Source: a virus
Taxonomy: Duplodnaviria > Caudoviricetes
DNA length: 61,106 nt
Virus record (IMG/VR): IMGVR_UViG_3300021335_000016
Location: 1 to 61,106 of that record
Reading direction: 5' to 3' (one strand)
Shown here piece after piece: positions 1 through 61,106 of this stretch. The notes below the pieces were generated by a model that ran no database searches, was not told the DNA's origin, and was given only the letters and a program-made list of their open reading frames with translations. The translations under genes were made by a program, and so were the position numbers. Within the stretch, counting starts at the first letter, position 1, and every line of letters begins with the position of its first letter.

Positions 1-214
1 GATTTAATTCACCTACTGCACGTTGTGTGCGCACCTGTTCCGTATCATACTTAGAAACTGCATTCTCCAAGATTGCTCTTGGATAAATTCTACCATTTCT
101 GTTCTTTTGTTCAGCTTGGGCAAAGATACCTTCAATGACATAGTTCTTGCTGCCATCTTCTTTAGCTTCAACAATATATTCAACATCTTCTACATGTTCT
201 GTAATCAGTTTCAT
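1..214 (-). CDS. gp21: Prohead protease, N-terminal part (runs off the window)
   Basis: Not in the ORF track. Manual translation from ATG at 214 gives MKLITEHVEDVEYIVEAKEDGSKNYVIEGIFAQAEQKNRNGRIYPRAIL...AVGELN. IEGIF-x-Q-x4-NRNGRIYP and GEL are T4 gp21 motifs. ATGA overlap with the upstream ORF. Confidence 0.93.
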   Translation of the reverse strand, partial: MKLITEHVEDVEYIVEAKEDGSKNYVIEGIFAQAEQKNRNGRIYPRAILENAVSKYDTEQVRTQRAVGELN

Positions 215-489
215 TTGAAGTATCCACCTGTTCCAGTTCTTTTGCCGCCTATCTTAGAAGAGCTTGCTCCACCGAGATTACTCTTACTCATCATCTGACC
301 AAAATTTCGGGCAGACTTCATAGCCTCCCGTTCGTTGTCTTCTGTATCTACAGTCTGGTTATCAAACATGATATGAAACTTATCATCTTTCTTTGTAACC
401 ATAACTTCACCACCTTTGGTATCTAAGACCTTTACGATCTTATGACCCTTTGGTGCGATATTAAGACTAAATTCCTTAAATGTCTTCAT
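211..489 (-). CDS. Small basic protein at the gp68 (prohead core) position
   Basis: 92 aa, MKTFKEF start, lies between the gp67-like ORF and gp21. Assignment by synteny only. Confidence 0.5.
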   Translation of the reverse strand: MKTFKEFSLNIAPKGHKIVKVLDTKGGEVMVTKKDDKFHIMFDNQTVDTEDNEREAMKSARNFGQMMSKSNLGGASSSKIGGKRTGTGGYFK

Positions 490-721
490 CTTCTGCTTCT
501 GCTTCCGATTCTAATTCTTCTGTTTCTGAGGCAAGTTCTACTTCATCTTCCATTTCAAGCTCATCATCAGTAACATTATTAAAGACTTGATTAGCAACAC
601 GAATCTTCTCATCATCTAAACGAGATGAAAGTTTATCGTTAAGCAGTTCAGAAAACTGCTTTTCTGCTTCAACAAAGTTTTTAGTAGTAACATTATTTAA
701 AAAGTCAACAATCTCAGTCAT
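476..721 (-). CDS. Acidic prohead core protein, gp67-like
   Basis: 81 aa with a Glu/Asp-rich tail, directly downstream of the portal gene and preceded by a late promoter. Confidence 0.65.
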   Translation of the reverse strand: MTEIVDFLNNVTTKNFVEAEKQFSELLNDKLSSRLDDEKIRVANQVFNNVTDDELEMEDEVELASETEELESEAEAEDEDI

Positions 722-751
722 TTATTTTGCCTCATCAAAATTTCGTAATAA

Positions 752-759
752 TATTTATA
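752..759 (-). promoter_or_regulatory. T4 late promoter TATAAATA
   Basis: tatttata on + strand, about 30 nt upstream of the ORF starting at 721. Confidence 0.8.
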
Positions 760-764
760 ATAAT

Positions 765-2294
765 TTAAACTTCAGGTTCAGGTTCTTCAATTTCACCAGA
801 TTTCTTTTCTTTATCAATCTGATCTTTCATTGTTTTAATGTCATCATCGGATAACATCAATACATTCTTTTGTGTCCATTCTTTAGAATAGAACGTGCCA
901 AGATATGGTTCTAAGTCTCTCAACATATTCAAACGTTCTCTAAGAATTTCTGCATCTTTGAGTTCCGTAAAGTAATTGTCTGTGATATACTCTAGAGTAA
1001 TATCATTCTTCCATTCATTCCAATCCTCTTCAGTAATAATACCTTTGAGTAGCAGTTGCTTTTTTAGAATGTTATAGAACAAGTCTGCAAATCTTCTGCG
1101 CAGTCTGTCAACAAACTTTTGAAACTTAAACTCATCTCTGGTAATCTCAGTAGTTCTACCAAGAATACCACCACCTGCTTGTTCTGGGTCAAGTCTACCT
1201 ACAGGAACATTAAGTGCTTTATAGAGTTTCTTTTGGAAGTAAATGATATCATCAATCTCACCCAAGTTCTGACCACCTGGAAGTGTAGAAACTTCTGTAC
1301 CTCTACCACCTTCTCTTCTAGGAAGCCAAAAGTCTTCAAGCATTGACATATGCTTAGAATCATTTTTGAGGTCACCTGTATTAGCATCATAGACCAGTTT
1401 ATTTCTGTATCTGGTCATAATGTCTTTCAGATACTGTTCTGCTTTACCTCTAGGTAAGTTACCTACATCAACATAGAAAATACGTCTTTCAGGCGCACGG
1501 GAAAGTCTGTAGATAACCAAAGCATCTTCCATCATACGCAATTGATTGATGGGTTTTAGTGCTTTATGTAAGTATGATACTACTTTCTTTTTAGTAGAAT
1601 CAAGTAACCCACTAGTAACATAACTAATAGCATCTGGATAAATCTTTACCGTAGTTCCACCCTTCATTGTATTTTCAAATCTAGTTTGATTAGTATCAGA
1701 ATATAAGAAGTATTCATCAACTTTTTTTATAATATCTACACCAGTAGCAGGGTCTTTTTCTTTTTTAACTTCTTTTACTTTGCGAATTTTCGTAGAATCA
1801 ATAGGTCTGACTTCTTGAATACCATTACCTGGATTCTTAGGGTCTACTACCAAATGATGATAAATACGACCATCAATATAATATCTGCGGAAAATATCAT
1901 GTGCATAGTTTTTAAAGTCAAGCATATTTAAAACATTATCAAACTCTTCCTTGATCTGCTTCTTAATAGAATCTGTAGTTTCTATTTCATCAAGGTTCAA
2001 CTCAACAATGTCATCTTCACCAGAAATAACTTCATTTACAATATCTTCAATAGCACCATCCACTTCTGGATGCATCGCTACTGTGCGATACTGTCTAATT
2101 AAATCTTTATCGTCTTTTGCTTTATCACCAGTTAAGTCAATATAGGAACCATAATGGCTTCCGGCAGCAGTAACATACCCTGCACCATCATCATCTAATG
2201 GTGGGACAATAGACGGTAGTTGTTCTTTTTTCTTTTCGTTTCTTGCTCTAGAGATTTCAAATCCGAAGAGTTTTAAACTATTATCGTCTGCCAA
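765..2294 (-). CDS. gp20: Portal vertex protein
   Basis: Motifs YLHKALKPINQLRMMEDALVIYRLSRAPERRIFYVDVGNLP and MLEDFWLPRREGGRGTEVSTLPGGQNLG. TTG start. Confidence 0.98.
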   Translation of the reverse strand: MADDNSLKLFGFEISRARNEKKKEQLPSIVPPLDDDGAGYVTAAGSHYGSYIDLTGDKAKDDKDLIRQYRTVAMHPEVDGAIEDIVNEVISGEDDIVELNLDEIETTDSIKKQIKEEFDNVLNMLDFKNYAHDIFRRYYIDGRIYHHLVVDPKNPGNGIQEVRPIDSTKIRKVKEVKKEKDPATGVDIIKKVDEYFLYSDTNQTRFENTMKGGTTVKIYPDAISYVTSGLLDSTKKKVVSYLHKALKPINQLRMMEDALVIYRLSRAPERRIFYVDVGNLPRGKAEQYLKDIMTRYRNKLVYDANTGDLKNDSKHMSMLEDFWLPRREGGRGTEVSTLPGGQNLGEIDDIIYFQKKLYKALNVPVGRLDPEQAGGGILGRTTEITRDEFKFQKFVDRLRRRFADLFYNILKKQLLLKGIITEEDWNEWKNDITLEYITDNYFTELKDAEILRERLNMLRDLEPYLGTFYSKEWTQKNVLMLSDDDIKTMKDQIDKEKKSGEIEEPEPEV

Positions 2295-2314
2295 AACATT
2301 TCTCCAAATAGTAT

Positions 2315-2348
2315 AATAAGGGGCAGTTTATTCTACCCCTTATTTATC
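2315..2348 (-). terminator. Stem-loop after gp19, overlapping a late-promoter variant (GATAAATA, 2341-2348) for gp20
   Basis: Minus-strand AAUAAGGGGUAG-AAUAAA-CUGCCCCUUAUU with one U-G pair, then AU-rich sequence. Confidence 0.6.
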
Positions 2349-2355
2349 ACTTCTG

Positions 2356-2883
2356 TTAGGAAGTTGTGTTGGATTCCCAATACTGGACTTGGAAAGTCAC
2401 AGAGAATTCCTCAATAGCTGCCGCTGGATCGTAGGACAGGTCAATCGGATCAATGTTAGTTGGGAAACACCCACGGAAGTTGTAGGTTTTAAGAGTAGAA
2501 CCATCTCTGTCAAGTTGCTCTACAATCAAGTCTGCCTGATAGTCTACAGGATTGTTAATACCAGTATTTGCAGAGTGTGCGTTAATACCGTTCATCCAAC
2601 GTTCCATTGCATCTCTCACAGCAAAGTCAGTGTCATTGATAATCGTTGGTGTCCAAACATCAAATGTTCTGTCACCAGCAATCTTCAACTCACGACCACG
2701 GAAAGGCACAATGATTTCAGACATGATAGAACCGGGCAACTGAGCTGCCCGACACATAAATGAGGTAAGTTCTACATTACCGTTTGCATAACCTGGAAAG
2801 TTGATCGTTGCTTTAAATAGATTAGGTCTAGCACCGCCACCTTTCAGTTTTGCTTTGAAGTCATCAACTCCAAGAATAGCCAT
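2356..2883 (-). CDS. gp19: Tail tube protein
   Basis: Motifs GGARPNLF, FRGRELKIAGDRTF, FPTNIDPIDLSYD, IEEFSVTF. Confidence 0.97.
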   Translation of the reverse strand: MAILGVDDFKAKLKGGGARPNLFKATINFPGYANGNVELTSFMCRAAQLPGSIMSEIIVPFRGRELKIAGDRTFDVWTPTIINDTDFAVRDAMERWMNGINAHSANTGINNPVDYQADLIVEQLDRDGSTLKTYNFRGCFPTNIDPIDLSYDPAAAIEEFSVTFQVQYWESNTTS

Positions 2884-2909
2884 CTTTTATATCTCCTTAG
2901 TTAAGCGGT

Positions 2910-4739
2910 TTAGAATGACAGACCAACTACTTCTTCAAAGTCCACGCCAGTTCTAACTGCTACAAAGTTCAGTGTAATGTAGTTGATAGAACGTGCTGGT
3001 TTAATGAAGATAGTAGCAATGAATTCATTGCGATCAATAATTTCAGGTGTGTTGTTTGTTTCGTCACAAACTACTCTGAAGTCAGTGATACCACGACGAC
3101 CCTTTACTTCTCTCAGGAAAGGTTCTACAATGTTTACAAATTCTGCTCTGGTAAATTCATCGTTGAATTCAAACAGTACAGAACGTGCTGCACGGGAGAT
3201 TGCTCTTTCAAGAGTAAGGAAAAGTCTGCGAACGTTAATTCTGTCAAATGCAGAAGGACGACGCAACATTGTTTTATCACCAAACAGTGTAATACCACCA
3301 CCTGGAATATTTGCGATTGGGTTTACATTTGCTCTGTAGAGTCTGTCACGTTCTGCCTTTACAGGAGACTGAGCAATATCTACAACACCAAAATACTGAC
3401 CCCTTCTCAGACCAGCAGGCGAGAACCAAGGAGCAGTATTGAAGTCAGTTTGTGCCATCAGACCAGCAGTAGAAGATGCAGCTGGAATGTAAATGTATTC
3501 GTCATTATACTTGTCAAATACTTTTAACCAGTTGTTATCAAGGAAGATATACGAACTGGATGGAAGTCTGTCTGCAAACTCAATAGTGTCAGTTACAGGA
3601 GATGTTGTATTAATTACAGCATGCTTTGGTGGAGATGCTACTACAATACAATCTTTACGGGTAAGAGAAGCAATAGAGTGCAAGTCAGTAATGATTGTAT
3701 CTGCTGCGACATCTTGTGCTGCATCAGTTCCAGAAGTAACTGCTGGAGCAATCAGGAAGTCTACCTGATATGCGTCTACATCTTCAACCAAATCAAATGC
3801 ATTTGCATATGCAGAAGCGCCCAGAGATTGAGCATTAGCACCATTTGCAAGTCTGATAGTCTTCACTACTTGCTTATCAGTAGCAAGAGCAAAGTCTGTA
3901 CTTTCATCTGCATCTGTGCCAGCACCTGCTACTCTGTAGTCAGAGTCAATGTTAGCAGCATCAGCAAGCCAAATGTAAGACGATTGATTATTAATTACGT
4001 CTGCAATGTAGTTTGTAGAACCATCTGCATTCTTTGCATTAGATGCAAGAGAGACAAATGGGAATGTTTCAAGAACAGTACCTTTAGTTCCTGTAAACTC
4101 ACCACCTCTATCAACTACAGCTACATGAATTTCATCATTGGTAGCAGTTTTACCTGTTGCAAAAGCAGAAGTTCCTGGTGCAGAGTTAAATTCATTCTTC
4201 AATCCCCAACCATCATAGGCAGAATCTGCGCCTGTGTCAAATGGACAGAGTTGAATTTCAAGAGAGTTGCCCAAAGTCCCTGGATACTTTGCCAAGAAAC
4301 CGTGGAAACCAGATGAAGAATCATCCAGAACAGTACCTCTTCTATTATCAAAGTCATCTTCATTAAGAATAGCAGGTTGATTAGAATCTCTGCTTTGACC
4401 ATCAACACCGTTATTAGCAAAACTAGAAACAGTGTCAACATGGTAAGCATTAAGTGCAGTAGAAGTTCCACTGTCTAAAGCACGAATTACTAAAAGTTGA
4501 TCGGAATATCTTGAGAAATAAGCAGCAGAATGAAAATCTACCGCATTGTTTGTGTCAGGTGAAGCAAATTTTTCTACAAGGTCTGCTTCATTATACACAT
4601 ATGTTGGTACATCAACTGGACCCCAGCGAAAGTTACCTGCAAACACACCCGTCGATGTGCTAACGTTAGGAACGTATCCTGTGAGGTCAATCTCACGGGT
4701 TACTACAGCTGGAGACAGTGAAGGCGTGAAAAAAGCCAT
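2910..4739 (-). CDS. gp18: Tail sheath protein
   Basis: Motifs SPAVVTREIDLT, FRWGP, WFSPAGLRRG, FDRINVRRLF, FIKPARSINYITLNFVAVRTG. Confidence 0.98.
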   Translation of the reverse strand: MAFFTPSLSPAVVTREIDLTGYVPNVSTSTGVFAGNFRWGPVDVPTYVYNEADLVEKFASPDTNNAVDFHSAAYFSRYSDQLLVIRALDSGTSTALNAYHVDTVSSFANNGVDGQSRDSNQPAILNEDDFDNRRGTVLDDSSSGFHGFLAKYPGTLGNSLEIQLCPFDTGADSAYDGWGLKNEFNSAPGTSAFATGKTATNDEIHVAVVDRGGEFTGTKGTVLETFPFVSLASNAKNADGSTNYIADVINNQSSYIWLADAANIDSDYRVAGAGTDADESTDFALATDKQVVKTIRLANGANAQSLGASAYANAFDLVEDVDAYQVDFLIAPAVTSGTDAAQDVAADTIITDLHSIASLTRKDCIVVASPPKHAVINTTSPVTDTIEFADRLPSSSYIFLDNNWLKVFDKYNDEYIYIPAASSTAGLMAQTDFNTAPWFSPAGLRRGQYFGVVDIAQSPVKAERDRLYRANVNPIANIPGGGITLFGDKTMLRRPSAFDRINVRRLFLTLERAISRAARSVLFEFNDEFTRAEFVNIVEPFLREVKGRRGITDFRVVCDETNNTPEIIDRNEFIATIFIKPARSINYITLNFVAVRTGVDFEEVVGLSF

Positions 4740-4811
4740 TTTCGGTCTTCCTTTTTTTCGTTTGAATTAATAATAAGTTACCCATGATAAGTCAGTTTCA
4801 AAACACGATAA

Positions 4812-4819
4812 TATTTATA
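4812..4819 (-). promoter_or_regulatory. T4 late promoter TATAAATA for gp18-gp19
   Basis: Exact match within the palindromic tatttataaata (4812-4823). Confidence 0.8.
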
Positions 4820-4830
4820 AATATCTGATT

Positions 4831-6417
4831 TTAGAACATTTCTGTGTTAGTTGATATCCAAACATCACCACCATGCACTTCTGTTTCTTCTTTTTCTAGT
4901 CCATCATCAATAATTCCTACAGGTACAATCTCATCTTCAATTGCTTTCATTTTCTCTTCATATAGTAGTTGCTTCATTGTCACATCAGTTTGATTAACAA
5001 ATGCTTCACTACCAACATACCATGCAAACATAACCAAGTTCATAACCAAGTCATCATGGTTGCCATCAGATGCTTCAAAAGAATCACGTCTTGCTTCAAA
5101 AGTAGAACACTCACTAATCGTATCTAAGTCAACAATATGCAATCGTTTTTCTTCAATCAAGTCTTTTAGATTAGAACAACCAATACGTTTAACTTTACGG
5201 TTCATAGTCATACCAATTGCACCTGCTTTAATCATGGACTCTACATGCATATTCTCATATTCAATATCATAGTAAAGACCATTTGCAACTACAGAACCTG
5301 CATCATTTGATTCAATAATAACATATGCTTCATTATATCTCTTTGCCCATTTATGAATAATATCAGGGAAAAGAATAGGTGAAATCATATTACTTCTATA
5401 ACAAGTAACCTGTTTAAATGGTGTAGCTGAAATATCAATAATATTAAATGTAGAGTAATCTTGCCCACGACCTTTAGCAACATCTACAGTCATAATATAA
5501 TCATGGTTTGCTTTTGGTTCTTCATAGACTTTTACATTATCAAGGTCAACAATAGGGTTTACTGCTTTCATATTCATTAGTGCATCAGCAGAGATAAGTG
5601 TATTACCTGTGCCGAAGAACGTATTTCCAAATTCTTGCTGAAATTGTAGTTCTGAAGTATTTGAGATAGTTTGTTTCTTCCACTCTTCATCACGTCCCGG
5701 AACGTCCCACCAGTCTACTCTGAAGGGTTTAAATTCATTTGTGGACTGAACTGCACCCTCATAAAGTTTATGAAAAGTATTACCAATACCATTAGCAGTA
5801 GAAGTAATAATCACCCTAGAAGTTTTACCAGATGAAATAACAGGATAGGTAGAGGTATAGAATGTTGCTGCATCTTCTACAAATGCAAACTCGTCCAGAA
5901 ACAATAGATTCACTGCAAGACCACGAATAGAAGAACCAGAAGTTGCTGCTGCCATAATTCTAGAATTGTTTGAAAATTCAATAGAACCTTTGTTGAGTGC
6001 TTTAGTTCCCGGTTGCAGAAAGAATGGAATATTCTCAAGTGCAAGTGTAATACGAGAAAGCATTTCTCTAGCAGTAGCACCTTTGTTTGCCAACACAGCA
6101 ATAGTCTGATCGGGATTGAATAATGCATACCATAGAATATACATACACGAACTAATAGACTTACCAGACTGTCTACAGGCTAATACAATAGAGAATCTGT
6201 TTTCTTGGAAGTGTTTGAACATTTCTTTTTGATAAGGATACATCTTAAAAGGTGTTAGACCTTTATCTAGGTTGATTACCTTACCATAGTTCTCTGCAAA
6301 ATATACAGGGTCTTGCATACATCTTTGGTATTCAACAATGTCTTCTTTAGTCCAACCTTGCTCAACACCATCTTTTTTTACTTGGGAATTGCCAAGATAG
6401 GTTTGTTTTTCATTCAT
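4831..6417 (-). CDS. gp17: Terminase large subunit
   Basis: Adenine-binding motif YPYQ, Walker A RQSGKS, Walker B LLFLDEFAF, ITSTANG, nuclease motifs TVDVAKG and HDDLVM. Confidence 0.98.
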   Translation of the reverse strand: MNEKQTYLGNSQVKKDGVEQGWTKEDIVEYQRCMQDPVYFAENYGKVINLDKGLTPFKMYPYQKEMFKHFQENRFSIVLACRQSGKSISSCMYILWYALFNPDQTIAVLANKGATAREMLSRITLALENIPFFLQPGTKALNKGSIEFSNNSRIMAAATSGSSIRGLAVNLLFLDEFAFVEDAATFYTSTYPVISSGKTSRVIITSTANGIGNTFHKLYEGAVQSTNEFKPFRVDWWDVPGRDEEWKKQTISNTSELQFQQEFGNTFFGTGNTLISADALMNMKAVNPIVDLDNVKVYEEPKANHDYIMTVDVAKGRGQDYSTFNIIDISATPFKQVTCYRSNMISPILFPDIIHKWAKRYNEAYVIIESNDAGSVVANGLYYDIEYENMHVESMIKAGAIGMTMNRKVKRIGCSNLKDLIEEKRLHIVDLDTISECSTFEARRDSFEASDGNHDDLVMNLVMFAWYVGSEAFVNQTDVTMKQLLYEEKMKAIEDEIVPVGIIDDGLEKEETEVHGGDVWISTNTEMF

Positions 6418-6661
6418 TTTTTATAAATCTTTTTGCTAGTTTATGGAGTGTATAGAACCAAATCCCGTTAATGATGGGTTCTACAATTGCATCAATAGCC
6501 GCTAACTCCATAGCTGCACCGGTAATTAACCAGTTGCAGATTGTGGCAATAAAGATATGCCCAATAGTATAAATGATTGCTAATGCAATACTAGACTCGC
6601 CAATGAGTCTTTTAAGGAGTTTGAATATCCCCTTTGTCAATTCCGTCATAATCATGGTCAA
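6410..6661 (-). CDS. Small two-helix membrane protein, DUF2061-like
   Basis: IYTIGHIFIA...AIVEPIINGIWFYTLHK resembles DUF2061. Overlaps both gp16 and gp17. True start may be the later Met (MTELTK). Confidence 0.6.
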   Translation of the reverse strand: MTMIMTELTKGIFKLLKRLIGESSIALAIIYTIGHIFIATICNWLITGAAMELAAIDAIVEPIINGIWFYTLHKLAKRFIKNE

Positions 6662-7025
6662 TCACCTTCTCTCCATCTCCACGCAGCATTTTCTGTAATT
6701 CTGCTGTGGAACCTACAAATACATTCTGTGTAAGAGACTTTTGTTCCTCTGGCGCACCTTTGGCCTGAGTTACATTAATCTCTTGATTCTTTTTATGCAT
6801 TGCCAATAAAGCATGTGCATTTTCTGATTGTTGCTTAATCATACCAGTCAAGACTTCAATAGCCCGAGGATGTTCCATTTCTTCTGCAACATCTTTGGCA
6901 AGCCTAAGACCCTCTTCACCTTGAAGTAAAAGAGTGCGTAAAGTAGACCGAACAAGGTCTAGGTCTTCATCATAACTAGAATGAACACCTTCAGGAATAT
7001 CTTTTTTTGGCACTATATTGTTCAT
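6612..7025 (-). CDS. gp16: Terminase small subunit
   Basis: Motifs EHPRAIEVL and VFVGSTAELQKML; synteny. Confidence 0.92.
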   Translation of the reverse strand: MNNIVPKKDIPEGVHSSYDEDLDLVRSTLRTLLLQGEEGLRLAKDVAEEMEHPRAIEVLTGMIKQQSENAHALLAMHKKNQEINVTQAKGAPEEQKSLTQNVFVGSTAELQKMLRGDGEKVIDHDYDGIDKGDIQTP

Positions 7026-7828
7026 GCACTATCCCCTTCACCCGGAATAATAAATGTTTCAGTAAATCCATAATCACTGTCAGGATTTACATTAAGTGGG
7101 TCTGGTTCAACAATGATACGTTCAAACAAGTTATCTGAATCTGTGAGACTATAAGAACCTACTGTCGGAACATCTGGGTCTCTAAAGTCTACAATAGCCT
7201 TACGAATGATAGAACTATCAGCAATAGGTCCATAGAAACTTGTTTTAAGTTCAAAGTCTAATGTATATATAATTGTTCTTCTGTTTTCTAATGATCCTTC
7301 ATAATCATCTGTAAAAGAAATACCAATCAAAGTAATAGGAATATCTTCTGTAATATCTGGGTAATCACTAAACTGTTTCATAGTAATGGTATAAGAAGGA
7401 TTGAAGAATGGTAAAATTTGCTCAAGTATTTGAACAGCATCTTCATTTGTCTTTGCTAAAATATTCAATTGAAAGTTAAGAATATAAGGAACAGAAGTAA
7501 AGAACTTTGTCTTTTTATTATTATCTGTTACAATATTTTTAGTAAAGTTATTTGTCTTTGGTAATTGTCTAGTAGGATCAAAGTAAAGAGAAGACATTTC
7601 AAATCCCATTCTAGGGAGTTTGATTGCCAGCTTAGCATCTGCCATATCTTCTGTTTCACGAATACGGTCTAAGAACTTCTGTTTTGGTGAATAACTTAGA
7701 GGAACTTTGATTTGACTGATTACATTACCACTAGAATCTTTTCTAATCAGATGAATATTATTAAACAGTGTCCCAAATACAGCAACACACTTTCTAATCT
7801 TTTCATGGTAGAAGTGTTGATTAAACAT
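7022..7828 (-). CDS. gp15: Tail sheath stabilizer / tail completion protein
   Basis: Motifs FYHEKIRK..VFGTLFNNI, KVPLSYSPKQKF, LPRMGFE, QILEQILPFFNP. Confidence 0.95.
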   Translation of the reverse strand: MFNQHFYHEKIRKCVAVFGTLFNNIHLIRKDSSGNVISQIKVPLSYSPKQKFLDRIRETEDMADAKLAIKLPRMGFEMSSLYFDPTRQLPKTNNFTKNIVTDNNKKTKFFTSVPYILNFQLNILAKTNEDAVQILEQILPFFNPSYTITMKQFSDYPDITEDIPITLIGISFTDDYEGSLENRRTIIYTLDFELKTSFYGPIADSSIIRKAIVDFRDPDVPTVGSYSLTDSDNLFERIIVEPDPLNVNPDSDYGFTETFIIPGEGDSA

Positions 7829-7829
7829 A

Positions 7830-8729
7830 TTATGTCACCTCTCCGAACGGGTTACCTTCACTAAAGTCAATAATATTATCACCTTCAGTTTCAAAGAAAG
7901 TATTCTGTTGTGTAGTCTGAATCAGATTATTTTCTCTAACAGATAATACTGTGTATGTATCACTATCTTGTACCCCATATTCATTATTAAATAGATTTTT
8001 AATGTCACCTGTTGTAAAGACATGATACTTACCATCATCTGCACCAATATGAACTAGTGTGAGTTCATTAGAACTATCATTCCACTTAGCAATCTCACCA
8101 GAAATCGTAACATCATTTGCAAGGCTTTGTTGAACAGTAGTACCTACCTGTAAGGTATCACTATCATTAGAAAAATCATTTAAAGTTAGAATATACTGAT
8201 AAGCATAGTCTTGTTCAATCTCATCAATGATAGGAATATCTGTATCAAAGTCTTCATCATTGTATTCAAACAGTTCAATTTCCATACGGAATGTTGGAAG
8301 ATTAGATAACTGATAGAATGGTTGATCATCAATCACTCTCATGATTTCAAAGATTTGGTCAGACAATGGGAGATAAATCAAGTCACCTTCATTTGGTCTG
8401 ACTTGTGATGAAACATGGTCAAATGTTACTTCTTGCCATCTGCGCCTAGAAACATGTAGTGTTGCCCTGTCTCTAATCTCTACACCAAACTTTGTAAAGA
8501 GTTCTTGGTCACCATCAAAGTTGTCAATGTTTTCCAAATACATTTCAATTTTATATGCATCTTCAAACCTAGAAGCAACATCTTCACCAAAGATTTTATC
8601 TTCTGCTACAAGTGTTCTAGGCATATAGAAAACATCTTGCCCGTACATCTTGAGAGATTCGACAACAATATTTTCATATAGGTCTTGTTCTGATTTGACT
8701 GATTGACTGAAGTAGAGATTGGTAGCCAT
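7830..8729 (-). CDS. gp14: Neck protein
   Basis: Motifs EQDLYENIVVESLKMYGQDVFYMPR, RPNEGDLIYLP, PFYQL, DFSEGNPFG. Confidence 0.95.
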   Translation of the reverse strand: MATNLYFSQSVKSEQDLYENIVVESLKMYGQDVFYMPRTLVAEDKIFGEDVASRFEDAYKIEMYLENIDNFDGDQELFTKFGVEIRDRATLHVSRRRWQEVTFDHVSSQVRPNEGDLIYLPLSDQIFEIMRVIDDQPFYQLSNLPTFRMEIELFEYNDEDFDTDIPIIDEIEQDYAYQYILTLNDFSNDSDTLQVGTTVQQSLANDVTISGEIAKWNDSSNELTLVHIGADDGKYHVFTTGDIKNLFNNEYGVQDSDTYTVLSVRENNLIQTTQQNTFFETEGDNIIDFSEGNPFGEVT

Positions 8730-8733
8730 TACA

Positions 8734-9486
8734 TTATCCTACAAAAAAGTCAACAGGCAACTCGTATGTATTACGCAGTTTATCTTCTAGTCTAAGCATT
8801 TCTTGTGTTGCATCGTCATATAACTGTCTACCGTTCAATGTAACACCACCTGGAAGTTGCATACCTTCAAACTTAATCAAGTTTGCTCCCCATTGCTGTT
8901 TGATAGCCTGAGTAAGATACTCCTTGACAAACAAATCATTATATACATCAGTATGAGTTTCTGGGTCTACAATCTTGAAGGTTTCAAAGACAATATAATC
9001 ATCTTCTAAAATATCTTGGTCTGAAAACTTACCGTGAATGTAAACTCTGTTTTGATGTCTGTTAAAATCAATATGAGGATAACCAGTCAACTTTGCATCC
9101 AAAATAGCAAGATACTGCTTAGTCTGCTCATAGTATGCAAGATCACCAATATAGGTGTTCAAGTCATAGATATCATTTAAAGACATTTGATATTTAATGT
9201 CAAACATTCCAGCAGAGTTGCCAGAACCTCTTATCATAAAAAGTCTCTTGATATAAATTATACTATCGTCTACAGTAATATAACCATTAGAAATATCTGA
9301 AGAAGTGACTTGATGCTTTAGAAAAGTTCTGACTACTGCATCAGAATGATACTCCTGATACAATTGAAGTGTATCATCAGTCCTATCTTCTAACTGATCA
9401 ATATCTACATTGATTTCAATAACAGGTGCGCCAAGTCTTCTTAGACAATGATCTATGAGTTGGTCTCTGGTACTTGGTTTAGCCAT
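8734..9486 (-). CDS. gp13: Neck protein
   Basis: Motifs CLRRLGAPVIEINVD and KQQWGANLIKFEGMQLPGGVTLNG. Confidence 0.96.
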   Translation of the reverse strand: MAKPSTRDQLIDHCLRRLGAPVIEINVDIDQLEDRTDDTLQLYQEYHSDAVVRTFLKHQVTSSDISNGYITVDDSIIYIKRLFMIRGSGNSAGMFDIKYQMSLNDIYDLNTYIGDLAYYEQTKQYLAILDAKLTGYPHIDFNRHQNRVYIHGKFSDQDILEDDYIVFETFKIVDPETHTDVYNDLFVKEYLTQAIKQQWGANLIKFEGMQLPGGVTLNGRQLYDDATQEMLRLEDKLRNTYELPVDFFVG

Positions 9487-9534
9487 GCTTATTCCTTAGA
9501 TAACTATATTTATTATATATTTATCAATATTATT

Positions 9535-10452
9535 CTATTCAGATTTGGGAATGGCGACAGTCTTAGTATAAGAGAGTTTTGGATTAACTTCATTTGTGAA
9601 ACCAGAAAGGTCCATTCTAACTTTTTCAATATTGTGCTTGTGAATTAATTCATCAGACAATTCTTCTACAAACTCATACAATTCCGCAACACCCCAAGAA
9701 CTTTTTTCTCTCTCATGTTGCACATATTCTCTAAGAATTTTTTCAGTTTTAGATGGATTTACTCCAATATTTTCCAAATATTCCTGTTCACCCTTTGTGA
9801 TACTTCCATATTGTCTAACGTCTCTAATACACTGAACCAAAGACCTTTGTAGGTGATTTTTTGTTTCTTCTTTTTCAAAATCTTCTTCTGAGAAAGAATT
9901 AACTTTAGATTTAAGTTGCTCATAAAGTTCATTAAGAGCTAAAACATCTTTCATTGCACCTTCAATCATTAACATATGTTGTGATAAACCTTCCTTTAGT
10001 TCAGCAAGTTCAATCTTACTCTCTACTTCTTCCCAATATTCAATATCAGGGTTGGAAAGTTTTTCTTCCAACTTTTTAATTTCTGCTTCTCTTCTGACAT
10101 AACTCCATTTTGCGGAATTTAATGAAGATTTGAGTCCAGAGATTTCTGCTGCAATTTGTTTCATATTTTTATAAGGAGAGTGGAAATTGAGATTGAGATG
10201 TCTCCAAGTCCATTGAGAATGACTATGATTCCATATGTTGTTCAATTCACTAACATTATTTAAAGCTTCATCCACTTTCATAGTGTTTTCTAATAGACTC
10301 TTATCACCAAAACTTTCAATATTACCTAAAGTTCCATGACCAAAAACCATAGACAACGGAATATTCAATTCTTCTTTAGAAGCGATTTGTGTGTTTTTTC
10401 TAATCTCTTCATAAATGGCAATTTCATTTTCATTTTTATTTTCTGTAGACAT
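9535..10452 (-). CDS. Hypothetical helical/coiled-coil protein following the repeat adhesin
   Basis: 305 aa, Glu/Lys-rich heptad-like segments. No catalytic motif recognised. Confidence 0.6.
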   Translation of the reverse strand: MSTENKNENEIAIYEEIRKNTQIASKEELNIPLSMVFGHGTLGNIESFGDKSLLENTMKVDEALNNVSELNNIWNHSHSQWTWRHLNLNFHSPYKNMKQIAAEISGLKSSLNSAKWSYVRREAEIKKLEEKLSNPDIEYWEEVESKIELAELKEGLSQHMLMIEGAMKDVLALNELYEQLKSKVNSFSEEDFEKEETKNHLQRSLVQCIRDVRQYGSITKGEQEYLENIGVNPSKTEKILREYVQHEREKSSWGVAELYEFVEELSDELIHKHNIEKVRMDLSGFTNEVNPKLSYTKTVAIPKSE

Positions 10453-10470
10453 TATATTATATTATCCTTA

Positions 10471-12711
10471 TTAAACTGATATGTGTTGCGCACCATTCTC
10501 GGTAGGAGACAAAAGACCGCTTAGATTACTAGCAGCCGTTTCGCTTGCAAAAGGGAATCTACGAATAGTAGTTACGCGTGTAGGACCGCCTTGGGGAGTT
10601 GGTCGACCGAGAAATCCACCATATATGTACCCATCTGTTGTGCTTGAAATTCCTGACCAATGGCGATACCCAGTCATGTTCGGCATATTTAAATATGCAG
10701 GGGATAGGGCGGTTCTAGTGCCATTGGCAAATGAAAATTTTTCACCTTCGACGTTGACCTGGTCAGTAAACCCATATCCATGAGTATCAGATTGTACATT
10801 GGCAACCGGTACAAGCCATTGGTCACCGGGGTTAGTGCTGAACAAAACACCAGTTCCAGTTGCAAATGGAAATTTTATAATAGGTCTCACACTGTTTGGG
10901 TGAGGGGATGGATCATCTTGAAACCAAACGTATCCATTTGATTCATCTCCATTTGATCCAAAGGCTCGAGATGGCGTAATCCCAAGACCTGAAGGAAATG
11001 AAGTGAAATCCGATACATTATTATCTGCCGCAAAGGGAAATTTAGTAGCAAAACCATTATGAATAGCATGAGCATGAGTATGAGATGAAATCCCTGCGGA
11101 ATATAACTGCCAGCTATTATAATCGTTGAATAGATGTTGAGGCTGCGGCAAAGGAATCCGAGTGCTATAGGACAAATCATTAGTAGAATAATAAGAATAT
11201 TCTGAAGAAAACGGAAATTGTATAGAACTAGTCTTCAAACTCGTCGCCAAAGGGTTTGGGAGAGGGATGGAACCGGGACCATTGCCTAGTAAATATCCAT
11301 GATGTAATGATGCTGCACCCGCTCTTGTGCTGTAGTGGTTATTATTAAAAACTTCTGCACGTCTTCTGCCCTGAGTAGTAAAATCAATTTTGTTCAAATC
11401 GCCGGTGTTGACATCGCTAGTCGCATATCCATAAAAATTGCCCTGCATTGGTTTTCTACTTGATACCTTATAGACGAATTTATTTGAAACATTACTCCAA
11501 ACTTCATTTGAAACGGTTTGACCAATAGGAATTTGAGATGCATTTTGTCCATAGGTAGATGGTGCTGCACCTACCTCACCAAGTCCAGCAGATTTTCTTG
11601 TTTTAAATCTAATCCTAGAAGATTTATTTCTAACTTGTAGAGTGGGATCATTAGGGTCTGTTGAAAATTCACCTGTGTTATTAGCAAGTTTTATACCCTT
11701 AAGTCCTTTAAAAAATTTAAATTCTCCACTTAACTGCCCCCATGATACGTTGTTTGGGTAATTGTCAAAAGGTTCCGTTGGAGTACGGTCTCCAATGGTG
11801 TTACCTTGGCCGTCAGATTCAACAAGAGCATCTGTTGTATGAATAAGATATGGAGGTGGTTCAATAATTGTTGCAAATTTAGCTGTTGGGTCTCTATCCG
11901 GATGATATCTCATTCCAGTGTAAGTAATGTCATTACCATAAAAAGGTGATATATCATTATATGAAAAACTATCTAATAATGTCATATAATATTCATTACC
12001 AAATTCGTCTCTATACAATTGAGCCCCGGGGTCACCTGAATTTGCAGAGTCTAGTATCTGGATACTGTGAATTTCATCAGAATCGGCTCCTGCGCCAACT
12101 CCAAAAAATCTTAAAAGAGCTTTAGTATCTTCATCTACCGTGTTCAGATTTAATCTGATATTACCTTTTGCTAAAAGAGGAATAGAAGGAGATGTAGTGA
12201 AAAAAGTATATGCTTCATTGACAGGATCGTCAATCCCTCTTTCAGTATTCCCTGGAGAAAGTACAGCTAGACCAGAATCTATGAGAGAATTCCAAAATTG
12301 CCCCTTTGCATAAAATTTGTAATTTGAAGATAGGTAATCGCTGGTATTACTCGCATTGGCAGGGATGCTGCCAGTGGGACTATACGTCTCAAAGTAAGAA
12401 AAGTCGATTGGTCCAGCATCATCCGTTTCCCAATTCATATAAGTTTCACGGTTAATAATCGCTGATCCTAAAACACCGCCAGATGTTAATCCACCACCAC
12501 CAGATACAATCTCACTTTGATTAGCAATAGCATCTGGACTAATAGTTCCATCTGCAATATTTCCTCCTGGAAAATTATCAACAGTTTTCACTAGATCAGA
12601 GTCAATGTCTCTCAGATAAGCCTCAGTAGAATCATCTAAAGATTCTACTGTAACAGAGTTTGCAGTAATCAGAGTTTTCTTATGAAGAAAATTATTATTA
12701 TTTCTTGCCAT
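10471..12711 (-). CDS. Putative fibre-tip protein with C-terminal Kelch/beta-propeller-like repeats
   Basis: Recurrent (H/D/N)GY...F(P/S)FA blades (QFPFSS, KFPFAA, KFPFAT, KFSFAN, RFPFAS) with Pro-rich loops. Late promoter upstream. Confidence 0.6.
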   Translation of the reverse strand: MARNNNNFLHKKTLITANSVTVESLDDSTEAYLRDIDSDLVKTVDNFPGGNIADGTISPDAIANQSEIVSGGGGLTSGGVLGSAIINRETYMNWETDDAGPIDFSYFETYSPTGSIPANASNTSDYLSSNYKFYAKGQFWNSLIDSGLAVLSPGNTERGIDDPVNEAYTFFTTSPSIPLLAKGNIRLNLNTVDEDTKALLRFFGVGAGADSDEIHSIQILDSANSGDPGAQLYRDEFGNEYYMTLLDSFSYNDISPFYGNDITYTGMRYHPDRDPTAKFATIIEPPPYLIHTTDALVESDGQGNTIGDRTPTEPFDNYPNNVSWGQLSGEFKFFKGLKGIKLANNTGEFSTDPNDPTLQVRNKSSRIRFKTRKSAGLGEVGAAPSTYGQNASQIPIGQTVSNEVWSNVSNKFVYKVSSRKPMQGNFYGYATSDVNTGDLNKIDFTTQGRRRAEVFNNNHYSTRAGAASLHHGYLLGNGPGSIPLPNPLATSLKTSSIQFPFSSEYSYYSTNDLSYSTRIPLPQPQHLFNDYNSWQLYSAGISSHTHAHAIHNGFATKFPFAADNNVSDFTSFPSGLGITPSRAFGSNGDESNGYVWFQDDPSPHPNSVRPIIKFPFATGTGVLFSTNPGDQWLVPVANVQSDTHGYGFTDQVNVEGEKFSFANGTRTALSPAYLNMPNMTGYRHWSGISSTTDGYIYGGFLGRPTPQGGPTRVTTIRRFPFASETAASNLSGLLSPTENGAQHISV

Positions 12712-12750
12712 CTATTAACTTTTCCAATGGTGATAGTTCTGTCATTTATA

Positions 12751-12758
12751 TATTTATA
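12751..12758 (-). promoter_or_regulatory. T4 late promoter TATAAATA
   Basis: Exact match 40 nt upstream of the start at 12711. Confidence 0.75.
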
Positions 12759-12767
12759 AGAAAATCA

Positions 12768-14084
12768 TCATCTAAAAGGTTTCGGTCCATGAACCCAAAT
12801 AACCAACGCCCAGCGTTCTCCAGACTCAATAGGAGTTACACAGTGCGGCATATAACTTGGGAACATAGAAAGTGAACCTTGATCACGAATCGCTTTTATT
12901 TGTCTATGATGATCTTGTACTAAAAGATCACACCCTTTGTAATCATTAGAGTCTGACAACTGCACAGTAAACGAAATCTTACGAGTTGCAGAATATCCGG
13001 GCCCAGCATCTACATGCCAATCATAATGACCTGGAATCTTTTCATCAGAACGATAATGAATCAATTGCAACCCATGAGTGATAGTATTTACATCATAATG
13101 AAAATGGTCTCTATTTGCTAAATGCACTGCATTACATACTTTTTGAAATAACCAACTCGTATTTTCATTTGGATTTAACTCATAAACATCTGCTGATCTA
13201 GTTTTCCTGTCTAAAGTTTGCACACCAATTTTAGCTGATGATGGATACAAATTTTCTGCAAATGCAATAATCTTATCACACTCTTCTTTAGTAAAGACAA
13301 TCTCTGGTGCATTTTTTTGATTGTAACCGATATAACCGGCAAATTGCTTATCGTCTTGTGACTTTGGTAAGAGAACGGCTCCAAACATTGGATCATCAAT
13401 TTCATATTGATTATGAACATTTTCTTTCTTTGGGAGATTAATATTCCCATAGTCCGGGTCTACAGCATCATCCCGTAAGTTGCTATCACTTTTATTCTTA
13501 CCAAACTCTTTGCGACCATCCATAGCATGATCTTTATGAGGACCATTCGCATCTACATAATGCAAGAATACTTGTGCTTGCCACTTACCTTTAAACTTTG
13601 TTCTCCAGTGTTCAACTTCACAACCTTTATACATTGCAAGTTCACCAGCCTTAAGGTCAACTGGAATTTCCTTATGCTCATCAAAATAGATTGGCCAGAC
13701 TGGTGTGCTTTCATCATACCCCAAAGTAAGAGTAGCAGAAATTTCACAAGAAGGTCTATCTTTATGTCTTGTTAAAACTTCTCCTGGCTTATACAGTCTG
13801 GCATAACTGTAGGTAGGTAAGAGTTTTTTACCTACATGTTCACCTAGACCTTCTGCCATTTGAACTAAGAGGTCATCAAATACAGGGTCACCATAGATAG
13901 CACCAGAAAGGTCACACTGACCATCTGCTTTAAGTTTACCTTCTTTCTCAAGGTTAAACAAATGCTGAGTGAGTTGTTCACACTGGTTTTCATTTAAAAC
14001 ATCTGATAGAACAACATAACCATTTTCTTCAAATGCTTGTTTTGTCTTTTTATGATGTTCTTTAAGTTCACTCTCAGAAAACAT
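12768..14084 (-). CDS. Tandem two-domain 2OG-Fe(II) oxygenase (prolyl-hydroxylase-like)
   Basis: Domain 1: YARLY..GEVLTRHKDRPSCEIS...EHWR...QVFLHY. Domain 2: YDWHVD..RKISFTVQLS...FPSYMPHCVTP..SGERWALV. Both HxD...H triads are intact. Confidence 0.9.
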   Translation of the reverse strand: MFSESELKEHHKKTKQAFEENGYVVLSDVLNENQCEQLTQHLFNLEKEGKLKADGQCDLSGAIYGDPVFDDLLVQMAEGLGEHVGKKLLPTYSYARLYKPGEVLTRHKDRPSCEISATLTLGYDESTPVWPIYFDEHKEIPVDLKAGELAMYKGCEVEHWRTKFKGKWQAQVFLHYVDANGPHKDHAMDGRKEFGKNKSDSNLRDDAVDPDYGNINLPKKENVHNQYEIDDPMFGAVLLPKSQDDKQFAGYIGYNQKNAPEIVFTKEECDKIIAFAENLYPSSAKIGVQTLDRKTRSADVYELNPNENTSWLFQKVCNAVHLANRDHFHYDVNTITHGLQLIHYRSDEKIPGHYDWHVDAGPGYSATRKISFTVQLSDSNDYKGCDLLVQDHHRQIKAIRDQGSLSMFPSYMPHCVTPIESGERWALVIWVHGPKPFR

Positions 14085-14128
14085 ATATTTTAATCCTCAT
14101 AATAATTGTTATCATCTAACATGGTTAT

Positions 14129-15436
14129 TTATTTAGTTTCTAATTCTTCAACTTTTTTCTTCAAAGTCTCTACAGTTTCAGTCAGTTCTTGAATAGCCTT
14201 AGTAAGAACAGGAATAACAGTTTCAGGTTTCAACATCATTGTATTTATTTCATCATCTTCAGTATATACTGACTGAGGAATTACTTCTGAAATCTCTTGT
14301 GCAATAAAACCCAATTGTTGCCCCTCATGGTATTTACTTATAGGGTCTTTAAAGTCAAAACTTACAGGATTAAGTTGATTGACAAGAGAAATAGCATCAC
14401 TCTGAATAGACTCAATATTTTCTTTCAGTCTCTCATCAGAAGGAATACCACTATAGATGATAGGTCCACCATGAACTTCTTCACCCGGATTATTTGGGTA
14501 AGGATAAGTCGTAATGACTGTATCTTGTGGAGCCTGAACAAGAACATCAATCGTATTTGCATCTAATGCATAGTAAAGTGGTTGGAACACAGTAGGAGCA
14601 GAGTCTGGATCGTTTGTTGCAGTTCCAGCAGTAGAGGACAAGAAATAATAATTGTTTGCAGACAATCCACCTGATACTGTAAAAATACCAGTAGAAGCAA
14701 TCTTTACATCAGTAGCCGTTTTATCAACGATAATGTGAGTTGCAGTAAATTCACCACTTGAATCGTTATATGCACCTTCCCATTTACTTGAAGTTGTATC
14801 GTAATAGATTGCCTTACCTTCACCATTGGTAAGCACACCTGTTCCAAAAAGACTAGAATCTACAGAGAAGTTCGGGCTTGTTAATGCAGTCAAGTCAGCA
14901 GCAGTTGCAACAGAAATGCCATTAACCTGTAAAGTGCCACTAGATGGATTGAAAGTTAATTTAGAACTAGATACCTTTACTCCATCATATCCAGTAGTTG
15001 CATCTCCAAAATGAACATAGTGAGTAGAGTTGGTTGAAGTATCATTAGTAATATCAACATTATCAGCATTAGTAGCAGTACCATTAACAATTGCAATATC
15101 AGCAGAGTCTGCTCTCAAAGTGCCATCTACATAAACATTAAATCCACGAGAACTATCTGTACCAATTGATACATTTCCTGCAAACTCTGCAAGACGAATT
15201 TCACCATCATCATCTACTTCAATAGATGGGATACCTGAAATATCATTTACAGAAAAGATTGTGCCAGAAAATGTATCTGTAAGAGAGAATAACTGACCAG
15301 CATCACCACTAAAAGATAGTGTGTCTGTTCCCAGCATTTCTACAGTGATTTCATTTAAAGATTCGTTGGAATCCTTGAATGAAACATTTGGTGTTTGTAG
15401 TCCATTTTTGACTATAAACCTTTTATCGTTCGCCAT
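14129..15436 (-). CDS. Tail fibre protein with C-terminal intramolecular chaperone (peptidase S74)
   Basis: SDERLKENI...LNPVSFDF...GFIAQE...LTKAIQEL plus coiled coil; N-terminal FIVKNGL and FSVNDISGIPSIEV. Confidence 0.85.
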   Translation of the reverse strand: MANDKRFIVKNGLQTPNVSFKDSNESLNEITVEMLGTDTLSFSGDAGQLFSLTDTFSGTIFSVNDISGIPSIEVDDDGEIRLAEFAGNVSIGTDSSRGFNVYVDGTLRADSADIAIVNGTATNADNVDITNDTSTNSTHYVHFGDATTGYDGVKVSSSKLTFNPSSGTLQVNGISVATAADLTALTSPNFSVDSSLFGTGVLTNGEGKAIYYDTTSSKWEGAYNDSSGEFTATHIIVDKTATDVKIASTGIFTVSGGLSANNYYFLSSTAGTATNDPDSAPTVFQPLYYALDANTIDVLVQAPQDTVITTYPYPNNPGEEVHGGPIIYSGIPSDERLKENIESIQSDAISLVNQLNPVSFDFKDPISKYHEGQQLGFIAQEISEVIPQSVYTEDDEINTMMLKPETVIPVLTKAIQELTETVETLKKKVEELETK

Positions 15437-15467
15437 CGGTTCACTTTCCCCTGATTAGCTTTTTAAG

Positions 15468-15475
15468 TATTTATA
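15468..15475 (-). promoter_or_regulatory. T4 late promoter TATAAATA
   Basis: Exact match overlapping the upstream stop codon, 32 nt before the start at 15436. Confidence 0.75.
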
Positions 15476-16664
15476 TACCAAACCTTCCTCTAGTAGCATT
15501 AAAGTTTTGTTTGATTTCTGCTGCTGTTAATGCTTTGTCGTAAATTTTTGTAACTGGTACCATCCCATTTAATCTTCTAATATTAGAAGCATTAGCTATA
15601 CCGATATACCTGACTCTTAACCCACTATATGAAGGGTTCCATGAATAGGTAGTGTGATTACCACCTTCAGCTACCCCATTCAAATACATTTGATATGAAG
15701 TACCCGATGGATCTGAAACTAAAACAGCGTTATACCATGTGTTTGCTTGTAATGTAGTACTGCCATATTTCCATGTTCCCGGTGATATATTCCATAATGC
15801 TAACTTGCCATTGAACACGCTCCAATACCAACTATTATATGAAACGCTGTCTGATCCTATAAAGTTACCAGGTGAATTTATATTATCGTATCCACCAGGG
15901 ACTGCATCATATTTTATCCAGGTTTCAACAGTCCAACCACCTGATGTTTTAATTATTTTATCTGACCCTAAATCTAAATAATCAGGATTAGAACTATTAA
16001 GCCTAAAAGTCCCGTCACTGTTGTATGTCAAACTTGTAGCAGTAATAGTATTTTTACTCTTGGACATATCTAAAAGTGCTTGTGTGTTTGATCTAGTGCC
16101 ATTTACAAATGGTGTAGCAAATGAACCCTCTTCCATTTGAGGCGCACATAACCAACATCTTTGTCCTGCTGGAATATTTGAAAACAGAAAACTTAGACTG
16201 TCTGATTCAGTATTTGATGGTGTTGTAATAGAATCAAATTCCAGTCTGTGCCATTTTCCATCTCCGGGAACAGTTAATATATTAGTATATTGTCTACCTA
16301 CTTCTGAGTTATCAGCAGTATATGCTCTAATACTCCAATCTGAACCTATAGTTCTTGCGTAAACAGAAATAGTATATGTAGTGCTTGGCTGCTGTGGTGC
16401 ATAGTCACCATAAGAATACCAATATCCTGATCCGTTACCATCAGCATCTATAAAAGATACAACTTGAGAATTAACTCCTTGTGGTGGTATATAGTCGTTC
16501 CATTGAATAGAGGTATTGTATCCTTGAGACCATCCAGTATCAAGATCAGTTATAGTTATAATATTAGTAGTCGGTTTGCCCTTAAACGACTTAGCAGCAT
16601 TATCCATGTCATAGGCAAATACCAATCCATCATTAACAATATATGGTCCAGAATGCGATCCCAT
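15471..16664 (-). CDS. LamG/concanavalin-A-like lectin domain protein with an inserted carbohydrate-binding-like domain
   Basis: GPYIVNDGLVFAYD start; WTVETWI, TWYNAV, MYLNG, KIYDKALTAAEIKQNFNA; insert ends APQMEEGSFATPFV. Confidence 0.8.
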   Translation of the reverse strand: MGSHSGPYIVNDGLVFAYDMDNAAKSFKGKPTTNIITITDLDTGWSQGYNTSIQWNDYIPPQGVNSQVVSFIDADGNGSGYWYSYGDYAPQQPSTTYTISVYARTIGSDWSIRAYTADNSEVGRQYTNILTVPGDGKWHRLEFDSITTPSNTESDSLSFLFSNIPAGQRCWLCAPQMEEGSFATPFVNGTRSNTQALLDMSKSKNTITATSLTYNSDGTFRLNSSNPDYLDLGSDKIIKTSGGWTVETWIKYDAVPGGYDNINSPGNFIGSDSVSYNSWYWSVFNGKLALWNISPGTWKYGSTTLQANTWYNAVLVSDPSGTSYQMYLNGVAEGGNHTTYSWNPSYSGLRVRYIGIANASNIRRLNGMVPVTKIYDKALTAAEIKQNFNATRGRFGI

Positions 16665-16713
16665 TAGATTCCAAACCTTCCTCTAGTAGCATTAAAGTTT
16701 TGTTTGATTTCTG
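15478..16713. repeat. 43-bp identical direct repeat (15478-15520 and 16671-16713) at the 3' ends of both LamG genes
   Basis: ccaaaccttcctctagtagcattaaagttttgtttgatttctg occurs at both positions, 1193 bp apart. Confidence 0.92.
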
Positions 16714-19069
16714 TTGCCGTTAGTGCCTTTTCATATACATGACATAATGCTATCTTTCCCTCAAAAGGATAATTAGTAGGGGCATCACTGCGCCATCCTC
16801 CTAACATAAATGTTCTATTAGTAGGGGTAGATTGTGCGCCAGCATATGTTGCAGATGCTTCTAATTCACCATTAACATAGATTAATGCTGTTGTATCCAC
16901 ACCATCATAATCGTGAACAAAATCAAATTTATACCAAGTATTGTCAGAAAAAGTAGAAGTAGTAAGTAAATTTTTCTGACCATTTATATTCATAGAAAAA
17001 AAAATTCTATTATCACTATAAAAAGAAAAGTATGGTAAATATATTCCACCCATCATATTGTAGGTATTATTACTTTGTGTGCGATTAGCCCAAAAACTAT
17101 AAGTAGCATTTGGTGTTATAGTATTTCTGTTAGTAGAGATGTAATCTGAAGTTCCGTTAAATTTAAACGTACCAGATGTATCATCATCCCAATAAGAACC
17201 ATTAAGACCTATACTATTTTTTTTGACTAAATCCCAATTTCTTCCAGCACCAGCTAAAAGTTGTTTTATTGATGGTTCTGTTCCGTCACATACATCTACT
17301 CTTGGCGCCCACCATTGCTGAATTTCATTGGTAGTAGTGGAATAAAATTGATAAGATCGGTGCTGTGCTTGAGTGGTGCCTGTGTTCCACACAACATCTT
17401 TGGCACCACTATAACTGATTTTTTTACTACCATCAGTTTCATAGATTCCAGAATCAGGATGATCACTACCAGTTCCTGAACCTTCTGGAAAAACATGACC
17501 TACTACTAAAATCCATTCATCCACACTGGTTGTAGGATTCATATCACTATTATCAAATCTAGGAGTTGCAAAATAGTGGTTTGTACTGGTAGTGCCATTA
17601 CTTCTTCTTATAACACCAATATTTGTGCTTGAACTATTAAACCCACGAATCCCAAGATAAAATCTACCGTTACCTACTGTGGTCTTTTTTCTAACCCATA
17701 CACTAAACCTATAAGTCTTAGAAGGATCAACATTAAAAAGGGACGTGTTCCACCCACCATCAGCGTCAGAAGTAGCATCGTTACTAGGTGATTGCCATAC
17801 AATATCTGTATCACCAAATGGGTTAGTATCTACAACTCTTTCATTCTCAGAAGTAGATCCATTCTGAGCATAAAATGTCTCTGACCCTGTACCTACTGTC
17901 CAAGGGTAAGGTGACAATAAATTGGATATATTAAAATTGGTTTTCTGACTGTTGTTTGCATCTAATGCAAGAGCAAGTTCTTCTGTTACTATACGTGTTC
18001 CTAAATCCACATGTTTCACATTTTTTTGACTCCACATACTCAATATTGTTTCATCACTAGCATCACTTTCGTAAACTGCACAGAATGGCGTATCACTTGT
18101 AAGGATAGCTCCTTGAGGTATACTACCTGTTTGATAATATTGATAGATACCATTTGATCCTGCTAGTGTTCTGTCTGTTCCATTTACATTTACAACTGCT
18201 GGTTGATTACTAACTAGTTTAATAAAATCATTTTGAGATCCAGGTATTGCTGCATGAGTTCCAAATGCTTCAGGTGAAACAAAAGGAGTTGCTTCTCCAC
18301 CATCACCATCCCCTTTAGAAAATGCATATATCGGTTTGTCTGCAACCAATCTTACACTGCTACCAGCAAATTGACTGCCGCCACCCGTTAATGATGTATT
18401 ACCTCCCCGGTTTACTGTAAATGTGCGTTCACCACCTGCACTGGTATATTCTGTTATACTGGTATTGTCTTCTAGTGCTATAACATCTCCACTGCCACTG
18501 GCAGTTCCGTATAATTCGTATGGACCTTCATCTTTATAATCACAAGGATAAAGTGGCATAACATCACTAGTAGGAAACTGACCTATTATACATGAAAATC
18601 GTACACCATTATCGCTTTCAAAAATATAGTTACCTGTCGTTGTACCGACATTATAACTTCCCCATTCACCATCCAAACTAACTGATGTTATGTTCGTGCC
18701 ATTTCTAGAAATATTGATTGTAAGTCTTTCTCTTGGGCTAAATAAATTCCAAAAATACAATGTTGCATCATATCTTTCTAATCTATGAGCAAAACGAGTA
18801 CCGTGCCATGCTGAATACATTGCAGTATTTCCACTGCCACTTTCAGTCATACTTACATATTTGTTACTGGTGATAATATCCCCGGCATTAAGCGATAGTG
18901 AAGAGTTTCCTCCTGCGCTTATAGTGGCAAGACTTACGCCATTACGATAAATTATAGTATTATCTTCAAATGCAACAAATTTATAGGTAGCTGTTCTTAC
19001 AACTCGCCAAGCATTATTACCTTGAGTTCGTCTATAAGGGTTAGTTTTCTTTGGTCCGAATGTCATCAT
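16664..19069 (-). CDS. Multi-domain LamG lectin-like protein with N-terminal IgGFc-binding-like repeats
   Basis: VAFEDNT/IALEDNT, ITSNKYV, VADKPI, TSDTPF repeats; RIVTEELALALDA; C-terminal IYVNG...VYEKALTATEIKQNFNA. Confidence 0.75.
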   Translation of the reverse strand: MMTFGPKKTNPYRRTQGNNAWRVVRTATYKFVAFEDNTIIYRNGVSLATISAGGNSSLSLNAGDIITSNKYVSMTESGSGNTAMYSAWHGTRFAHRLERYDATLYFWNLFSPRERLTINISRNGTNITSVSLDGEWGSYNVGTTTGNYIFESDNGVRFSCIIGQFPTSDVMPLYPCDYKDEGPYELYGTASGSGDVIALEDNTSITEYTSAGGERTFTVNRGGNTSLTGGGSQFAGSSVRLVADKPIYAFSKGDGDGGEATPFVSPEAFGTHAAIPGSQNDFIKLVSNQPAVVNVNGTDRTLAGSNGIYQYYQTGSIPQGAILTSDTPFCAVYESDASDETILSMWSQKNVKHVDLGTRIVTEELALALDANNSQKTNFNISNLLSPYPWTVGTGSETFYAQNGSTSENERVVDTNPFGDTDIVWQSPSNDATSDADGGWNTSLFNVDPSKTYRFSVWVRKKTTVGNGRFYLGIRGFNSSSTNIGVIRRSNGTTSTNHYFATPRFDNSDMNPTTSVDEWILVVGHVFPEGSGTGSDHPDSGIYETDGSKKISYSGAKDVVWNTGTTQAQHRSYQFYSTTTNEIQQWWAPRVDVCDGTEPSIKQLLAGAGRNWDLVKKNSIGLNGSYWDDDTSGTFKFNGTSDYISTNRNTITPNATYSFWANRTQSNNTYNMMGGIYLPYFSFYSDNRIFFSMNINGQKNLLTTSTFSDNTWYKFDFVHDYDGVDTTALIYVNGELEASATYAGAQSTPTNRTFMLGGWRSDAPTNYPFEGKIALCHVYEKALTATEIKQNFNATRGRFGI

Positions 19070-19074
19070 TTTTC

Positions 19075-22000
19075 TTAGTTCTCAATCAACGTGACAAGAG
19101 TATTAAATACAGTGTTAGTTGCCGAAGCAGGTGTAACTCTAATTCTGACATTACCACCACTAATATCAACATCATATGTTGCAAGAGGTGTGTTAGTGTA
19201 AACAGAACCATATTCGGTAGCATATGCTGTTGTGCCATCATGCACTACCAAGAGTTTAGTTATATGTCTTTCACCAGAAGAAATTGCCATAATATTAACT
19301 TCTGCGCCTGAATATGTAGTAGCACTAAACGTATCTAGGTCAACTTGAGCTGTTGATGCTCTAGTAATTGTAGAAGATGCAAATCTATGATTTTCTTGTA
19401 CAATATCAGCAGTTGCAGTTAATGTTGTGAACGTACCTGCTGCTGCACTACTAGCACCAATAGTTGTACCATCAATAGAACCACCATTAATGTCTATAGT
19501 TGTTACTGTGCCACCATTAGAAACTGTTGCACCAGCAAAATTAACTGTTCCAGTTGCAGTTAATGTTGTGAATGTACCTGCTGCTGCACTACTAGCACCA
19601 ATAGTTGTATCATCAATAGAACCACCATTAATGTCTACACTGCTAGAAGTAATATTACCGGTAAATGCAGTAGAGGTGATGAGTCCGGTTGATGGATTAT
19701 ATGTTAATCCAGTATCAGTTTCAATACCTTGAGCGCCAGTTGCACCATCTACAAATGTGAGATAAACTGTCTCGTTAGTAGAGTTATTTGCGGTTGCAGT
19801 AACATTAGTAGCAGTTGTAGCAGTTGTAGCAGTACCTGTTAGGTCACCATACACAGTAGAAACGTCAATAGGTTTATTAAAGTCCCAACGGTCTGTAGTG
19901 CCATTGTAAGTAATACTAGCATTAGAGCCATTTACTGTGATACCAGCACCATTTGCTTCTGCATTACTAGTAGCATTATCTGCAAGTACGATATTCTTAT
20001 CGGTAATGCTTACTGTAGTTGATTTAACAGTAGTAGTTGTGCCTTCTACAGACAAGTTACCAAGAATAACCAAAGTACCAGCACTATCTACAGGGTGTGG
20101 ATCAATATACATGTAAGAGCCAGCGGTACTACTGATAGTATTACCATCAATACGAATATTATCAACATTAACTTGGTCAGCATTTACCTGCGTAAGACCA
20201 TTAAGTGCAGCAGAAGTTGCACCAAGTGCAATATTAGTAGAACCTACAGTTAAAGAACTGTTTTGTAATTTTACATTAGTGATACCACCATCTTTTACTC
20301 TAACTGCACCAGAACCATCATTAGCAGATAATTCAATAGTAGAATTATCAACAGTAACTTCAATCTCATTTGCATTAGCAGTGATACCATCACCACCGAC
20401 AACATTTAGTGTTCTGGAAGAGGTAATATTACCACCACCAGTTAAACCAGCACCAGCTGTGATATTGACACTAGAATGGTCAATATGCTCGTTTGCTACG
20501 AATCCAGAGGTCTGATCGTGATTGATTACTTTGCTGTAGTAAGCAGCAAGTTCAGATGAGTCAATATCAATATCATTAGTATTAACTCTAATACCAGTTC
20601 CAGCACCTACTGCCAAATCCACATTAGCATTAATAGTACCACCACCTGTAAGACCATTATTGGCGTTGATATTAATACTAGAATGTGGTACGTGTTCATC
20701 AGATAAAAATCCATCTGTATTATCATGAACAATGACTTTACTAAAGTATGCTGCAAGATCACCAGAGTCAATCTCTACAGTGACAGTATTATTAGATGCA
20801 ACAGTATCAATACCAGACCCAGCAGCAATCTCTAAAGAAGAATCAAGAAGATTTACTGAACCTGTGCCAGTTTCTGCACTAGTGCTAAGAACTGTACTAA
20901 GTGCTTCAGTTCCGATACTATCTACAAATCCAGAAGCATCTACAGTTACAACAGGAATAGCTGTTTGAGAACCATATGTCCCTGCTGTTACAGTTGTTCC
21001 TGTTCTTGTAATATTTATAAATGTTGAGGAATCTGCTACTACTTCACCAGTTACGTCAATACCAGTTGATTCGGTAGAAAGCTTTCCTGCTCCATAGTGG
21101 TAAAGCCTGACCCGACCAGTACTACCATCTGCAACGATGTAATTAGTAACACCACCCAGACCATTATCAGTACGGATACTAATATCTGCATCATCTACAA
21201 AGTTTTCAATGCGCAAATCAAACCCAAATAGGTTTCTTATGAAGCTCCGGGTTCCATCATGATACATCTGAAGATCACCAGCATCACCCAATTTAATCAC
21301 TGAGTTATCTGGCATGATAAGGTCGTCAGAATCAGAGAAGGTAATATCACCACTAACAGTTACGCCTGTATTGGTAGTTTCAAACTTTTTACTTCCATTA
21401 TAATAAAGGTCTACAGAAGCAGATGGAGTAAACTGACCAGATACCTTATCGTTAGTAGAATCTTCTAGGATAATACTATATCCATTAGTCAGCAGTTTAA
21501 GATTACCTGTCCCAGTTTCATTAATGTAACTATTCTGTTGATCATGATAAATTCTTAAATCTTCTGATTGCCCAAACGAGGCAGAAACATTATCAAAGAA
21601 TATAAGATCACCAGCTGTTTTATAGTCTTGTTCAGCCGAAAATAAAAACTCAGTTGCAGTTTTACCATCCAAAAGATCAGCATTTAGATTGGTTACAAGA
21701 GTATTTGATGTTACACTAAACGGCGCACCTGTTCCACCAAATGATGGGTTTTCATTAAATGCCTGATCAATGTCAGAGTCTACTCTAGTCTTAGTATAAT
21801 AGAGATTAGAATCACCTTCAGAGAGACTATCTGTTGTGTATGGGTCAAGGACAATATCTGTAAAGAATGATGCAACATCTGTTACAACTCTAAGTTCACC
21901 AGTTAACGGATTATGGAAAATACTATCAATAGTATCACCCAAAGACGCCTGTGCAGGAACAATACCAATACTATCGACTTGACCATAAGAATCAACAGTA

Positions 22001-25000
22001 ATAATTGGAATTTTTGTAGAGGTTCCATATCTACCTGCTGTTACACCACTAAGAGCAACAGCAATTTCGCCTGTGCTATTATCATAATCAATATTGGCAC
22101 CACCGGAGAATAATCCTTTAACAGCAGCAGAATCAAGTTTCAATTCTGTGGAGCCACCAAGTGCAATTGAACCACCACCTGTCAGACCAGAACCTGCGGT
22201 TACTGTTACACTATCAAACTCTAATTGGTCATTTCCTACACCAGCAGTCTTAATACTAACAGCACCAGAAGAAACACTAAAGTCCCCCGCATCAAAACTA
22301 GCAACACCCTTATTAGATGTGCTTGCATCTTCACCAGCAATTGTGACAGTATTACCAGAAGCGGTTGTGTTAATACCTTCACCAGCTGCAATATTCAATG
22401 AAGAATCAAGAAGATTTACTGTCCCTGTACCATTCTCAGCTTCAGTAGTTAATACACTGCTAAATCCAGTTACACCAATGCTATCAATAAATCCAGAGGC
22501 ATCTACAGTTATAATAGGAACCGCTATTTGAGAACCATATACACCTGCTGTAACACCAGCAGGAGAGGTTCTGGCGAGATTAGTAAACGTGCCTGAGTCT
22601 GCTGTCACTTCACCAGTGACATCAATACCAGTGCTAGTAGTTTCTAACTTTTTGGAACCGTCGTAAAAAAGCTTTACGTCAGCATCTTGTGTAGCATTTA
22701 TAAATGTTTCACCGGTCGTCGAAGTCACATTAAATGAGTTGGAGCGGATATATACACCGCCTGTACCCTGATCTACGATATATGAATGTGTGCCACTATG
22801 ATAAATCTGAAGGTCGTTACTTGCACCAAGCCGAATTCTCTCATTATCGCCAAGGTCTATGCCATCTGCTGTGATGGTACCAGTTACATTAATGCCTGTT
22901 GAGACTGTGGAAAGTATTGGTACATTATTATGACGAAGTGTTACATTTGCACCTTCAACAAACTGAACACCAATAGTTCCGTTTGCGCCACCAATGTTTA
23001 CTTGAGAAGAACCTTGAACGTTTAATACACCAGTACCAATATCCTTGACGTAACTATTAGACCCATCATGATAAATCTGAAGATCACCAGCATCACCCAA
23101 TTTAATTCTTGACTTATCTGGCATGATAATGTCATCAGAATCAGAGAAGGTAATATCACCATCAACAGTCAACCCGTCTGCTGTAACGGTTCCGGTTACG
23201 TCGAGTGCTGTGGCTGGACTAGTCGTGCCAATACCGACCCTGTTGTTTACAGCATCTACATAAAGTGTATTAGTATCAACAGTAAGATTATCTGAAGTTA
23301 AATTCGTAAACGTACCAGAATCTGGTGTAGTATGACCGATTGCAGTCCCATCAATAAATCCACCATTAATGTCTACATTACTAGCAGTTAGATTTGTTGT
23401 AGTGATAGAGTCTGCGCTGACTGTTCCAGAAAAAGTATCTGCAACTACAGTTGCAGCATTAAAATCTGCTAATACAAAAGACGGGTCACTTCTATCAATA
23501 ATATTTGATCTGGGAGAAGAGTCTAAAGCAGAATCTTGGTATTGTGCAAAGAGGTAGTATTTGTCATCTGTAGCATCTCTAAACAGACCTGTATGTTGTC
23601 TACCACCTAATGCAGCATCAAAGTAGTGACCAACAAAACCAATATCAACTTCATCACTAGATTCATTAGAGTCTGCAAGGTGAATTAATGGGTCATTAAT
23701 TGCTAATGTTTGTACATCAATTGTAGTAGTTGTACCAGTAACTGTCAAGTCACCTGCAATTTCAGTGTTGCCGTTTACATTTAAGGCCCCACCGATACCT
23801 ACACCACCTGTGACAACTAATGCACCATTTGCCGAGTTGGTAGATGTTGTACTATTAGCAACAGTTAAAGTAGAACCATTATATGTAAGATTAGCATCAT
23901 CTTCTAACTCACCATTTGTTCCAGCAACCACCAATCTGTCATTAGTAAGATCTTGAACATTTGCACTAGCTAATGTGGTCTGTTGATCAACGTCCAAAGT
24001 GCCAACAATTTGTGTGTTACCAGATGACTGCTGTACAGTAAAGTTGCCGCCACCGATATCAAATTGAGTACCATTGAACGTAAAGTTAGCGTCATCTTCT
24101 AACTTGCCAGATGAACCAGAGATAACAATTCTATTATCGGTTAAGTTAGAAACATATACATGAGTAAGATTAGCATCAGAGTTTACAGTAAGATCAGCAA
24201 TCGTAGCAGAGTCAGTTACATCTAGAGTAGTAACAGTAGCCTGATTGATTGTAGCGGTACCAGTTACTATCGCATCAGCAATGGTTGCTGAGTCACTTAC
24301 GTCTAATGTGGTAATGTTTGCTTGAAATATAGTAGCTGAGTCTGTAACACTAAGATTTGTTGTATTTACTTGAGTTAAACCGGAAAGTGTAGTTGAAGTT
24401 TCACCAAGAGCAATACCAGTAGAACCAATAGTTACAGTATCATTTTCTAACTGACTGTTACCTACACCGGCCGTCTTGATGGAAACATGTCCAGAACTAA
24501 CTGTAAAGTCACCAGAATCAAAACTAGCAACACCTTTATTAGTTATAGTAGCGTCTTCACCAGATACAGTAATAGTATTGCCAGATACTACAGTATTGAT
24601 ACCTTCACCAGCTGCAATATTTAATGCAGAGTCTAAAAGACTTACAGAACCTGTGCCTGTCTCACCAGAGGTATTGAGAGTTGTGCTGATAGAGACTTCA
24701 CCAATACTATCAACAAAACCAGATGCATCTACTGTAAGAACTGGAATTTCTGTAACAGAACCATAAGTTCCTGCTGTTACGGTAGTTCCTGTTCTTGTAA
24801 TATTTGTAAATGTTGCAGAGTCACCGGTAATACCAAAGATACGCAAATCGGAATCTAACGACAATGGATCGGAAACAGTACCAAAGCCATTGAAGTTTGA
24901 GTCGTGGTATACCCCGCTCAAGAATGCTTCTGTAATTGCAGAATCAAGATTATCTAATACTTCTGCAAGTGTGGTGCCAGCAGCATTTGCTAAACCTGAA

Positions 25001-25248
25001 GGATCAATCTCAAATGTAGATTCATCTCCACTTACACTGTCTGCACTTACAAGAAAACCTTTATTGAGTTTTAAGAATAAACGTTCACCATTAGCAAGAG
25101 AAGCAAGAATATAACGGTCAGAATCTGGATTACCAAAGTTTGGCTCAGCATTATCCAGACTAAGAAAGGTAGTTCTTCTACTGTCTAAAGTATTACCACT
25201 TTTAGTTTTAATACGACCGCTAAGGAGTCTTGATTCAGAATTAGCCAT
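19075..25248 (-). CDS. Long tail fibre protein (2057 aa) built from repeated modules
   Basis: Thr/Ser/Gly/Asp-rich. Repeats VTAGTYGS..IP..TVD, LQIYHDG, NRVGIGTTSP, AGxGLTGGG, DINGGSIDGTTIG. C-terminal EYG...DISGGNVRIRVTP domain. Confidence 0.85.
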   Translation of the reverse strand: MANSESRLLSGRIKTKSGNTLDSRRTTFLSLDNAEPNFGNPDSDRYILASLANGERLFLKLNKGFLVSADSVSGDESTFEIDPSGLANAAGTTLAEVLDNLDSAITEAFLSGVYHDSNFNGFGTVSDPLSLDSDLRIFGITGDSATFTNITRTGTTVTAGTYGSVTEIPVLTVDASGFVDSIGEVSISTTLNTSGETGTGSVSLLDSALNIAAGEGINTVVSGNTITVSGEDATITNKGVASFDSGDFTVSSGHVSIKTAGVGNSQLENDTVTIGSTGIALGETSTTLSGLTQVNTTNLSVTDSATIFQANITTLDVSDSATIADAIVTGTATINQATVTTLDVTDSATIADLTVNSDANLTHVYVSNLTDNRIVISGSSGKLEDDANFTFNGTQFDIGGGNFTVQQSSGNTQIVGTLDVDQQTTLASANVQDLTNDRLVVAGTNGELEDDANLTYNGSTLTVANSTTSTNSANGALVVTGGVGIGGALNVNGNTEIAGDLTVTGTTTTIDVQTLAINDPLIHLADSNESSDEVDIGFVGHYFDAALGGRQHTGLFRDATDDKYYLFAQYQDSALDSSPRSNIIDRSDPSFVLADFNAATVVADTFSGTVSADSITTTNLTASNVDINGGFIDGTAIGHTTPDSGTFTNLTSDNLTVDTNTLYVDAVNNRVGIGTTSPATALDVTGTVTADGLTVDGDITFSDSDDIIMPDKSRIKLGDAGDLQIYHDGSNSYVKDIGTGVLNVQGSSQVNIGGANGTIGVQFVEGANVTLRHNNVPILSTVSTGINVTGTITADGIDLGDNERIRLGASNDLQIYHSGTHSYIVDQGTGGVYIRSNSFNVTSTTGETFINATQDADVKLFYDGSKKLETTSTGIDVTGEVTADSGTFTNLARTSPAGVTAGVYGSQIAVPIITVDASGFIDSIGVTGFSSVLTTEAENGTGTVNLLDSSLNIAAGEGINTTASGNTVTIAGEDASTSNKGVASFDAGDFSVSSGAVSIKTAGVGNDQLEFDSVTVTAGSGLTGGGSIALGGSTELKLDSAAVKGLFSGGANIDYDNSTGEIAVALSGVTAGRYGTSTKIPIITVDSYGQVDSIGIVPAQASLGDTIDSIFHNPLTGELRVVTDVASFFTDIVLDPYTTDSLSEGDSNLYYTKTRVDSDIDQAFNENPSFGGTGAPFSVTSNTLVTNLNADLLDGKTATEFLFSAEQDYKTAGDLIFFDNVSASFGQSEDLRIYHDQQNSYINETGTGNLKLLTNGYSIILEDSTNDKVSGQFTPSASVDLYYNGSKKFETTNTGVTVSGDITFSDSDDLIMPDNSVIKLGDAGDLQMYHDGTRSFIRNLFGFDLRIENFVDDADISIRTDNGLGGVTNYIVADGSTGRVRLYHYGAGKLSTESTGIDVTGEVVADSSTFINITRTGTTVTAGTYGSQTAIPVVTVDASGFVDSIGTEALSTVLSTSAETGTGSVNLLDSSLEIAAGSGIDTVASNNTVTVEIDSGDLAAYFSKVIVHDNTDGFLSDEHVPHSSININANNGLTGGGTINANVDLAVGAGTGIRVNTNDIDIDSSELAAYYSKVINHDQTSGFVANEHIDHSSVNITAGAGLTGGGNITSSRTLNVVGGDGITANANEIEVTVDNSTIELSANDGSGAVRVKDGGITNVKLQNSSLTVGSTNIALGATSAALNGLTQVNADQVNVDNIRIDGNTISSTAGSYMYIDPHPVDSAGTLVILGNLSVEGTTTTVKSTTVSITDKNIVLADNATSNAEANGAGITVNGSNASITYNGTTDRWDFNKPIDVSTVYGDLTGTATTATTATNVTATANNSTNETVYLTFVDGATGAQGIETDTGLTYNPSTGLITSTAFTGNITSSSVDINGGSIDDTTIGASSAAAGTFTTLTATGTVNFAGATVSNGGTVTTIDINGGSIDGTTIGASSAAAGTFTTLTATADIVQENHRFASSTITRASTAQVDLDTFSATTYSGAEVNIMAISSGERHITKLLVVHDGTTAYATEYGSVYTNTPLATYDVDISGGNVRIRVTPASATNTVFNTLVTLIEN
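19410..19637. repeat. 87-bp near-perfect direct repeat (19410-19496 and 19551-19637) in the fibre gene
   Basis: Encodes DINGGSIDxTTIGASSAAAGTFTTLTAT twice; 2 mismatches; period 141 bp. Confidence 0.9.
20800..24823. repeat. Three dispersed copies of an 80-120 aa fibre module (about 24457-24823, 22231-22600, 20800-21033) plus a ~99-bp duplicate (21254-21352 and 23063-23161)
   Basis: DSxTFxNxxRT..VTAGxYGS..xPxxTVDASGFxDSIG..GTGxVxLLDSxLxIAAG occurs three times. GDITFSDSDDxIMPDxSxIKLGDAGDLQxYHDG occurs twice with about 7 nt differences. Confidence 0.88.
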
Positions 25249-25576
25249 TGAGTGATTCCAGTATACCCATTACTAGTTTTAATTTATCATCTTTATTAGA
25301 AGTCATTTTAAGTAGACCATTTGCTGAAATAACGAGTTTACCAACACTACCATTTGCAGTATCTCTAGCTGGAATGTCAAATTCTGATAACAATTCTACT
25401 CCTGTGGCAGTAGCAGAATCATGGTATGTAAAAGTTAATGTAGCGTCAGAATCAGAAGCGTTTGCAATCTGAGTAGAAAGCACAATACCAGTATAGTTTG
25501 ATGGTGCTGTATAAATCGTTTGATTGCTAGTATCAACTGATTTGGTTATAGTTTTAAATATATTTAGTTCTGGCAT
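25241..25576 (-). CDS. Small beta-rich virion protein (fibre-associated)
   Basis: 111 aa, IYTAP..YTGIVLSTQIAN...GKLVI...MGILES; sits between the tailspike-like gene and the long fibre gene. Confidence 0.6.
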   Translation of the reverse strand: MPELNIFKTITKSVDTSNQTIYTAPSNYTGIVLSTQIANASDSDATLTFTYHDSATATGVELLSEFDIPARDTANGSVGKLVISANGLLKMTSNKDDKLKLVMGILESLNG

Positions 25577-25578
25577 TT

Positions 25579-28035
25579 TTAATCCTCAAGTGCAAGAGAG
25601 AATGGAGTTACACGGGCAAAGAGACTACGATCAAAGGCTTCACCCTCAATCGTTCCAGTTGATCTTTGGATTAGGAATCCTTCACCAACTCTAAAGTCAC
25701 CTTTTTGGTCTGTACTAGTTACAAAACATAACCCTGCTCTATCAGAGTCTTGTACGACTTCATCTGCTTGTTTTGGCGCCCCACCTCTAAATGGAAATGC
25801 TGTTCTTACATCAGTACCTGTTCCAATCCATTCAAAGGTATGACCAGAAGAGGACAATGCACTTCTTTGATGGAAGGTTGCAGAGTCATTATCTGGTAAG
25901 TTTATTTCTGGTTCTTCTAGAAGTTTAATAGAACCTGTTTTAGTATCTGAGTCCCAAGAAGCAGAGTCAACTGTATAGTAAAGTGGGTCAGAAGAGAACT
26001 TAACAGCATCAGAAATATTTGGTCTTTTTGTTAAATTTTTAATAGTAATAATACTATCAACTCTATCTTGCTGACCATCTACCTTTGCTTCATATAATTT
26101 TTCAGATACACCAGTTGCTTTCAATGCAATATTACCGAAAGAACTGTTAGAGTTAGTAATAGAAGCAAATCCACCGTTTTCTGCTAAGAACCCTACATCA
26201 CAGTAAATAGTAAATACTGATACCAACTGGCAATAACCTCTATTCAGAAGATATACACCCTTCCCGCCCTGATTGATCTGTGTAAACGAATCTACAACCA
26301 TAGAACGAATACCACCTACTTTAGAACCATCATTACGAATACCATCACCACCAGCCGCAGGTTTGGTTGGATCGTTTGCATCTGGGTAGACATATGTTCC
26401 ATCATCATTCCTAGATAAATCAGGACCAGTAATAGATGTACAGTTTCTAATGTATGGAGAGTTTACAATAATGTTAGATGCAGAGTCTCCAGCCGGGTCC
26501 CATGCAATAACAGCAGCAGGCTGCAAATGGTCACGGAATGTAACATCAGACATATAACAGTTATTATTAACATAGAACATATCAGAAGTTTTATTCTTAG
26601 GACGAATACTTGTGTTCTTCAAGTTATCACCAATAATAGATACGTTCTTTGGAATTTCTAATGGATTGTTGATTGTATAATCACCAGTCTTCAAGTAGAT
26701 TGTAGTAGCAATCTCTGGAGCATCTAATACATCTACATATCTGTCACCGATATCAAATAGTAAAGGATATTCACTATCAACAAGATTTACAACATCATCA
26801 ATGATAGAAGTCTTATTGCTTACAATAGCATCAAAAGAAGTCTTTAATGCAGGGTCATCAAGACTAGCACTACTAAATGTTACTCTTGAATCTAAATCAG
26901 GAGTAATTCTACTAGAAGGTAGAGAAGACCTGCCATTTCTGATTACATCACCAATCATAGTAACAGAAGCAGAAAGTTCATTGACCTTAATTTGTCTTGG
27001 AGTCAGACCAGTAGTGTTCTGTGTTGTAGTGTAGTTTCCACCTGGACCAGAAAGAACTACAGCACTATCTTTTAATACACCTTCAACTACTTCTGCCATT
27101 CTGTCATATGCAGCAGCAGTTGCTGGAGTTTCAATAGCAGAGATTTGTGCAGGACCATCACCATTAAAGAAAAAGAAGTTTGCGTTATCATATGCACCAG
27201 CATTACCAAGATAGGTTGCATCATAAGTTAATGCTTCTACAGCAAATCTAATATCTCTCTTACACTTTGCGCTATCATATGAAAGGTTATAGTTTGCCTT
27301 TACCCATTCATTAACTTCTTCAGAGATGAATACCTTGTTATTAATAAGTTTTGTCTTTGATCTAGATGCATCATCTTCTGTCTGAGATGAGTCATAGTAA
27401 TCAGCAGAATTTAAGGGAGAAGGATATTGCGCAAGACCTAAAGCATCTGCATTATCTCTACCATTTTGAATAATGTCTTTTACTTCATCCCAGTATGCAT
27501 CTGCTCTAGATAAAGAGGTTGCATCACCACTAATAGCAGCCAAATCATTTACAAGGTCTTTAGTTGCATCTAAACTGAATAATACTTCAGTAATGCCTTG
27601 TGTATATGATCCTGCTCTTCCTTGGAATACCTGATTAAATGTAGTACCTAATGCAATATCGTATTTGGAAGCATCTAGGTAATAACCTAAGTCTCTTCTA
27701 GTCTTTGCTTCAATTACAGAACTTTGTGCGCCATCTGAATCAAGACCAGCATCTGCTCTTCTTTTTGCAGCTACTTCTAATGCTTTGTCAAGTGTAAGAA
27801 AAGCACGGTTGATAGTTGTTCCAGCGTTACTATCATCACCACTTTTGGAGACATAGTAGACGTTTTCAGCGATGTTCGCTCCACCAAGTTCAATGATGGA
27901 TAGTTCACCATTTTTATCTCTCTTAAAGAACATCTTACCATCATGTGTGTTGATGGCTACTTCGCCCAAATCCAACTGACCTACAGTTGGTATATTGCCT
28001 CTTACAGCACTACGGCGTAACTTGATAGTTGACAT
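25579..28035 (-). CDS. Tailspike-like virion protein: N-terminal attachment motif, helical insert, pectin-lyase-like beta-helix
   Basis: IKLRRS..P...LDLGEVAINTHDGKMF; YYVSKSGDDSN.G...AFLTLDKAL; TIYLKTGDY..NPL.IP.NVSIIGD.L; SPYIRNCTS; MVVDSFTQ.NQGG.G; STDQ.GDFRVG. Confidence 0.75.
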   Translation of the reverse strand: MSTIKLRRSAVRGNIPTVGQLDLGEVAINTHDGKMFFKRDKNGELSIIELGGANIAENVYYVSKSGDDSNAGTTINRAFLTLDKALEVAAKRRADAGLDSDGAQSSVIEAKTRRDLGYYLDASKYDIALGTTFNQVFQGRAGSYTQGITEVLFSLDATKDLVNDLAAISGDATSLSRADAYWDEVKDIIQNGRDNADALGLAQYPSPLNSADYYDSSQTEDDASRSKTKLINNKVFISEEVNEWVKANYNLSYDSAKCKRDIRFAVEALTYDATYLGNAGAYDNANFFFFNGDGPAQISAIETPATAAAYDRMAEVVEGVLKDSAVVLSGPGGNYTTTQNTTGLTPRQIKVNELSASVTMIGDVIRNGRSSLPSSRITPDLDSRVTFSSASLDDPALKTSFDAIVSNKTSIIDDVVNLVDSEYPLLFDIGDRYVDVLDAPEIATTIYLKTGDYTINNPLEIPKNVSIIGDNLKNTSIRPKNKTSDMFYVNNNCYMSDVTFRDHLQPAAVIAWDPAGDSASNIIVNSPYIRNCTSITGPDLSRNDDGTYVYPDANDPTKPAAGGDGIRNDGSKVGGIRSMVVDSFTQINQGGKGVYLLNRGYCQLVSVFTIYCDVGFLAENGGFASITNSNSSFGNIALKATGVSEKLYEAKVDGQQDRVDSIITIKNLTKRPNISDAVKFSSDPLYYTVDSASWDSDTKTGSIKLLEEPEINLPDNDSATFHQRSALSSSGHTFEWIGTGTDVRTAFPFRGGAPKQADEVVQDSDRAGLCFVTSTDQKGDFRVGEGFLIQRSTGTIEGEAFDRSLFARVTPFSLALED

Positions 28036-28055
28036 GAGTCTCCAAACCTACATTT

Positions 28056-28113
28056 GACTTATATAAGTCTAAAATTTTTATATTAAAGTAGTATATACTA
28101 CTTTTTATTTATA
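28056..28113 (-). promoter_or_regulatory. Late promoter TATAAATA (28106-28113) followed by two perfect palindromes (28085-28104, 28056-28069)
   Basis: AAAGTAGTATATACTACTTT and GACTTATATAAGTC lie in the leader of the fibre operon. Confidence 0.75.
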
Positions 28114-29316
28114 TCAAAAAGTTCCACCGTCAATCGTATCAATGCTAACTAGTCCTGTTACAGTTACATCAAAATTATTGCTATCAAACTGTGCTACACC
28201 AACACTATCAACTGATGCAATAGGGACTTCAAAGTCAATAGTTCCATCTGCATCCTGATATGTTACAGTTATATTTGTCTCAGTATTTCCTGAGACCATA
28301 GCTCCAACAATATCTTGTACAGCTTCATCTTTTAGACTTGCTTGACCACCACTAAAGTCAAAATCATTACTATCTAAAAAGTCAGATAGTGCGCTATCAC
28401 TAAATGTGATGGAACTGATTACAGCAGAATCAATCGTTAAATTTGTTATATCTGCATTGGCAAGAGTGGTTTGTCCAGTAACTGTTAAATCTACAATTGT
28501 AGCAGAATCGGTAACATTCAAAGTTACCAAATCAGTATTGCCTGTTACATTAAGATCAGCAATTGTTGCTGAATCTGTAACAATTAAATTAGTAATATTT
28601 ACTTGTGTAGAAACTACATTATCAATATAAGCAGAATCTACATCAATTGCTCGATTAAAGTCCCAACGGTCTGTAGTGCCATTGTAAGTAATACTAGGTG
28701 AGGCTGCACCAAATACTGCATTGGCAGTATCAGAGAAAACAATAATACCAGCACCATCAAACTCAATAGGTGCTGTTCCTGCACTATCACCTAAGATTAA
28801 TGCAAGGTCATTGATAGTTACTTCAGTAGAGTTTACAGTAGTAGTTGTTCCATCTACCCTCAGATTACCTTTAATAATTACCGTACCAGAGTCATTAGTT
28901 GGATACGGGTTAATGATTAAAGTCTCTTCACCTGAAATTGTTCTGATTTCATTAGATTCAAATTCAAGATTGCCAATAGAAATGATTCCAGTGGCAGGAT
29001 TAAAAACAAGATTACCAGAACTTGTAGAAATTACATTACTGTCTAAAGTTAATACATCAACCTTTAATTGGTCTACTTTGCTATTAGCATCTGTAATAAT
29101 TGCAGAAGATGGAGTAAGAGTACCAGGAGTGTGATCTAGGAAATTGGTAAAATATTCACCACCGATTACTAGAATATTAGAGGAATCACCTATGAATAAT
29201 CGTTGACCGTCGTTATTAACAGTTCCATTACCGAAAGCATATGCAAGTTCACCTCTAGATAAACTTGATGGTTTTCCGTCACTGTCTGAACGTTTTATAA
29301 GAATAATGGCAGACAT
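28114..29316 (-). CDS. Short fibre-like virion protein (400 aa)
   Basis: N-terminal ILIKRS...PSSLSRGELAY; GNLRVDGTTTTVNST; EAVQDIVGAMVSGNTETNITVTYQD; ends IDGGTF. Confidence 0.75.
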   Translation of the reverse strand: MSAIILIKRSDSDGKPSSLSRGELAYAFGNGTVNNDGQRLFIGDSSNILVIGGEYFTNFLDHTPGTLTPSSAIITDANSKVDQLKVDVLTLDSNVISTSSGNLVFNPATGIISIGNLEFESNEIRTISGEETLIINPYPTNDSGTVIIKGNLRVDGTTTTVNSTEVTINDLALILGDSAGTAPIEFDGAGIIVFSDTANAVFGAASPSITYNGTTDRWDFNRAIDVDSAYIDNVVSTQVNITNLIVTDSATIADLNVTGNTDLVTLNVTDSATIVDLTVTGQTTLANADITNLTIDSAVISSITFSDSALSDFLDSNDFDFSGGQASLKDEAVQDIVGAMVSGNTETNITVTYQDADGTIDFEVPIASVDSVGVAQFDSNNFDVTVTGLVSIDTIDGGTF

Positions 29317-29634
29317 TTAGTATTCGCCTCCATCAATCTTTTGTACTTGATCGGGCCTATCGTTTCTTCCTAATGTTGTAGTAGCTTCAAATAAATTTGT
29401 AGATTTATTAAAAACTAATATTGCTCCATCTTGCACATTAGTTGTAATTCCACCCAAGATTAGGCCATCACTATCGGTAACATCATTTAAGTCTCTAAGA
29501 AGACCACCCCTTACATCAGTAAGTGCAATTGGTTTTTTAACAACAATCTTTTCAACTATTGTTGTGTTACGATATTCTATCTTGACTTTATGAGTATCTT
29601 TATTCCTCTTTAGCTCACTTACATAGGTAGCCAT
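29317..29634 (-). CDS. Small virion-associated protein
   Basis: LRDLNDV..DGAILVFN...F and a C-terminal IDGGEY resembling the neighbour's IDGGTF. Confidence 0.6.
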   Translation of the reverse strand: MATYVSELKRNKDTHKVKIEYRNTTIVEKIVVKKPIALTDVRGGLLRDLNDVTDSDGLILGGITTNVQDGAILVFNKSTNLFEATTTLGRNDRPDQVQKIDGGEY

Positions 29635-29642
29635 AGTTTAAC

Positions 29643-29996
29643 TCATCTTGTCACAGAAGGTGTTACATTTAATTTACCTTCTAAAATTCTTTCTACAACA
29701 TCTTCATCTTCACCAGAGACCAATTCAATGTCATAAACATATCTTCCAGCTTTCATTGTGTCTGAAGTAGCACTGGAAATTGTAATTAAAGCTATACCAC
29801 CTTCAGGGGGAGATGCAACTGATACATTAGTGAAATCAAAAATTTGATCACTATCAGTAGTGTCATAGTTCTTTTTAATTTTTCCTCTCAAGGCATGGCC
29901 AGTTAAGTCTTTTGAACTACCATCTTGGTTTTTAAGATGTAATTCAATAGTAATATCTGATCCTTGGTCGATTACAAAATCTCTTTGCTGAGCCAT
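29643..29996 (-). CDS. Conserved T4-like virion protein (Ig-like/BppU-like)
   Basis: IDQGSD...DLTG...AGRYVYDIE....RILEG...TPSVT. Confidence 0.65.
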   Translation of the reverse strand: MAQQRDFVIDQGSDITIELHLKNQDGSSKDLTGHALRGKIKKNYDTTDSDQIFDFTNVSVASPPEGGIALITISSATSDTMKAGRYVYDIELVSGEDEDVVERILEGKLNVTPSVTR

Positions 29997-30024
29997 GATT
30001 TCCCCTGAAAACGCATTTTCTTAT

Positions 30025-30032
30025 TATTTATA
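30025..30032 (-). promoter_or_regulatory. T4 late promoter TATAAATA
   Basis: Exact match 29 nt upstream of the start at 29996. Confidence 0.75.
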
Positions 30033-30267
30033 CTTTAGAATCAATCAAGTGTTTTAGAAGTTCTTTCATTTCTTTTACATCATTTTTTAATTCTTCATTC
30101 TCAGACTTTAGTTGATGAATGATTTCTTTTTCTTTTTGTTGTTCAACTGCCAAACGTTTTCTTCGCTTGGCAGCTTCTAATCCATTTTTATCAATATTAA
30201 GAACAACCCCTGTTCTGTCTTTTACGAGATTGGGGTTGCCCTCAACTTTTACATAATCATCAGACAT
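30028..30267 (-). CDS. Conserved small coiled-coil hypothetical protein
   Basis: YVKVEGNPNLVKD..GVVLN followed by a coiled coil; follows the VrlC-like gene. Confidence 0.7.
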   Translation of the reverse strand: MSDDYVKVEGNPNLVKDRTGVVLNIDKNGLEAAKRRKRLAVEQQKEKEIIHQLKSENEELKNDVKEMKELLKHLIDSKV

Positions 30268-30270
30268 TCA

Positions 30271-33200
30271 TTATGTTCCTAGTGCAATTGCTCTCAAGTC
30301 TTTAATTCTAGGCACCCTAGAAGAGTTTTGAGACCTAAACACAATCTTCAATTGGAAAGTAGAGAATGGTGTCAATGTCCCTTCTGTACCACCAATAGTG
30401 TATTCATATTGCCTAAAGATACTTCTATTATCATCGGTCTGAATACTGGTATCTTCTGTCGCCAGAATAAACTTAACAGTCTCAATATCCGTATCAGAAC
30501 CTGCTGGTAATGTTCTGTAGTAAAGGTCAATAAACGAATTTGTAGGTCTATTTGCTCCAAGCAGGACTTTCAAGCCAACAGCAGGTTCAGCGAGATTGAT
30601 AGGAATAGTGATATGTTTAGACAAGGAAGAACCAGAGTTTGCTGCACTGTCTGCTACAAAATCAATAGGATTGTTAAATGTAACATTAGGTTCAGCAGCA
30701 AGGTCAGAATCAGCAGTCTGATTATCAATCAAGTTACTAACAGAAGAAACAGATAACGTTTGCAAGTCAATCACAGGAGAAATGTAAGTATCACTAGTAG
30801 AAAGTGCAGAAGTAAATTTAGCAGATGTTCTAGTAATCGAAGGTTCAGCTGCTTCAATTCTAGCAGATGCAATAACTCTTGGTGATTCAAATCTAGTCAA
30901 CTCATATGGTGTAATACTAACTGGATCTAGTGATCCATATGCAGCATTGGTAAGGTTATTGGCAGTAACCAAAGAAACACCACTTGTAAGTTCAGCTGTT
31001 GTGCTAAGGGTAGTAGTATTAGCAGGTAAGAAAGAGTTTAAGTTCAGAAGAATTTCATCCATCAGAACGTTTCTTTCTGTTTCTACAGAAGCCCCTCCTA
31101 CCAAAGAAGTTTCTGTTGCAGCAGAATCTACAGTGATTTGGAATGACTTACCATCTACTTTCTTAACAGTTTGTACACCCATGATTGTACTACCTAAGAT
31201 ACCACCATATCTTGTAGCAGAGTCTAACCCAGAGATTAGAACTGGATCATTCTTTACAAAACCAGAGTTTGGTAGCAAAATAACAATATCATTGTCACCA
31301 CTATCTGTGGAAATTGGATTGATTCCAGGATTGACAGTTGGAACTGCTCTATTCTCAAATATAGCTGTACCACTTGAGGTAAAGTCTGCTCTATTAACTC
31401 TAAACATCATATCTCTAAACTGATCTGGTGTCCACGTAATAGCATTTTGAGACATAAAGAACGAACCAAGAGAAGGTTGCTTTCTGACTCTTTGTGAAGT
31501 ATCATTAATAATGTATTCGCCAATTTTAGAAACATAAACATTATAGTTTTGTGTATTAGCAATCAAAACAAGGGCATACTCAGTGTTGCCCTGTAAGTAA
31601 ACAGGAGCATCGAATTCAAACTTTGTAGGATTGTTGCGAATCTCAGCAATAGTTGTATCATTTTTTAAAGGTGTAACCGAAACTTCAATAGGTGTCAAAG
31701 TCTTTACTGCGCCAGGAACTATGGTATTTTGTGAAGGAACACCACTTTCTACAGGTCTAATTTCTAGTGTGATAGGAGTATTATCTTCTGGATCATTTTC
31801 TCCAAGTGAATTTATTGAATTTGGAGTAGTCGCAAAGAATACTTCAATACTTGTGATAAATCCACCATTAGCATTTTGAATTTGGAAAGACTGTGCAATT
31901 GGTTCTTTAGGAACTACGAAAGTTTGTGTTGATTCTGTAGTGGTTGATGAAGAAAATGTTAAATTAATAACAGAAGCATCAATACCAAGAGCAGAATAGT
32001 TTGCAGACGCAGAAGAACTAGACGCAGTTTCATTGTAATTTGCAGCTGTCTGATCAATATCCATGATCGCAACTCTTCTGTCACCTACATCAAATTTCAA
32101 TGCGTCATTATTTGGAATAAAGAATGACCCTTCAATCTCACCAAAATCACCAGTGACAAGTGTAGTTGAAGATTGCGGGTGTGAAGTTGCTTCAAGATAT
32201 TGACCATCAGTAAAGTCATTTAAATCAGCACTATCTGAGAATCTAAAGAAGTCTTCTTCTCTTACAAAGTCTTTAATTGGTGTTCTATCAAAGTATAAGA
32301 AGTGTTCTCTGTTTGGGGCAAGTCCTTCTGCCCTAAAGAATACCTTTCTAGAACGAATAAACGGAAGAAGTGATAAATCAACAACAATTGATCCAAAAAT
32401 ACCTCTAACTGTTCTAGTTGTCGTTACTCTTCTAACTCTAATTGCGTTACCGCCTGTGGTTATTGATGGAATAAAGTCAACTTGTTCACCAACTGTCCGA
32501 CTTGAACTTGAAGTGGTAAAGTTAAAGTCATTAATAACATCACCGACACCAATAGTGAGGTTTTCAGCACCCAAGTCAGCCGCAGTGATGAATTCACTAG
32601 GTCTAATAAGACTTTCAATTAATCGTCTTCTTGCCGCCTCATCATTACGGAATGATGCTCTATTTGCTCGCTGAGAACCTACAACTGTCAATTCTCTCCA
32701 CTCATCTCTTTGTGGAGAAAGTGTCAAAGTTCCATTGTAAAGAATAATATCAAATGGGTTTACGTTTTCAGTTTCAGTAGCTACATTTTGGTCAATTTCA
32801 TTTACTTCTGAATAATTCAAGAAAAGTAAATCACCTTTTTGAATTGTATCGGTACTAATAGCACTATCATATCCAAGACGCACGTTATTCTGTGCACCAA
32901 GTGGCATAATAGTATTCTCATCAATATCTAATCCAGCAGAATATTGCTCAGAGAAAATATCAGAGAATATAAAGTCTTTGAAGTTATCAGCAAAGAAACC
33001 ATTCTTAAATCTGTTATTACCATTTGCATCTAATACTTCAAGCGTAGATGTTTCAAGTTCTAACAGGTTAAGTGAAACAACTTCTTCTAAATTATTAATT
33101 CTATCAACAATACCACCAATATCTTCCATAGTGTATCTGCGATTATTAACAATTGTAGCATTTAAATCTGATACATCATCAGTGTATGGATTCAAGGTGA

Positions 33201-35517
33201 AGTTTGCCAACTCCATTGCATTAGATGAAACATCAGGTTTCTTTGGGTTTGAACCTGGAGTTCCTTCAATGTAGTTTAATGCACCCTCAGATGTTGCAAC
33301 CAAAACATCTTTTCTAGACTGGTAATAACTAATATCTGCTGAGATAATATCAGTATTAGATGGGAGTTCATGAACATAAGCCTCACCATTACTAAAAGTA
33401 CCACTAGCATCCTTCTTGCTTCTAAAGTCAAGAACATTTCTTAGTTCAACTTCTGCACCATTGCGCAATCTATAAGTTGGAATATCTTCATAGTCAACAG
33501 CATTTGGGTATGAGTTCACAGAAAAGAAGTTTCCTGTTGCACCATGCTCAAAGTGCTTATAGTGTACTGTTGTAGAAGTTGGAATAGACTGCCCACTTCT
33601 AAGAATTACCCTACCTCTATCATAGAAGTTGTCTCTTTGACCATTATCTGTAATAAATCTACTAGAAATACTATTACCAGATGCATCAGCAATAGAGTCA
33701 AAACTATAAATGTCATAGTCCTGTAAGGTAAAGAATCTAAGTCCAGAACCATCACTTTCAACATCAGTAGTATTGTTAAAAGTTTGAGTAAGTGTGGCAG
33801 ATAAAGTTTTTTGTCTTTCACCCGTCCCTGATAAACTTACTGAAACATATCCCAAAATTTGGTAAGGTTCATCTGTCGGTAGTCCAGTATATGCAACTTC
33901 TGAACCCGTTGGAGTTCCAGTTAATGTTGGAGTTGTGGATATAATATTACCATCACTTACTTTTGCAATAATCCAACCTGTAACATTCGTACCAGTACCG
34001 TTTTCTAGGTCTGAAGCATTCAGAGTTATATTGCCACCACTAGCAGTTTTTGTAAAATTTTTCTGCACAGTGAGAGAATTTACAGTTACACCAGTACCCT
34101 TTTCAGGTCTAATTCTAGGTAATGCAAAAAATACGTTATTGTTATTTGCTTCTTTGATTACAGCAATATTGTTTTCTAATACTAGATTAGCATAGTTATC
34201 GGAGTCTAACCCAATACTAACTGTATTTCTGAAGTTATTGGAACCAGTCATTTGAACATCAAAAATATGGTATCTATAGTTAGCACCATCTTCTAAAACA
34301 TTTCTAATACTAGCTGTTCCTAAAATCTTAGAGTCATGGATAGCTTCTCCAGAATCACTATAAAGATTCCACCGTTCAAGTTCACTAACATTTGGTAGAC
34401 CTTTAATGTCATTTGATATAATATAATGCCCATAGTTAGCAACAATATTTTCATTTTCTAATGGAACAGTAGTAGTCTTTGATCTATTAACATCAATGAG
34501 AGTATTTTGTGGTCTAGAAACTCTATAACCATTTACATATGCAGTACCAGAAGAAACATCTAATGTAAATTTGTCTGCATCTTTTGCTTTAAACTTAGGG
34601 ACAAAACTTTTTACAGTATAGTTTCCAGACTCTTCAAAGGTGCGAGTTGCTAATTCTTTACCAATCACACTATAGGTATTTTCATCAATTTCTCTTTGAA
34701 CAACACCATTAATCAATCTATTGGTAATAATAAAGTTTGTATCAGAGTCAATAATAGATTCACTTTGAGCAGCTAGTGTGAGAGTAATTCTATATCTGTC
34801 AGCACCCGGTGCAGTTTCGTTAGGAAGAACGTTTTGATTGTCATAAAGTGCGTTAGTATCATCTACAGTGACAATATCCTCTGTAATCAGAAATCCAACA
34901 TTAGTGGTAGGATCATTTTCATATTTTGAAATGATTTTGCTTTGTGCCTGTGTCTGCACAAAAAGACCACGGATAAAATATGCACCATCATTAACAGCGA
35001 TTTTAAATCCCTTGCCAGTTACAGCTGGATCATTTCCAATGGAGGGTTTGAGAGACACTGGGTTAGTTCCACCACTACTACTTGTATTTGTTAATGTATC
35101 TCCAATTGAAAAGGTAACAGGATCTGCGCCGGAGGTAGCATTTCCCTGATCAATATAGTCAACATAGACAGTTGCAGGATCAGAACCAGTTTTTGCAATA
35201 AAGTCAATTACTCTTGCTCTAATTCCATCACCATTTTCTAAGATATCCCCAACATAAAGTGTTGGAGTACCTTGAAGTCTTACATATTGAATTTCATTGT
35301 CAGTGACTAAGCCACCCGGAATTACAACAGAGCCTTCTCTGAAGATATTTCTACCAAAGCGTTCCATCTGCTTTTGAATGATGGTCTGCATTTGGGTGAG
35401 TTCTCTCGCCTGCAGCGCTCTACCAGAGTTAAATAGAATTCGCTGATAATTATCACCTTCACTAAAATCGTCCTTATAGGTGGACGAAAAAGTATTTTCA
35501 TTTTTTGTTACTGCCAT
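30271..35517 (-). CDS. Large baseplate-associated structural protein (VrlC/DUF4815-like, 1748 aa)
   Basis: YKDDF....YQRILF.SGRALQARELTQMQT, APGADRY, LATRTFEESGNY, DNGQRDNFYD, RRYTMEDIG, RFKNGFFADNF, PIAQSF, VPRIKDLRAIAL. Confidence 0.88.
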   Translation of the reverse strand: MAVTKNENTFSSTYKDDFSEGDNYQRILFNSGRALQARELTQMQTIIQKQMERFGRNIFREGSVVIPGGLVTDNEIQYVRLQGTPTLYVGDILENGDGIRARVIDFIAKTGSDPATVYVDYIDQGNATSGADPVTFSIGDTLTNTSSSGGTNPVSLKPSIGNDPAVTGKGFKIAVNDGAYFIRGLFVQTQAQSKIISKYENDPTTNVGFLITEDIVTVDDTNALYDNQNVLPNETAPGADRYRITLTLAAQSESIIDSDTNFIITNRLINGVVQREIDENTYSVIGKELATRTFEESGNYTVKSFVPKFKAKDADKFTLDVSSGTAYVNGYRVSRPQNTLIDVNRSKTTTVPLENENIVANYGHYIISNDIKGLPNVSELERWNLYSDSGEAIHDSKILGTASIRNVLEDGANYRYHIFDVQMTGSNNFRNTVSIGLDSDNYANLVLENNIAVIKEANNNNVFFALPRIRPEKGTGVTVNSLTVQKNFTKTASGGNITLNASDLENGTGTNVTGWIIAKVSDGNIISTTPTLTGTPTGSEVAYTGLPTDEPYQILGYVSVSLSGTGERQKTLSATLTQTFNNTTDVESDGSGLRFFTLQDYDIYSFDSIADASGNSISSRFITDNGQRDNFYDRGRVILRSGQSIPTSTTVHYKHFEHGATGNFFSVNSYPNAVDYEDIPTYRLRNGAEVELRNVLDFRSKKDASGTFSNGEAYVHELPSNTDIISADISYYQSRKDVLVATSEGALNYIEGTPGSNPKKPDVSSNAMELANFTLNPYTDDVSDLNATIVNNRRYTMEDIGGIVDRINNLEEVVSLNLLELETSTLEVLDANGNNRFKNGFFADNFKDFIFSDIFSEQYSAGLDIDENTIMPLGAQNNVRLGYDSAISTDTIQKGDLLFLNYSEVNEIDQNVATETENVNPFDIILYNGTLTLSPQRDEWRELTVVGSQRANRASFRNDEAARRRLIESLIRPSEFITAADLGAENLTIGVGDVINDFNFTTSSSSRTVGEQVDFIPSITTGGNAIRVRRVTTTRTVRGIFGSIVVDLSLLPFIRSRKVFFRAEGLAPNREHFLYFDRTPIKDFVREEDFFRFSDSADLNDFTDGQYLEATSHPQSSTTLVTGDFGEIEGSFFIPNNDALKFDVGDRRVAIMDIDQTAANYNETASSSSASANYSALGIDASVINLTFSSSTTTESTQTFVVPKEPIAQSFQIQNANGGFITSIEVFFATTPNSINSLGENDPEDNTPITLEIRPVESGVPSQNTIVPGAVKTLTPIEVSVTPLKNDTTIAEIRNNPTKFEFDAPVYLQGNTEYALVLIANTQNYNVYVSKIGEYIINDTSQRVRKQPSLGSFFMSQNAITWTPDQFRDMMFRVNRADFTSSGTAIFENRAVPTVNPGINPISTDSGDNDIVILLPNSGFVKNDPVLISGLDSATRYGGILGSTIMGVQTVKKVDGKSFQITVDSAATETSLVGGASVETERNVLMDEILLNLNSFLPANTTTLSTTAELTSGVSLVTANNLTNAAYGSLDPVSITPYELTRFESPRVIASARIEAAEPSITRTSAKFTSALSTSDTYISPVIDLQTLSVSSVSNLIDNQTADSDLAAEPNVTFNNPIDFVADSAANSGSSLSKHITIPINLAEPAVGLKVLLGANRPTNSFIDLYYRTLPAGSDTDIETVKFILATEDTSIQTDDNRSIFRQYEYTIGGTEGTLTPFSTFQLKIVFRSQNSSRVPRIKDLRAIALGT

Positions 35518-35533
35518 TTCTATCTAACCTTTA

Positions 35534-36940
35534 TTAAAACTGAATGGTAATTTTAATGTCTTCTGTTCCTGCTGTGGTTCTTTCAACAGCAGCTCTACTC
35601 TCTACATATAATAAGTCTCCAGAAAATGGATCAACTTCACCATCAGAATCTGAAACAATTGTTCCATTATTATCAGGGGCTGCTGAGTCTAGTAAAAGTT
35701 GCCCTTCGACAGTAAACGGCACAAATCCTGTATTCTCATTTTGGTGATATAAGAATGTGGCATCTGTACCTGCAACTATTGTAGTATTTTTATCTACATA
35801 TGCTCTTGCTTTTGGTTCAGTACCACCTTGAGAAATTATACGATCTACTGCAATATCATCAAGATTCGCGCCGCGATCAACTGTAAGAATTCTTAATGCA
35901 CTTCCTGTAGTTGCAGTAAAATCAGAATCTGCTGCTGACCGACTAGTGGGAATTTTTGGATTTTTCAAAATACCAACTTGTCTGAAGTCTGCACCTGTAC
36001 CTGTCAGGAAGTCTCCAGAACCTGCATCTCCTACAAGTTTAGAGTTGAACATAATAGAAGTTGATTTTAAATCATCTCTAGGGTCAGCACCAATACCACC
36101 TTTTGAGATGATAGGTTTTACTACAAGACCAGATCCACCACCACCACCGCTTGATGTAACAGATGCATGATCGTATCCAGCACCAAATGGGAAACCTCCA
36201 GCAGAATCATCAACATTAACTGCGATAACGGACCCACCTACAACTGTAGCCACTGCTCTTGCATTACTACCATTACCATTTACTGTGATAGTTGGTGCAG
36301 ATGTGTATCCAGTACCATTACTAGTTACACGATATCCAACAATCTGTCCAGCTGATGCTGCATCTTGGACATCCTTTTGAGACTGTCTAATGTTACTCAG
36401 TCCAGATGTTTCTGTAACCTTCTCAACAGGAATAAAGTTTGAGGTAGCAAATGCACTCAGTCTTGTAGCAGATTGCGTAAACAAGAACTTCCAAACATAT
36501 CCATCAGAAGTTTTTACAGGTGAAGTAGTTGTCCCTGTGGTATCTGGGTTTACAGTAGAAGTATTTGTATCACCAGTCAGAGCGTTCTTACCCTGTCTGA
36601 GACAAATATAGACACGGTTAGATTCAGTGATTACATAATACTGACCATTCTGTGCAGAAGTTTGATTATCTCTATAAGGTTGATAGATTGTGCCAGACGA
36701 CCAATTGTATCTCTTAGCAACAAAACTTACAGAAGCAATTTTTTGAATAGACTGTAGATTATCTCTAAAGTCTCTCTTGGTTGTTTCAATATCAGTAATA
36801 GATGTTGGAGCAGTGTCTGTCTCATTCCATGCATCAGACTTACCAATACCCAAATAGTAATTATTAGAGTCTGCTTGCAAATCTTCTATTAATTTTTCTA
36901 CTACTAATTGCTTAGTGTCTGTAGTTACTATTGCTACCAT
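35534..36940 (-). CDS. gp8: Baseplate wedge subunit
   Basis: YYLGIGKSDAW, RYNWSSGTIY, YYVIT...VYICL, DGYVWKFLF, FRQVGILKNP, SGDLLYVE.R...EDIKITIQF. Confidence 0.88.
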   Translation of the reverse strand: MVAIVTTDTKQLVVEKLIEDLQADSNNYYLGIGKSDAWNETDTAPTSITDIETTKRDFRDNLQSIQKIASVSFVAKRYNWSSGTIYQPYRDNQTSAQNGQYYVITESNRVYICLRQGKNALTGDTNTSTVNPDTTGTTTSPVKTSDGYVWKFLFTQSATRLSAFATSNFIPVEKVTETSGLSNIRQSQKDVQDAASAGQIVGYRVTSNGTGYTSAPTITVNGNGSNARAVATVVGGSVIAVNVDDSAGGFPFGAGYDHASVTSSGGGGGSGLVVKPIISKGGIGADPRDDLKSTSIMFNSKLVGDAGSGDFLTGTGADFRQVGILKNPKIPTSRSAADSDFTATTGSALRILTVDRGANLDDIAVDRIISQGGTEPKARAYVDKNTTIVAGTDATFLYHQNENTGFVPFTVEGQLLLDSAAPDNNGTIVSDSDGEVDPFSGDLLYVESRAAVERTTAGTEDIKITIQF

Positions 36941-36953
36941 TTCTTATCTCTTC

Positions 36954-37406
36954 TTATGTAATTACTACGTCGGTATCAGCTGAATCTTTATGACCAATCA
37001 GATACCAGTATGAACCCGCCCACACTGCTTGTGTAGAACCATATTGACTTAGTGCGAAGTTTGTTCCATTACCAAAATTTGTTGGAGTGATTGTTGCTAC
37101 AGCGGAGTTGATATTCAAAAAGATTTTATATTCACCAGTTGATGTACCATCACTAAGAGTTGCAGCAATTGTGCCAGACCCTTTATTAAAAACAATAAGT
37201 GTATCAGAATCATTTACTGTTGCACTTGCTGTGTTAATAGTTTGAGTAGCATAGGCAGCATTAATACCATTAGACGCAATACTGTTGCCCCCAAGAGTCG
37301 AATATAACTCGTTAAAGTTATCGTTGATCTTCTCTCCACCAGACCTCAGTGTGTCACCAGTGCCATCATTGGCATTTGTTCCAATATCTAAAGTTTGTTT
37401 TGCCAT
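36954..37406 (-). CDS. Baseplate wedge / tail-fibre connector, gp9/gp10-like (short)
   Basis: T4 gp9/gp10 N-terminal motif MAKQ.L.IG..ANDGTGDTLR.GG.KIN.NF.ELY. Confidence 0.8.
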   Translation of the reverse strand: MAKQTLDIGTNANDGTGDTLRSGGEKINDNFNELYSTLGGNSIASNGINAAYATQTINTASATVNDSDTLIVFNKGSGTIAATLSDGTSTGEYKIFLNINSAVATITPTNFGNGTNFALSQYGSTQAVWAGSYWYLIGHKDSADTDVVIT

Positions 37407-37438
37407 TTTACCTACTTACACATTGAATTGTTTAGTTA

Positions 37439-37446
37439 TATTTATA
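37439..37446 (-). promoter_or_regulatory. T4 late promoter TATAAATA
   Basis: Exact match 33 nt upstream of the start at 37406. Confidence 0.75.
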
Positions 37447-37454
37447 TGCATTAT

Positions 37455-39029
37455 TTAAGTTGAAGGTAATCCTGTCAACTGCGATATACGGTTAGACCTA
37501 TTCCTGAAAACTTCTACAGCAAAGTTAGCATTATTACCACCTGTCAAAGACCAATTACTATGGGGAGTGCCAGTCATAACATCGTAACTGCTATTGGCAT
37601 TGTTGTGGGTAAATGAAAATACAAGGGGTCTAGCCTTGTAAGTTTTATTGTAAAGTTGTTGGTTATCATAGTTGTAACCGGAACTATTAACCGTTCCAGT
37701 AGAAGTTGAAACTGTGGTTCCAAAAGCAGTTGTCGTGCCACCAATATACTGTGATATATTTTTACCTCTTACCGTAGCAGTAAAAATAAAATCATTATCT
37801 GCTACCCTTGCCACATTATTTGGAATTCCTTGATCTTCACAAGCAAAAATATAATCACGGAATACTGTTGGACCACTACTCCTTACTGCCAAGGTGGCTA
37901 CAACTTTTACATAATAAATGTCATCTAAAGGTGCTGTTCCTATTTGAAATAAATCTCTAATTTCTGTTACTCCAGCAGTGCAACTAAATCCTATTGTATT
38001 TTCTACAATAGTATCCCAAGTTGCATTGGAAGCAAAACCACTTGCCTGAGCATCGTTCCTCATGTTATTATTATCCAAGATTAAAGTGCCATCTGTAACA
38101 GCAGCATATGCAGCAAATACTCTTTCATACCCACCAACATTATTATTTGTAACCTGTAAATTCCCTACAATTTCCATTCCACTATCTGTAGAACGCATTT
38201 TTACAGAATTATTATGTTTGACAATTACTGGTGTATTTAATTGAGTAGTTGCAATGACACCTTGACCATTACCTGTGGGATCAAAATACATTTCAAAATC
38301 ATCGCCAGTCCCTAGTTTAATCTTAGAGTTGTCTGGCATATCAACGTGACCATTAACATTAGCATTACCAGGAATAGTAGCACCACCTGTTGCAACTACA
38401 TTACCCGTTACACTAACACCTGTACTAGTTGTGGCAACTTTAGCATTGCCGTTATAATATAAAGTAACTGCATTGTCTGGTTGAGCAGTAATCATTGTTT
38501 CAGTACCGTTTGCATTAAACACATTTAGTTGATTAGCTCGAATGTCTAAATTTGCACTACCAGTTTCTGAAATTACACTATTTCCACCGGAAGTGTGGTA
38601 AATCTGAAATTCAGCATTATCACCCATTTGAAGTCTAGCACCATCAGATAAATTTACATTAGTAGAAAATGACGCACTATCAGCAAAAGTTGTTGGACCT
38701 GCTACATTTAATGTTCCGGAAATTCCGGAAGTTGTCAATGTTCCTGAAGTTGTCAATGTCCCTGAAATTGTAGTATTACCATCAGAATCAATCTTAACAT
38801 TATTTGTTCCAACAAACTTGGAACCATTATAACGCAAAACAGAATTGTTTTCTTTTACACCAGCAGGCCAGACTGCCCATGATGTATTGAACATAGCACT
38901 ATCAACATTCTCAAACTGATTGTTAATTTTAAGACCAGCGCTTCTTAGAGTATCACCTGTGTTGTCGTTAGCAACCGTGCCTCTATTAAGAACGTTATCT
39001 GAGTCTAATACATCTAGTGTGCTTGCCAT
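37455..39029 (-). CDS. gp9/gp10-like anchor fused to a fibre shaft and an unknown C-terminal domain
   Basis: GTVANDNTGDTLRSAGLKIN motif; FQIYH and LYYNG...TTSTGV modules shared with the long fibre. Confidence 0.72.
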   Translation of the reverse strand: MASTLDVLDSDNVLNRGTVANDNTGDTLRSAGLKINNQFENVDSAMFNTSWAVWPAGVKENNSVLRYNGSKFVGTNNVKIDSDGNTTISGTLTTSGTLTTSGISGTLNVAGPTTFADSASFSTNVNLSDGARLQMGDNAEFQIYHTSGGNSVISETGSANLDIRANQLNVFNANGTETMITAQPDNAVTLYYNGNAKVATTSTGVSVTGNVVATGGATIPGNANVNGHVDMPDNSKIKLGTGDDFEMYFDPTGNGQGVIATTQLNTPVIVKHNNSVKMRSTDSGMEIVGNLQVTNNNVGGYERVFAAYAAVTDGTLILDNNNMRNDAQASGFASNATWDTIVENTIGFSCTAGVTEIRDLFQIGTAPLDDIYYVKVVATLAVRSSGPTVFRDYIFACEDQGIPNNVARVADNDFIFTATVRGKNISQYIGGTTTAFGTTVSTSTGTVNSSGYNYDNQQLYNKTYKARPLVFSFTHNNANSSYDVMTGTPHSNWSLTGGNNANFAVEVFRNRSNRISQLTGLPST

Positions 39030-39058
39030 TTTTTATTTCCTATGAAAACCCGTAAATT

Positions 39059-39066
39059 TATTTATA
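39059..39066 (-). promoter_or_regulatory. T4 late promoter TATAAATA
   Basis: Exact match 30 nt upstream of the start at 39029. Confidence 0.75.
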
Positions 39067-40137
39067 TCAAACATATGGACCAATTGCCGAATCTAAACCA
39101 GAATCATTGTAGAATGGGAAGATGGCTTCATCCATAGTTTCGGTTGTGCTAGAGAATCTAATGCCCGGAATAAATCCAATAGTATCAAATGTACCACTAT
39201 CTTCATCCATTGTAATACCAGAAGAGTCAGACATATTGTATGCAATTTCAGCAGAATTATCACTATCACTGAATCTTCTAGAGTTAGGATCAAGAAGGTC
39301 TGCAATAGAGATATACTGACCATTGTAAAGAGAATTGTTGAGGATATCAGAATCTTCTGCATCAGTCTGGTAAATGTCAAATCCACGACTAACAGCAAAT
39401 CTTCTCTGTGCATCACTATCAATTGCAGTGACAGACGTAAGACTTGTAAATTCAGTTTCACCATCAGAAACAATAATAGATGCAGCAGAAGCAGCAATAT
39501 CAGAGTCTGTAATAATTTCAGTAAGTGGTCTTCCAAACATACTTACAACTGGTTCAAAGGCTGTCTCAGTGAAGATAGCATAACCAGCTGGATGTAGATA
39601 TGTCTTATAATAATCAAACCATTCTGTTGCAGGAATAGAACTTTTAATAAGAATAGAAAAGATTTGATAAAAATAAGAATCTTGAATGAACTTTAGTGAT
39701 TCGGCACCAATTCTACTCTGTCCAACAATAAACATATCATTTCTAGGTAATATTTTTTCAACATCTTGCTGGAAGAAATATCTAAAATATGAATCAATAG
39801 AAACGTTTGTGCCTTTGATCTTATAAAGACTTGGTAACTGTTTAAGTGCAAATCTAGGAGATGGAAATTTGGATACACCAAAACTTGGTGACTTTTCCTG
39901 AAACAGTAAATTTAAAAATTCTTCAGAAGTAGACTCTGGGTCTCTAGCAGTAAAGATATTCTTTAAGTCATGGGCAATACCATCTTCACCATCAATATAC
40001 TCGTAGTATGCTTTCAGAAACTCTACTAACTTAGGATATTGTTCTTTAAAATGTTCAGGGACAATCGTATCAACCTGAGATTCTTTCAAGTCAACATTTA
40101 ATCTATTTAAGTCAGAGAGAGTTTTAATATTAGACAT
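39067..40137 (-). CDS. gp7: Baseplate wedge initiator, compact gp7-like protein
   Basis: P.HF.EQYP.LVEFLKAYYEY, LY..KGT..S, IQDSYFYQIFS, HPAG; follows gp6. Confidence 0.75.
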   Translation of the reverse strand: MSNIKTLSDLNRLNVDLKESQVDTIVPEHFKEQYPKLVEFLKAYYEYIDGEDGIAHDLKNIFTARDPESTSEEFLNLLFQEKSPSFGVSKFPSPRFALKQLPSLYKIKGTNVSIDSYFRYFFQQDVEKILPRNDMFIVGQSRIGAESLKFIQDSYFYQIFSILIKSSIPATEWFDYYKTYLHPAGYAIFTETAFEPVVSMFGRPLTEIITDSDIAASAASIIVSDGETEFTSLTSVTAIDSDAQRRFAVSRGFDIYQTDAEDSDILNNSLYNGQYISIADLLDPNSRRFSDSDNSAEIAYNMSDSSGITMDEDSGTFDTIGFIPGIRFSSTTETMDEAIFPFYNDSGLDSAIGPYV

Positions 40138-40139
40138 TG

Positions 40140-42035
40140 TTAGTTAGTCACACCTACAACAGCTGTTGCGTCATTAGTATCTGAAGTAGCAACAGCAGTA
40201 TTTGTGCCGATAGAGATTAGAGTATTTCTTAATGGTTTGAACACACTATCATCAGCAGCAGTAGCAGTAATAGTTAAGTATGAATTTCCAGATGCAATAG
40301 ATTCTGGCAAGAATCCTACAAGATTAACTTTACCTGTAGTTGGTTCATAGTTACCAATACTTGAAATGACAACATTGCCCTGTCTGTCAACTGCCTGTAG
40401 TGTAGTTGAATGTGAGGGGGCATTTCTAACTGTACAAGAAATGCCATTCACAACAAATCTATCACTAGTAATACTAGGCACGGTCATCAAAGGAGCTTCA
40501 ATAGCATTAATGAAATTAATTGTATAATCTGTTCTGACAAAGGAACCACTGTCTGGGTTTACTAAAGGAGTAAATCTAGCAGACATTTTAATATCAATAT
40601 TGGAACCCAAAATAGAAGGATCAGCAGCATCAACTTGCGCTTCAAGTTTAGACTTTCTAATTGTAGCATTAAATTTACCAGAGTTTGCTGCAAAATAGGA
40701 AGAGACTGTACTTTGAATTTTACCCTGTAATGCATTTCTAGTCAAGTTTGTCAAGGATTCATTATATCTAAAGTTTGTCACCAAGTCCAAATATATGAAT
40801 GTAGGTTCAACAAACTCTGCTTCAACACCAACTACAGAAAGTGGATCAGTAAGATTACTTCTAATCAAAGTCTGTAGAGCTGCTTTTTGAATTGCATTAA
40901 CATCACTTTCATATACAATAGAGATAATTGTCTTGCCATACTTGGCAGGGATATTGTCTTCACCACCCCATGCATTAATAGACTTAATACCAGGGACACC
41001 GTTAGCAATTACACCCCTATAGTCCCCTGCTGCTACCAGTCTGTTCTGTGCAAGATAAGAAAGTGGAGCATTTGTGCGAATAGATTCAAGGCTTTCTTTA
41101 TCAGCACCGAATGCTGACTTAGTACCTTTTCTAACAATAGTATTCAGTGTTCTGTTACCAAATCCAGATACAGCCAATGTAGAAACAGGACTAAATGAAC
41201 TAGCACCATTTGCTGATAGACCATTTGTTCTCAAATAGGTAATACGAATAACTTCACCATTTACAGGGTTTTTACCTGTAATACCCAAGACACCAAAGTT
41301 AAACTCCCAATAACCATTGTATGTTTCTAATGGAAGATAAAGAGCAGTGTCTGCTGTAACACTTGTAATAGCATTACCACCAGAAGTAGCGTTAGCACTA
41401 AAGTAAGAAGTAAAGTTATCAGAGTTGATGTTATCATAAACCTGAACACCAACTGTAGACAAATCTAGGTTTTCATCTGGAACAACATATACTTGTCTAT
41501 CACCTGTAATTTCAGCAATAAATGTTTTTACAATCAACTCACCTTCAAATACTCTAATGTAAGGATCACCGAGAGCATCTACAAAAGTATAAAGGTTTGG
41601 TTGTAATGGATTTGGATAAGCAGTATGCTCTACTAGCGTTCTAAATGTATATTGTGTGCCATCAACAGTTGCAGTGAATTGTGTTCCAGCGGGCATAGTG
41701 ATACTGGAAGGTTTACCTGAACCTGATCCCAAATCAACTGTTACTGTCAACTGAGCAGTAGATGCAGTCTTTGATCTTGGAATATATCCAAAAGACAGTG
41801 AGTGGTTTACCAAAGATGTTCTAAGTTGTGCAGTAGGAAGAAATGCCTCATTCAAGGCAAAGTTTGCAATCAAGCCATTTAGATGCGTATTATATGCCAA
41901 CACATCAAGGATATTAGAAAGTCCAGAACCTTCAAAGTCATAATCTGCAAATTCAGACTTCTGTGCAAAGTATGTCTTTAGAGATGTTTTAATATCATCA
42001 AAGTTTAAGTCTGATGAATTGATTGTGGTCGCCAT
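40140..42035 (-). CDS. gp6: Baseplate wedge subunit
   Basis: LNFDDIK.SLK, DYDFEGSGLSNILDVLAYNTH, NEAFL.TAQLR, QNRLV...DY, WGGEDN.P..YGK. Confidence 0.95.
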   Translation of the reverse strand: MATTINSSDLNFDDIKTSLKTYFAQKSEFADYDFEGSGLSNILDVLAYNTHLNGLIANFALNEAFLPTAQLRTSLVNHSLSFGYIPRSKTASTAQLTVTVDLGSGSGKPSSITMPAGTQFTATVDGTQYTFRTLVEHTAYPNPLQPNLYTFVDALGDPYIRVFEGELIVKTFIAEITGDRQVYVVPDENLDLSTVGVQVYDNINSDNFTSYFSANATSGGNAITSVTADTALYLPLETYNGYWEFNFGVLGITGKNPVNGEVIRITYLRTNGLSANGASSFSPVSTLAVSGFGNRTLNTIVRKGTKSAFGADKESLESIRTNAPLSYLAQNRLVAAGDYRGVIANGVPGIKSINAWGGEDNIPAKYGKTIISIVYESDVNAIQKAALQTLIRSNLTDPLSVVGVEAEFVEPTFIYLDLVTNFRYNESLTNLTRNALQGKIQSTVSSYFAANSGKFNATIRKSKLEAQVDAADPSILGSNIDIKMSARFTPLVNPDSGSFVRTDYTINFINAIEAPLMTVPSITSDRFVVNGISCTVRNAPSHSTTLQAVDRQGNVVISSIGNYEPTTGKVNLVGFLPESIASGNSYLTITATAADDSVFKPLRNTLISIGTNTAVATSDTNDATAVVGVTN

Positions 42036-42037
42036 TC

Positions 42038-42484
42038 TTATCTAATCCTTGATATTGAAGTATCTAGCACTACAAGTTCTTCTGTGTTTACAACTTTAAA
42101 TTCAACCCTAACACCAAGATAATTTCTATCAGGGTTATCTCTAACATTAACAGAAACTAACTCAGCTCTTGGTTCATATAATTTAAGTGCATCTGTAATA
42201 GCATCTTCAATCAAAAAAGCATTTTCTTCATCAGTAAAGTTTTCAAATAATCTAGAGCGAAGGTCTGCACCAAAGTTAGGTTGAAAAGGCTTCTCACCAA
42301 AGTTTGTCTGTAAAATTGTTTTCACAGATTGTTTAACAGCAGCAGCATCAGTCTTTTTAAAAATATCACCTGTGGTTCTTACAGCAAAAGTCAAATCCAA
42401 ATCACTATATTTACGATTTCTCGTAGTGACAATGGATGACTCTAAATTGCCATCTTCTATTGAAAGTGCTTTTGTAACTGCCAT
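42038..42484 (-). CDS. gp25: Baseplate wedge subunit
   Basis: YSDLDLTF, AVKQSVKTILQT..GEKPFQP.FG, YEPRA. Confidence 0.93.
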   Translation of the reverse strand: MAVTKALSIEDGNLESSIVTTRNRKYSDLDLTFAVRTTGDIFKKTDAAAVKQSVKTILQTNFGEKPFQPNFGADLRSRLFENFTDEENAFLIEDAITDALKLYEPRAELVSVNVRDNPDRNYLGVRVEFKVVNTEELVVLDTSISRIR

Positions 42485-42512
42485 TGTACCATTTTTCTTA
42501 TTATTCTATGTT

Positions 42513-43406
42513 TTATTTATACTGAAAATACCCAAGTCCATCAGTAATGAAGGTTCTGAAATTAATATCAGTTCTAACTTTTCTCTGATATATTCCTCTA
42601 TAGTTATTATCAACCTTGGGCATTACAACAATAATCTCTGCATGATAAACTTTATCTTTCTCTAAAATAACGTTTTCATCAAACCTACCAGAGATAGGGT
42701 CTTCAACTACAGGGTCTAAACTATCATAATGTAAAATCAATCCTTGGAACAGATGATTGTCTTTCCAATAGTTTGCAAGTTCAAATGTAGCATAGGCATC
42801 ATTCTGACCTTTACTATTCAAAACCTCATATACAACTGCCCTACCTTGTGTCTGTAAATCTCTAATGTCTCCAGCTACAAGAGTTTCGCTACTTTGCTTT
42901 TTAACCAAACCTTCAGTTACAATTAAACTGTGTTTCTTAAACTTTTCACTATTTCTGAAACCTTCAATTAGAGGAACATGACAATAGAACTGCTTTGCAA
43001 TCTGCTTGCGTTCACTATTATTTAAATGATTGACAGTTGCTCTAGTTCCCGGTGAAGATACAAATAGAGATAATGGAATACCACTACCGAGTTTAGTGCC
43101 TGTGTCAATTTTCTCAAGTTTTATAGGATCATAAATTGGACTTGGTAAAATTCTAGACAAACCCAAATTTTCTTTATATCTTCTGATAGTCGCAGAATTA
43201 ATCAGTGACTTCTTAGAGTATTTCACTTTAGAGTCTTTACCAAAATATGTTCTCATTCTTTTGGCAATTGAAACAAAGTAATCTTTTCCAATAATATTTT
43301 TTGCAACAATAGCACCTACAAAGAATCCATCATTTCTGTTATTAGGGTCTCTGAGCAAGGCTCTTGCTTGTCTAGTTGTGATTTTATTAAAATTTACACT
43401 TAACAT
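42513..43406 (-). CDS. gp5-linked protein with a degenerate peptidase M15-like domain
   Basis: Likely start is the ATG at 43406 (TAATG coupling). KLGSGIPLSLF, QGRAVVYE and GLILHYD recall the M15 scaffold but lack the Zn ligands. Confidence 0.5.
   Translation of the reverse strand: MLSVNFNKITTRQARALLRDPNNRNDGFFVGAIVAKNIIGKDYFVSIAKRMRTYFGKDSKVKYSKKSLINSATIRRYKENLGLSRILPSPIYDPIKLEKIDTGTKLGSGIPLSLFVSSPGTRATVNHLNNSERKQIAKQFYCHVPLIEGFRNSEKFKKHSLIVTEGLVKKQSSETLVAGDIRDLQTQGRAVVYEVLNSKGQNDAYATFELANYWKDNHLFQGLILHYDSLDPVVEDPISGRFDENVILEKDKVYHAEIIVVMPKVDNNYRGIYQRKVRTDINFRTFITDGLGYFQYK
42514..42521 (-). promoter_or_regulatory. T4 late promoter TATAAATA for gp25-gp6-gp7
   Basis: Exact match overlapping the upstream gene's last codons. 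Confidence 0.72.
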
Positions 43407-44995
43407 TATATCCACCCTTTACTTTCACCCAAGTCATAAGCATTAGACCATCCTTGATCTGACAGACTATATTTACCACCCTTCTCATGATTAGCCATTG
43501 CCTTGGCCAGTGCAATAGTTCCCGCTTTTGTTTTGGTGTAGTCGGATACATTCTTACTAGTATCAATACCTTGCGCTCTTAGTTTTGACAGATAACTACT
43601 AACATGATTTCCACCAGACCAAGTATTAATAGCATCTGCAATACTTTCATTTCTGTAGTATTTACCTTCTTTCAGTAGAGACATTTGTGCAGCTGCCCCA
43701 CCTTCCTTTGTCGCAAATCCTGCAATAGAATGCCCCCCACCAATTGTATCACTATTTGAAATCGCACCATATTTGTTTTGCCAACTTGAAGGATACATTC
43801 CACCTGGGTTATTATATCTCTCAGTAGCTGGGTCATTTGGATTAAAATCCCCTACTCCTGATCTTGGGTTGGCAATATTATTTACTGGTGGATCAGAAGA
43901 AATTTCACCATCATCAAATGTCTCTGGAGTATCAACAGGGTCAAGACCACTACCATCACTAGTACCATCACTGAGTACACCTAAATTCTGTATGTCACTT
44001 ATACTGAATTCCGTAAGTCCACCTTTCACACTTCCCTCAATAGTCCCATCAATTACACCAGGTTTACGAATACCAATATCATGAGTTTTAGTTTGACCTT
44101 CAGTCAAGTTTGCTTCTGTAGGCTTAGCAGTCACTTCTCCAACGGGATCTGTGCTTGTCATGTATCTTGCTCTTTGTGCTGTGCCTATAAGGTCACCATG
44201 ATATGTTTTACCATACATGACCATATTATCACCACCAATTGTTCCTTTTGAACCAAGGATAGATGTGCATATACCAACTAGTCTATTTGCTAAAGCAGAA
44301 CTTGTCATATTTTCTTTAGCAGTAAGTGTCATATGTCTACCAGAGTAAATGTCAATATCACTTTCTGCTGTTATTCTTGTTGATTTTTTAGAAATAAAAT
44401 AACTATTATTCATACTCTCTACAGTGTAGTTACCAAGAACAACTTCTGATTTATTACCTTGAGTTGTTACAATTCTATCACCTACAAAGTTTTCTACCTT
44501 TTCCTGTTCAATCTCTTCTACCTGTTTGCCTTTTGTGGTAACAGTGTAGTTGTTACAAGATACATTAAAGTCACCTTCTACATTGATATTCAGATTGCCC
44601 TTATATGTAATGTCACCATTAGCATTTACAATCATTGTAAAATCATCGCCAACTAGCTGCACCATTTTTCCTACTGAGTTGACAAGCATTGTAGCTTGTT
44701 CATCAGCCTTTGGATACATTTCAATACCACTACCATCTTTATGAACATATGATAGACGTTCACCACCCTGTGTATCGTCATGTTCAATTCTATGTCCAGA
44801 GGAAGTTTCTTCTACTTTGTTATGAGGATACTTTGGTTGCCAATCGGTTTTGATTAAGTCAGCACCTTCAACGCCATCAGGCAAAACAATTTTAGGTTCC
44901 CACTCTTCCCGTGCAGCTTTGTTGGTAGTTGCCTTGCCAATATATTCCTCTCTTGGGAATGCACCATCCGGGTCTTTAAATCCTGTATCAGACAT
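43406..44995 (-). CDS. gp5: gp5 C-terminal part (beta-helix needle) fused to a lysozyme-like domain
   Basis: KYPHNKVEETSSGH.IE.DDT.GGERL...H.DG..IE; V.GD beta-helix repeats; C-terminal RYNNPGG...F.T.E.G...SIADAI..W...AMANHE. Confidence 0.8.
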   Translation of the reverse strand: MSDTGFKDPDGAFPREEYIGKATTNKAAREEWEPKIVLPDGVEGADLIKTDWQPKYPHNKVEETSSGHRIEHDDTQGGERLSYVHKDGSGIEMYPKADEQATMLVNSVGKMVQLVGDDFTMIVNANGDITYKGNLNINVEGDFNVSCNNYTVTTKGKQVEEIEQEKVENFVGDRIVTTQGNKSEVVLGNYTVESMNNSYFISKKSTRITAESDIDIYSGRHMTLTAKENMTSSALANRLVGICTSILGSKGTIGGDNMVMYGKTYHGDLIGTAQRARYMTSTDPVGEVTAKPTEANLTEGQTKTHDIGIRKPGVIDGTIEGSVKGGLTEFSISDIQNLGVLSDGTSDGSGLDPVDTPETFDDGEISSDPPVNNIANPRSGVGDFNPNDPATERYNNPGGMYPSSWQNKYGAISNSDTIGGGHSIAGFATKEGGAAAQMSLLKEGKYYRNESIADAINTWSGGNHVSSYLSKLRAQGIDTSKNVSDYTKTKAGTIALAKAMANHEKGGKYSLSDQGWSNAYDLGESKGWI

Positions 44996-45685
44996 CTATC
45001 TGAATCCTCTTGCTCTACTTGCAGCCATAACTCCATCTACACCTAATGACCCCACTCTTCTAGCATCAGCATTTCGCAATACATTTCTTTTACCAAAAGA
45101 ATTCTCAACATATTTCACAACATCAAAGCCAGGGTCTGTTGCATTAAGATTTATATCAGAATGACCAAATGCTTGCCCACCTGGAAGAATAGTATAGAAA
45201 GTCTTCATAAATTTATGGAATGTATTCCACTGTAAAGGTGAGCATGAATTAATATCTTGCACACCATCATTCAATCCACCTACAAAAGCAACACTAATAC
45301 TGTGCTGTAAGTGGTTTGTAACTGTTGTGTGTGCAGGGGTAGAGTTAATCAGTTTATTAATCTGAATACGACCATCTCTGAGAATCAGGAAGTGAAAGTT
45401 AATATCATCTAACCCATATTGATTAGAGAACCAATCAACTAATTCATCTCTTTTAAAGTTCTGTCTATAATCACTAGAAGTGTGATATACAATAACTTCA
45501 GTATATTCTCTTCTACTAGAACGCAAGTATGATTCTAGTTCTTCAGCAGTTTCAATTATATCACCAACTTCAACTTTGTCAACATCAAAAATTGGATTTA
45601 CATCATTACCTAAAAAGTCTGATTGTAAAACCTTTTGAGAAGGATTAAAAGCATCAGCAAAATTGATTGTTGTAGTTACAGCCAT
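44996..45685 (-). CDS. N-acetylmuramoyl-L-alanine amidase (Amidase_2 / T7 lysozyme-like)
   Basis: VIVYHTS, FHFLILRDGRI, AHT, SISVAFVGG, GHSDI, TDPGFDV give His/His/Asp Zn ligands. Confidence 0.8.
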   Translation of the reverse strand: MAVTTTINFADAFNPSQKVLQSDFLGNDVNPIFDVDKVEVGDIIETAEELESYLRSSRREYTEVIVYHTSSDYRQNFKRDELVDWFSNQYGLDDINFHFLILRDGRIQINKLINSTPAHTTVTNHLQHSISVAFVGGLNDGVQDINSCSPLQWNTFHKFMKTFYTILPGGQAFGHSDINLNATDPGFDVVKYVENSFGKRNVLRNADARRVGSLGVDGVMAASRARGFR

Positions 45686-45691
45686 TATATC

Positions 45692-46435
45692 TTAATCCTC
45701 TCTAGCAATACTTTGCAAATCCCCAAATGTATCTGGTCTAGATGTTTCTGTAGGAATAAACATATTCTTTTTAAATTGATCGGTTGATATTTTGTTCAAT
45801 TGATCACCTAAAGCCTTAATTCGCTCGATGCTTTCGAAGTCTATAATTGAACCACCAACAAATCCCCCTCCTGTAGTGTCACTATACCTAACATTCGTAC
45901 CTTTCACATACGTTAATGTTTCATCACACAACATGGCAGAAAGTTCAGCAGCATAAATTCCCGGAGAACCACCTACTCTTGTTTCATCCTCTTCTGTGAG
46001 TTTAGACCTTTTTGATACAGAATTAGGGTCTTCATAAATGCCTATTTCACCTCTTGCAACTCCAGGGGGCAGACCACCCGGAGTTAGTGGTTTATTTGAT
46101 CCACCATCAAATGGATTTGGCGCACCTTTACCGGGTTGATTTTCATGTTCTACTTTTTCATTACCAATAATCTTTGTTCCAGGTGGACCATAGTTAGGAA
46201 AGTCAGTAGGATCAACATCATCATCAAATTCTTCATTTGAATTCAATTGGTTATCTAAAATTCTTTCTGTAATTTCTGCTTTAGTTTCAAATGGGTGAGT
46301 TGAACCTTTTGGAAGATAGTTTGCAACATATTTATCAAATTCTGCACCAAGACTAGGATCACCCAAGTATCCAGTAACTTGTCTAGAATTTTGATCCTGA
46401 GTTGGTGCAACTTCTTGGTTATACGTGGTACTCAT
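45692..46435 (-). CDS. Hypothetical protein within the gp5 locus
   Basis: 247 aa, Gly/Pro-rich middle, closely coupled to both neighbours. Confidence 0.55.
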   Translation of the reverse strand: MSTTYNQEVAPTQDQNSRQVTGYLGDPSLGAEFDKYVANYLPKGSTHPFETKAEITERILDNQLNSNEEFDDDVDPTDFPNYGPPGTKIIGNEKVEHENQPGKGAPNPFDGGSNKPLTPGGLPPGVARGEIGIYEDPNSVSKRSKLTEEDETRVGGSPGIYAAELSAMLCDETLTYVKGTNVRYSDTTGGGFVGGSIIDFESIERIKALGDQLNKISTDQFKKNMFIPTETSRPDTFGDLQSIARED

Positions 46436-46821
46436 TATACACTGTTCCTATCTAAAAGATCATATGCAGTATCTATGGTATTCTGAAGACCTGTATTATC
46501 TTTCAGAATATATTCATGAATAATTTGTGCAGCCTGTTCTACTGTCTCTGCCTCTTTTAATTCATTACCTCTTAGAGAGTCGTCCTCTTTGAGTCGTTTA
46601 AATAAAAAGTTTGTTTGATTTATGATTTCATTTATATCTAAATTTTTAGAAAAACAATAATCAAAATATTTTTGCTTTGTTGTGCCACGAAACTTAAAAA
46701 CACCAAATGTTACATCATCACCAGTTTGCCCACCTGATACTCTTGTAGGGTCTGGTTTTGGTGTTACATCCGTTCCAACTGTAGTTACAGTTTGACCTAA
46801 TCCGGGTACAATAAGTGCCAT
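46435..46821 (-). CDS. Degenerate phage tail lysozyme (Phage_lysozyme2-like), C-terminal part
   Basis: FGVFKF.G...Q.NFL..RL......LKEAETVEQAA matches the G-x-x-Q-W...Q..F...EL...A.TVE.AA scaffold with QW lost. Strong SD TAAGGAG. Confidence 0.5.
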   Translation of the reverse strand: MALIVPGLGQTVTTVGTDVTPKPDPTRVSGGQTGDDVTFGVFKFRGTTKQKYFDYCFSKNLDINEIINQTNFLFKRLKEDDSLRGNELKEAETVEQAAQIIHEYILKDNTGLQNTIDTAYDLLDRNSV

Positions 46822-46830
46822 GATAACTCC

Positions 46831-47376
46831 TTACGGTGCATAACTCGCAGCTGCTACTGCTGCTGCTGTTACTGTTGAAAACCCTTCTTGTTTAGCAGCC
46901 TGAAATACAGTCTGACCTTGAGAAGAGTTTGCGATAATTGTGCCACCAACATTAGCAGCATTTACAGTGCCTCCAGCACCACCAAGAGACGTGCTAATTG
47001 CAGCCGGTGTAATTTTTGCTTCTGGTTTAATATCTTCACCTGGCGCTTGTTCTATCTTACCTATAGTTCCAATAACTAATGGATTTTGAGAATGCTTACC
47101 ATCTAAGAAAATACCAAAGACCCATGAACCTTGTTCAATACCTGTAGGACTTCTACCAACACCAGAAACGCCCCCATATGTAGCAGGGACTAGAACAGAA
47201 GCCCACGGTAGTAACTCTGTAGGAACTTCAGTAAGATATGGATTGTGCGCACCATAAACTCTAACCCTGACTCTACCAAGTTTTTCAGGGTCATTTTTAT
47301 TATCTTCAACAATACCCAAGAACCATCGGGTATCGTCTCCATAAAACTCTTTCTGTAATACCTTGTATAGTTCCAT
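46831..47376 (-). CDS. gp5: gp5 N-terminal OB-fold part
   Basis: WFLGIVED..DPEKLGRVRVR..G.H, LPWA, PTGIEQGSWVFGIFLDG..SQ.PLVIGT. Confidence 0.88.
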   Translation of the reverse strand: MELYKVLQKEFYGDDTRWFLGIVEDNKNDPEKLGRVRVRVYGAHNPYLTEVPTELLPWASVLVPATYGGVSGVGRSPTGIEQGSWVFGIFLDGKHSQNPLVIGTIGKIEQAPGEDIKPEAKITPAAISTSLGGAGGTVNAANVGGTIIANSSQGQTVFQAAKQEGFSTVTAAAVAAASYAP

Positions 47377-47380
47377 ATCT

Positions 47381-48712
47381 TTAATTCTGATTCAGTTGTT
47401 CACTGCCCAATCTTGGGTCAGTGCTTGTTTTAGTTGCTGTCACAGTTGCAGTCAATCTATTTTGGAAAATAGTATACATAACTTTTTGAATGAGATATTT
47501 ACCTGACCTTTTCTTATCCCTAACAGTTTCTTCATTAGACTTTTCTTCTGCTGGGATATCTTTCTGAATATAGATATCCATCTGTTTACCAAGTTTATCA
47601 AACCCAAAAGAAATACCGGGAACAGTAATATTAATGGGTTGCTGATCCATGAATGAATAGATTGCTCTAGATTGTGCTTTATACAAATGCTTATCTACAG
47701 TTTCTTCTTCCAAGAAAGAGAACTTATCATCAAATAATTTTCTAGTTGCAATCTGTGTAGTATATGTATTTTGACCAGTATGGTAAGTTCTTCCTGTGCT
47801 AAATCCAGGGTCATAATTATATAGTGTAGAACCATTAGGTTTAGGTAAACTGCCTAATGGTTTTGTCAAGTCGTAAATAACTTCTTCACCACCATACTCA
47901 TATGTATCAACAAATTGGTAATAACCACCATATACATTTCTAGCCATTGCCAATAATGTATCTTCATTATTGTTGATTGTATAGTTTGTGATTTTTTTAC
48001 TTAGGATAGCATAGTCTTCTGGTGAACCTGGTGATTTGCTAGCTGATGTGGCAAAAGTATATGGATCACCATCATTAAATGCACCTTGTCCCAAAAGAAC
48101 AGAAATATCTTTTAGTTGTAGTTCATTGTCAACCATAGTAGAATAAAAATAAAACGGAATACCAGAACCATTCGTGCATCTTGCAGCCACCCAATTTGCT
48201 GCTTCTAAAGGTGATACTGTAAATGGAAATACCACTCTCATATCAGATTGTGCTGGACTACCTTCTGGTTTTACAGCAACACCCAACTGCTCAGAACAAA
48301 TTTGATTACAAATAACATCAGGTGTGCCTTCATATACTTTGCTGAATCTCGTAAGATTACTCAGCATCACATGCTCTTCAACAAGCTTTACAGCAAATGC
48401 AGACTTATCATCACCGACCTTTTGCCCAAAGTCAATACCCATGCAAATGAATTCTTTGTTTACAATAGGTTGTAAATCTGCATCTAATACTATGATCTGA
48501 ACTTTTTCTTGCCCTTGGAAATGAACAGCATTAGAAGCGTTAGCAGAATCAATAATAACCAAACGACCCGTTATGTAAGGAAGTCCAATGTTCTCATACA
48601 TGTTGACTTCTGCAACAATCTTTGTAATTTCTCTTTGACCATATCTCGGAGAAGAAACATAAACTCTTGTTTGAGCAACATATAAAGGATGATGTTTACC
48701 AGTGGTACTCAT
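47381..48712 (-). CDS. Baseplate hub protein, gp27-like
   Basis: Lies between gp53 and gp5; YENI..PYITG...I.D, GQEKV, FYFY, ITVPG, DK..SGKYLI. Confidence 0.7.
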   Translation of the reverse strand: MSTTGKHHPLYVAQTRVYVSSPRYGQREITKIVAEVNMYENIGLPYITGRLVIIDSANASNAVHFQGQEKVQIIVLDADLQPIVNKEFICMGIDFGQKVGDDKSAFAVKLVEEHVMLSNLTRFSKVYEGTPDVICNQICSEQLGVAVKPEGSPAQSDMRVVFPFTVSPLEAANWVAARCTNGSGIPFYFYSTMVDNELQLKDISVLLGQGAFNDGDPYTFATSASKSPGSPEDYAILSKKITNYTINNNEDTLLAMARNVYGGYYQFVDTYEYGGEEVIYDLTKPLGSLPKPNGSTLYNYDPGFSTGRTYHTGQNTYTTQIATRKLFDDKFSFLEEETVDKHLYKAQSRAIYSFMDQQPINITVPGISFGFDKLGKQMDIYIQKDIPAEEKSNEETVRDKKRSGKYLIQKVMYTIFQNRLTATVTATKTSTDPRLGSEQLNQN

Positions 48713-50589
48713 TAATAACTACTTCCCCCACCACCAGAAGAAGCTGATGATGTAGTAGTAGACGCTGTAGAAGTAAATGAAGCATCACCAGATACTATGC
48801 TGATAGTATCTTCAATTTGTTCTGACTGAGATTCAGAAAGAATTCTCTTAAATGCTGTATCAAATTGGACAATAACTTCAGGTCGCAAAACTTTAATAGT
48901 TCTAACTTCTTCATTCTCTCTTTCATAACGTTCTAAGAATGTTACAGGTGTGATTGTCGCAGGAACTAGAGTATCATAATTAGTTGAAATATAATTTTCA
49001 AATTCATTTTGAACAAATACAAAAGATGCATTATTATCTAATGTGTTGTCAATAGTCTTGTCACTAATAAAAGGAGATTGTGAAATCAATGTTCCCGTAT
49101 TACCAACATTACTATACACTACAAAATTTCTTTCATCTTCATCATCAGGGCTGTTTGCTTCAATATCATCAAAAGCGAGTTCTGCGTAAGGATATAAATA
49201 GTCATCATCGGGATCATCGGGATCATCGTTAGGGTTAGGTATCCTATAATTTCGGACACTTGCGTTCACATCTGATCTAAACTCAAATCCAAGATATTGA
49301 GGAACATTAGATTCTGCACCATATAAATTCAATTGATTATCAACCAAAGTAAATGTATGATAAACAAATGAAGTAGGAGGCGTACCACCAGCCTGACCAA
49401 TACTATTAATAATAGCACCTAATTGTAATGCAATTACTGTTGAAAATGCTTCATCAATACCAAGAACACCAACCAAAAAGTTGTTTGACCAATCTGCAAT
49501 AGTATAACTATCATCATTATTAAACTGTTGCTGTAATGCACCACCAATAAGAAGTGCTGAACCACCTGGAATAAGGTTGCCTAATACAGACTGAGTTGTA
49601 ACTTCATCCAAGCTAAAGTTTGTGTAAATAGAACTTAGGTTAGAAATATTAATCTTGTCAATAACAAATTTATCACCTGTCAGTTCTGTAGATAAAGGAT
49701 TCATATATCCTTGTAGTGCTAAAGCAGCTGCACTGCCTGTCCAAATAATTTCATAGGACACTCTTTGAATGAATGGCGCCTGTGGTGCAATATCTACATA
49801 GTTACCATCAGAACCTTCATAGTGATGTTTTGCATTATATTCATCTACTACTTTATCAATAACAATATTTTTCTCTACTTCATCTTCTGTAGTAAGAATT
49901 GTTTCACCATTAATAAAATTAGCATCTGTTAAGATTTTTGTTACAATTGAATATTGAAATCCAAATGAAAGGTTACTAATAGTTGCTTCTGTTTTATCTT
50001 CTGAAATAAGAATTGTGTGATTTGTTACAACAGTATTTGTAGTAGTATTAGTAACAACCCAATCACTACTATTTACAAAAGTATGGTCAGTAGTTAATTC
50101 AATATCTATATCACTATTCGTATCTGGTGTGCCTGTAAATGTTTCATTTGTTGGAGTTTTTTCAACAATAATCTGACCCATATCAGGTCTTCTTCTGAGG
50201 ATTTTACCTGTAACACCAGAAGTCTGCCCTTCAATATTACTACCTGTTAAGAATTGTTCTGAAAGGTTTGCTCTAGTTGTAAGAGCAATATTTGGATATT
50301 CTTCCTTTGCCTTATCACTAATTCTAGACCGAGTTAGTGGCCAACCTCTTCTCTTCAGTTCATCATTAAGCAGATAGAATGTCCAATGATAATCTGGGGA
50401 ACCATAGAGATAATTAGAAACCTGATCTGGTCTATCTCCGTCTCTCAGATTATATTCCTCATAGTAAGAAATGTCATCTTTTACTCTGTCAATCAAGTCA
50501 ATATATGCACCAATGTCTTGAAATTGAGTAGATGTGGTTTCATCACCAAACCGATAATTGATAGTTGGATAATTCTTAAAATATGACAT
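48712..50589 (-). CDS. gp53: Baseplate wedge subunit with large insertions
   Basis: YF..YP.I.Y, Y...DGDRPDQVS..LYGSPDYHWTF.L.N, WPL, HHYE, E...NE..R.IKVLRPE. Confidence 0.85.
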   Translation of the reverse strand: MSYFKNYPTINYRFGDETTSTQFQDIGAYIDLIDRVKDDISYYEEYNLRDGDRPDQVSNYLYGSPDYHWTFYLLNDELKRRGWPLTRSRISDKAKEEYPNIALTTRANLSEQFLTGSNIEGQTSGVTGKILRRRPDMGQIIVEKTPTNETFTGTPDTNSDIDIELTTDHTFVNSSDWVVTNTTTNTVVTNHTILISEDKTEATISNLSFGFQYSIVTKILTDANFINGETILTTEDEVEKNIVIDKVVDEYNAKHHYEGSDGNYVDIAPQAPFIQRVSYEIIWTGSAAALALQGYMNPLSTELTGDKFVIDKINISNLSSIYTNFSLDEVTTQSVLGNLIPGGSALLIGGALQQQFNNDDSYTIADWSNNFLVGVLGIDEAFSTVIALQLGAIINSIGQAGGTPPTSFVYHTFTLVDNQLNLYGAESNVPQYLGFEFRSDVNASVRNYRIPNPNDDPDDPDDDYLYPYAELAFDDIEANSPDDEDERNFVVYSNVGNTGTLISQSPFISDKTIDNTLDNNASFVFVQNEFENYISTNYDTLVPATITPVTFLERYERENEEVRTIKVLRPEVIVQFDTAFKRILSESQSEQIEDTISIVSGDASFTSTASTTTSSASSGGGGSSY

Positions 50590-51416
50590 TAGTATCCACC
50601 CTTAATATCTTCTTTATTCAATGCTCTTTCTTCTTGGAAAGACATTGTGAGTTGAACTTCATTCGCCTTACCATCTTTAAAGAAAGAAGAAGACCTTGGG
50701 TTTAATGTAGTGTTTACACTTGTCAAATAACTTGGTAGAATTTTAGGTGCTTGTGACATCTTTCTACCACCATAGAAGAATGTAATATAAAACTTTGATG
50801 GAAACTTATATCCCAAGTCTCCTGCAATTTTATCTGGGTATGCATTCTCTCTAAAAAAGTCTACAATATCTTCAATTGACTGGCTCTCAGCTTGACTTTG
50901 TGGACTCATCAAAAATGAAAATGTAAATGTCCTTAGAGCAACATCTCTAAAAACAGAACGTTTGTGTGGGTTTGCTGTAACTGCTGTACCAGATGAAACA
51001 GCACCAGATAGACCTGGAGCTAGATCATCTGCCATTCCTTGCACCAAAATACTTGTAACAGGAACTACACCATTTTGCAAAATATTTTTTACATCTCCTG
51101 TGCCACCAAGTGTGTCCATTGCTCCGGTCACCAATCCTCCAAGGTTTGCGTTGGCTGCCCCAATCTGAGATGCAAGTCCTTGCTCATTTGGACTACCAGC
51201 GGACTGACCAGAAATTGAGGCAGCACCCCTTCTGACCATTTCACCTACATAACCCAAGTTAGCATTATCATATACTAATCCATCAGAAAAATTTACTGCC
51301 TCTGGGAAGTATAGATTAGCAACACCGCCGAATGAACCACTTGATCCTTTTGCCATGAAAGATACTCGGGCTTTGTATTTTTCATCTTGTTCAATGGGAA
51401 ATTTTAATCCAGCCAT
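50589..51416 (-). CDS. gp48: Baseplate tail-tube cap
   Basis: LYFPE, NPH...F..V.LRTFTFSF.M.PQS..ES..I..IV..F, P..F.I.F, L.MSFQE..AL. Confidence 0.85.
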   Translation of the reverse strand: MAGLKFPIEQDEKYKARVSFMAKGSSGSFGGVANLYFPEAVNFSDGLVYDNANLGYVGEMVRRGAASISGQSAGSPNEQGLASQIGAANANLGGLVTGAMDTLGGTGDVKNILQNGVVPVTSILVQGMADDLAPGLSGAVSSGTAVTANPHKRSVFRDVALRTFTFSFLMSPQSQAESQSIEDIVDFFRENAYPDKIAGDLGYKFPSKFYITFFYGGRKMSQAPKILPSYLTSVNTTLNPRSSSFFKDGKANEVQLTMSFQEERALNKEDIKGGY

Positions 51417-51425
51417 TAGTGGTCC

Positions 51426-51458
51426 TATAAATATTTAAATAGTTTATACTTATTTATA
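51426..51458. promoter_or_regulatory. Pair of face-to-face late promoters (+ 51426-51433; - 51451-51458)
   Basis: TATAAATA on both strands in the 49-bp gap between gp48 and gp4. Confidence 0.8.
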
Positions 51459-51465
51459 TGGTGTT

Positions 51466-51903
51466 ATGAAAACTTACAAAGGTAAATACAAGATTAAGAA
51501 ACCTGAGAAATACGATGGTGACCATACACAGGTTATTTATCGTTCTTATTGGGAAAAATTTGCGTTCAAATGGGTTGAAGACCAGTCTGATATTAAATCA
51601 TGGTCTTCTGAAGAAACTGTGATTCCATATATTAGTGCAGTTGATAACAAATATCATCGGTATTTTGTTGATTTGAAACTAAATATGAAAGACGGTAGAA
51701 CTATTCTGGTAGAGATTAAACCAGATAAGCAAACTAAACCACCAAAGAGTAAACGCAGAACAAAACGATTTATATCTGAATCATTAGAGTATGTCAAGAA
51801 CCAATGTAAGTGGCAAGCAGCTAATGAGTATTGCCTAGATAGAGGATGGCACTTTCAGATATGGACAGAACATACACTAAAGCAAATGGGAATGAAAGTT
51901 TAA
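51466..51903 (+). CDS. gp4: Head completion nuclease (TnsA-like fold)
   Basis: YKGKY....PEKY.GD...VIYRSYWE, WSSEE..IPY....D.KYHRYFVD, LVEIKP.KQT, N..KW.AA. Confidence 0.93.
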   Translation: MKTYKGKYKIKKPEKYDGDHTQVIYRSYWEKFAFKWVEDQSDIKSWSSEETVIPYISAVDNKYHRYFVDLKLNMKDGRTILVEIKPDKQTKPPKSKRRTKRFISESLEYVKNQCKWQAANEYCLDRGWHFQIWTEHTLKQMGMKV

Positions 51904-52491
51904 ATGGCAGGACTATTTCAGAAACTAGAGTTTGAAGCCTTTCGTAAAGGGATTACTCCTAGAAGTAAAGAGTCCCGTGCATGGTTTATGAACAAGGCAA
52001 AGAACTTGAATGTCAGTAGAAGTAAACTGATGAAAGAAGACCCTATTGAACTGCGTAGTCGTCCTGCTGTCGGTAGAATGTATATGTATTTCTACGACCC
52101 TAAGCACAAAGAGACACTGCCATACTATGATAGATTTCCTCTTATCATTATGGTAGGTCCAGCACCTAGAGGTTTTATGGGACTGAATTTACACTATTTA
52201 CCACTTGATGTTAGAGCAAAATTCTTAGATACACTGCTTGGCACTATAAATAATGAAAGATATGATGAATCTACTCGTTTCAGGTTGTCCTATGATATGT
52301 TAAAACGTGCATCTAGATTGAAAGCATTTAGACCTTGTTTAAAGAGATACCTAAGTTCTCATGTGCGTTCTAGACTTGCTTTAGTGCCAGCACCCGAATG
52401 GGAGATTGCTACATTCTTACCTACAGCAGACTTTGAAAAGGCAAGTAGCAGTGAAGTATACAAAGACTCTAGAAGAAAGATGAGAGCCTAA
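51904..52491 (+). CDS. gp2: DNA end protector protein
   Basis: GRMYMYFYDPKHKETLPYYDRFPL, GLNLHYLP, PCLKRYL..HV.S. Confidence 0.93.
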   Translation: MAGLFQKLEFEAFRKGITPRSKESRAWFMNKAKNLNVSRSKLMKEDPIELRSRPAVGRMYMYFYDPKHKETLPYYDRFPLIIMVGPAPRGFMGLNLHYLPLDVRAKFLDTLLGTINNERYDESTRFRLSYDMLKRASRLKAFRPCLKRYLSSHVRSRLALVPAPEWEIATFLPTADFEKASSSEVYKDSRRKMRA

Positions 52492-52991
52492 TGGCAAGCA
52501 TTGAAGATTTAAAAGGTGTGTTTTCCAGCAAACCACCTGCACAACCAGATAGATACCGAATTAAGATTCCTGGTCTAAACAGAGAAGGTGATATTCTCTG
52601 TCAGGCAACAAACTTGCCCGGTAGACAGATTACGACTACTGAAAGACGTATCGGTATGGTAACACAAAAGATGCCATATGGATTTATTTTTGATGATGTG
52701 AGTTTGTCTTTCTTGCTAGACAATGAGTATTCTGTCAAGAACTATTTTGAAGATTGGCACGAAAAGATTATTGGTTTTGATACCTATGAACTTTCATATA
52801 AAAACGAATACACAGAAGATGTTCAAATTGAACAATTAGACAAAAAAGAAGAATCTGTGATTTATGGGGTAAAGTTAAAGGGTGCTTTTCCTGTCACAGT
52901 AAACCCTATTGAATTGGGTGACGGACTACAAAACCAAATCACCCAAGTAAACGTACAACTTGCATTCACTGATTGGGAACGCACTACTTAA
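52491..52991 (+). CDS. Baseplate tail-tube initiator (gp54/gp19-like)
   Basis: LC....LPGR.I.T, PYG..FDDV.LSF, F..W...I, I.QLD, L..AFP..V..I.L indicate a tube-fold paralogue. Confidence 0.78.
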   Translation: MASIEDLKGVFSSKPPAQPDRYRIKIPGLNREGDILCQATNLPGRQITTTERRIGMVTQKMPYGFIFDDVSLSFLLDNEYSVKNYFEDWHEKIIGFDTYELSYKNEYTEDVQIEQLDKKEESVIYGVKLKGAFPVTVNPIELGDGLQNQITQVNVQLAFTDWERTT

Positions 52992-53003
52992 TGGAGTTAT
53001 AAA

Positions 53004-53720
53004 ATGGCTTTACCTAAACTTAATGAGTCGATTAAATATACTACTAAAATTCCTTCTAGTGGCAAACAAGTAAAATTCAGACCATACCTTGTCAAAGAGG
53101 AAAAGGTTCTGATGATGGCACTAGAAACTGAAGATAAGAAAGTTGCACTAGATGCAATTGCAGATACTATCAATGCCTGTGTTGATGAAGATGTTAATGT
53201 TTATAGTCTTCCTGTATTTGATATTGAATACTTGTTCACACAGATTAGATCAAAGTCTGTAGGTGAATCTTCTACTGTAAATATTTCTTGTTCAGAATGT
53301 AAAACACCTAATGCAGTCAGTGTTGACTTGAGTAAGATTAAGGTTGCTGTTCCTAAGACAATCAAACCAATTAAACTTACTGATGACATGACTTTGACAC
53401 TCAAGTATCCAGTGTTAGCTGAAGTAACAGATACTATGCTAGAAAACGAACAAAATAATGCATCACAGACACAGCAGATTTTTGATTTGATTGCAATTTG
53501 TTTAGATAGTCTGGAGACAGAAGAAGAAAAGATTAGTTTTGCTGATGAGTCTAAAGAGGAAGTAATGGCATTCTTGGAATCATTTAGCAATAAACAATTT
53601 GAAGAAGTGAGAAAGTTTGTTGAAGACTTACCTCAGATTAAACATGATGTGAAGTTTGAATGTGAAAGTTGTCAACATGAAAATGAGATTACTTTGAAAG
53701 GCACTAGTGATTTTTTTTAG
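53004..53720 (+). CDS. gp26: Baseplate hub assembly protein / tail chaperone
   Basis: MALPK, KFRPYLVKEEK.L, FDIEYLF..IRSKSVGE, two CxxC motifs, ends SDFF. Confidence 0.88.
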   Translation: MALPKLNESIKYTTKIPSSGKQVKFRPYLVKEEKVLMMALETEDKKVALDAIADTINACVDEDVNVYSLPVFDIEYLFTQIRSKSVGESSTVNISCSECKTPNAVSVDLSKIKVAVPKTIKPIKLTDDMTLTLKYPVLAEVTDTMLENEQNNASQTQQIFDLIAICLDSLETEEEKISFADESKEEVMAFLESFSNKQFEEVRKFVEDLPQIKHDVKFECESCQHENEITLKGTSDFF

Positions 53721-53899
53721 TATGCCTCTCACATGATAGTTTAGTAAATCACTATACAGTAAACTTTCAGTTGATGCAGCACCATAAATATTCATTGACA
53801 GAATTAGATAATATGATGCCTTGGGAACGTGAAGTCTACCTTACTATGCTTTTACAATGGTTAAAAGAAGAAGCAGAAAAACAGAAGCAGAGACAATAA
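53711..53899 (+). CDS. gp51: gp51-like baseplate hub assembly segment in the -1 frame of gp26
   Basis: Not in the ORF track. Translates FFLVCLSHDSLVNHYTVNFQLMQHHKYSLTELDNMMPWEREVYLTMLLQWLKEEAEKQKQRQ*. The first ATG (53774) lies inside the conserved block. Confidence 0.85.
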   Translation, partial: FFLVCLSHDSLVNHYTVNFQLMQHHKYSLTELDNMMPWEREVYLTMLLQWLKEEAEKQKQRQ

Positions 53900-55558
53900 A
53901 TGGCTTTAACAGATGTTATTGACAGACTTACAGAAGTCAATGAAGAACAGTTGGTAGAAACTCAATTCATTAAAACTGAGATTGAAACCCTAACTGACAG
54001 GGTGACAAGTCTGCTTGAGTTGAATAAGCAGGACAGACTAGACCGTTTGGAAGCAATGCGTGAAGGTGCAGGAATCTCCGCTCCGAGTATGACTGCTGGT
54101 GGTGTGACCAATGATAAAACTGGTGGTCTTTTCAATTTAGGTAATTTTGGAATATTAGACCTTTTGGGATTATCAGCTCTTTTTGACAGAGTTAAACAAA
54201 TTTTTGGTGTTATAGGATCAATTGTAGTAGCATTGGGTAGAGTGTTTTCAGTTGGAGCTTTAGCTGCACTAGAAGGAACATTAAAACTTTTACAAGGTTC
54301 ATTTCAACTAATAGAAGACCTAGCATTTAAATTAAGAAACCTACCCGGATTTGGGAAACTTGCTGATTTCTTATCTAGAATAACTTTAGCATTTGAAGAT
54401 ATGGCAACAAAGGTTGCTAACCTTAGAAAAGCACTGTCAGGACCATTAAAATTTCTTGGAAATATTGGAAAAGTTTTTGGTAAATTATTTTGGCCTTTGA
54501 CTGCTTTTATGGCAGCTTGGTCAGGAGTAAAAGGATTTATTGAAGGATATCAAGAAGACGGTATCATAGGTGGAATCCAAGGTGCTGTTGAAGGAATGTT
54601 TAACACTTTAGTATCTGCTCCATTACAACTTATTACTGATGCCACGGGGTGGTTATTGGGTAAGTTAGGATGGGAAGAAGGTAAGAAATTTTTTGAAAAA
54701 ATTAATTTCGCAGAATTTTTTGGTAGTTTTTTTGATTCGATATTTGGAAATATTAGAATTGTTTTTGATAATATTGGTGATTTATTTCGTGGAGAATTTT
54801 CTTGGGAAAAAGCTAGAGAAACTTTGATGGCTTTACTTAAAATCTTCACTCCAATTGGTATGCTAGGAGAATGGTTGAACAAAGCATTAGATTTTATTAA
54901 ATATGATGTTTTAAAATTTGACCCTGAAGATGCTGACCAAACTCTCATGGGTTACTTGGGTGATCTTTTTAAATCTATTTTTGATACATTGATGGAAACA
55001 GTCAAAAATTTTGGTAAAACTATTAAACGAGACATTGACATGACTGTTACAGCGTTTGGATTTGTATTCATGAATATGTTTGATGAACTTTTACTAGCGA
55101 TTCAAAAAAGAGTAAGAATCAGATTACCTGAACTTCCCGGAGAAGACCTTAAACTTGGAATTGGTCCAGTTGGTATTACAGTACCAAAAGGATTTGTTCT
55201 GGCTGGGCAAGAATTTGGTGTAGGTGATCCTAATGTGACTCAACAGAGAATGCAAAATCGCCAAATACAAATGCTTGATGTAGTTAATCAATACCAAGCA
55301 GCAGGGGGTGGACTATATTCTGGGTATTTCCAACCTATTGCGAATAATTCAGGAGCTGCTGTTCAAGCTCTAAACAATATGACTGGTGCTTCTGGTGGTG
55401 GAACTACTATAATCTATCAAACCACTAATAATGTTTCTGGTGGTGGCGGGGGCAGCACAAGCAGTCCAAATGCTAGTAGTTCTACTGCTGCTGCTTCTAA
55501 TGATTATCAAGGAACGTTAGACGCAACACAATTCATTAGTGGTGGTCCTGCTAGATAA
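53900..55558 (+). CDS. Putative tape measure / baseplate hub protein (gp29-like)
   Basis: 552 aa of amphipathic helices rich in Gly/Phe/Leu, Gly/Ser/Asn-rich C-terminus, follows gp26/gp51. Confidence 0.65.
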   Translation: MALTDVIDRLTEVNEEQLVETQFIKTEIETLTDRVTSLLELNKQDRLDRLEAMREGAGISAPSMTAGGVTNDKTGGLFNLGNFGILDLLGLSALFDRVKQIFGVIGSIVVALGRVFSVGALAALEGTLKLLQGSFQLIEDLAFKLRNLPGFGKLADFLSRITLAFEDMATKVANLRKALSGPLKFLGNIGKVFGKLFWPLTAFMAAWSGVKGFIEGYQEDGIIGGIQGAVEGMFNTLVSAPLQLITDATGWLLGKLGWEEGKKFFEKINFAEFFGSFFDSIFGNIRIVFDNIGDLFRGEFSWEKARETLMALLKIFTPIGMLGEWLNKALDFIKYDVLKFDPEDADQTLMGYLGDLFKSIFDTLMETVKNFGKTIKRDIDMTVTAFGFVFMNMFDELLLAIQKRVRIRLPELPGEDLKLGIGPVGITVPKGFVLAGQEFGVGDPNVTQQRMQNRQIQMLDVVNQYQAAGGGLYSGYFQPIANNSGAAVQALNNMTGASGGGTTIIYQTTNNVSGGGGGSTSSPNASSSTAAASNDYQGTLDATQFISGGPAR

Positions 55559-55561
55559 AAG

Positions 55562-55604
55562 AAACCCCCGGCAGACGGACCTATCAAAAATCTGCCGGGG
55601 GTTT
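55562..55604. terminator. Bidirectional intrinsic terminator between the convergent tape measure and gp32 genes
   Basis: 14-bp perfect stem aaacccccggcaga / tctgccgggggttt, 15-nt loop, T-runs on both strands. Confidence 0.8.
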
Positions 55605-55605
55605 T

Positions 55606-55645
55606 AAAAGTCTCTAGCCGAAAGGAGGGAAAACCAGAGACTTTT
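55606..55645 (-). ncRNA. Candidate structured RNA in the gp32 3' UTR with an anti-SD loop
   Basis: AAAAGUCUCUGGUU-[UUCCCUCCUUUC]-GGCUAGAGACUUUU. The inner G-U pairs form only on the minus strand. Confidence 0.4.
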
Positions 55646-55655
55646 GTTCTAACTT

Positions 55656-56552
55656 CTAGTCTTCATTTGCGAGACGTGAGAAGTATGACATAGTATCATC
55701 ATCACCGTCATCATCAATACTTGGTGCAGATACTGGTTCCACGCTCTTCATAGGAGCAGTATCAGCAGTTACGGAAAGGTCTTCCTGTTGCTGTGGAGTA
55801 AATGTTCCACTCACACCGAGAACAGCATCCAGTCGTGCCTTCAGCTCTTCATAAGACTTATAGTTAGATGGGTCTGTAAACTCACCCAATGGATAGACCT
55901 GAGAGTAAATCTCTTCTAGTTGTGCATCATCTGCCAACTGAGAAGGGGATGCAAACTCAGAACGGTCATAATTACGGTAACCTTCAACATTACGAATCTT
56001 CAGTTTAAAGTCTGCACCTTCCCAAAGATCAAATGGATTGATAGGGTCTTCATCCTCAAACTGAGGCTGCATAGACTCCATCAGTTTATCGTGAATTTTT
56101 TTACCGTACTGGTAGAGGAACACCTTGCCTTCATTCTCAGGATTACCTGAGTCAGATACAACATAGATGTTAGAAACATAGTGCAGGCGTCGTTTCTGAT
56201 CCCGTGCGGTCTGTTTGTCTTCATCCCGACCAGTATTCCATAGCTGCGAGTTTAATTCGCCTACAGGGTCTTTCTGACCAATAGAGGTAAGTGATTTTTC
56301 AATATACCACATACCTGTAGTCTTGCCTTTAAAACCGTGATCCCAATAACGAACCCAAGGAAGTTCTTCACCTTCTGGTGCAGGAAGGAAACGAATAACA
56401 GCATAACCATTACCTGCCTTATCAACAGTAGGTTTCCAGACACGTTCATCTGGACCATTCCGAACATCAGCAGACTCGTTGAGTTTTGCTGCTGCGTTTA
56501 CGAGTTTGTCAATGGAAGAACCACGGGACTTTTTAAGATTTGCAAGAGACAT
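55656..56552 (-). CDS. gp32: Single-stranded DNA-binding protein
   Basis: DERVWKP..DKAGNGYAVIRFLP, WYIE.SL, GKVFLYQYGKKI, PFDLWEGADFKLKIR.V.GY.NYD.SEF, acidic tail ending YF..LA.ED. Confidence 0.97.
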   Translation of the reverse strand: MSLANLKKSRGSSIDKLVNAAAKLNESADVRNGPDERVWKPTVDKAGNGYAVIRFLPAPEGEELPWVRYWDHGFKGKTTGMWYIEKSLTSIGQKDPVGELNSQLWNTGRDEDKQTARDQKRRLHYVSNIYVVSDSGNPENEGKVFLYQYGKKIHDKLMESMQPQFEDEDPINPFDLWEGADFKLKIRNVEGYRNYDRSEFASPSQLADDAQLEEIYSQVYPLGEFTDPSNYKSYEELKARLDAVLGVSGTFTPQQQEDLSVTADTAPMKSVEPVSAPSIDDDGDDDTMSYFSRLANED

Positions 56553-56593
56553 ATTTTTATATTCCTTTGTATTACTGAAGTATTAAGATTTGT

Positions 56594-56622
56594 ATCATAC
56601 TATAAAGTTCAAGTGTTGTCAA
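56594..56622 (-). promoter_or_regulatory. Sigma70-type promoter for gp32
   Basis: TTGACA-17 nt-TATGAT with an upstream A-tract. Confidence 0.75.
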
Positions 56623-56894
56623 CCATTTTTTTCAAAGGTGATTGAACCTTCTTCAACCTCCATAGGTTTAGGAGTTTGATACTTATTAAACAAGGTGTGC
56701 AGGTCAGGATGCACTGTGATAGACCCATCCTGCTTTACGAACACATAATCAATTGTCTGGACAGACGCATTCTCCGATTGGTGGCAGTCCACCGTCAGTG
56801 CTTGATTCTGTTCCTTCATCCACAATCTCCAATTCTGGTTCTGTAGGTTCTTCTGTAACAATTTCATCAAACGTTGGTTCTGGTTCAACCACAT
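56619..56894 (-). CDS. Possible small hypothetical protein (true start probably the GTG near 56744)
   Basis: The 5' part overlaps the neighbouring ORF out of frame. Only the last ~41 codons fill an otherwise empty gap. Confidence 0.3.
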   Translation of the reverse strand: MWLNQNQRLMKLLQKNLQNQNWRLWMKEQNQALTVDCHQSENASVQTIDYVFVKQDGSITVHPDLHTLFNKYQTPKPMEVEEGSITFEKNG

Positions 56895-57066
56895 CTTCTA
56901 CAACCTCTTCTGTCTGATTAAATCTTCCAAAAAGTTCATCCTTATAGACGAATGAACATGCTCCAATTCCAAGAATGACTAGCACAAATGGAATATACAT
57001 TCCGATTAGTTTTAACATAAATTTCCCCATTCGTTCCTCACAATGGTAGTGTATTGATTCTCTCAA
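56749..57066 (-). CDS. Small single-pass membrane protein with an acidic tail
   Basis: Hydrophobic IGMYIPFVLVILGIGACSFVY, then a Glu/Pro-rich tail ending ECVCPDN. Start probably near 57030. Confidence 0.6.
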   Translation of the reverse strand: MRESIHYHCEERMGKFMLKLIGMYIPFVLVILGIGACSFVYKDELFGRFNQTEEVVEDVVEPEPTFDEIVTEEPTEPELEIVDEGTESSTDGGLPPIGECVCPDN

Positions 57067-57268
57067 GGAAATTTAAGTTGCGTGCTTCTACTTCTAGCTT
57101 ATCCTTGATAGACGTATTTATCAACACGCCAACACGTTCTGGTTCAATATGATTTTCTGTCATTATGTCAATAACAGCATCCATATAGGACTGTCGTTTG
57201 TCAAAGACATACGATTCTACCATATCACAAAAACGTTTTTTTGTAATAATTTTATCTTCAATATTCAT
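57038..57268 (-). CDS. gp33: Late transcription coactivator
   Basis: F...VE..V....SYMDAV.....EN.IEPE.V..LI...IKDKLE.EA..LNFL....TLPL; lies near gp32. Confidence 0.85.
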   Translation of the reverse strand: MNIEDKIITKKRFCDMVESYVFDKRQSYMDAVIDIMTENHIEPERVGVLINTSIKDKLEVEARNLNFLERINTLPL

Positions 57269-57440
57269 AGTTTTTATTACTCACAAACTCTTGATATGCT
57301 TCATTACCAGACAAGATTTCATTAATGTCATAGGACTGAGCATACTCTAAGTCATGAGCAGCAAGTTTATCCATTTTCTTTTTCATACGGAATTGAGTAT
57401 CAAAGTGCTTTTTACGGAGTTTGTTTTTCAGAGAAGCCAT
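57258..57440 (-). CDS. Small hypothetical protein with a basic N-terminus
   Basis: 60 aa, AAGGA SD, downstream of a sigma70-like promoter. Confidence 0.6.
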   Translation of the reverse strand: MASLKNKLRKKHFDTQFRMKKKMDKLAAHDLEYAQSYDINEILSGNEAYQEFVSNKNYEY

Positions 57441-57473
57441 ATAATATATCCTTTCGTTATTGCACTGTGTTAA

Positions 57474-57502
57474 TGTATATACGATTTTTGGTGGTTTGTC
57501 AA
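57474..57502 (-). promoter_or_regulatory. Sigma70-like early/middle promoter
   Basis: AAAAAAAGTTC-TTGACA-17 nt-TATACA. Confidence 0.6.
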
Positions 57503-57511
57503 GAACTTTTT

Positions 57512-58894
57512 TTAAGAAATTGTGATATCTGTATTGCCGTAAACTCTACCTTCATTCGTCATAGTTGAAGTGCCTATTGTTGTTCCAGTTTTAAACTGAA
57601 TAGAGTTTCCACCACCTGCATTTGAATTAGATGCTTGTGCTTGTGTTGGTGATGCTTGGAAGTAAGGTATAGCAGAAGTGCCAATACCAGAACCACCACC
57701 AGAACCTGATGCACTATTAGCTATAGCTATAGATTCTGGCTGAGAAGCGCTTCCAGTGCCGCTATTCAATGCCAGGGCATGTGCTTGACCTTTCTCACCA
57801 CCATTTAGTCCCGATCCACCAATTGCCCGAGTTGGTCCGCTAAAGTTCTGAACTTCACTATTACTAAGAAGATTTGTTGAATTAATTCGAGCATAAGCCG
57901 CTACAGTGTTAGTAATTACACCATTAGCACCTGAAATATCAATATCTCTACCAGTAACAAAATAACCAACACCACCATCAAAAATAGTTCCGTCACCATT
58001 ATTTGGTGACCTGGTACGCCCATCACCATCTTCAACTGCAGCTGAAACTACGAGCCGAGCATATCCCCCTCGGCCACCGTTCCACCCACCGCCGTATCCT
58101 TGGTAACCATCAGCAGAAGCCGGACCTTCAGATGCTTCACCGTTTGCATATACCCTATATGGTGCAGTGTCAGAAGCAATAGTGCTACCAACTTGAGATT
58201 GATTACCACCACCAGCAATGAAACCTTTTTCAAGGTTTATAATTTCAACCTTTGTCTGGTCAGAATCAATCCATATAGCAGCATTGCCTTTATGTGTAGT
58301 TACACCATTACCATAATTAATCTTTGTATAAGCTGATGGAGATAATGGTTCGCCATGACCACCTCTACCGGCGATAATGCCATTATTTTCAATAGTGATA
58401 TCTGAGAATGTTCCACCAAACTGAATAGAGTTATTGAATACAGTATCACTATCAAATTTAAATACAAATGGAACTGTTATATTATTGCCCGGTGATGAAC
58501 CTGCTGCCAACTCTGCTATCGTAAACAAGTTCAGAGTATCGTTCATATTAGCAGTATAGGTTGTGCCATTAATCTCATACTCTTGACCAATAAACTCAAT
58601 AGTGATTTCATTCACTGCACCATAGAAGTCTGAGAATGAAATTGCAGTAGGGAAGTTATCAATCAAGGGAATATTAACATTAGCATCAGCATCAGGAACT
58701 TCATTGCCATTACGAAAATATTGTGATAAACTAAAAGGTCTTTTTGTCTGCGTATATGCGACATGATCTGCATCACCATATTCTGAGTATGATGCAGAGT
58801 CTGTTGTAAACTCTAGAGCAATGTCATTTTCAAAAGATAATTCTGGTGTCCCTGGATTACCAAATCCATCAGAATCAGGAAACTTAATCGCCAT
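57512..58894 (-). CDS. Glycine-rich adhesin / fibre tip (T2 gp38-like architecture)
   Basis: SLSQYFRNG...ISFSDFYGA, ITIENNGIIAGRGGHG, IIN...GFIAGGG, repeated GGG segments, ends N.GRVYG. Confidence 0.62.
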   Translation of the reverse strand: MAIKFPDSDGFGNPGTPELSFENDIALEFTTDSASYSEYGDADHVAYTQTKRPFSLSQYFRNGNEVPDADANVNIPLIDNFPTAISFSDFYGAVNEITIEFIGQEYEINGTTYTANMNDTLNLFTIAELAAGSSPGNNITVPFVFKFDSDTVFNNSIQFGGTFSDITIENNGIIAGRGGHGEPLSPSAYTKINYGNGVTTHKGNAAIWIDSDQTKVEIINLEKGFIAGGGNQSQVGSTIASDTAPYRVYANGEASEGPASADGYQGYGGGWNGGRGGYARLVVSAAVEDGDGRTRSPNNGDGTIFDGGVGYFVTGRDIDISGANGVITNTVAAYARINSTNLLSNSEVQNFSGPTRAIGGSGLNGGEKGQAHALALNSGTGSASQPESIAIANSASGSGGGSGIGTSAIPYFQASPTQAQASNSNAGGGNSIQFKTGTTIGTSTMTNEGRVYGNTDITIS

Positions 58895-59319
58895 TATTCA
58901 GCGACTCTCCGTTCCAAATCTTCTACTCTACTATTCAATTCTTTGACAGCCTCAATCAAAACAGCAACTAGATTAGGGTATGATACTGAGTAGTAATCAT
59001 TTTCTAGTTCTACAACTTCAGGAATAATATCTAAGACTTCTTGTGCAATCAATCCAACTTGCTTTTTACCAGATGGTTTGAATGTATAACTAACACCCTG
59101 CATTTTATTAATCTTAGCAAGACAGTCCTGTAAAGGTTCCACATTCTCTTTAAGTCTAGCATCTGACCATGCAAGAGTTGCAAAGGCAGTAATGTCTCCT
59201 GTAACAGTTAATGCACCAGTAATTTCAGCAGAGTCACCTACTTTGAAAATATCACCATCTAAGTATGCTACATTGGTAAATTCTCTACCATTCACATCGG
59301 TCAGTGTTTCTATTGGCAT
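58894..59319 (-). CDS. Minimal fibre fragment with peptidase S74 chaperone
   Basis: VTGDITAF..SDARLKENV...GVSY...GLIAQEV...PEVV...SVSY.NLVAVLIEAVKEL. Confidence 0.85.
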   Translation of the reverse strand: MPIETLTDVNGREFTNVAYLDGDIFKVGDSAEITGALTVTGDITAFATLAWSDARLKENVEPLQDCLAKINKMQGVSYTFKPSGKKQVGLIAQEVLDIIPEVVELENDYYSVSYPNLVAVLIEAVKELNSRVEDLERRVAE

Positions 59320-59348
59320 GATGCAACCTTAACTGTTAGGATATACTA

Positions 59349-59356
59349 TATTTATA
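59349..59356 (-). promoter_or_regulatory. T4 late promoter TATAAATA for the S74/adhesin pair
   Basis: Exact match 30 nt upstream of the start at 59319. Confidence 0.75.
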
Positions 59357-59753
59357 ACGAGTTTAAAGGTTGATAGTAATCATAGACACTTTCGGCATAG
59401 TGCAGACTGTCATCATACATATGAATAATTTTATTAATACCATCACACCCTTGATTAGCATGTGCTATCATCATGCCTTCATATTGCTGCATAAGGATAC
59501 CGAGTTTATATGCTTCTATGTCTTGCTGTGTAAGGTCAACACCTTCCTGTTCTGCTGTATAAAGCATAAACGAGTCAAAGATTGCATTGAATGACAAAAC
59601 TCGATCTTTGTCAGTTTCACCACACTGCAAAACTTCTGCTGCAATCAAGGTTGCCATATCAGCAAACTCTGTAATCATGTCTGCCTTATTCATTTCTTGA
59701 CTCTTAGCAATACTAGGAACCAACAAAAAAAGTAATGCTAAGAATCTCAACAT
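59352..59753 (-). CDS. Secreted/periplasmic hypothetical protein
   Basis: Signal peptide MLRFLALLFLLVPSIAKS, acidic helical body, two Cys, AGGAG SD. Confidence 0.7.
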   Translation of the reverse strand: MLRFLALLFLLVPSIAKSQEMNKADMITEFADMATLIAAEVLQCGETDKDRVLSFNAIFDSFMLYTAEQEGVDLTQQDIEAYKLGILMQQYEGMMIAHANQGCDGINKIIHMYDDSLHYAESVYDYYQPLNSL

Positions 59754-59754
59754 A

Positions 59755-59859
59755 TTATTTTCTCCTAAAGAATTTCATTATAAATCGTTTAATCCTACTT
59801 TTCGGTTTAAACTCCTTCATCGCTCTAAGAAGGGTGATGTAAGGCGTTTGTGCTTTCAT
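59755..59859 (-). CDS. Unannotated 34-aa cationic peptide
   Basis: MKAQTPYITLLRAMKEFKPKSRIKRFIMKFFRRK*. TAATG overlap upstream and a 1-nt gap downstream, so it fills the intergenic space exactly. Confidence 0.6.
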   Translation of the reverse strand: MKAQTPYITLLRAMKEFKPKSRIKRFIMKFFRRK

Positions 59860-60398
59860 TAGTAACACTTCTCCCAAATCATATATCCAAAACTTACATC
59901 ATCATCAGAGAAACCTTTCATGCCTTCTAGGACAGACATATACTTGGCAAACTCGATAATGCTTTCATCATTCACATTTACTTTATACTCATCACGGTCA
60001 TAACCCGTCTTCTTTGCTACAAACTTCACATACCGTTCTGTGTCATTCTCAGAAGGTGGAGCCCACTTGTAGATTGCTTCACTCAAAGAGAGGCCAGTGT
60101 AGAGACGGTCAAGAAGATCAAACATAGCTGCATATCCCCATTCTGGAGCAGCAAACGACTCAAATCCCGAGTCATTAGTAGTTTCGCCATAGTAGGTTAC
60201 CTTTGTTTTCCGAATGTTGCCGGGATTGTTATTCCGAGTAGGAAGATTAGTAGAAATGTCAGTATAGTCATACTCACCAAAACTCACTTCATTACAGTCA
60301 AGTTCTTCTGACCATACAGGGTTGATAAGACCATATACGGTCCACCCTGCAATGAATGAAAGAATAAAAATAATAATATAAACAGTCTGCTTACGCAT
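59859..60398 (-). CDS. Membrane-anchored lysozyme-like protein (RNNNPGNI family)
   Basis: N-terminal TM helix; RNNNPGNIR, F.SF..PE.G..A, I.KWAPPSENDT..Y...V, M..LEG. Confidence 0.75.
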   Translation of the reverse strand: MRKQTVYIIIFILSFIAGWTVYGLINPVWSEELDCNEVSFGEYDYTDISTNLPTRNNNPGNIRKTKVTYYGETTNDSGFESFAAPEWGYAAMFDLLDRLYTGLSLSEAIYKWAPPSENDTERYVKFVAKKTGYDRDEYKVNVNDESIIEFAKYMSVLEGMKGFSDDDVSFGYMIWEKCY

Positions 60399-60431
60399 TT
60401 CAAATAACCTAAAAAATCAAAGTATATACAT

Positions 60432-60470
60432 TATATAGTATATGGGCAGGGAGTTGTCAAGCCCCCTGCC
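60432..60470 (-). promoter_or_regulatory. Sigma70-like promoter with its -35 box inside an inverted repeat
   Basis: GGCAGGGGGC-TTGACA-ACTCCCTGCC; 17-nt spacer to TATATA(AT). Confidence 0.6.
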
Positions 60471-60488
60471 AAACTTTTTTTCATGATT

Positions 60489-60746
60489 CTACATTAATCC
60501 GAGAAAAGAAAGGATTGGCATTCCAACCGATGGTAAAAATGCAGCAATTACCCAAAGCAAAAAGAAAGGCCAAAAGAATAGAGAAACTGCCCAACGGGTA
60601 AACTTGCGACCCGCCTTGCTGTTCATCCTTGCTGTTTTGGCAGTATTACGTTTAGACCCCCATTCTGTAGGACTAAGATAAGCCAAAAACCAAAGGGCGT
60701 TCATAACATACCCTGGCGTCAAAAAAATAGTTTTCAAAATATTCAT
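60489..60746 (-). CDS. Small membrane protein
   Basis: 85 aa, two hydrophobic segments flanking a basic loop, AAGGA SD. Confidence 0.65.
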   Translation of the reverse strand: MNILKTIFLTPGYVMNALWFLAYLSPTEWGSKRNTAKTARMNSKAGRKFTRWAVSLFFWPFFLLWVIAAFLPSVGMPILSFLGLM

Positions 60747-60771
60747 AACAAAGTTCCTTTAGTAGTTGGGA

Positions 60772-60789
60772 GGGGAGCATTTGCTCCCC
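60772..60789 (-). terminator. GC-rich hairpin after the DUF932-like gene
   Basis: ggggagca-tt-tgctcccc; no clear U-tract on the minus strand. Confidence 0.45.
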
Positions 60790-60796
60790 ATTTACT

Positions 60797-61106
60797 TTAC
60801 ATGCTCACAGCAAGTTCAAGAGCCTTCTTCTTAACGTTTTGGTTTTGACCATACCAAGAAGACTGCAAACGAGTGTCACTGTTACGACCAAGAGTGTGAT
60901 CGGTCATGTAGGTGACAGTGTTGAACAACTGCCAAAAGGTGCCTTCTCCAAGGTTTGCACCTGCTTGAGTGTGCATCACCTCTTGTGCTACCCGAGACTT
61001 GTTAGAGTCACGGTCAGAAGCAGAAGGGAAGACTTGGTTGAAGTAGTCAACCATCTGTTCAGAAGTGTAAGACTTTTGACAGAGGTATTCAGCAGCCTCT
61101 TTGTAA
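60797..61106 (-). CDS. DUF932-like protein, C-terminal part (runs off the window)
   Basis: GTFWQLFNTVTYMTDH..GR..DTRLQSSWYG.N..VKKKALE. Confidence 0.75.
   Translation of the reverse strand, partial: YKEAAEYLCQKSYTSEQMVDYFNQVFPSASDRDSNKSRVAQEVMHTQAGANLGEGTFWQLFNTVTYMTDHTLGRNSDTRLQSSWYGQNQNVKKKALELAVSM

What the first reader, a model, noticed from the sequence alone, without database searches (positions are those of the whole stretch)
2910..40137. Virion-wide Asp-Ser (DS) motif on predicted outward-facing proteins: candidate post-translational decoration system
Seen (hand counts, approximate): DS, mostly followed by D/A/S/G/N/I, occurs ~38 times in the 2057-aa fibre versus ~14 SD and ~8 DT, although Thr is abundant. 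The 400-aa fibre (28114-29316) has 13 DS where 42 D and 42 S predict ~4.4. The tailspike has 14, the last ~150 aa of gp7 have 8, gp15 has 5, and gp18 has 5, all in its variable N-terminal half. DS is scarce (0-1) in the tube gp19, gp48, gp54-like, gp25, gp5-C, the Asp-rich gp53, tape measure, terminase and gp32. It is also missing from likely receptor-binding parts: 1 in the 801-aa LamG protein, 0 in the last ~490 aa of the propeller protein, 0 in the last ~330 aa of the long fibre. In the 400-aa gene the Ser codons split 7 AGY to 6 TCN, so selection acts on protein, not DNA. Established: D-(S/T)-x is the Bacteroidetes O-glycosylation sequon (periplasmic there), and beta-hydroxy-Asp is an Fe(III) ligand in marine peptide siderophores. 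Inference: the phage has placed a short recognition tag across unrelated surface proteins. It could mark Ser O-glycosylation or phosphorylation, Asp hydroxylation, or direct cation binding, giving a chemically coated virion. No glycosyltransferase is visible in this window.
Basis: partly seen in the sequence, partly recalled or inferred. Interest (0 to 1): 0.88.

Follow-up and report, generated by a model that had tools for sequence, protein, structure and literature searches.

The report
Asp-Ser motif on outer virion proteins
An uncultured group of marine T4-like phages packs the short motif Asp-Ser (usually followed by Ala or Asp) into its fibres and outer baseplate proteins and avoids it in inner ones; in the fibres it is a structural repeat, elsewhere its role is open.

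Summary
The DS excess is real and acts on protein, not DNA. It survives BLAST-level repeat collapse.

By whole-protein shuffles only 4 of 50 ORFs are significantly enriched. The sharper signal is the tripeptide DS[A/D]:
- 39 observed against 6.8 expected in 17 other peripheral virion proteins.
- 1 against 5.0 in 29 core or non-structural proteins.

The pattern is lineage-wide. In 73 divergent relatives, DS is the most depleted of 310 dipeptides in inner baseplate families (248 vs 618). It is the second most enriched of 304 in outer families (1385 vs 739). It is absent from T4, typical cyanomyoviruses, Mosig and P-HM1.

In the fibres, DS is the corner of a 5-residue unit (A-x-hydrophobic-D-S) in a shaft modelled as an intertwined trimer. 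That part is structural.

No glycosyltransferase, kinase or Asp hydroxylase is in the window, and none is shared by relatives. The Bacteroidetes sequon does not fit, because DT is depleted. A modification tag is therefore neither shown nor excluded.

Best reading: a lineage-specific turn or corner motif (0.42). Rivals: a modification tag (0.22), cation sites (0.15), shared history (0.12).

The parts
19075..25248 (-). 2057-aa repetitive long fibre. DS 38 vs 18.4 expected, DT 8 vs 25. No DS after residue 1721.
   Evidence: No Pfam family. No relative in the PDB by sequence.
28114..29316 (-). 400-aa fibre. DS 13 vs 4.4. Its shaft (about residues 225-300) is built of about 22-residue units such as L-x-V-T-D-S-A-T-I-x-D-L-x-V-T-G.
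   Evidence: Trimer model of residues 215-400. Homologue family DS 1321 vs 603.5 expected.
25579..28035 (-). 818-aa tailspike-like protein with a weak pectate-lyase-like hit. DS 14 vs 7.4.
   Evidence: Homologues at 57-70% identity are 2.0x enriched; distant ones are 0.84x.
39067..40137 (-). DS 10 vs 3.8, with 8 in the C-terminal 150 aa.
   Evidence: Family of 82 proteins 2.4x. 73 divergent orthologues: DS 2.50x, DS[AD] 9.2x. The tail 195-356 has pLDDT under 50 in a monomer model.
35534..36940 (-). 468-aa gp8-like wedge protein with 4 DS[AD] sites.
   Evidence: 55 orthologues: DS 2.31x, DS[AD] 6.0x.
36954..37406 (-). 150-aa protein with a gp9/gp10 N-terminal domain and 2 DS[AD] sites.
   Evidence: 45 orthologues: DS 2.70x, DS[AD] 8.8x.
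37455..39029 (-). 524-aa fibre-like protein that shares modules with the long fibre. 4 DS[AD] sites.
30271..35517 (-). 1748-aa DUF4815 structural protein. DS 12 vs 11.4, but 8 DS[AD] sites.
   Evidence: 55 orthologues: DS 1.17x, DS[AD] 4.9x.
14129..15436 (-). 435-aa fibre with a C-terminal S74 chaperone domain. DS 6 vs 3.6; 2 DSA.
2910..4739 (-). gp18 sheath. 5 DS (not enriched: expected 4.1), all N-terminal to the conserved sheath domains (316-593); 2 are DS[AD].
7022..8729 (-). gp15 (7022-7828; 5 DS vs 1.7) and gp14 neck protein (7830-8729). Five of their six DS[AD] sites (two DSD in each, plus one DSA at the C-terminus of gp15) lie C-terminal to the Pfam domains (gp15 5-217, gp14 10-174); the exception is gp15 DSS at residue 204, which lies inside the domain.
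   Evidence: Counts are kept in relatives L010-L014 and L016.
57512..59319 (-). 460-aa protein of unknown family (3 DSD, 1 DSA) and a 141-aa S74-chaperone protein (1 DSA).
40140..51416 (-). Contrast set: inner baseplate and hub genes (gp6, gp25, gp5-like, amidase, gp27-like, gp53-like, gp48-like). They hold few DS and one DS[AD] (DSA at residue 55 of the gp27-like 443-aa protein, 47381-48712).
   Evidence: Orthologue families are 0.07-0.52x in 8 of 9 families. DS ranks first for depletion among 310 dipeptides.
12768..14084 (-). 438-aa tandem 2OG-Fe(II) oxygenase: a PhyH-like half that phage records label 'ferrochelatase', plus a 2OG-FeII_Oxy_3 half. It is the only enzyme-like gene in the fibre cluster. 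Its link to DS is not shown.
   Evidence: It occupies the same place in 7 of 7 related loci. HxD...H residues in both halves were read by eye.

Best explanation
DS, mostly as hydrophobic-D-S-[A/D], is a lineage-specific structural motif of the exposed, largely trimeric and fibrous virion proteins. It is kept by selection on the protein.

In the fibres (shown): DS is the corner dipeptide of a 5-residue unit, A-x-(I/L/V/F)-D-S. The small and hydrophobic residues are two apart, as in pentapeptide-repeat proteins. Strings of such units form an intertwined trimeric beta-helical shaft. Copy number varies between relatives, which is what multiplies DS.

In wedge, gp8-like, gp9/10-like, DUF4815, neck and sheath-surface proteins (inferred): the same tripeptide sits singly between hydrophobic stretches. 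It most likely acts as an Asx-turn plus ST-turn, or as a helix N-cap. This would explain why Thr is disfavoured and why the reverse order (ASD, SD) is not enriched.

Not explained by this reading: why DS is avoided in inner baseplate and non-structural proteins of this lineage.
For: Periodicity:
- Successive DS-DS spacings in 120 fibre homologues peak at 5 (50 vs 5.5 in shuffles), 10 (101 vs 4.2), 15-16 and 20-21. Spacings 3, 4, 6 and 7 are depleted.
- Members such as P0032 read ...A-H-I-N-F-A-D-I-D-S-A-F-I-D-S-A-R-I....

Likeness to known folds:
- P0032 matches the SU10 short tail fibre chain 7z4b_EA (E 4e-4).
- It weakly matches the pentapeptide-repeat proteins Np275/276 and designed relatives (E 0.016-0.6). 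In these alignments D-S falls on the two turn positions.

Trimer model:
- Residues 215-400 of the 400-aa fibre in three copies score ipSAE 0.82, against 0.00 for the best of 3 controls.
- This mark was reached by 20 of 30 proteins solved as pairs of one chain and by 1 of 23 solved as single chains.
- The runs agree in at least 94% of contacts, and partner pLDDT is at least 86.
- I used my own alignment and three copies, so the calibration holds only roughly.
- Residues 215-295 or 215-300 all touch other chains, with best contacts offset by 5-6 residues (251-256-262-267-273-278).
- The monomer model shows no regular structure at 221-306.

Context and conservation:
- Hydrophobic residues are enriched at -4 to -1 and at +4 and +7 around DSA and DSD.
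- DS[AD] sites are kept in 93% of orthologue comparisons at 75-90% identity, against 58% identical tripeptides overall. The figures are 73% vs 41% at 60-75% and 32% vs 14% at 40-60%.
- Ser at conserved DS columns uses both the TCN and AGY codon classes.
- Several DS are invariant or nearly so in the fibre family (D142-S143, D307-S308, D315-S316).

Direction and specificity:
- DSA is 4.7x enriched but ASD 0.7x.
- DT is depleted in the enriched proteins.
Against: - A generic turn motif should also appear in T4 and in typical cyanomyovirus fibres and baseplates. It does not.
- It does not explain avoidance. DS is the single most depleted of 310 dipeptides in 300 inner baseplate sequences (248 vs 618), while DT, NS, DA and DG are normal. 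DS is 0.69x (z -2.6) in 86 other ORFs of a 121-kb relative.
- The non-fibre outer families show no 5-residue period.
- Their DS sites are spread over about 50 alignment columns per family, with only 1-4 columns conserved in half the sequences. This looks like selection for density, although misalignment could mimic it.
- I had no coordinates, so neither exposure nor turn geometry was measured.
- The wedge tail could not be modelled.
Confidence: 0.42

Rival explanations
1. Recognition tag for a covalent modification. An enzyme, phage-encoded outside this 61-kb contig or host-encoded, modifies Ser (O-glycosylation or phosphorylation) or Asp in hydrophobic-D-S-[A/D] on exposed virion proteins. 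Proteins that must not be modified avoid DS.
For: - Opposite biases in one lineage. DS is rank 1 depleted of 310 dipeptides in inner families and rank 2 enriched of 304 in outer families.
- DS is 0.61x in the 29 core or non-structural ORFs of the window (z -2.5) and 0.69x in 86 ORFs of G001.
- The motif occurs in families that BLAST does not relate to each other.
- It often lies in lineage-specific extensions outside the conserved domains (gp14, gp15, gp18, wedge tail).
- Sites turn over while density is kept.
- Ser is kept across codon classes.
- The trait is lineage-specific, as a trait tied to one enzyme would be.
- Phage virion glycosylation has a precedent in mycobacteriophages (Freeman et al. 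2023). I saw only its title in a reference list; the details are recalled.
Against: - No glycosyltransferase, kinase or Asp/Asn hydroxylase was found among the window's ORFs that were scanned (Pfam; PHROGs). Three small ORFs were not scanned, and six were scanned by PHROGs only.
- In 5 related records (complete C48C1 and 4 fragments): GT2 1 of 5, GT1 0 of 5, Asp_Arg_Hydrox 0 of 5 (its control search rang nowhere, so this is weak), 2OG-FeII_Oxy_3 2 of 5.
- DS[AD] matches no sequon known to me (recalled list).
- In the fibres the motif is periodic and structural.
- Many sites are positionally conserved, as structural residues are.
- Mosig, which has two Asp_Arg_Hydrox genes next to its fibres, has no DS excess.
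Confidence: 0.22
2. Direct cation sites. D-S-D or D-S-A carboxylates, three per layer in a trimer, or single Asx loops, bind Ca2+ or Mg2+ from seawater. This would stiffen the exposed proteins after release, as HxH motifs bind Fe or Zn on the axis of T4 gp37 and gp12.
For: - DSD is 3.6x enriched in the window (34 vs 9.4).
- DSDG recurs in six proteins (read).
- The nearest solved relative, the SU10 short fibre, has His pairs proposed to bind Fe2+ as in T4 gp37 (passages of PMC9509320).
- The motif is restricted to parts exposed to the medium.
Against: - DSA, with one carboxylate, is as enriched as DSD.
- By the pentapeptide register, D and S occupy turn positions rather than the axis. This is inferred, not measured.
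- Other marine T4-like phages in the same seawater lack the motif.
- Avoidance in inner proteins is not explained.
- No metal-site prediction or structure was available.
Confidence: 0.15
3. No function of its own. The excess reflects common descent and shuffling of short fibre modules among outer proteins, plus family-specific dipeptide habits. The inner-protein deficit is inherited from ancestors.
For: - The fibres demonstrably share modules, and repeat number varies between relatives.
- Other abundant dipeptides reach similar depletion in the outer set (GP 0.39, RG 0.43, DK 0.47).
- Control families also show strong habits (cyanomyovirus gp25 DS 0.50; a 190-aa family 0.08).
- Sequences within a family are not independent.
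Against: - Orthologues are only 29-50% identical, yet they keep both biases.
- 8 of 9 inner families are depleted and 4 of 4 outer families are enriched.
- New DS[AD] appear at other aligned positions about twice as often as my own rough composition estimate predicts (28 seen; the expectation of about 13 is a hand estimate).
- The pattern is strongly directional (DSA vs ASD).
Confidence: 0.12

Closest known systems
Pentapeptide-repeat proteins (A(D/N)LXX; Np275/Np276, PDB 2J8K/2J8I; Pfam PF00805)
   Same: - Five-residue period.
- A small residue at i-2 and I/L/V/F at i.
- Weak sequence matches of P0032 to Np275/276 (E 0.016-0.17) and to designed repeat proteins.
   Different: - Here D-S occupies i+1 and i+2, and i-1 is variable.
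- No Pfam pentapeptide model matches.
- The chain is modelled as an intertwined homotrimer, not a single-chain four-sided helix.
- The monomer model is unstructured in this region.
Trimeric phage fibre shafts: SU10 short tail fibre gp16 (7Z4B), T4 gp37 needle, T4 gp12 and gp5C triple beta-helices
   Same: - The best solved relative by sequence is 7z4b_EA (E 4e-4).
- Homotrimer supported by the model, with contacts staggered by one unit.
- Variable numbers of short repeats.
   Different: - T4 fibres and baseplate proteins have no DS or DS[AD] excess.
- There are no HxH metal motifs here.
- That part of SU10 gp16 was itself an AlphaFold model (PMC9509320, passages).
Bacteroidetes general O-glycosylation sequon D-(S/T)-(A/I/L/V/M/T)
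   Same: DSA fits the sequon. Asp precedes the hydroxyl residue.
   Different: - DT is depleted, not enriched.
- D after DS is as common as A, and V, L and T are not enriched.
- That system acts on exported proteins, whereas virions assemble in the cytoplasm (recalled knowledge).
Mycobacteriophage virion glycosylation (Freeman et al. 2023)
   Same: It would be the nearest precedent for a phage chemically coating its own virion.
   Different: - There, phage glycosyltransferase genes accompany the structural genes (recalled). Here none is in the window, and none is shared by relatives.
- I could not read that paper.

Membership tests
Bacteroidetes O-glycosylation sequon | Ser and Thr are both accepted after Asp | tested here: not met
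   DT: 8 vs 25 expected in the long fibre; 13 vs 37.8 in the four enriched proteins; 0.75x in outer families.
Bacteroidetes O-glycosylation sequon | Third residue is A/I/L/V/M/T | tested here: not met
   After DS in the four enriched proteins: A 3.4x and D 1.9x, but V 0.5x. In the other 46 proteins: D 3.5x, A 3.4x, L 0.8x, T 0.4x.
Bacteroidetes O-glycosylation sequon | The substrate is exported to the periplasm | not tested
   No signal-peptide tool was run. That tailed-phage virion proteins assemble in the cytoplasm is general knowledge.
Pentapeptide-repeat family (PF00805 and kin) | Tandem 5-residue period with inward residues at i-2 and i | tested here: met
   DS-DS spacings of 5, 10, 15 and 20 are strongly over-represented in 120 fibre homologues. 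Sequences.
Pentapeptide-repeat family (PF00805 and kin) | Match to a curated family model | tested here: not met
   No pentapeptide family matched P0032, P0027 or P0016 at E up to 10, nor the window fibres. PDB matches are only E 0.016-0.6.
Pentapeptide-repeat family (PF00805 and kin) | Single-chain right-handed four-sided beta-helix | tested here: inconclusive
   The monomer AF2 model is unstructured at 221-306. The three-copy model is confident and intertwined. No coordinates were available to see the fold.
Trimeric phage fibre shaft | Homotrimer with intertwined chains | tested here: met
   ipSAE 0.82 against 0.00 for the best of 3 controls. The mark was reached by 20 of 30 one-chain pairs and 1 of 23 single chains. 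Contacts agree in at least 94%; pLDDT is at least 86. This is a model only.
Phage-encoded virion glycosylation | A glycosyltransferase gene in the phage, near the structural genes | tested here: not met
   No GT family in the window ORFs scanned (PHROGs). GT2 in 1 of 5 and GT1 in 0 of 5 related records. The window is only part of a genome.
Asp/Asn beta-hydroxylation (PF05118) | The hydroxylase co-occurs with DS-rich targets | tested here: not met
   0 of 5 related records (its control rang nowhere, so this is weak). Mosig has two such genes beside its fibres but DS 3 vs 3.4 and 4 vs 7.8.

The most novel reading that the evidence does not exclude
A large uncultured lineage of marine T4-like phages uses hydrophobic-D-S-[A/D] as a sequon. 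An unidentified enzyme modifies the Ser (or Asp) on fibres, outer baseplate, neck and sheath surface, giving a chemically coated virion. Inner baseplate and cytoplasmic proteins have purged DS to escape modification. The fibre shafts have evolved so that every repeat corner displays one site.
Probability: 0.2. Interest if true: 0.85.

Novelty: new variant of a known kind. Interest (0 to 1): 0.62.

Why it matters
If the structural reading holds, this defines an undescribed 5-residue shaft repeat (A-x-hydrophobic-D-S). It is present in over 2000 database proteins of marine phages that no Pfam model covers. It would be useful for annotating and modelling fibres of uncultured phages.

The larger point is the partition. 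One dipeptide is the most avoided in inner proteins and nearly the most favoured in outer proteins, across a whole lineage and not in its neighbours. That is the signature expected of a recognition motif. It makes a concrete, cheap experiment worthwhile: virion mass spectrometry of C48C1 or another isolate of this group. A positive result would be the first sequon-directed virion modification in a T4-like phage.

Tried and rejected
DNA-level causes, rejected:
- Codon use at DS sites resembles bulk use.
- GANTC, which D-S(TCN) would create, occurs 218 times against 205 expected.

Long-repeat artefact, rejected at BLAST level.

A general property of T4-like fibres or baseplates, rejected. T4, C48C1 (mostly), Mosig, P-HM1, S-RIM12, S-SZBM1 and 69 cyanomyovirus loci do not show it.

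Link to the 2OG oxygenase at 12768-14084, not supported:
- It lies in the variable enzyme island between fibres and neck that Mosig also has.
- L015 has a 52%-identical copy, yet DS there is 0.38x.
- C48C1 lacks PF13640.

Link to Asp/Asn hydroxylases, not supported.

Structure attempts:
- The monomer model of the 400-aa fibre was poor (pLDDT 65).
- The monomer model of the wedge protein failed for the DS-rich tail (pLDDT 52 overall, under 50 for residues 195-356).
- I therefore ran no fold search, and solvent exposure was never measured.

Searches that gave nothing:
- Sequence searches of the PDB with the 400-aa fibre, the 2057-aa fibre and the fibre-family profile. The wedge protein gave only chance-level hits.
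- The ESM Atlas gave only unnamed viral clusters under 0.9.
- The enzyme island inside the fibre block of G001 holds QueC-like and methyltransferase-like genes, more likely for DNA modification.
- Literature: no paper on this motif came up. C48C1 has no paper in the library.

Full report
WHAT THE WINDOW IS

The 61,106-base window is the whole record held for this genome. It carries the structural module of a T4-like myovirus, mostly on the minus strand:
- portal, tube, sheath, terminase, gp15, gp14 and gp13;
- a long block of fibre-type genes;
- gp8-like, gp9/10-like and wedge proteins, and gp6;
- the inner baseplate and hub;
- gp2, gp3-like, gp26 and gp32.

Nothing in the phage collection matches at the DNA level. 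The nearest isolate by portal protein is phage C48C1 (61% identity, Kyanoviridae). Typical cyanomyoviruses lie at about 53%.

CHECK OF THE OBSERVATION

Against 2000 composition-preserving shuffles, four of 50 ORFs are enriched for DS:

| Protein | DS observed | Expected | z |
|---|---|---|---|
| 2057-aa fibre | 38 | 18.4 | 5.0 |
| 400-aa fibre | 13 | 4.4 | 4.6 |
| 356-aa wedge protein | 10 | 3.8 | 3.5 |
| 818-aa spike | 14 | 7.4 | 2.7 |

- In these four, DS is the most enriched of the abundant dipeptides. DT is the most depleted dipeptide in three of them.
- gp18 is not enriched (5 vs 4.1), and gp15 only nominally (p 0.02).
- The other 46 ORFs together hold 85 DS against about 86 expected.
- Codon use at DS sites is like bulk use (AGY 34% vs 30%), and GANTC is not unusual. 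The signal is therefore in the protein.

REPEATS

The long fibre is highly repetitive. It shares modules with the 400-, 524- and 435-aa fibres, so these are not unrelated proteins. Masking every later copy that BLAST detects, at three thresholds, leaves 581-930 of 2057 residues. These hold 14-22 DS against 5.4-9.3 expected (z 3.9-4.7). The excess therefore survives collapse of long repeats. Short repeats are another matter.

THE FIBRES: A FIVE-RESIDUE UNIT

The 400-aa fibre has more than 2000 database relatives.
- The 120 listed hold 1321 DS against 603.5 expected, and 447 DT against 869.
- Extreme members have 33 DS in about 600 residues. They are laid out as A-x-(I/L/V/F)-D-S units, often back to back.
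- Successive DS-DS spacings peak at 5, 10, 15-16 and 20-21. Spacings 3, 4, 6 and 7 are nearly absent.
- The alignment shows blocks of such units inserted and deleted between relatives. Some DS are invariant.
- No Pfam model matches.
- The best solved relative of P0032 is the SU10 short tail fibre (7z4b_EA, E 4e-4). Pentapeptide-repeat proteins follow at E 0.016-0.6. In those alignments D-S falls on the two turn positions of the A-x-L-x-x unit.

A monomer AlphaFold model of the 400-aa fibre is poor and has no regular structure at 221-306 (pLDDT 65).

Three copies of residues 215-400 gave ipSAE 0.82, against 0.00 for the best of three controls.
- That mark was reached by 20 of 30 proteins solved as pairs of one chain and by 1 of 23 solved as single chains.
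- The runs agree in at least 94% of contacts, and pLDDT is at least 86.
- I used my own alignment and three copies, so the calibration holds only roughly.
- All of residues 215-295 or 215-300 touch other chains. The most confident contacts step by 5-6 residues from chain to chain.

I read this as an intertwined trimeric beta-helical shaft whose corners are D-S. This is a model, not a structure. In the fibres the DS excess is therefore structural.

THE SHARPER SIGNAL: DS FOLLOWED BY A OR D

In the window, DSA occurs 40 times against 8.5 expected and DSD 34 times against 9.4. ASD is 6 against 8.5. I grouped the ORFs by annotation, although I made the split after seeing the site lists:

| Group | DS[AD] observed | Expected | Note |
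|---|---|---|---|
| 17 peripheral virion proteins other than the four | 39 | 6.8 | z 12.6 |
| The four enriched proteins | 34 | 6.0 | |
| 29 core or non-structural ORFs | 1 | 5.0 | DS overall 23 vs 37.9, z -2.5 |

- The sites lie in gp18, gp15, gp14, the gp8-like and gp9/10-like proteins, the DUF4815 protein and others.
- They often lie outside the conserved Pfam domains.
- They are flanked by hydrophobic residues at -4 to -1 and at +4 and +7.

RELATIVES

DS[AD] sites are conserved well above background in orthologues:

| Orthologue identity | DS[AD] kept | Identical tripeptides overall |
|---|---|---|
| 75-90% | 93% | 58% |
| 60-75% | 73% | 41% |
| 40-60% | 32% | 14% |

In the 40-60% band, 28 new sites appear at other aligned positions. 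Ser at conserved DS columns is encoded by both codon classes.

Eighty IMG/VR loci around wedge homologues show DS[AD] 3-6x enriched in every identity band down to 29%. Sorting their ORFs by family, using the 73 loci with wedge identity of 50% or less, gives a clean split:

| Family | DS O/E | DS[AD] O/E |
|---|---|---|
| Wedge (outer) | 2.50 | 9.2 |
| gp8-like (outer) | 2.31 | 6.0 |
| gp9/10-like (outer) | 2.70 | 8.8 |
| DUF4815 (outer) | 1.17 | 4.9 |
| gp6 (inner) | 0.40 | 0.11 |
| gp25 (inner) | 0.19 | 0.47 |
| gp5-like (inner) | 0.27 | 0.33 |
| amidase (inner) | 0.21 | 0 |
| gp48-like (inner) | 0.07 | 0 |
| gp5 N-terminal (inner) | 0.49 | 0.18 |
| gp27-like (inner) | 0.47 | 0.73 |
| gp53-like (inner) | 0.52 | 1.79 |
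| unknown 300-aa family (inner) | 1.04 | 0 |

Ranking all dipeptides with at least 60 expected:
- DS is the most depleted of 310 in the inner set (248 vs 618). DT (1.06), NS (0.97), DA (0.92) and DG (1.14) are ordinary there.
- DS is the second most enriched of 304 in the outer set (1385 vs 739).
- Other dipeptides reach similar magnitudes (GP 0.39, RG 0.43 in the outer set). The size of the deficit alone is therefore not unique. What stands out is that the pre-named dipeptide tops both lists in opposite directions.

A 121-kb relative (G001, wedge identity 32%) shows the same map:
- outer block: DS 1.80x (z 8.6), DS[AD] 5.3x (z 16.9);
- neck, tail and head: DS[AD] 3.7x;
- 86 other ORFs: DS 0.69x (z -2.6);
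- inner baseplate: 0.80x, not significant in this one genome.

CONTROLS

- T4 fibres, baseplate and neck show no excess.
- C48C1: one protein is enriched, DSD is about 2.4x and DSA about 1x.
- Mosig and P-HM1 fibre regions show none.
- S-RIM12 and S-SZBM1 show none.
- 69 typical cyanomyovirus loci: gp6 DS 1.11x; giant gp7-like proteins 0.98x, with DS[AD] 0.99x.
- L015, a more distant relative, has DS 0.38x in a block of paralogues.

The trait therefore belongs to one broad, mostly uncultured lineage. The wedge protein has only six cultured relatives by tblastn.

WHAT IT IS NOT

- It is not the Bacteroidetes sequon. DT is depleted, D is as common as A at the third place, and V, L and T are not enriched.
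- It is not tied to Asp/Asn hydroxylases. Mosig has two such genes next to its fibres. P-HM1 has two elsewhere (Sullivan et al. 2010, PMC3037559, passages seen). Neither phage has the excess.
- It is not tied to the tandem 2OG oxygenase at 12768-14084.
  - That gene sits in the same place in 7 of 7 related loci.
  - The place is the variable enzyme island known from Mosig, and such genes are read in the literature as metabolic or repair genes.
  - L015 has a copy but is DS-poor, and C48C1 lacks the family.
- No glycosyltransferase or kinase family was found in the window ORFs scanned.
  - Six ORFs were scanned by PHROGs only: 42038-42484, 43406-44995, 44996-45685, 46831-47376, 47381-48712 and 48712-50589.
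  - Three small ORFs were not scanned: 6410-6661, 60489-60746 and 60797-61054.
- Across C48C1 and four IMG/VR fragments: GT2 1 of 5, GT1 0 of 5, Asp_Arg_Hydrox 0 of 5 (its control rang nowhere), 2OG-FeII_Oxy_3 2 of 5. Four of these five records are 28-65% complete, so absence is weak evidence.

WEIGHING

- The fibre part is explained structurally with good support.
- For the isolated sites in non-fibre outer proteins the evidence cuts both ways.
  - For a turn or cap motif: the hydrophobic flanks, the directionality, the dislike of Thr and the positional conservation.
  - Pointing beyond folding: there is no 5-residue period, and sites spread over about 50 columns per family with only 1-4 conserved in half the sequences. 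The trait is also restricted to one lineage, and DS is specifically avoided in inner and non-structural proteins.
- I could not measure exposure, because both monomer models were poor in the DS-rich parts and no coordinates are returned.
- I therefore give the structural reading 0.42, a modification tag 0.22, cation binding 0.15 and shared history without function 0.12. The remainder is unassigned.

NOVELTY AND LITERATURE

I found no paper on this motif or on this shaft repeat. The repeat is a new variant of known fibre-shaft repeats. The partition of one dipeptide between outer and inner virion proteins is, as far as these searches show, undescribed.

Noticed in passing
window 12768-14084 (-): A 438-aa fusion of two 2OG-oxygenase-type halves. 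Residues 17-192 are PhyH-like and are labelled 'ferrochelatase' in phage records. Residues 263-435 are 2OG-FeII_Oxy_3. These are separate adjacent genes in Mosig, S-MbCM6 and HTVC023P. The fused gene keeps its place beside homologues of the 746-aa and 305-aa proteins in 7 of 7 related loci.
   Followed up: partly
window 16664-19069 (-) and 43406-44995 (-): The reverse bias. The 801-aa LamG protein has SD 12 against DS 1 (expected 4.8 each). The gp5-like 529-aa protein has SD 9 against DS 0 (expected 3.2).
   Followed up: no
L015 (IMG/VR, 201-kb contig), whole 21-kb locus: At least eight tandem paralogues related to the C-terminal part of the window's 746-aa protein flank a 52%-identical copy of the oxygenase. 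DS there is 17 against 44.3 expected (0.38x), and DSD is 0 against 3.5.
   Followed up: no
L017 (Pelagibacter phage Mosig) 1-19132: An enzyme island of about 18 kb lies directly upstream of the tail fibre genes. It holds two Asp_Arg_Hydrox proteins, a TauD-like dioxygenase, aminotransferases, a carbamoyltransferase, radical-SAM-like genes, methyl- and acetyltransferases and an epimerase. The fibres are nevertheless not DS-rich.
   Followed up: partly
G001 (L184-L185), about 49.7-66.9 kb of the contig: A run of 13 consecutive ORFs of 249-552 aa, most of them DS-rich, looks like a tandem array of fibre-like paralogues. A 193-aa D/S-rich ORF directly after the portal gene (76482-77063) has DS 7 vs 2.1 and DS[AD] 5 vs 0.3.
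   Followed up: no
G001 (L183-L184), 38.3-43.2 kb: Six DS-poor ORFs of 184-297 aa interrupt the fibre block. One is QueC/PP-loop-like and one methyltransferase-like. Of the other four, three have no Pfam family and one (39574-40272), which crosses the L183/L184 cut, was not scanned.
   Followed up: partly
P0163 (wedge homologue, 45% identity): One source labels this protein as coming from a Balneolaceae metagenome-assembled genome. This is a possible but very weak host hint for the lineage.
   Followed up: no
window 51466-51903 (+): A 145-aa ORF at the position of the T4 head-completion gene, next to gp2, matches the TnsA-like endonuclease N-terminal domain (PF08722, E 6.6e-18).
   Followed up: no
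L006/L181 (phage C48C1) 35326-37226, 63514-64857, 95704-97221 of the record: The nearest isolate carries nucleotide-sugar genes: an epimerase, a UDP-glucose dehydrogenase, a cytidylyltransferase and a Nol-like carbamoyltransferase. No GT1 or GT2 match was found.
   Followed up: partly
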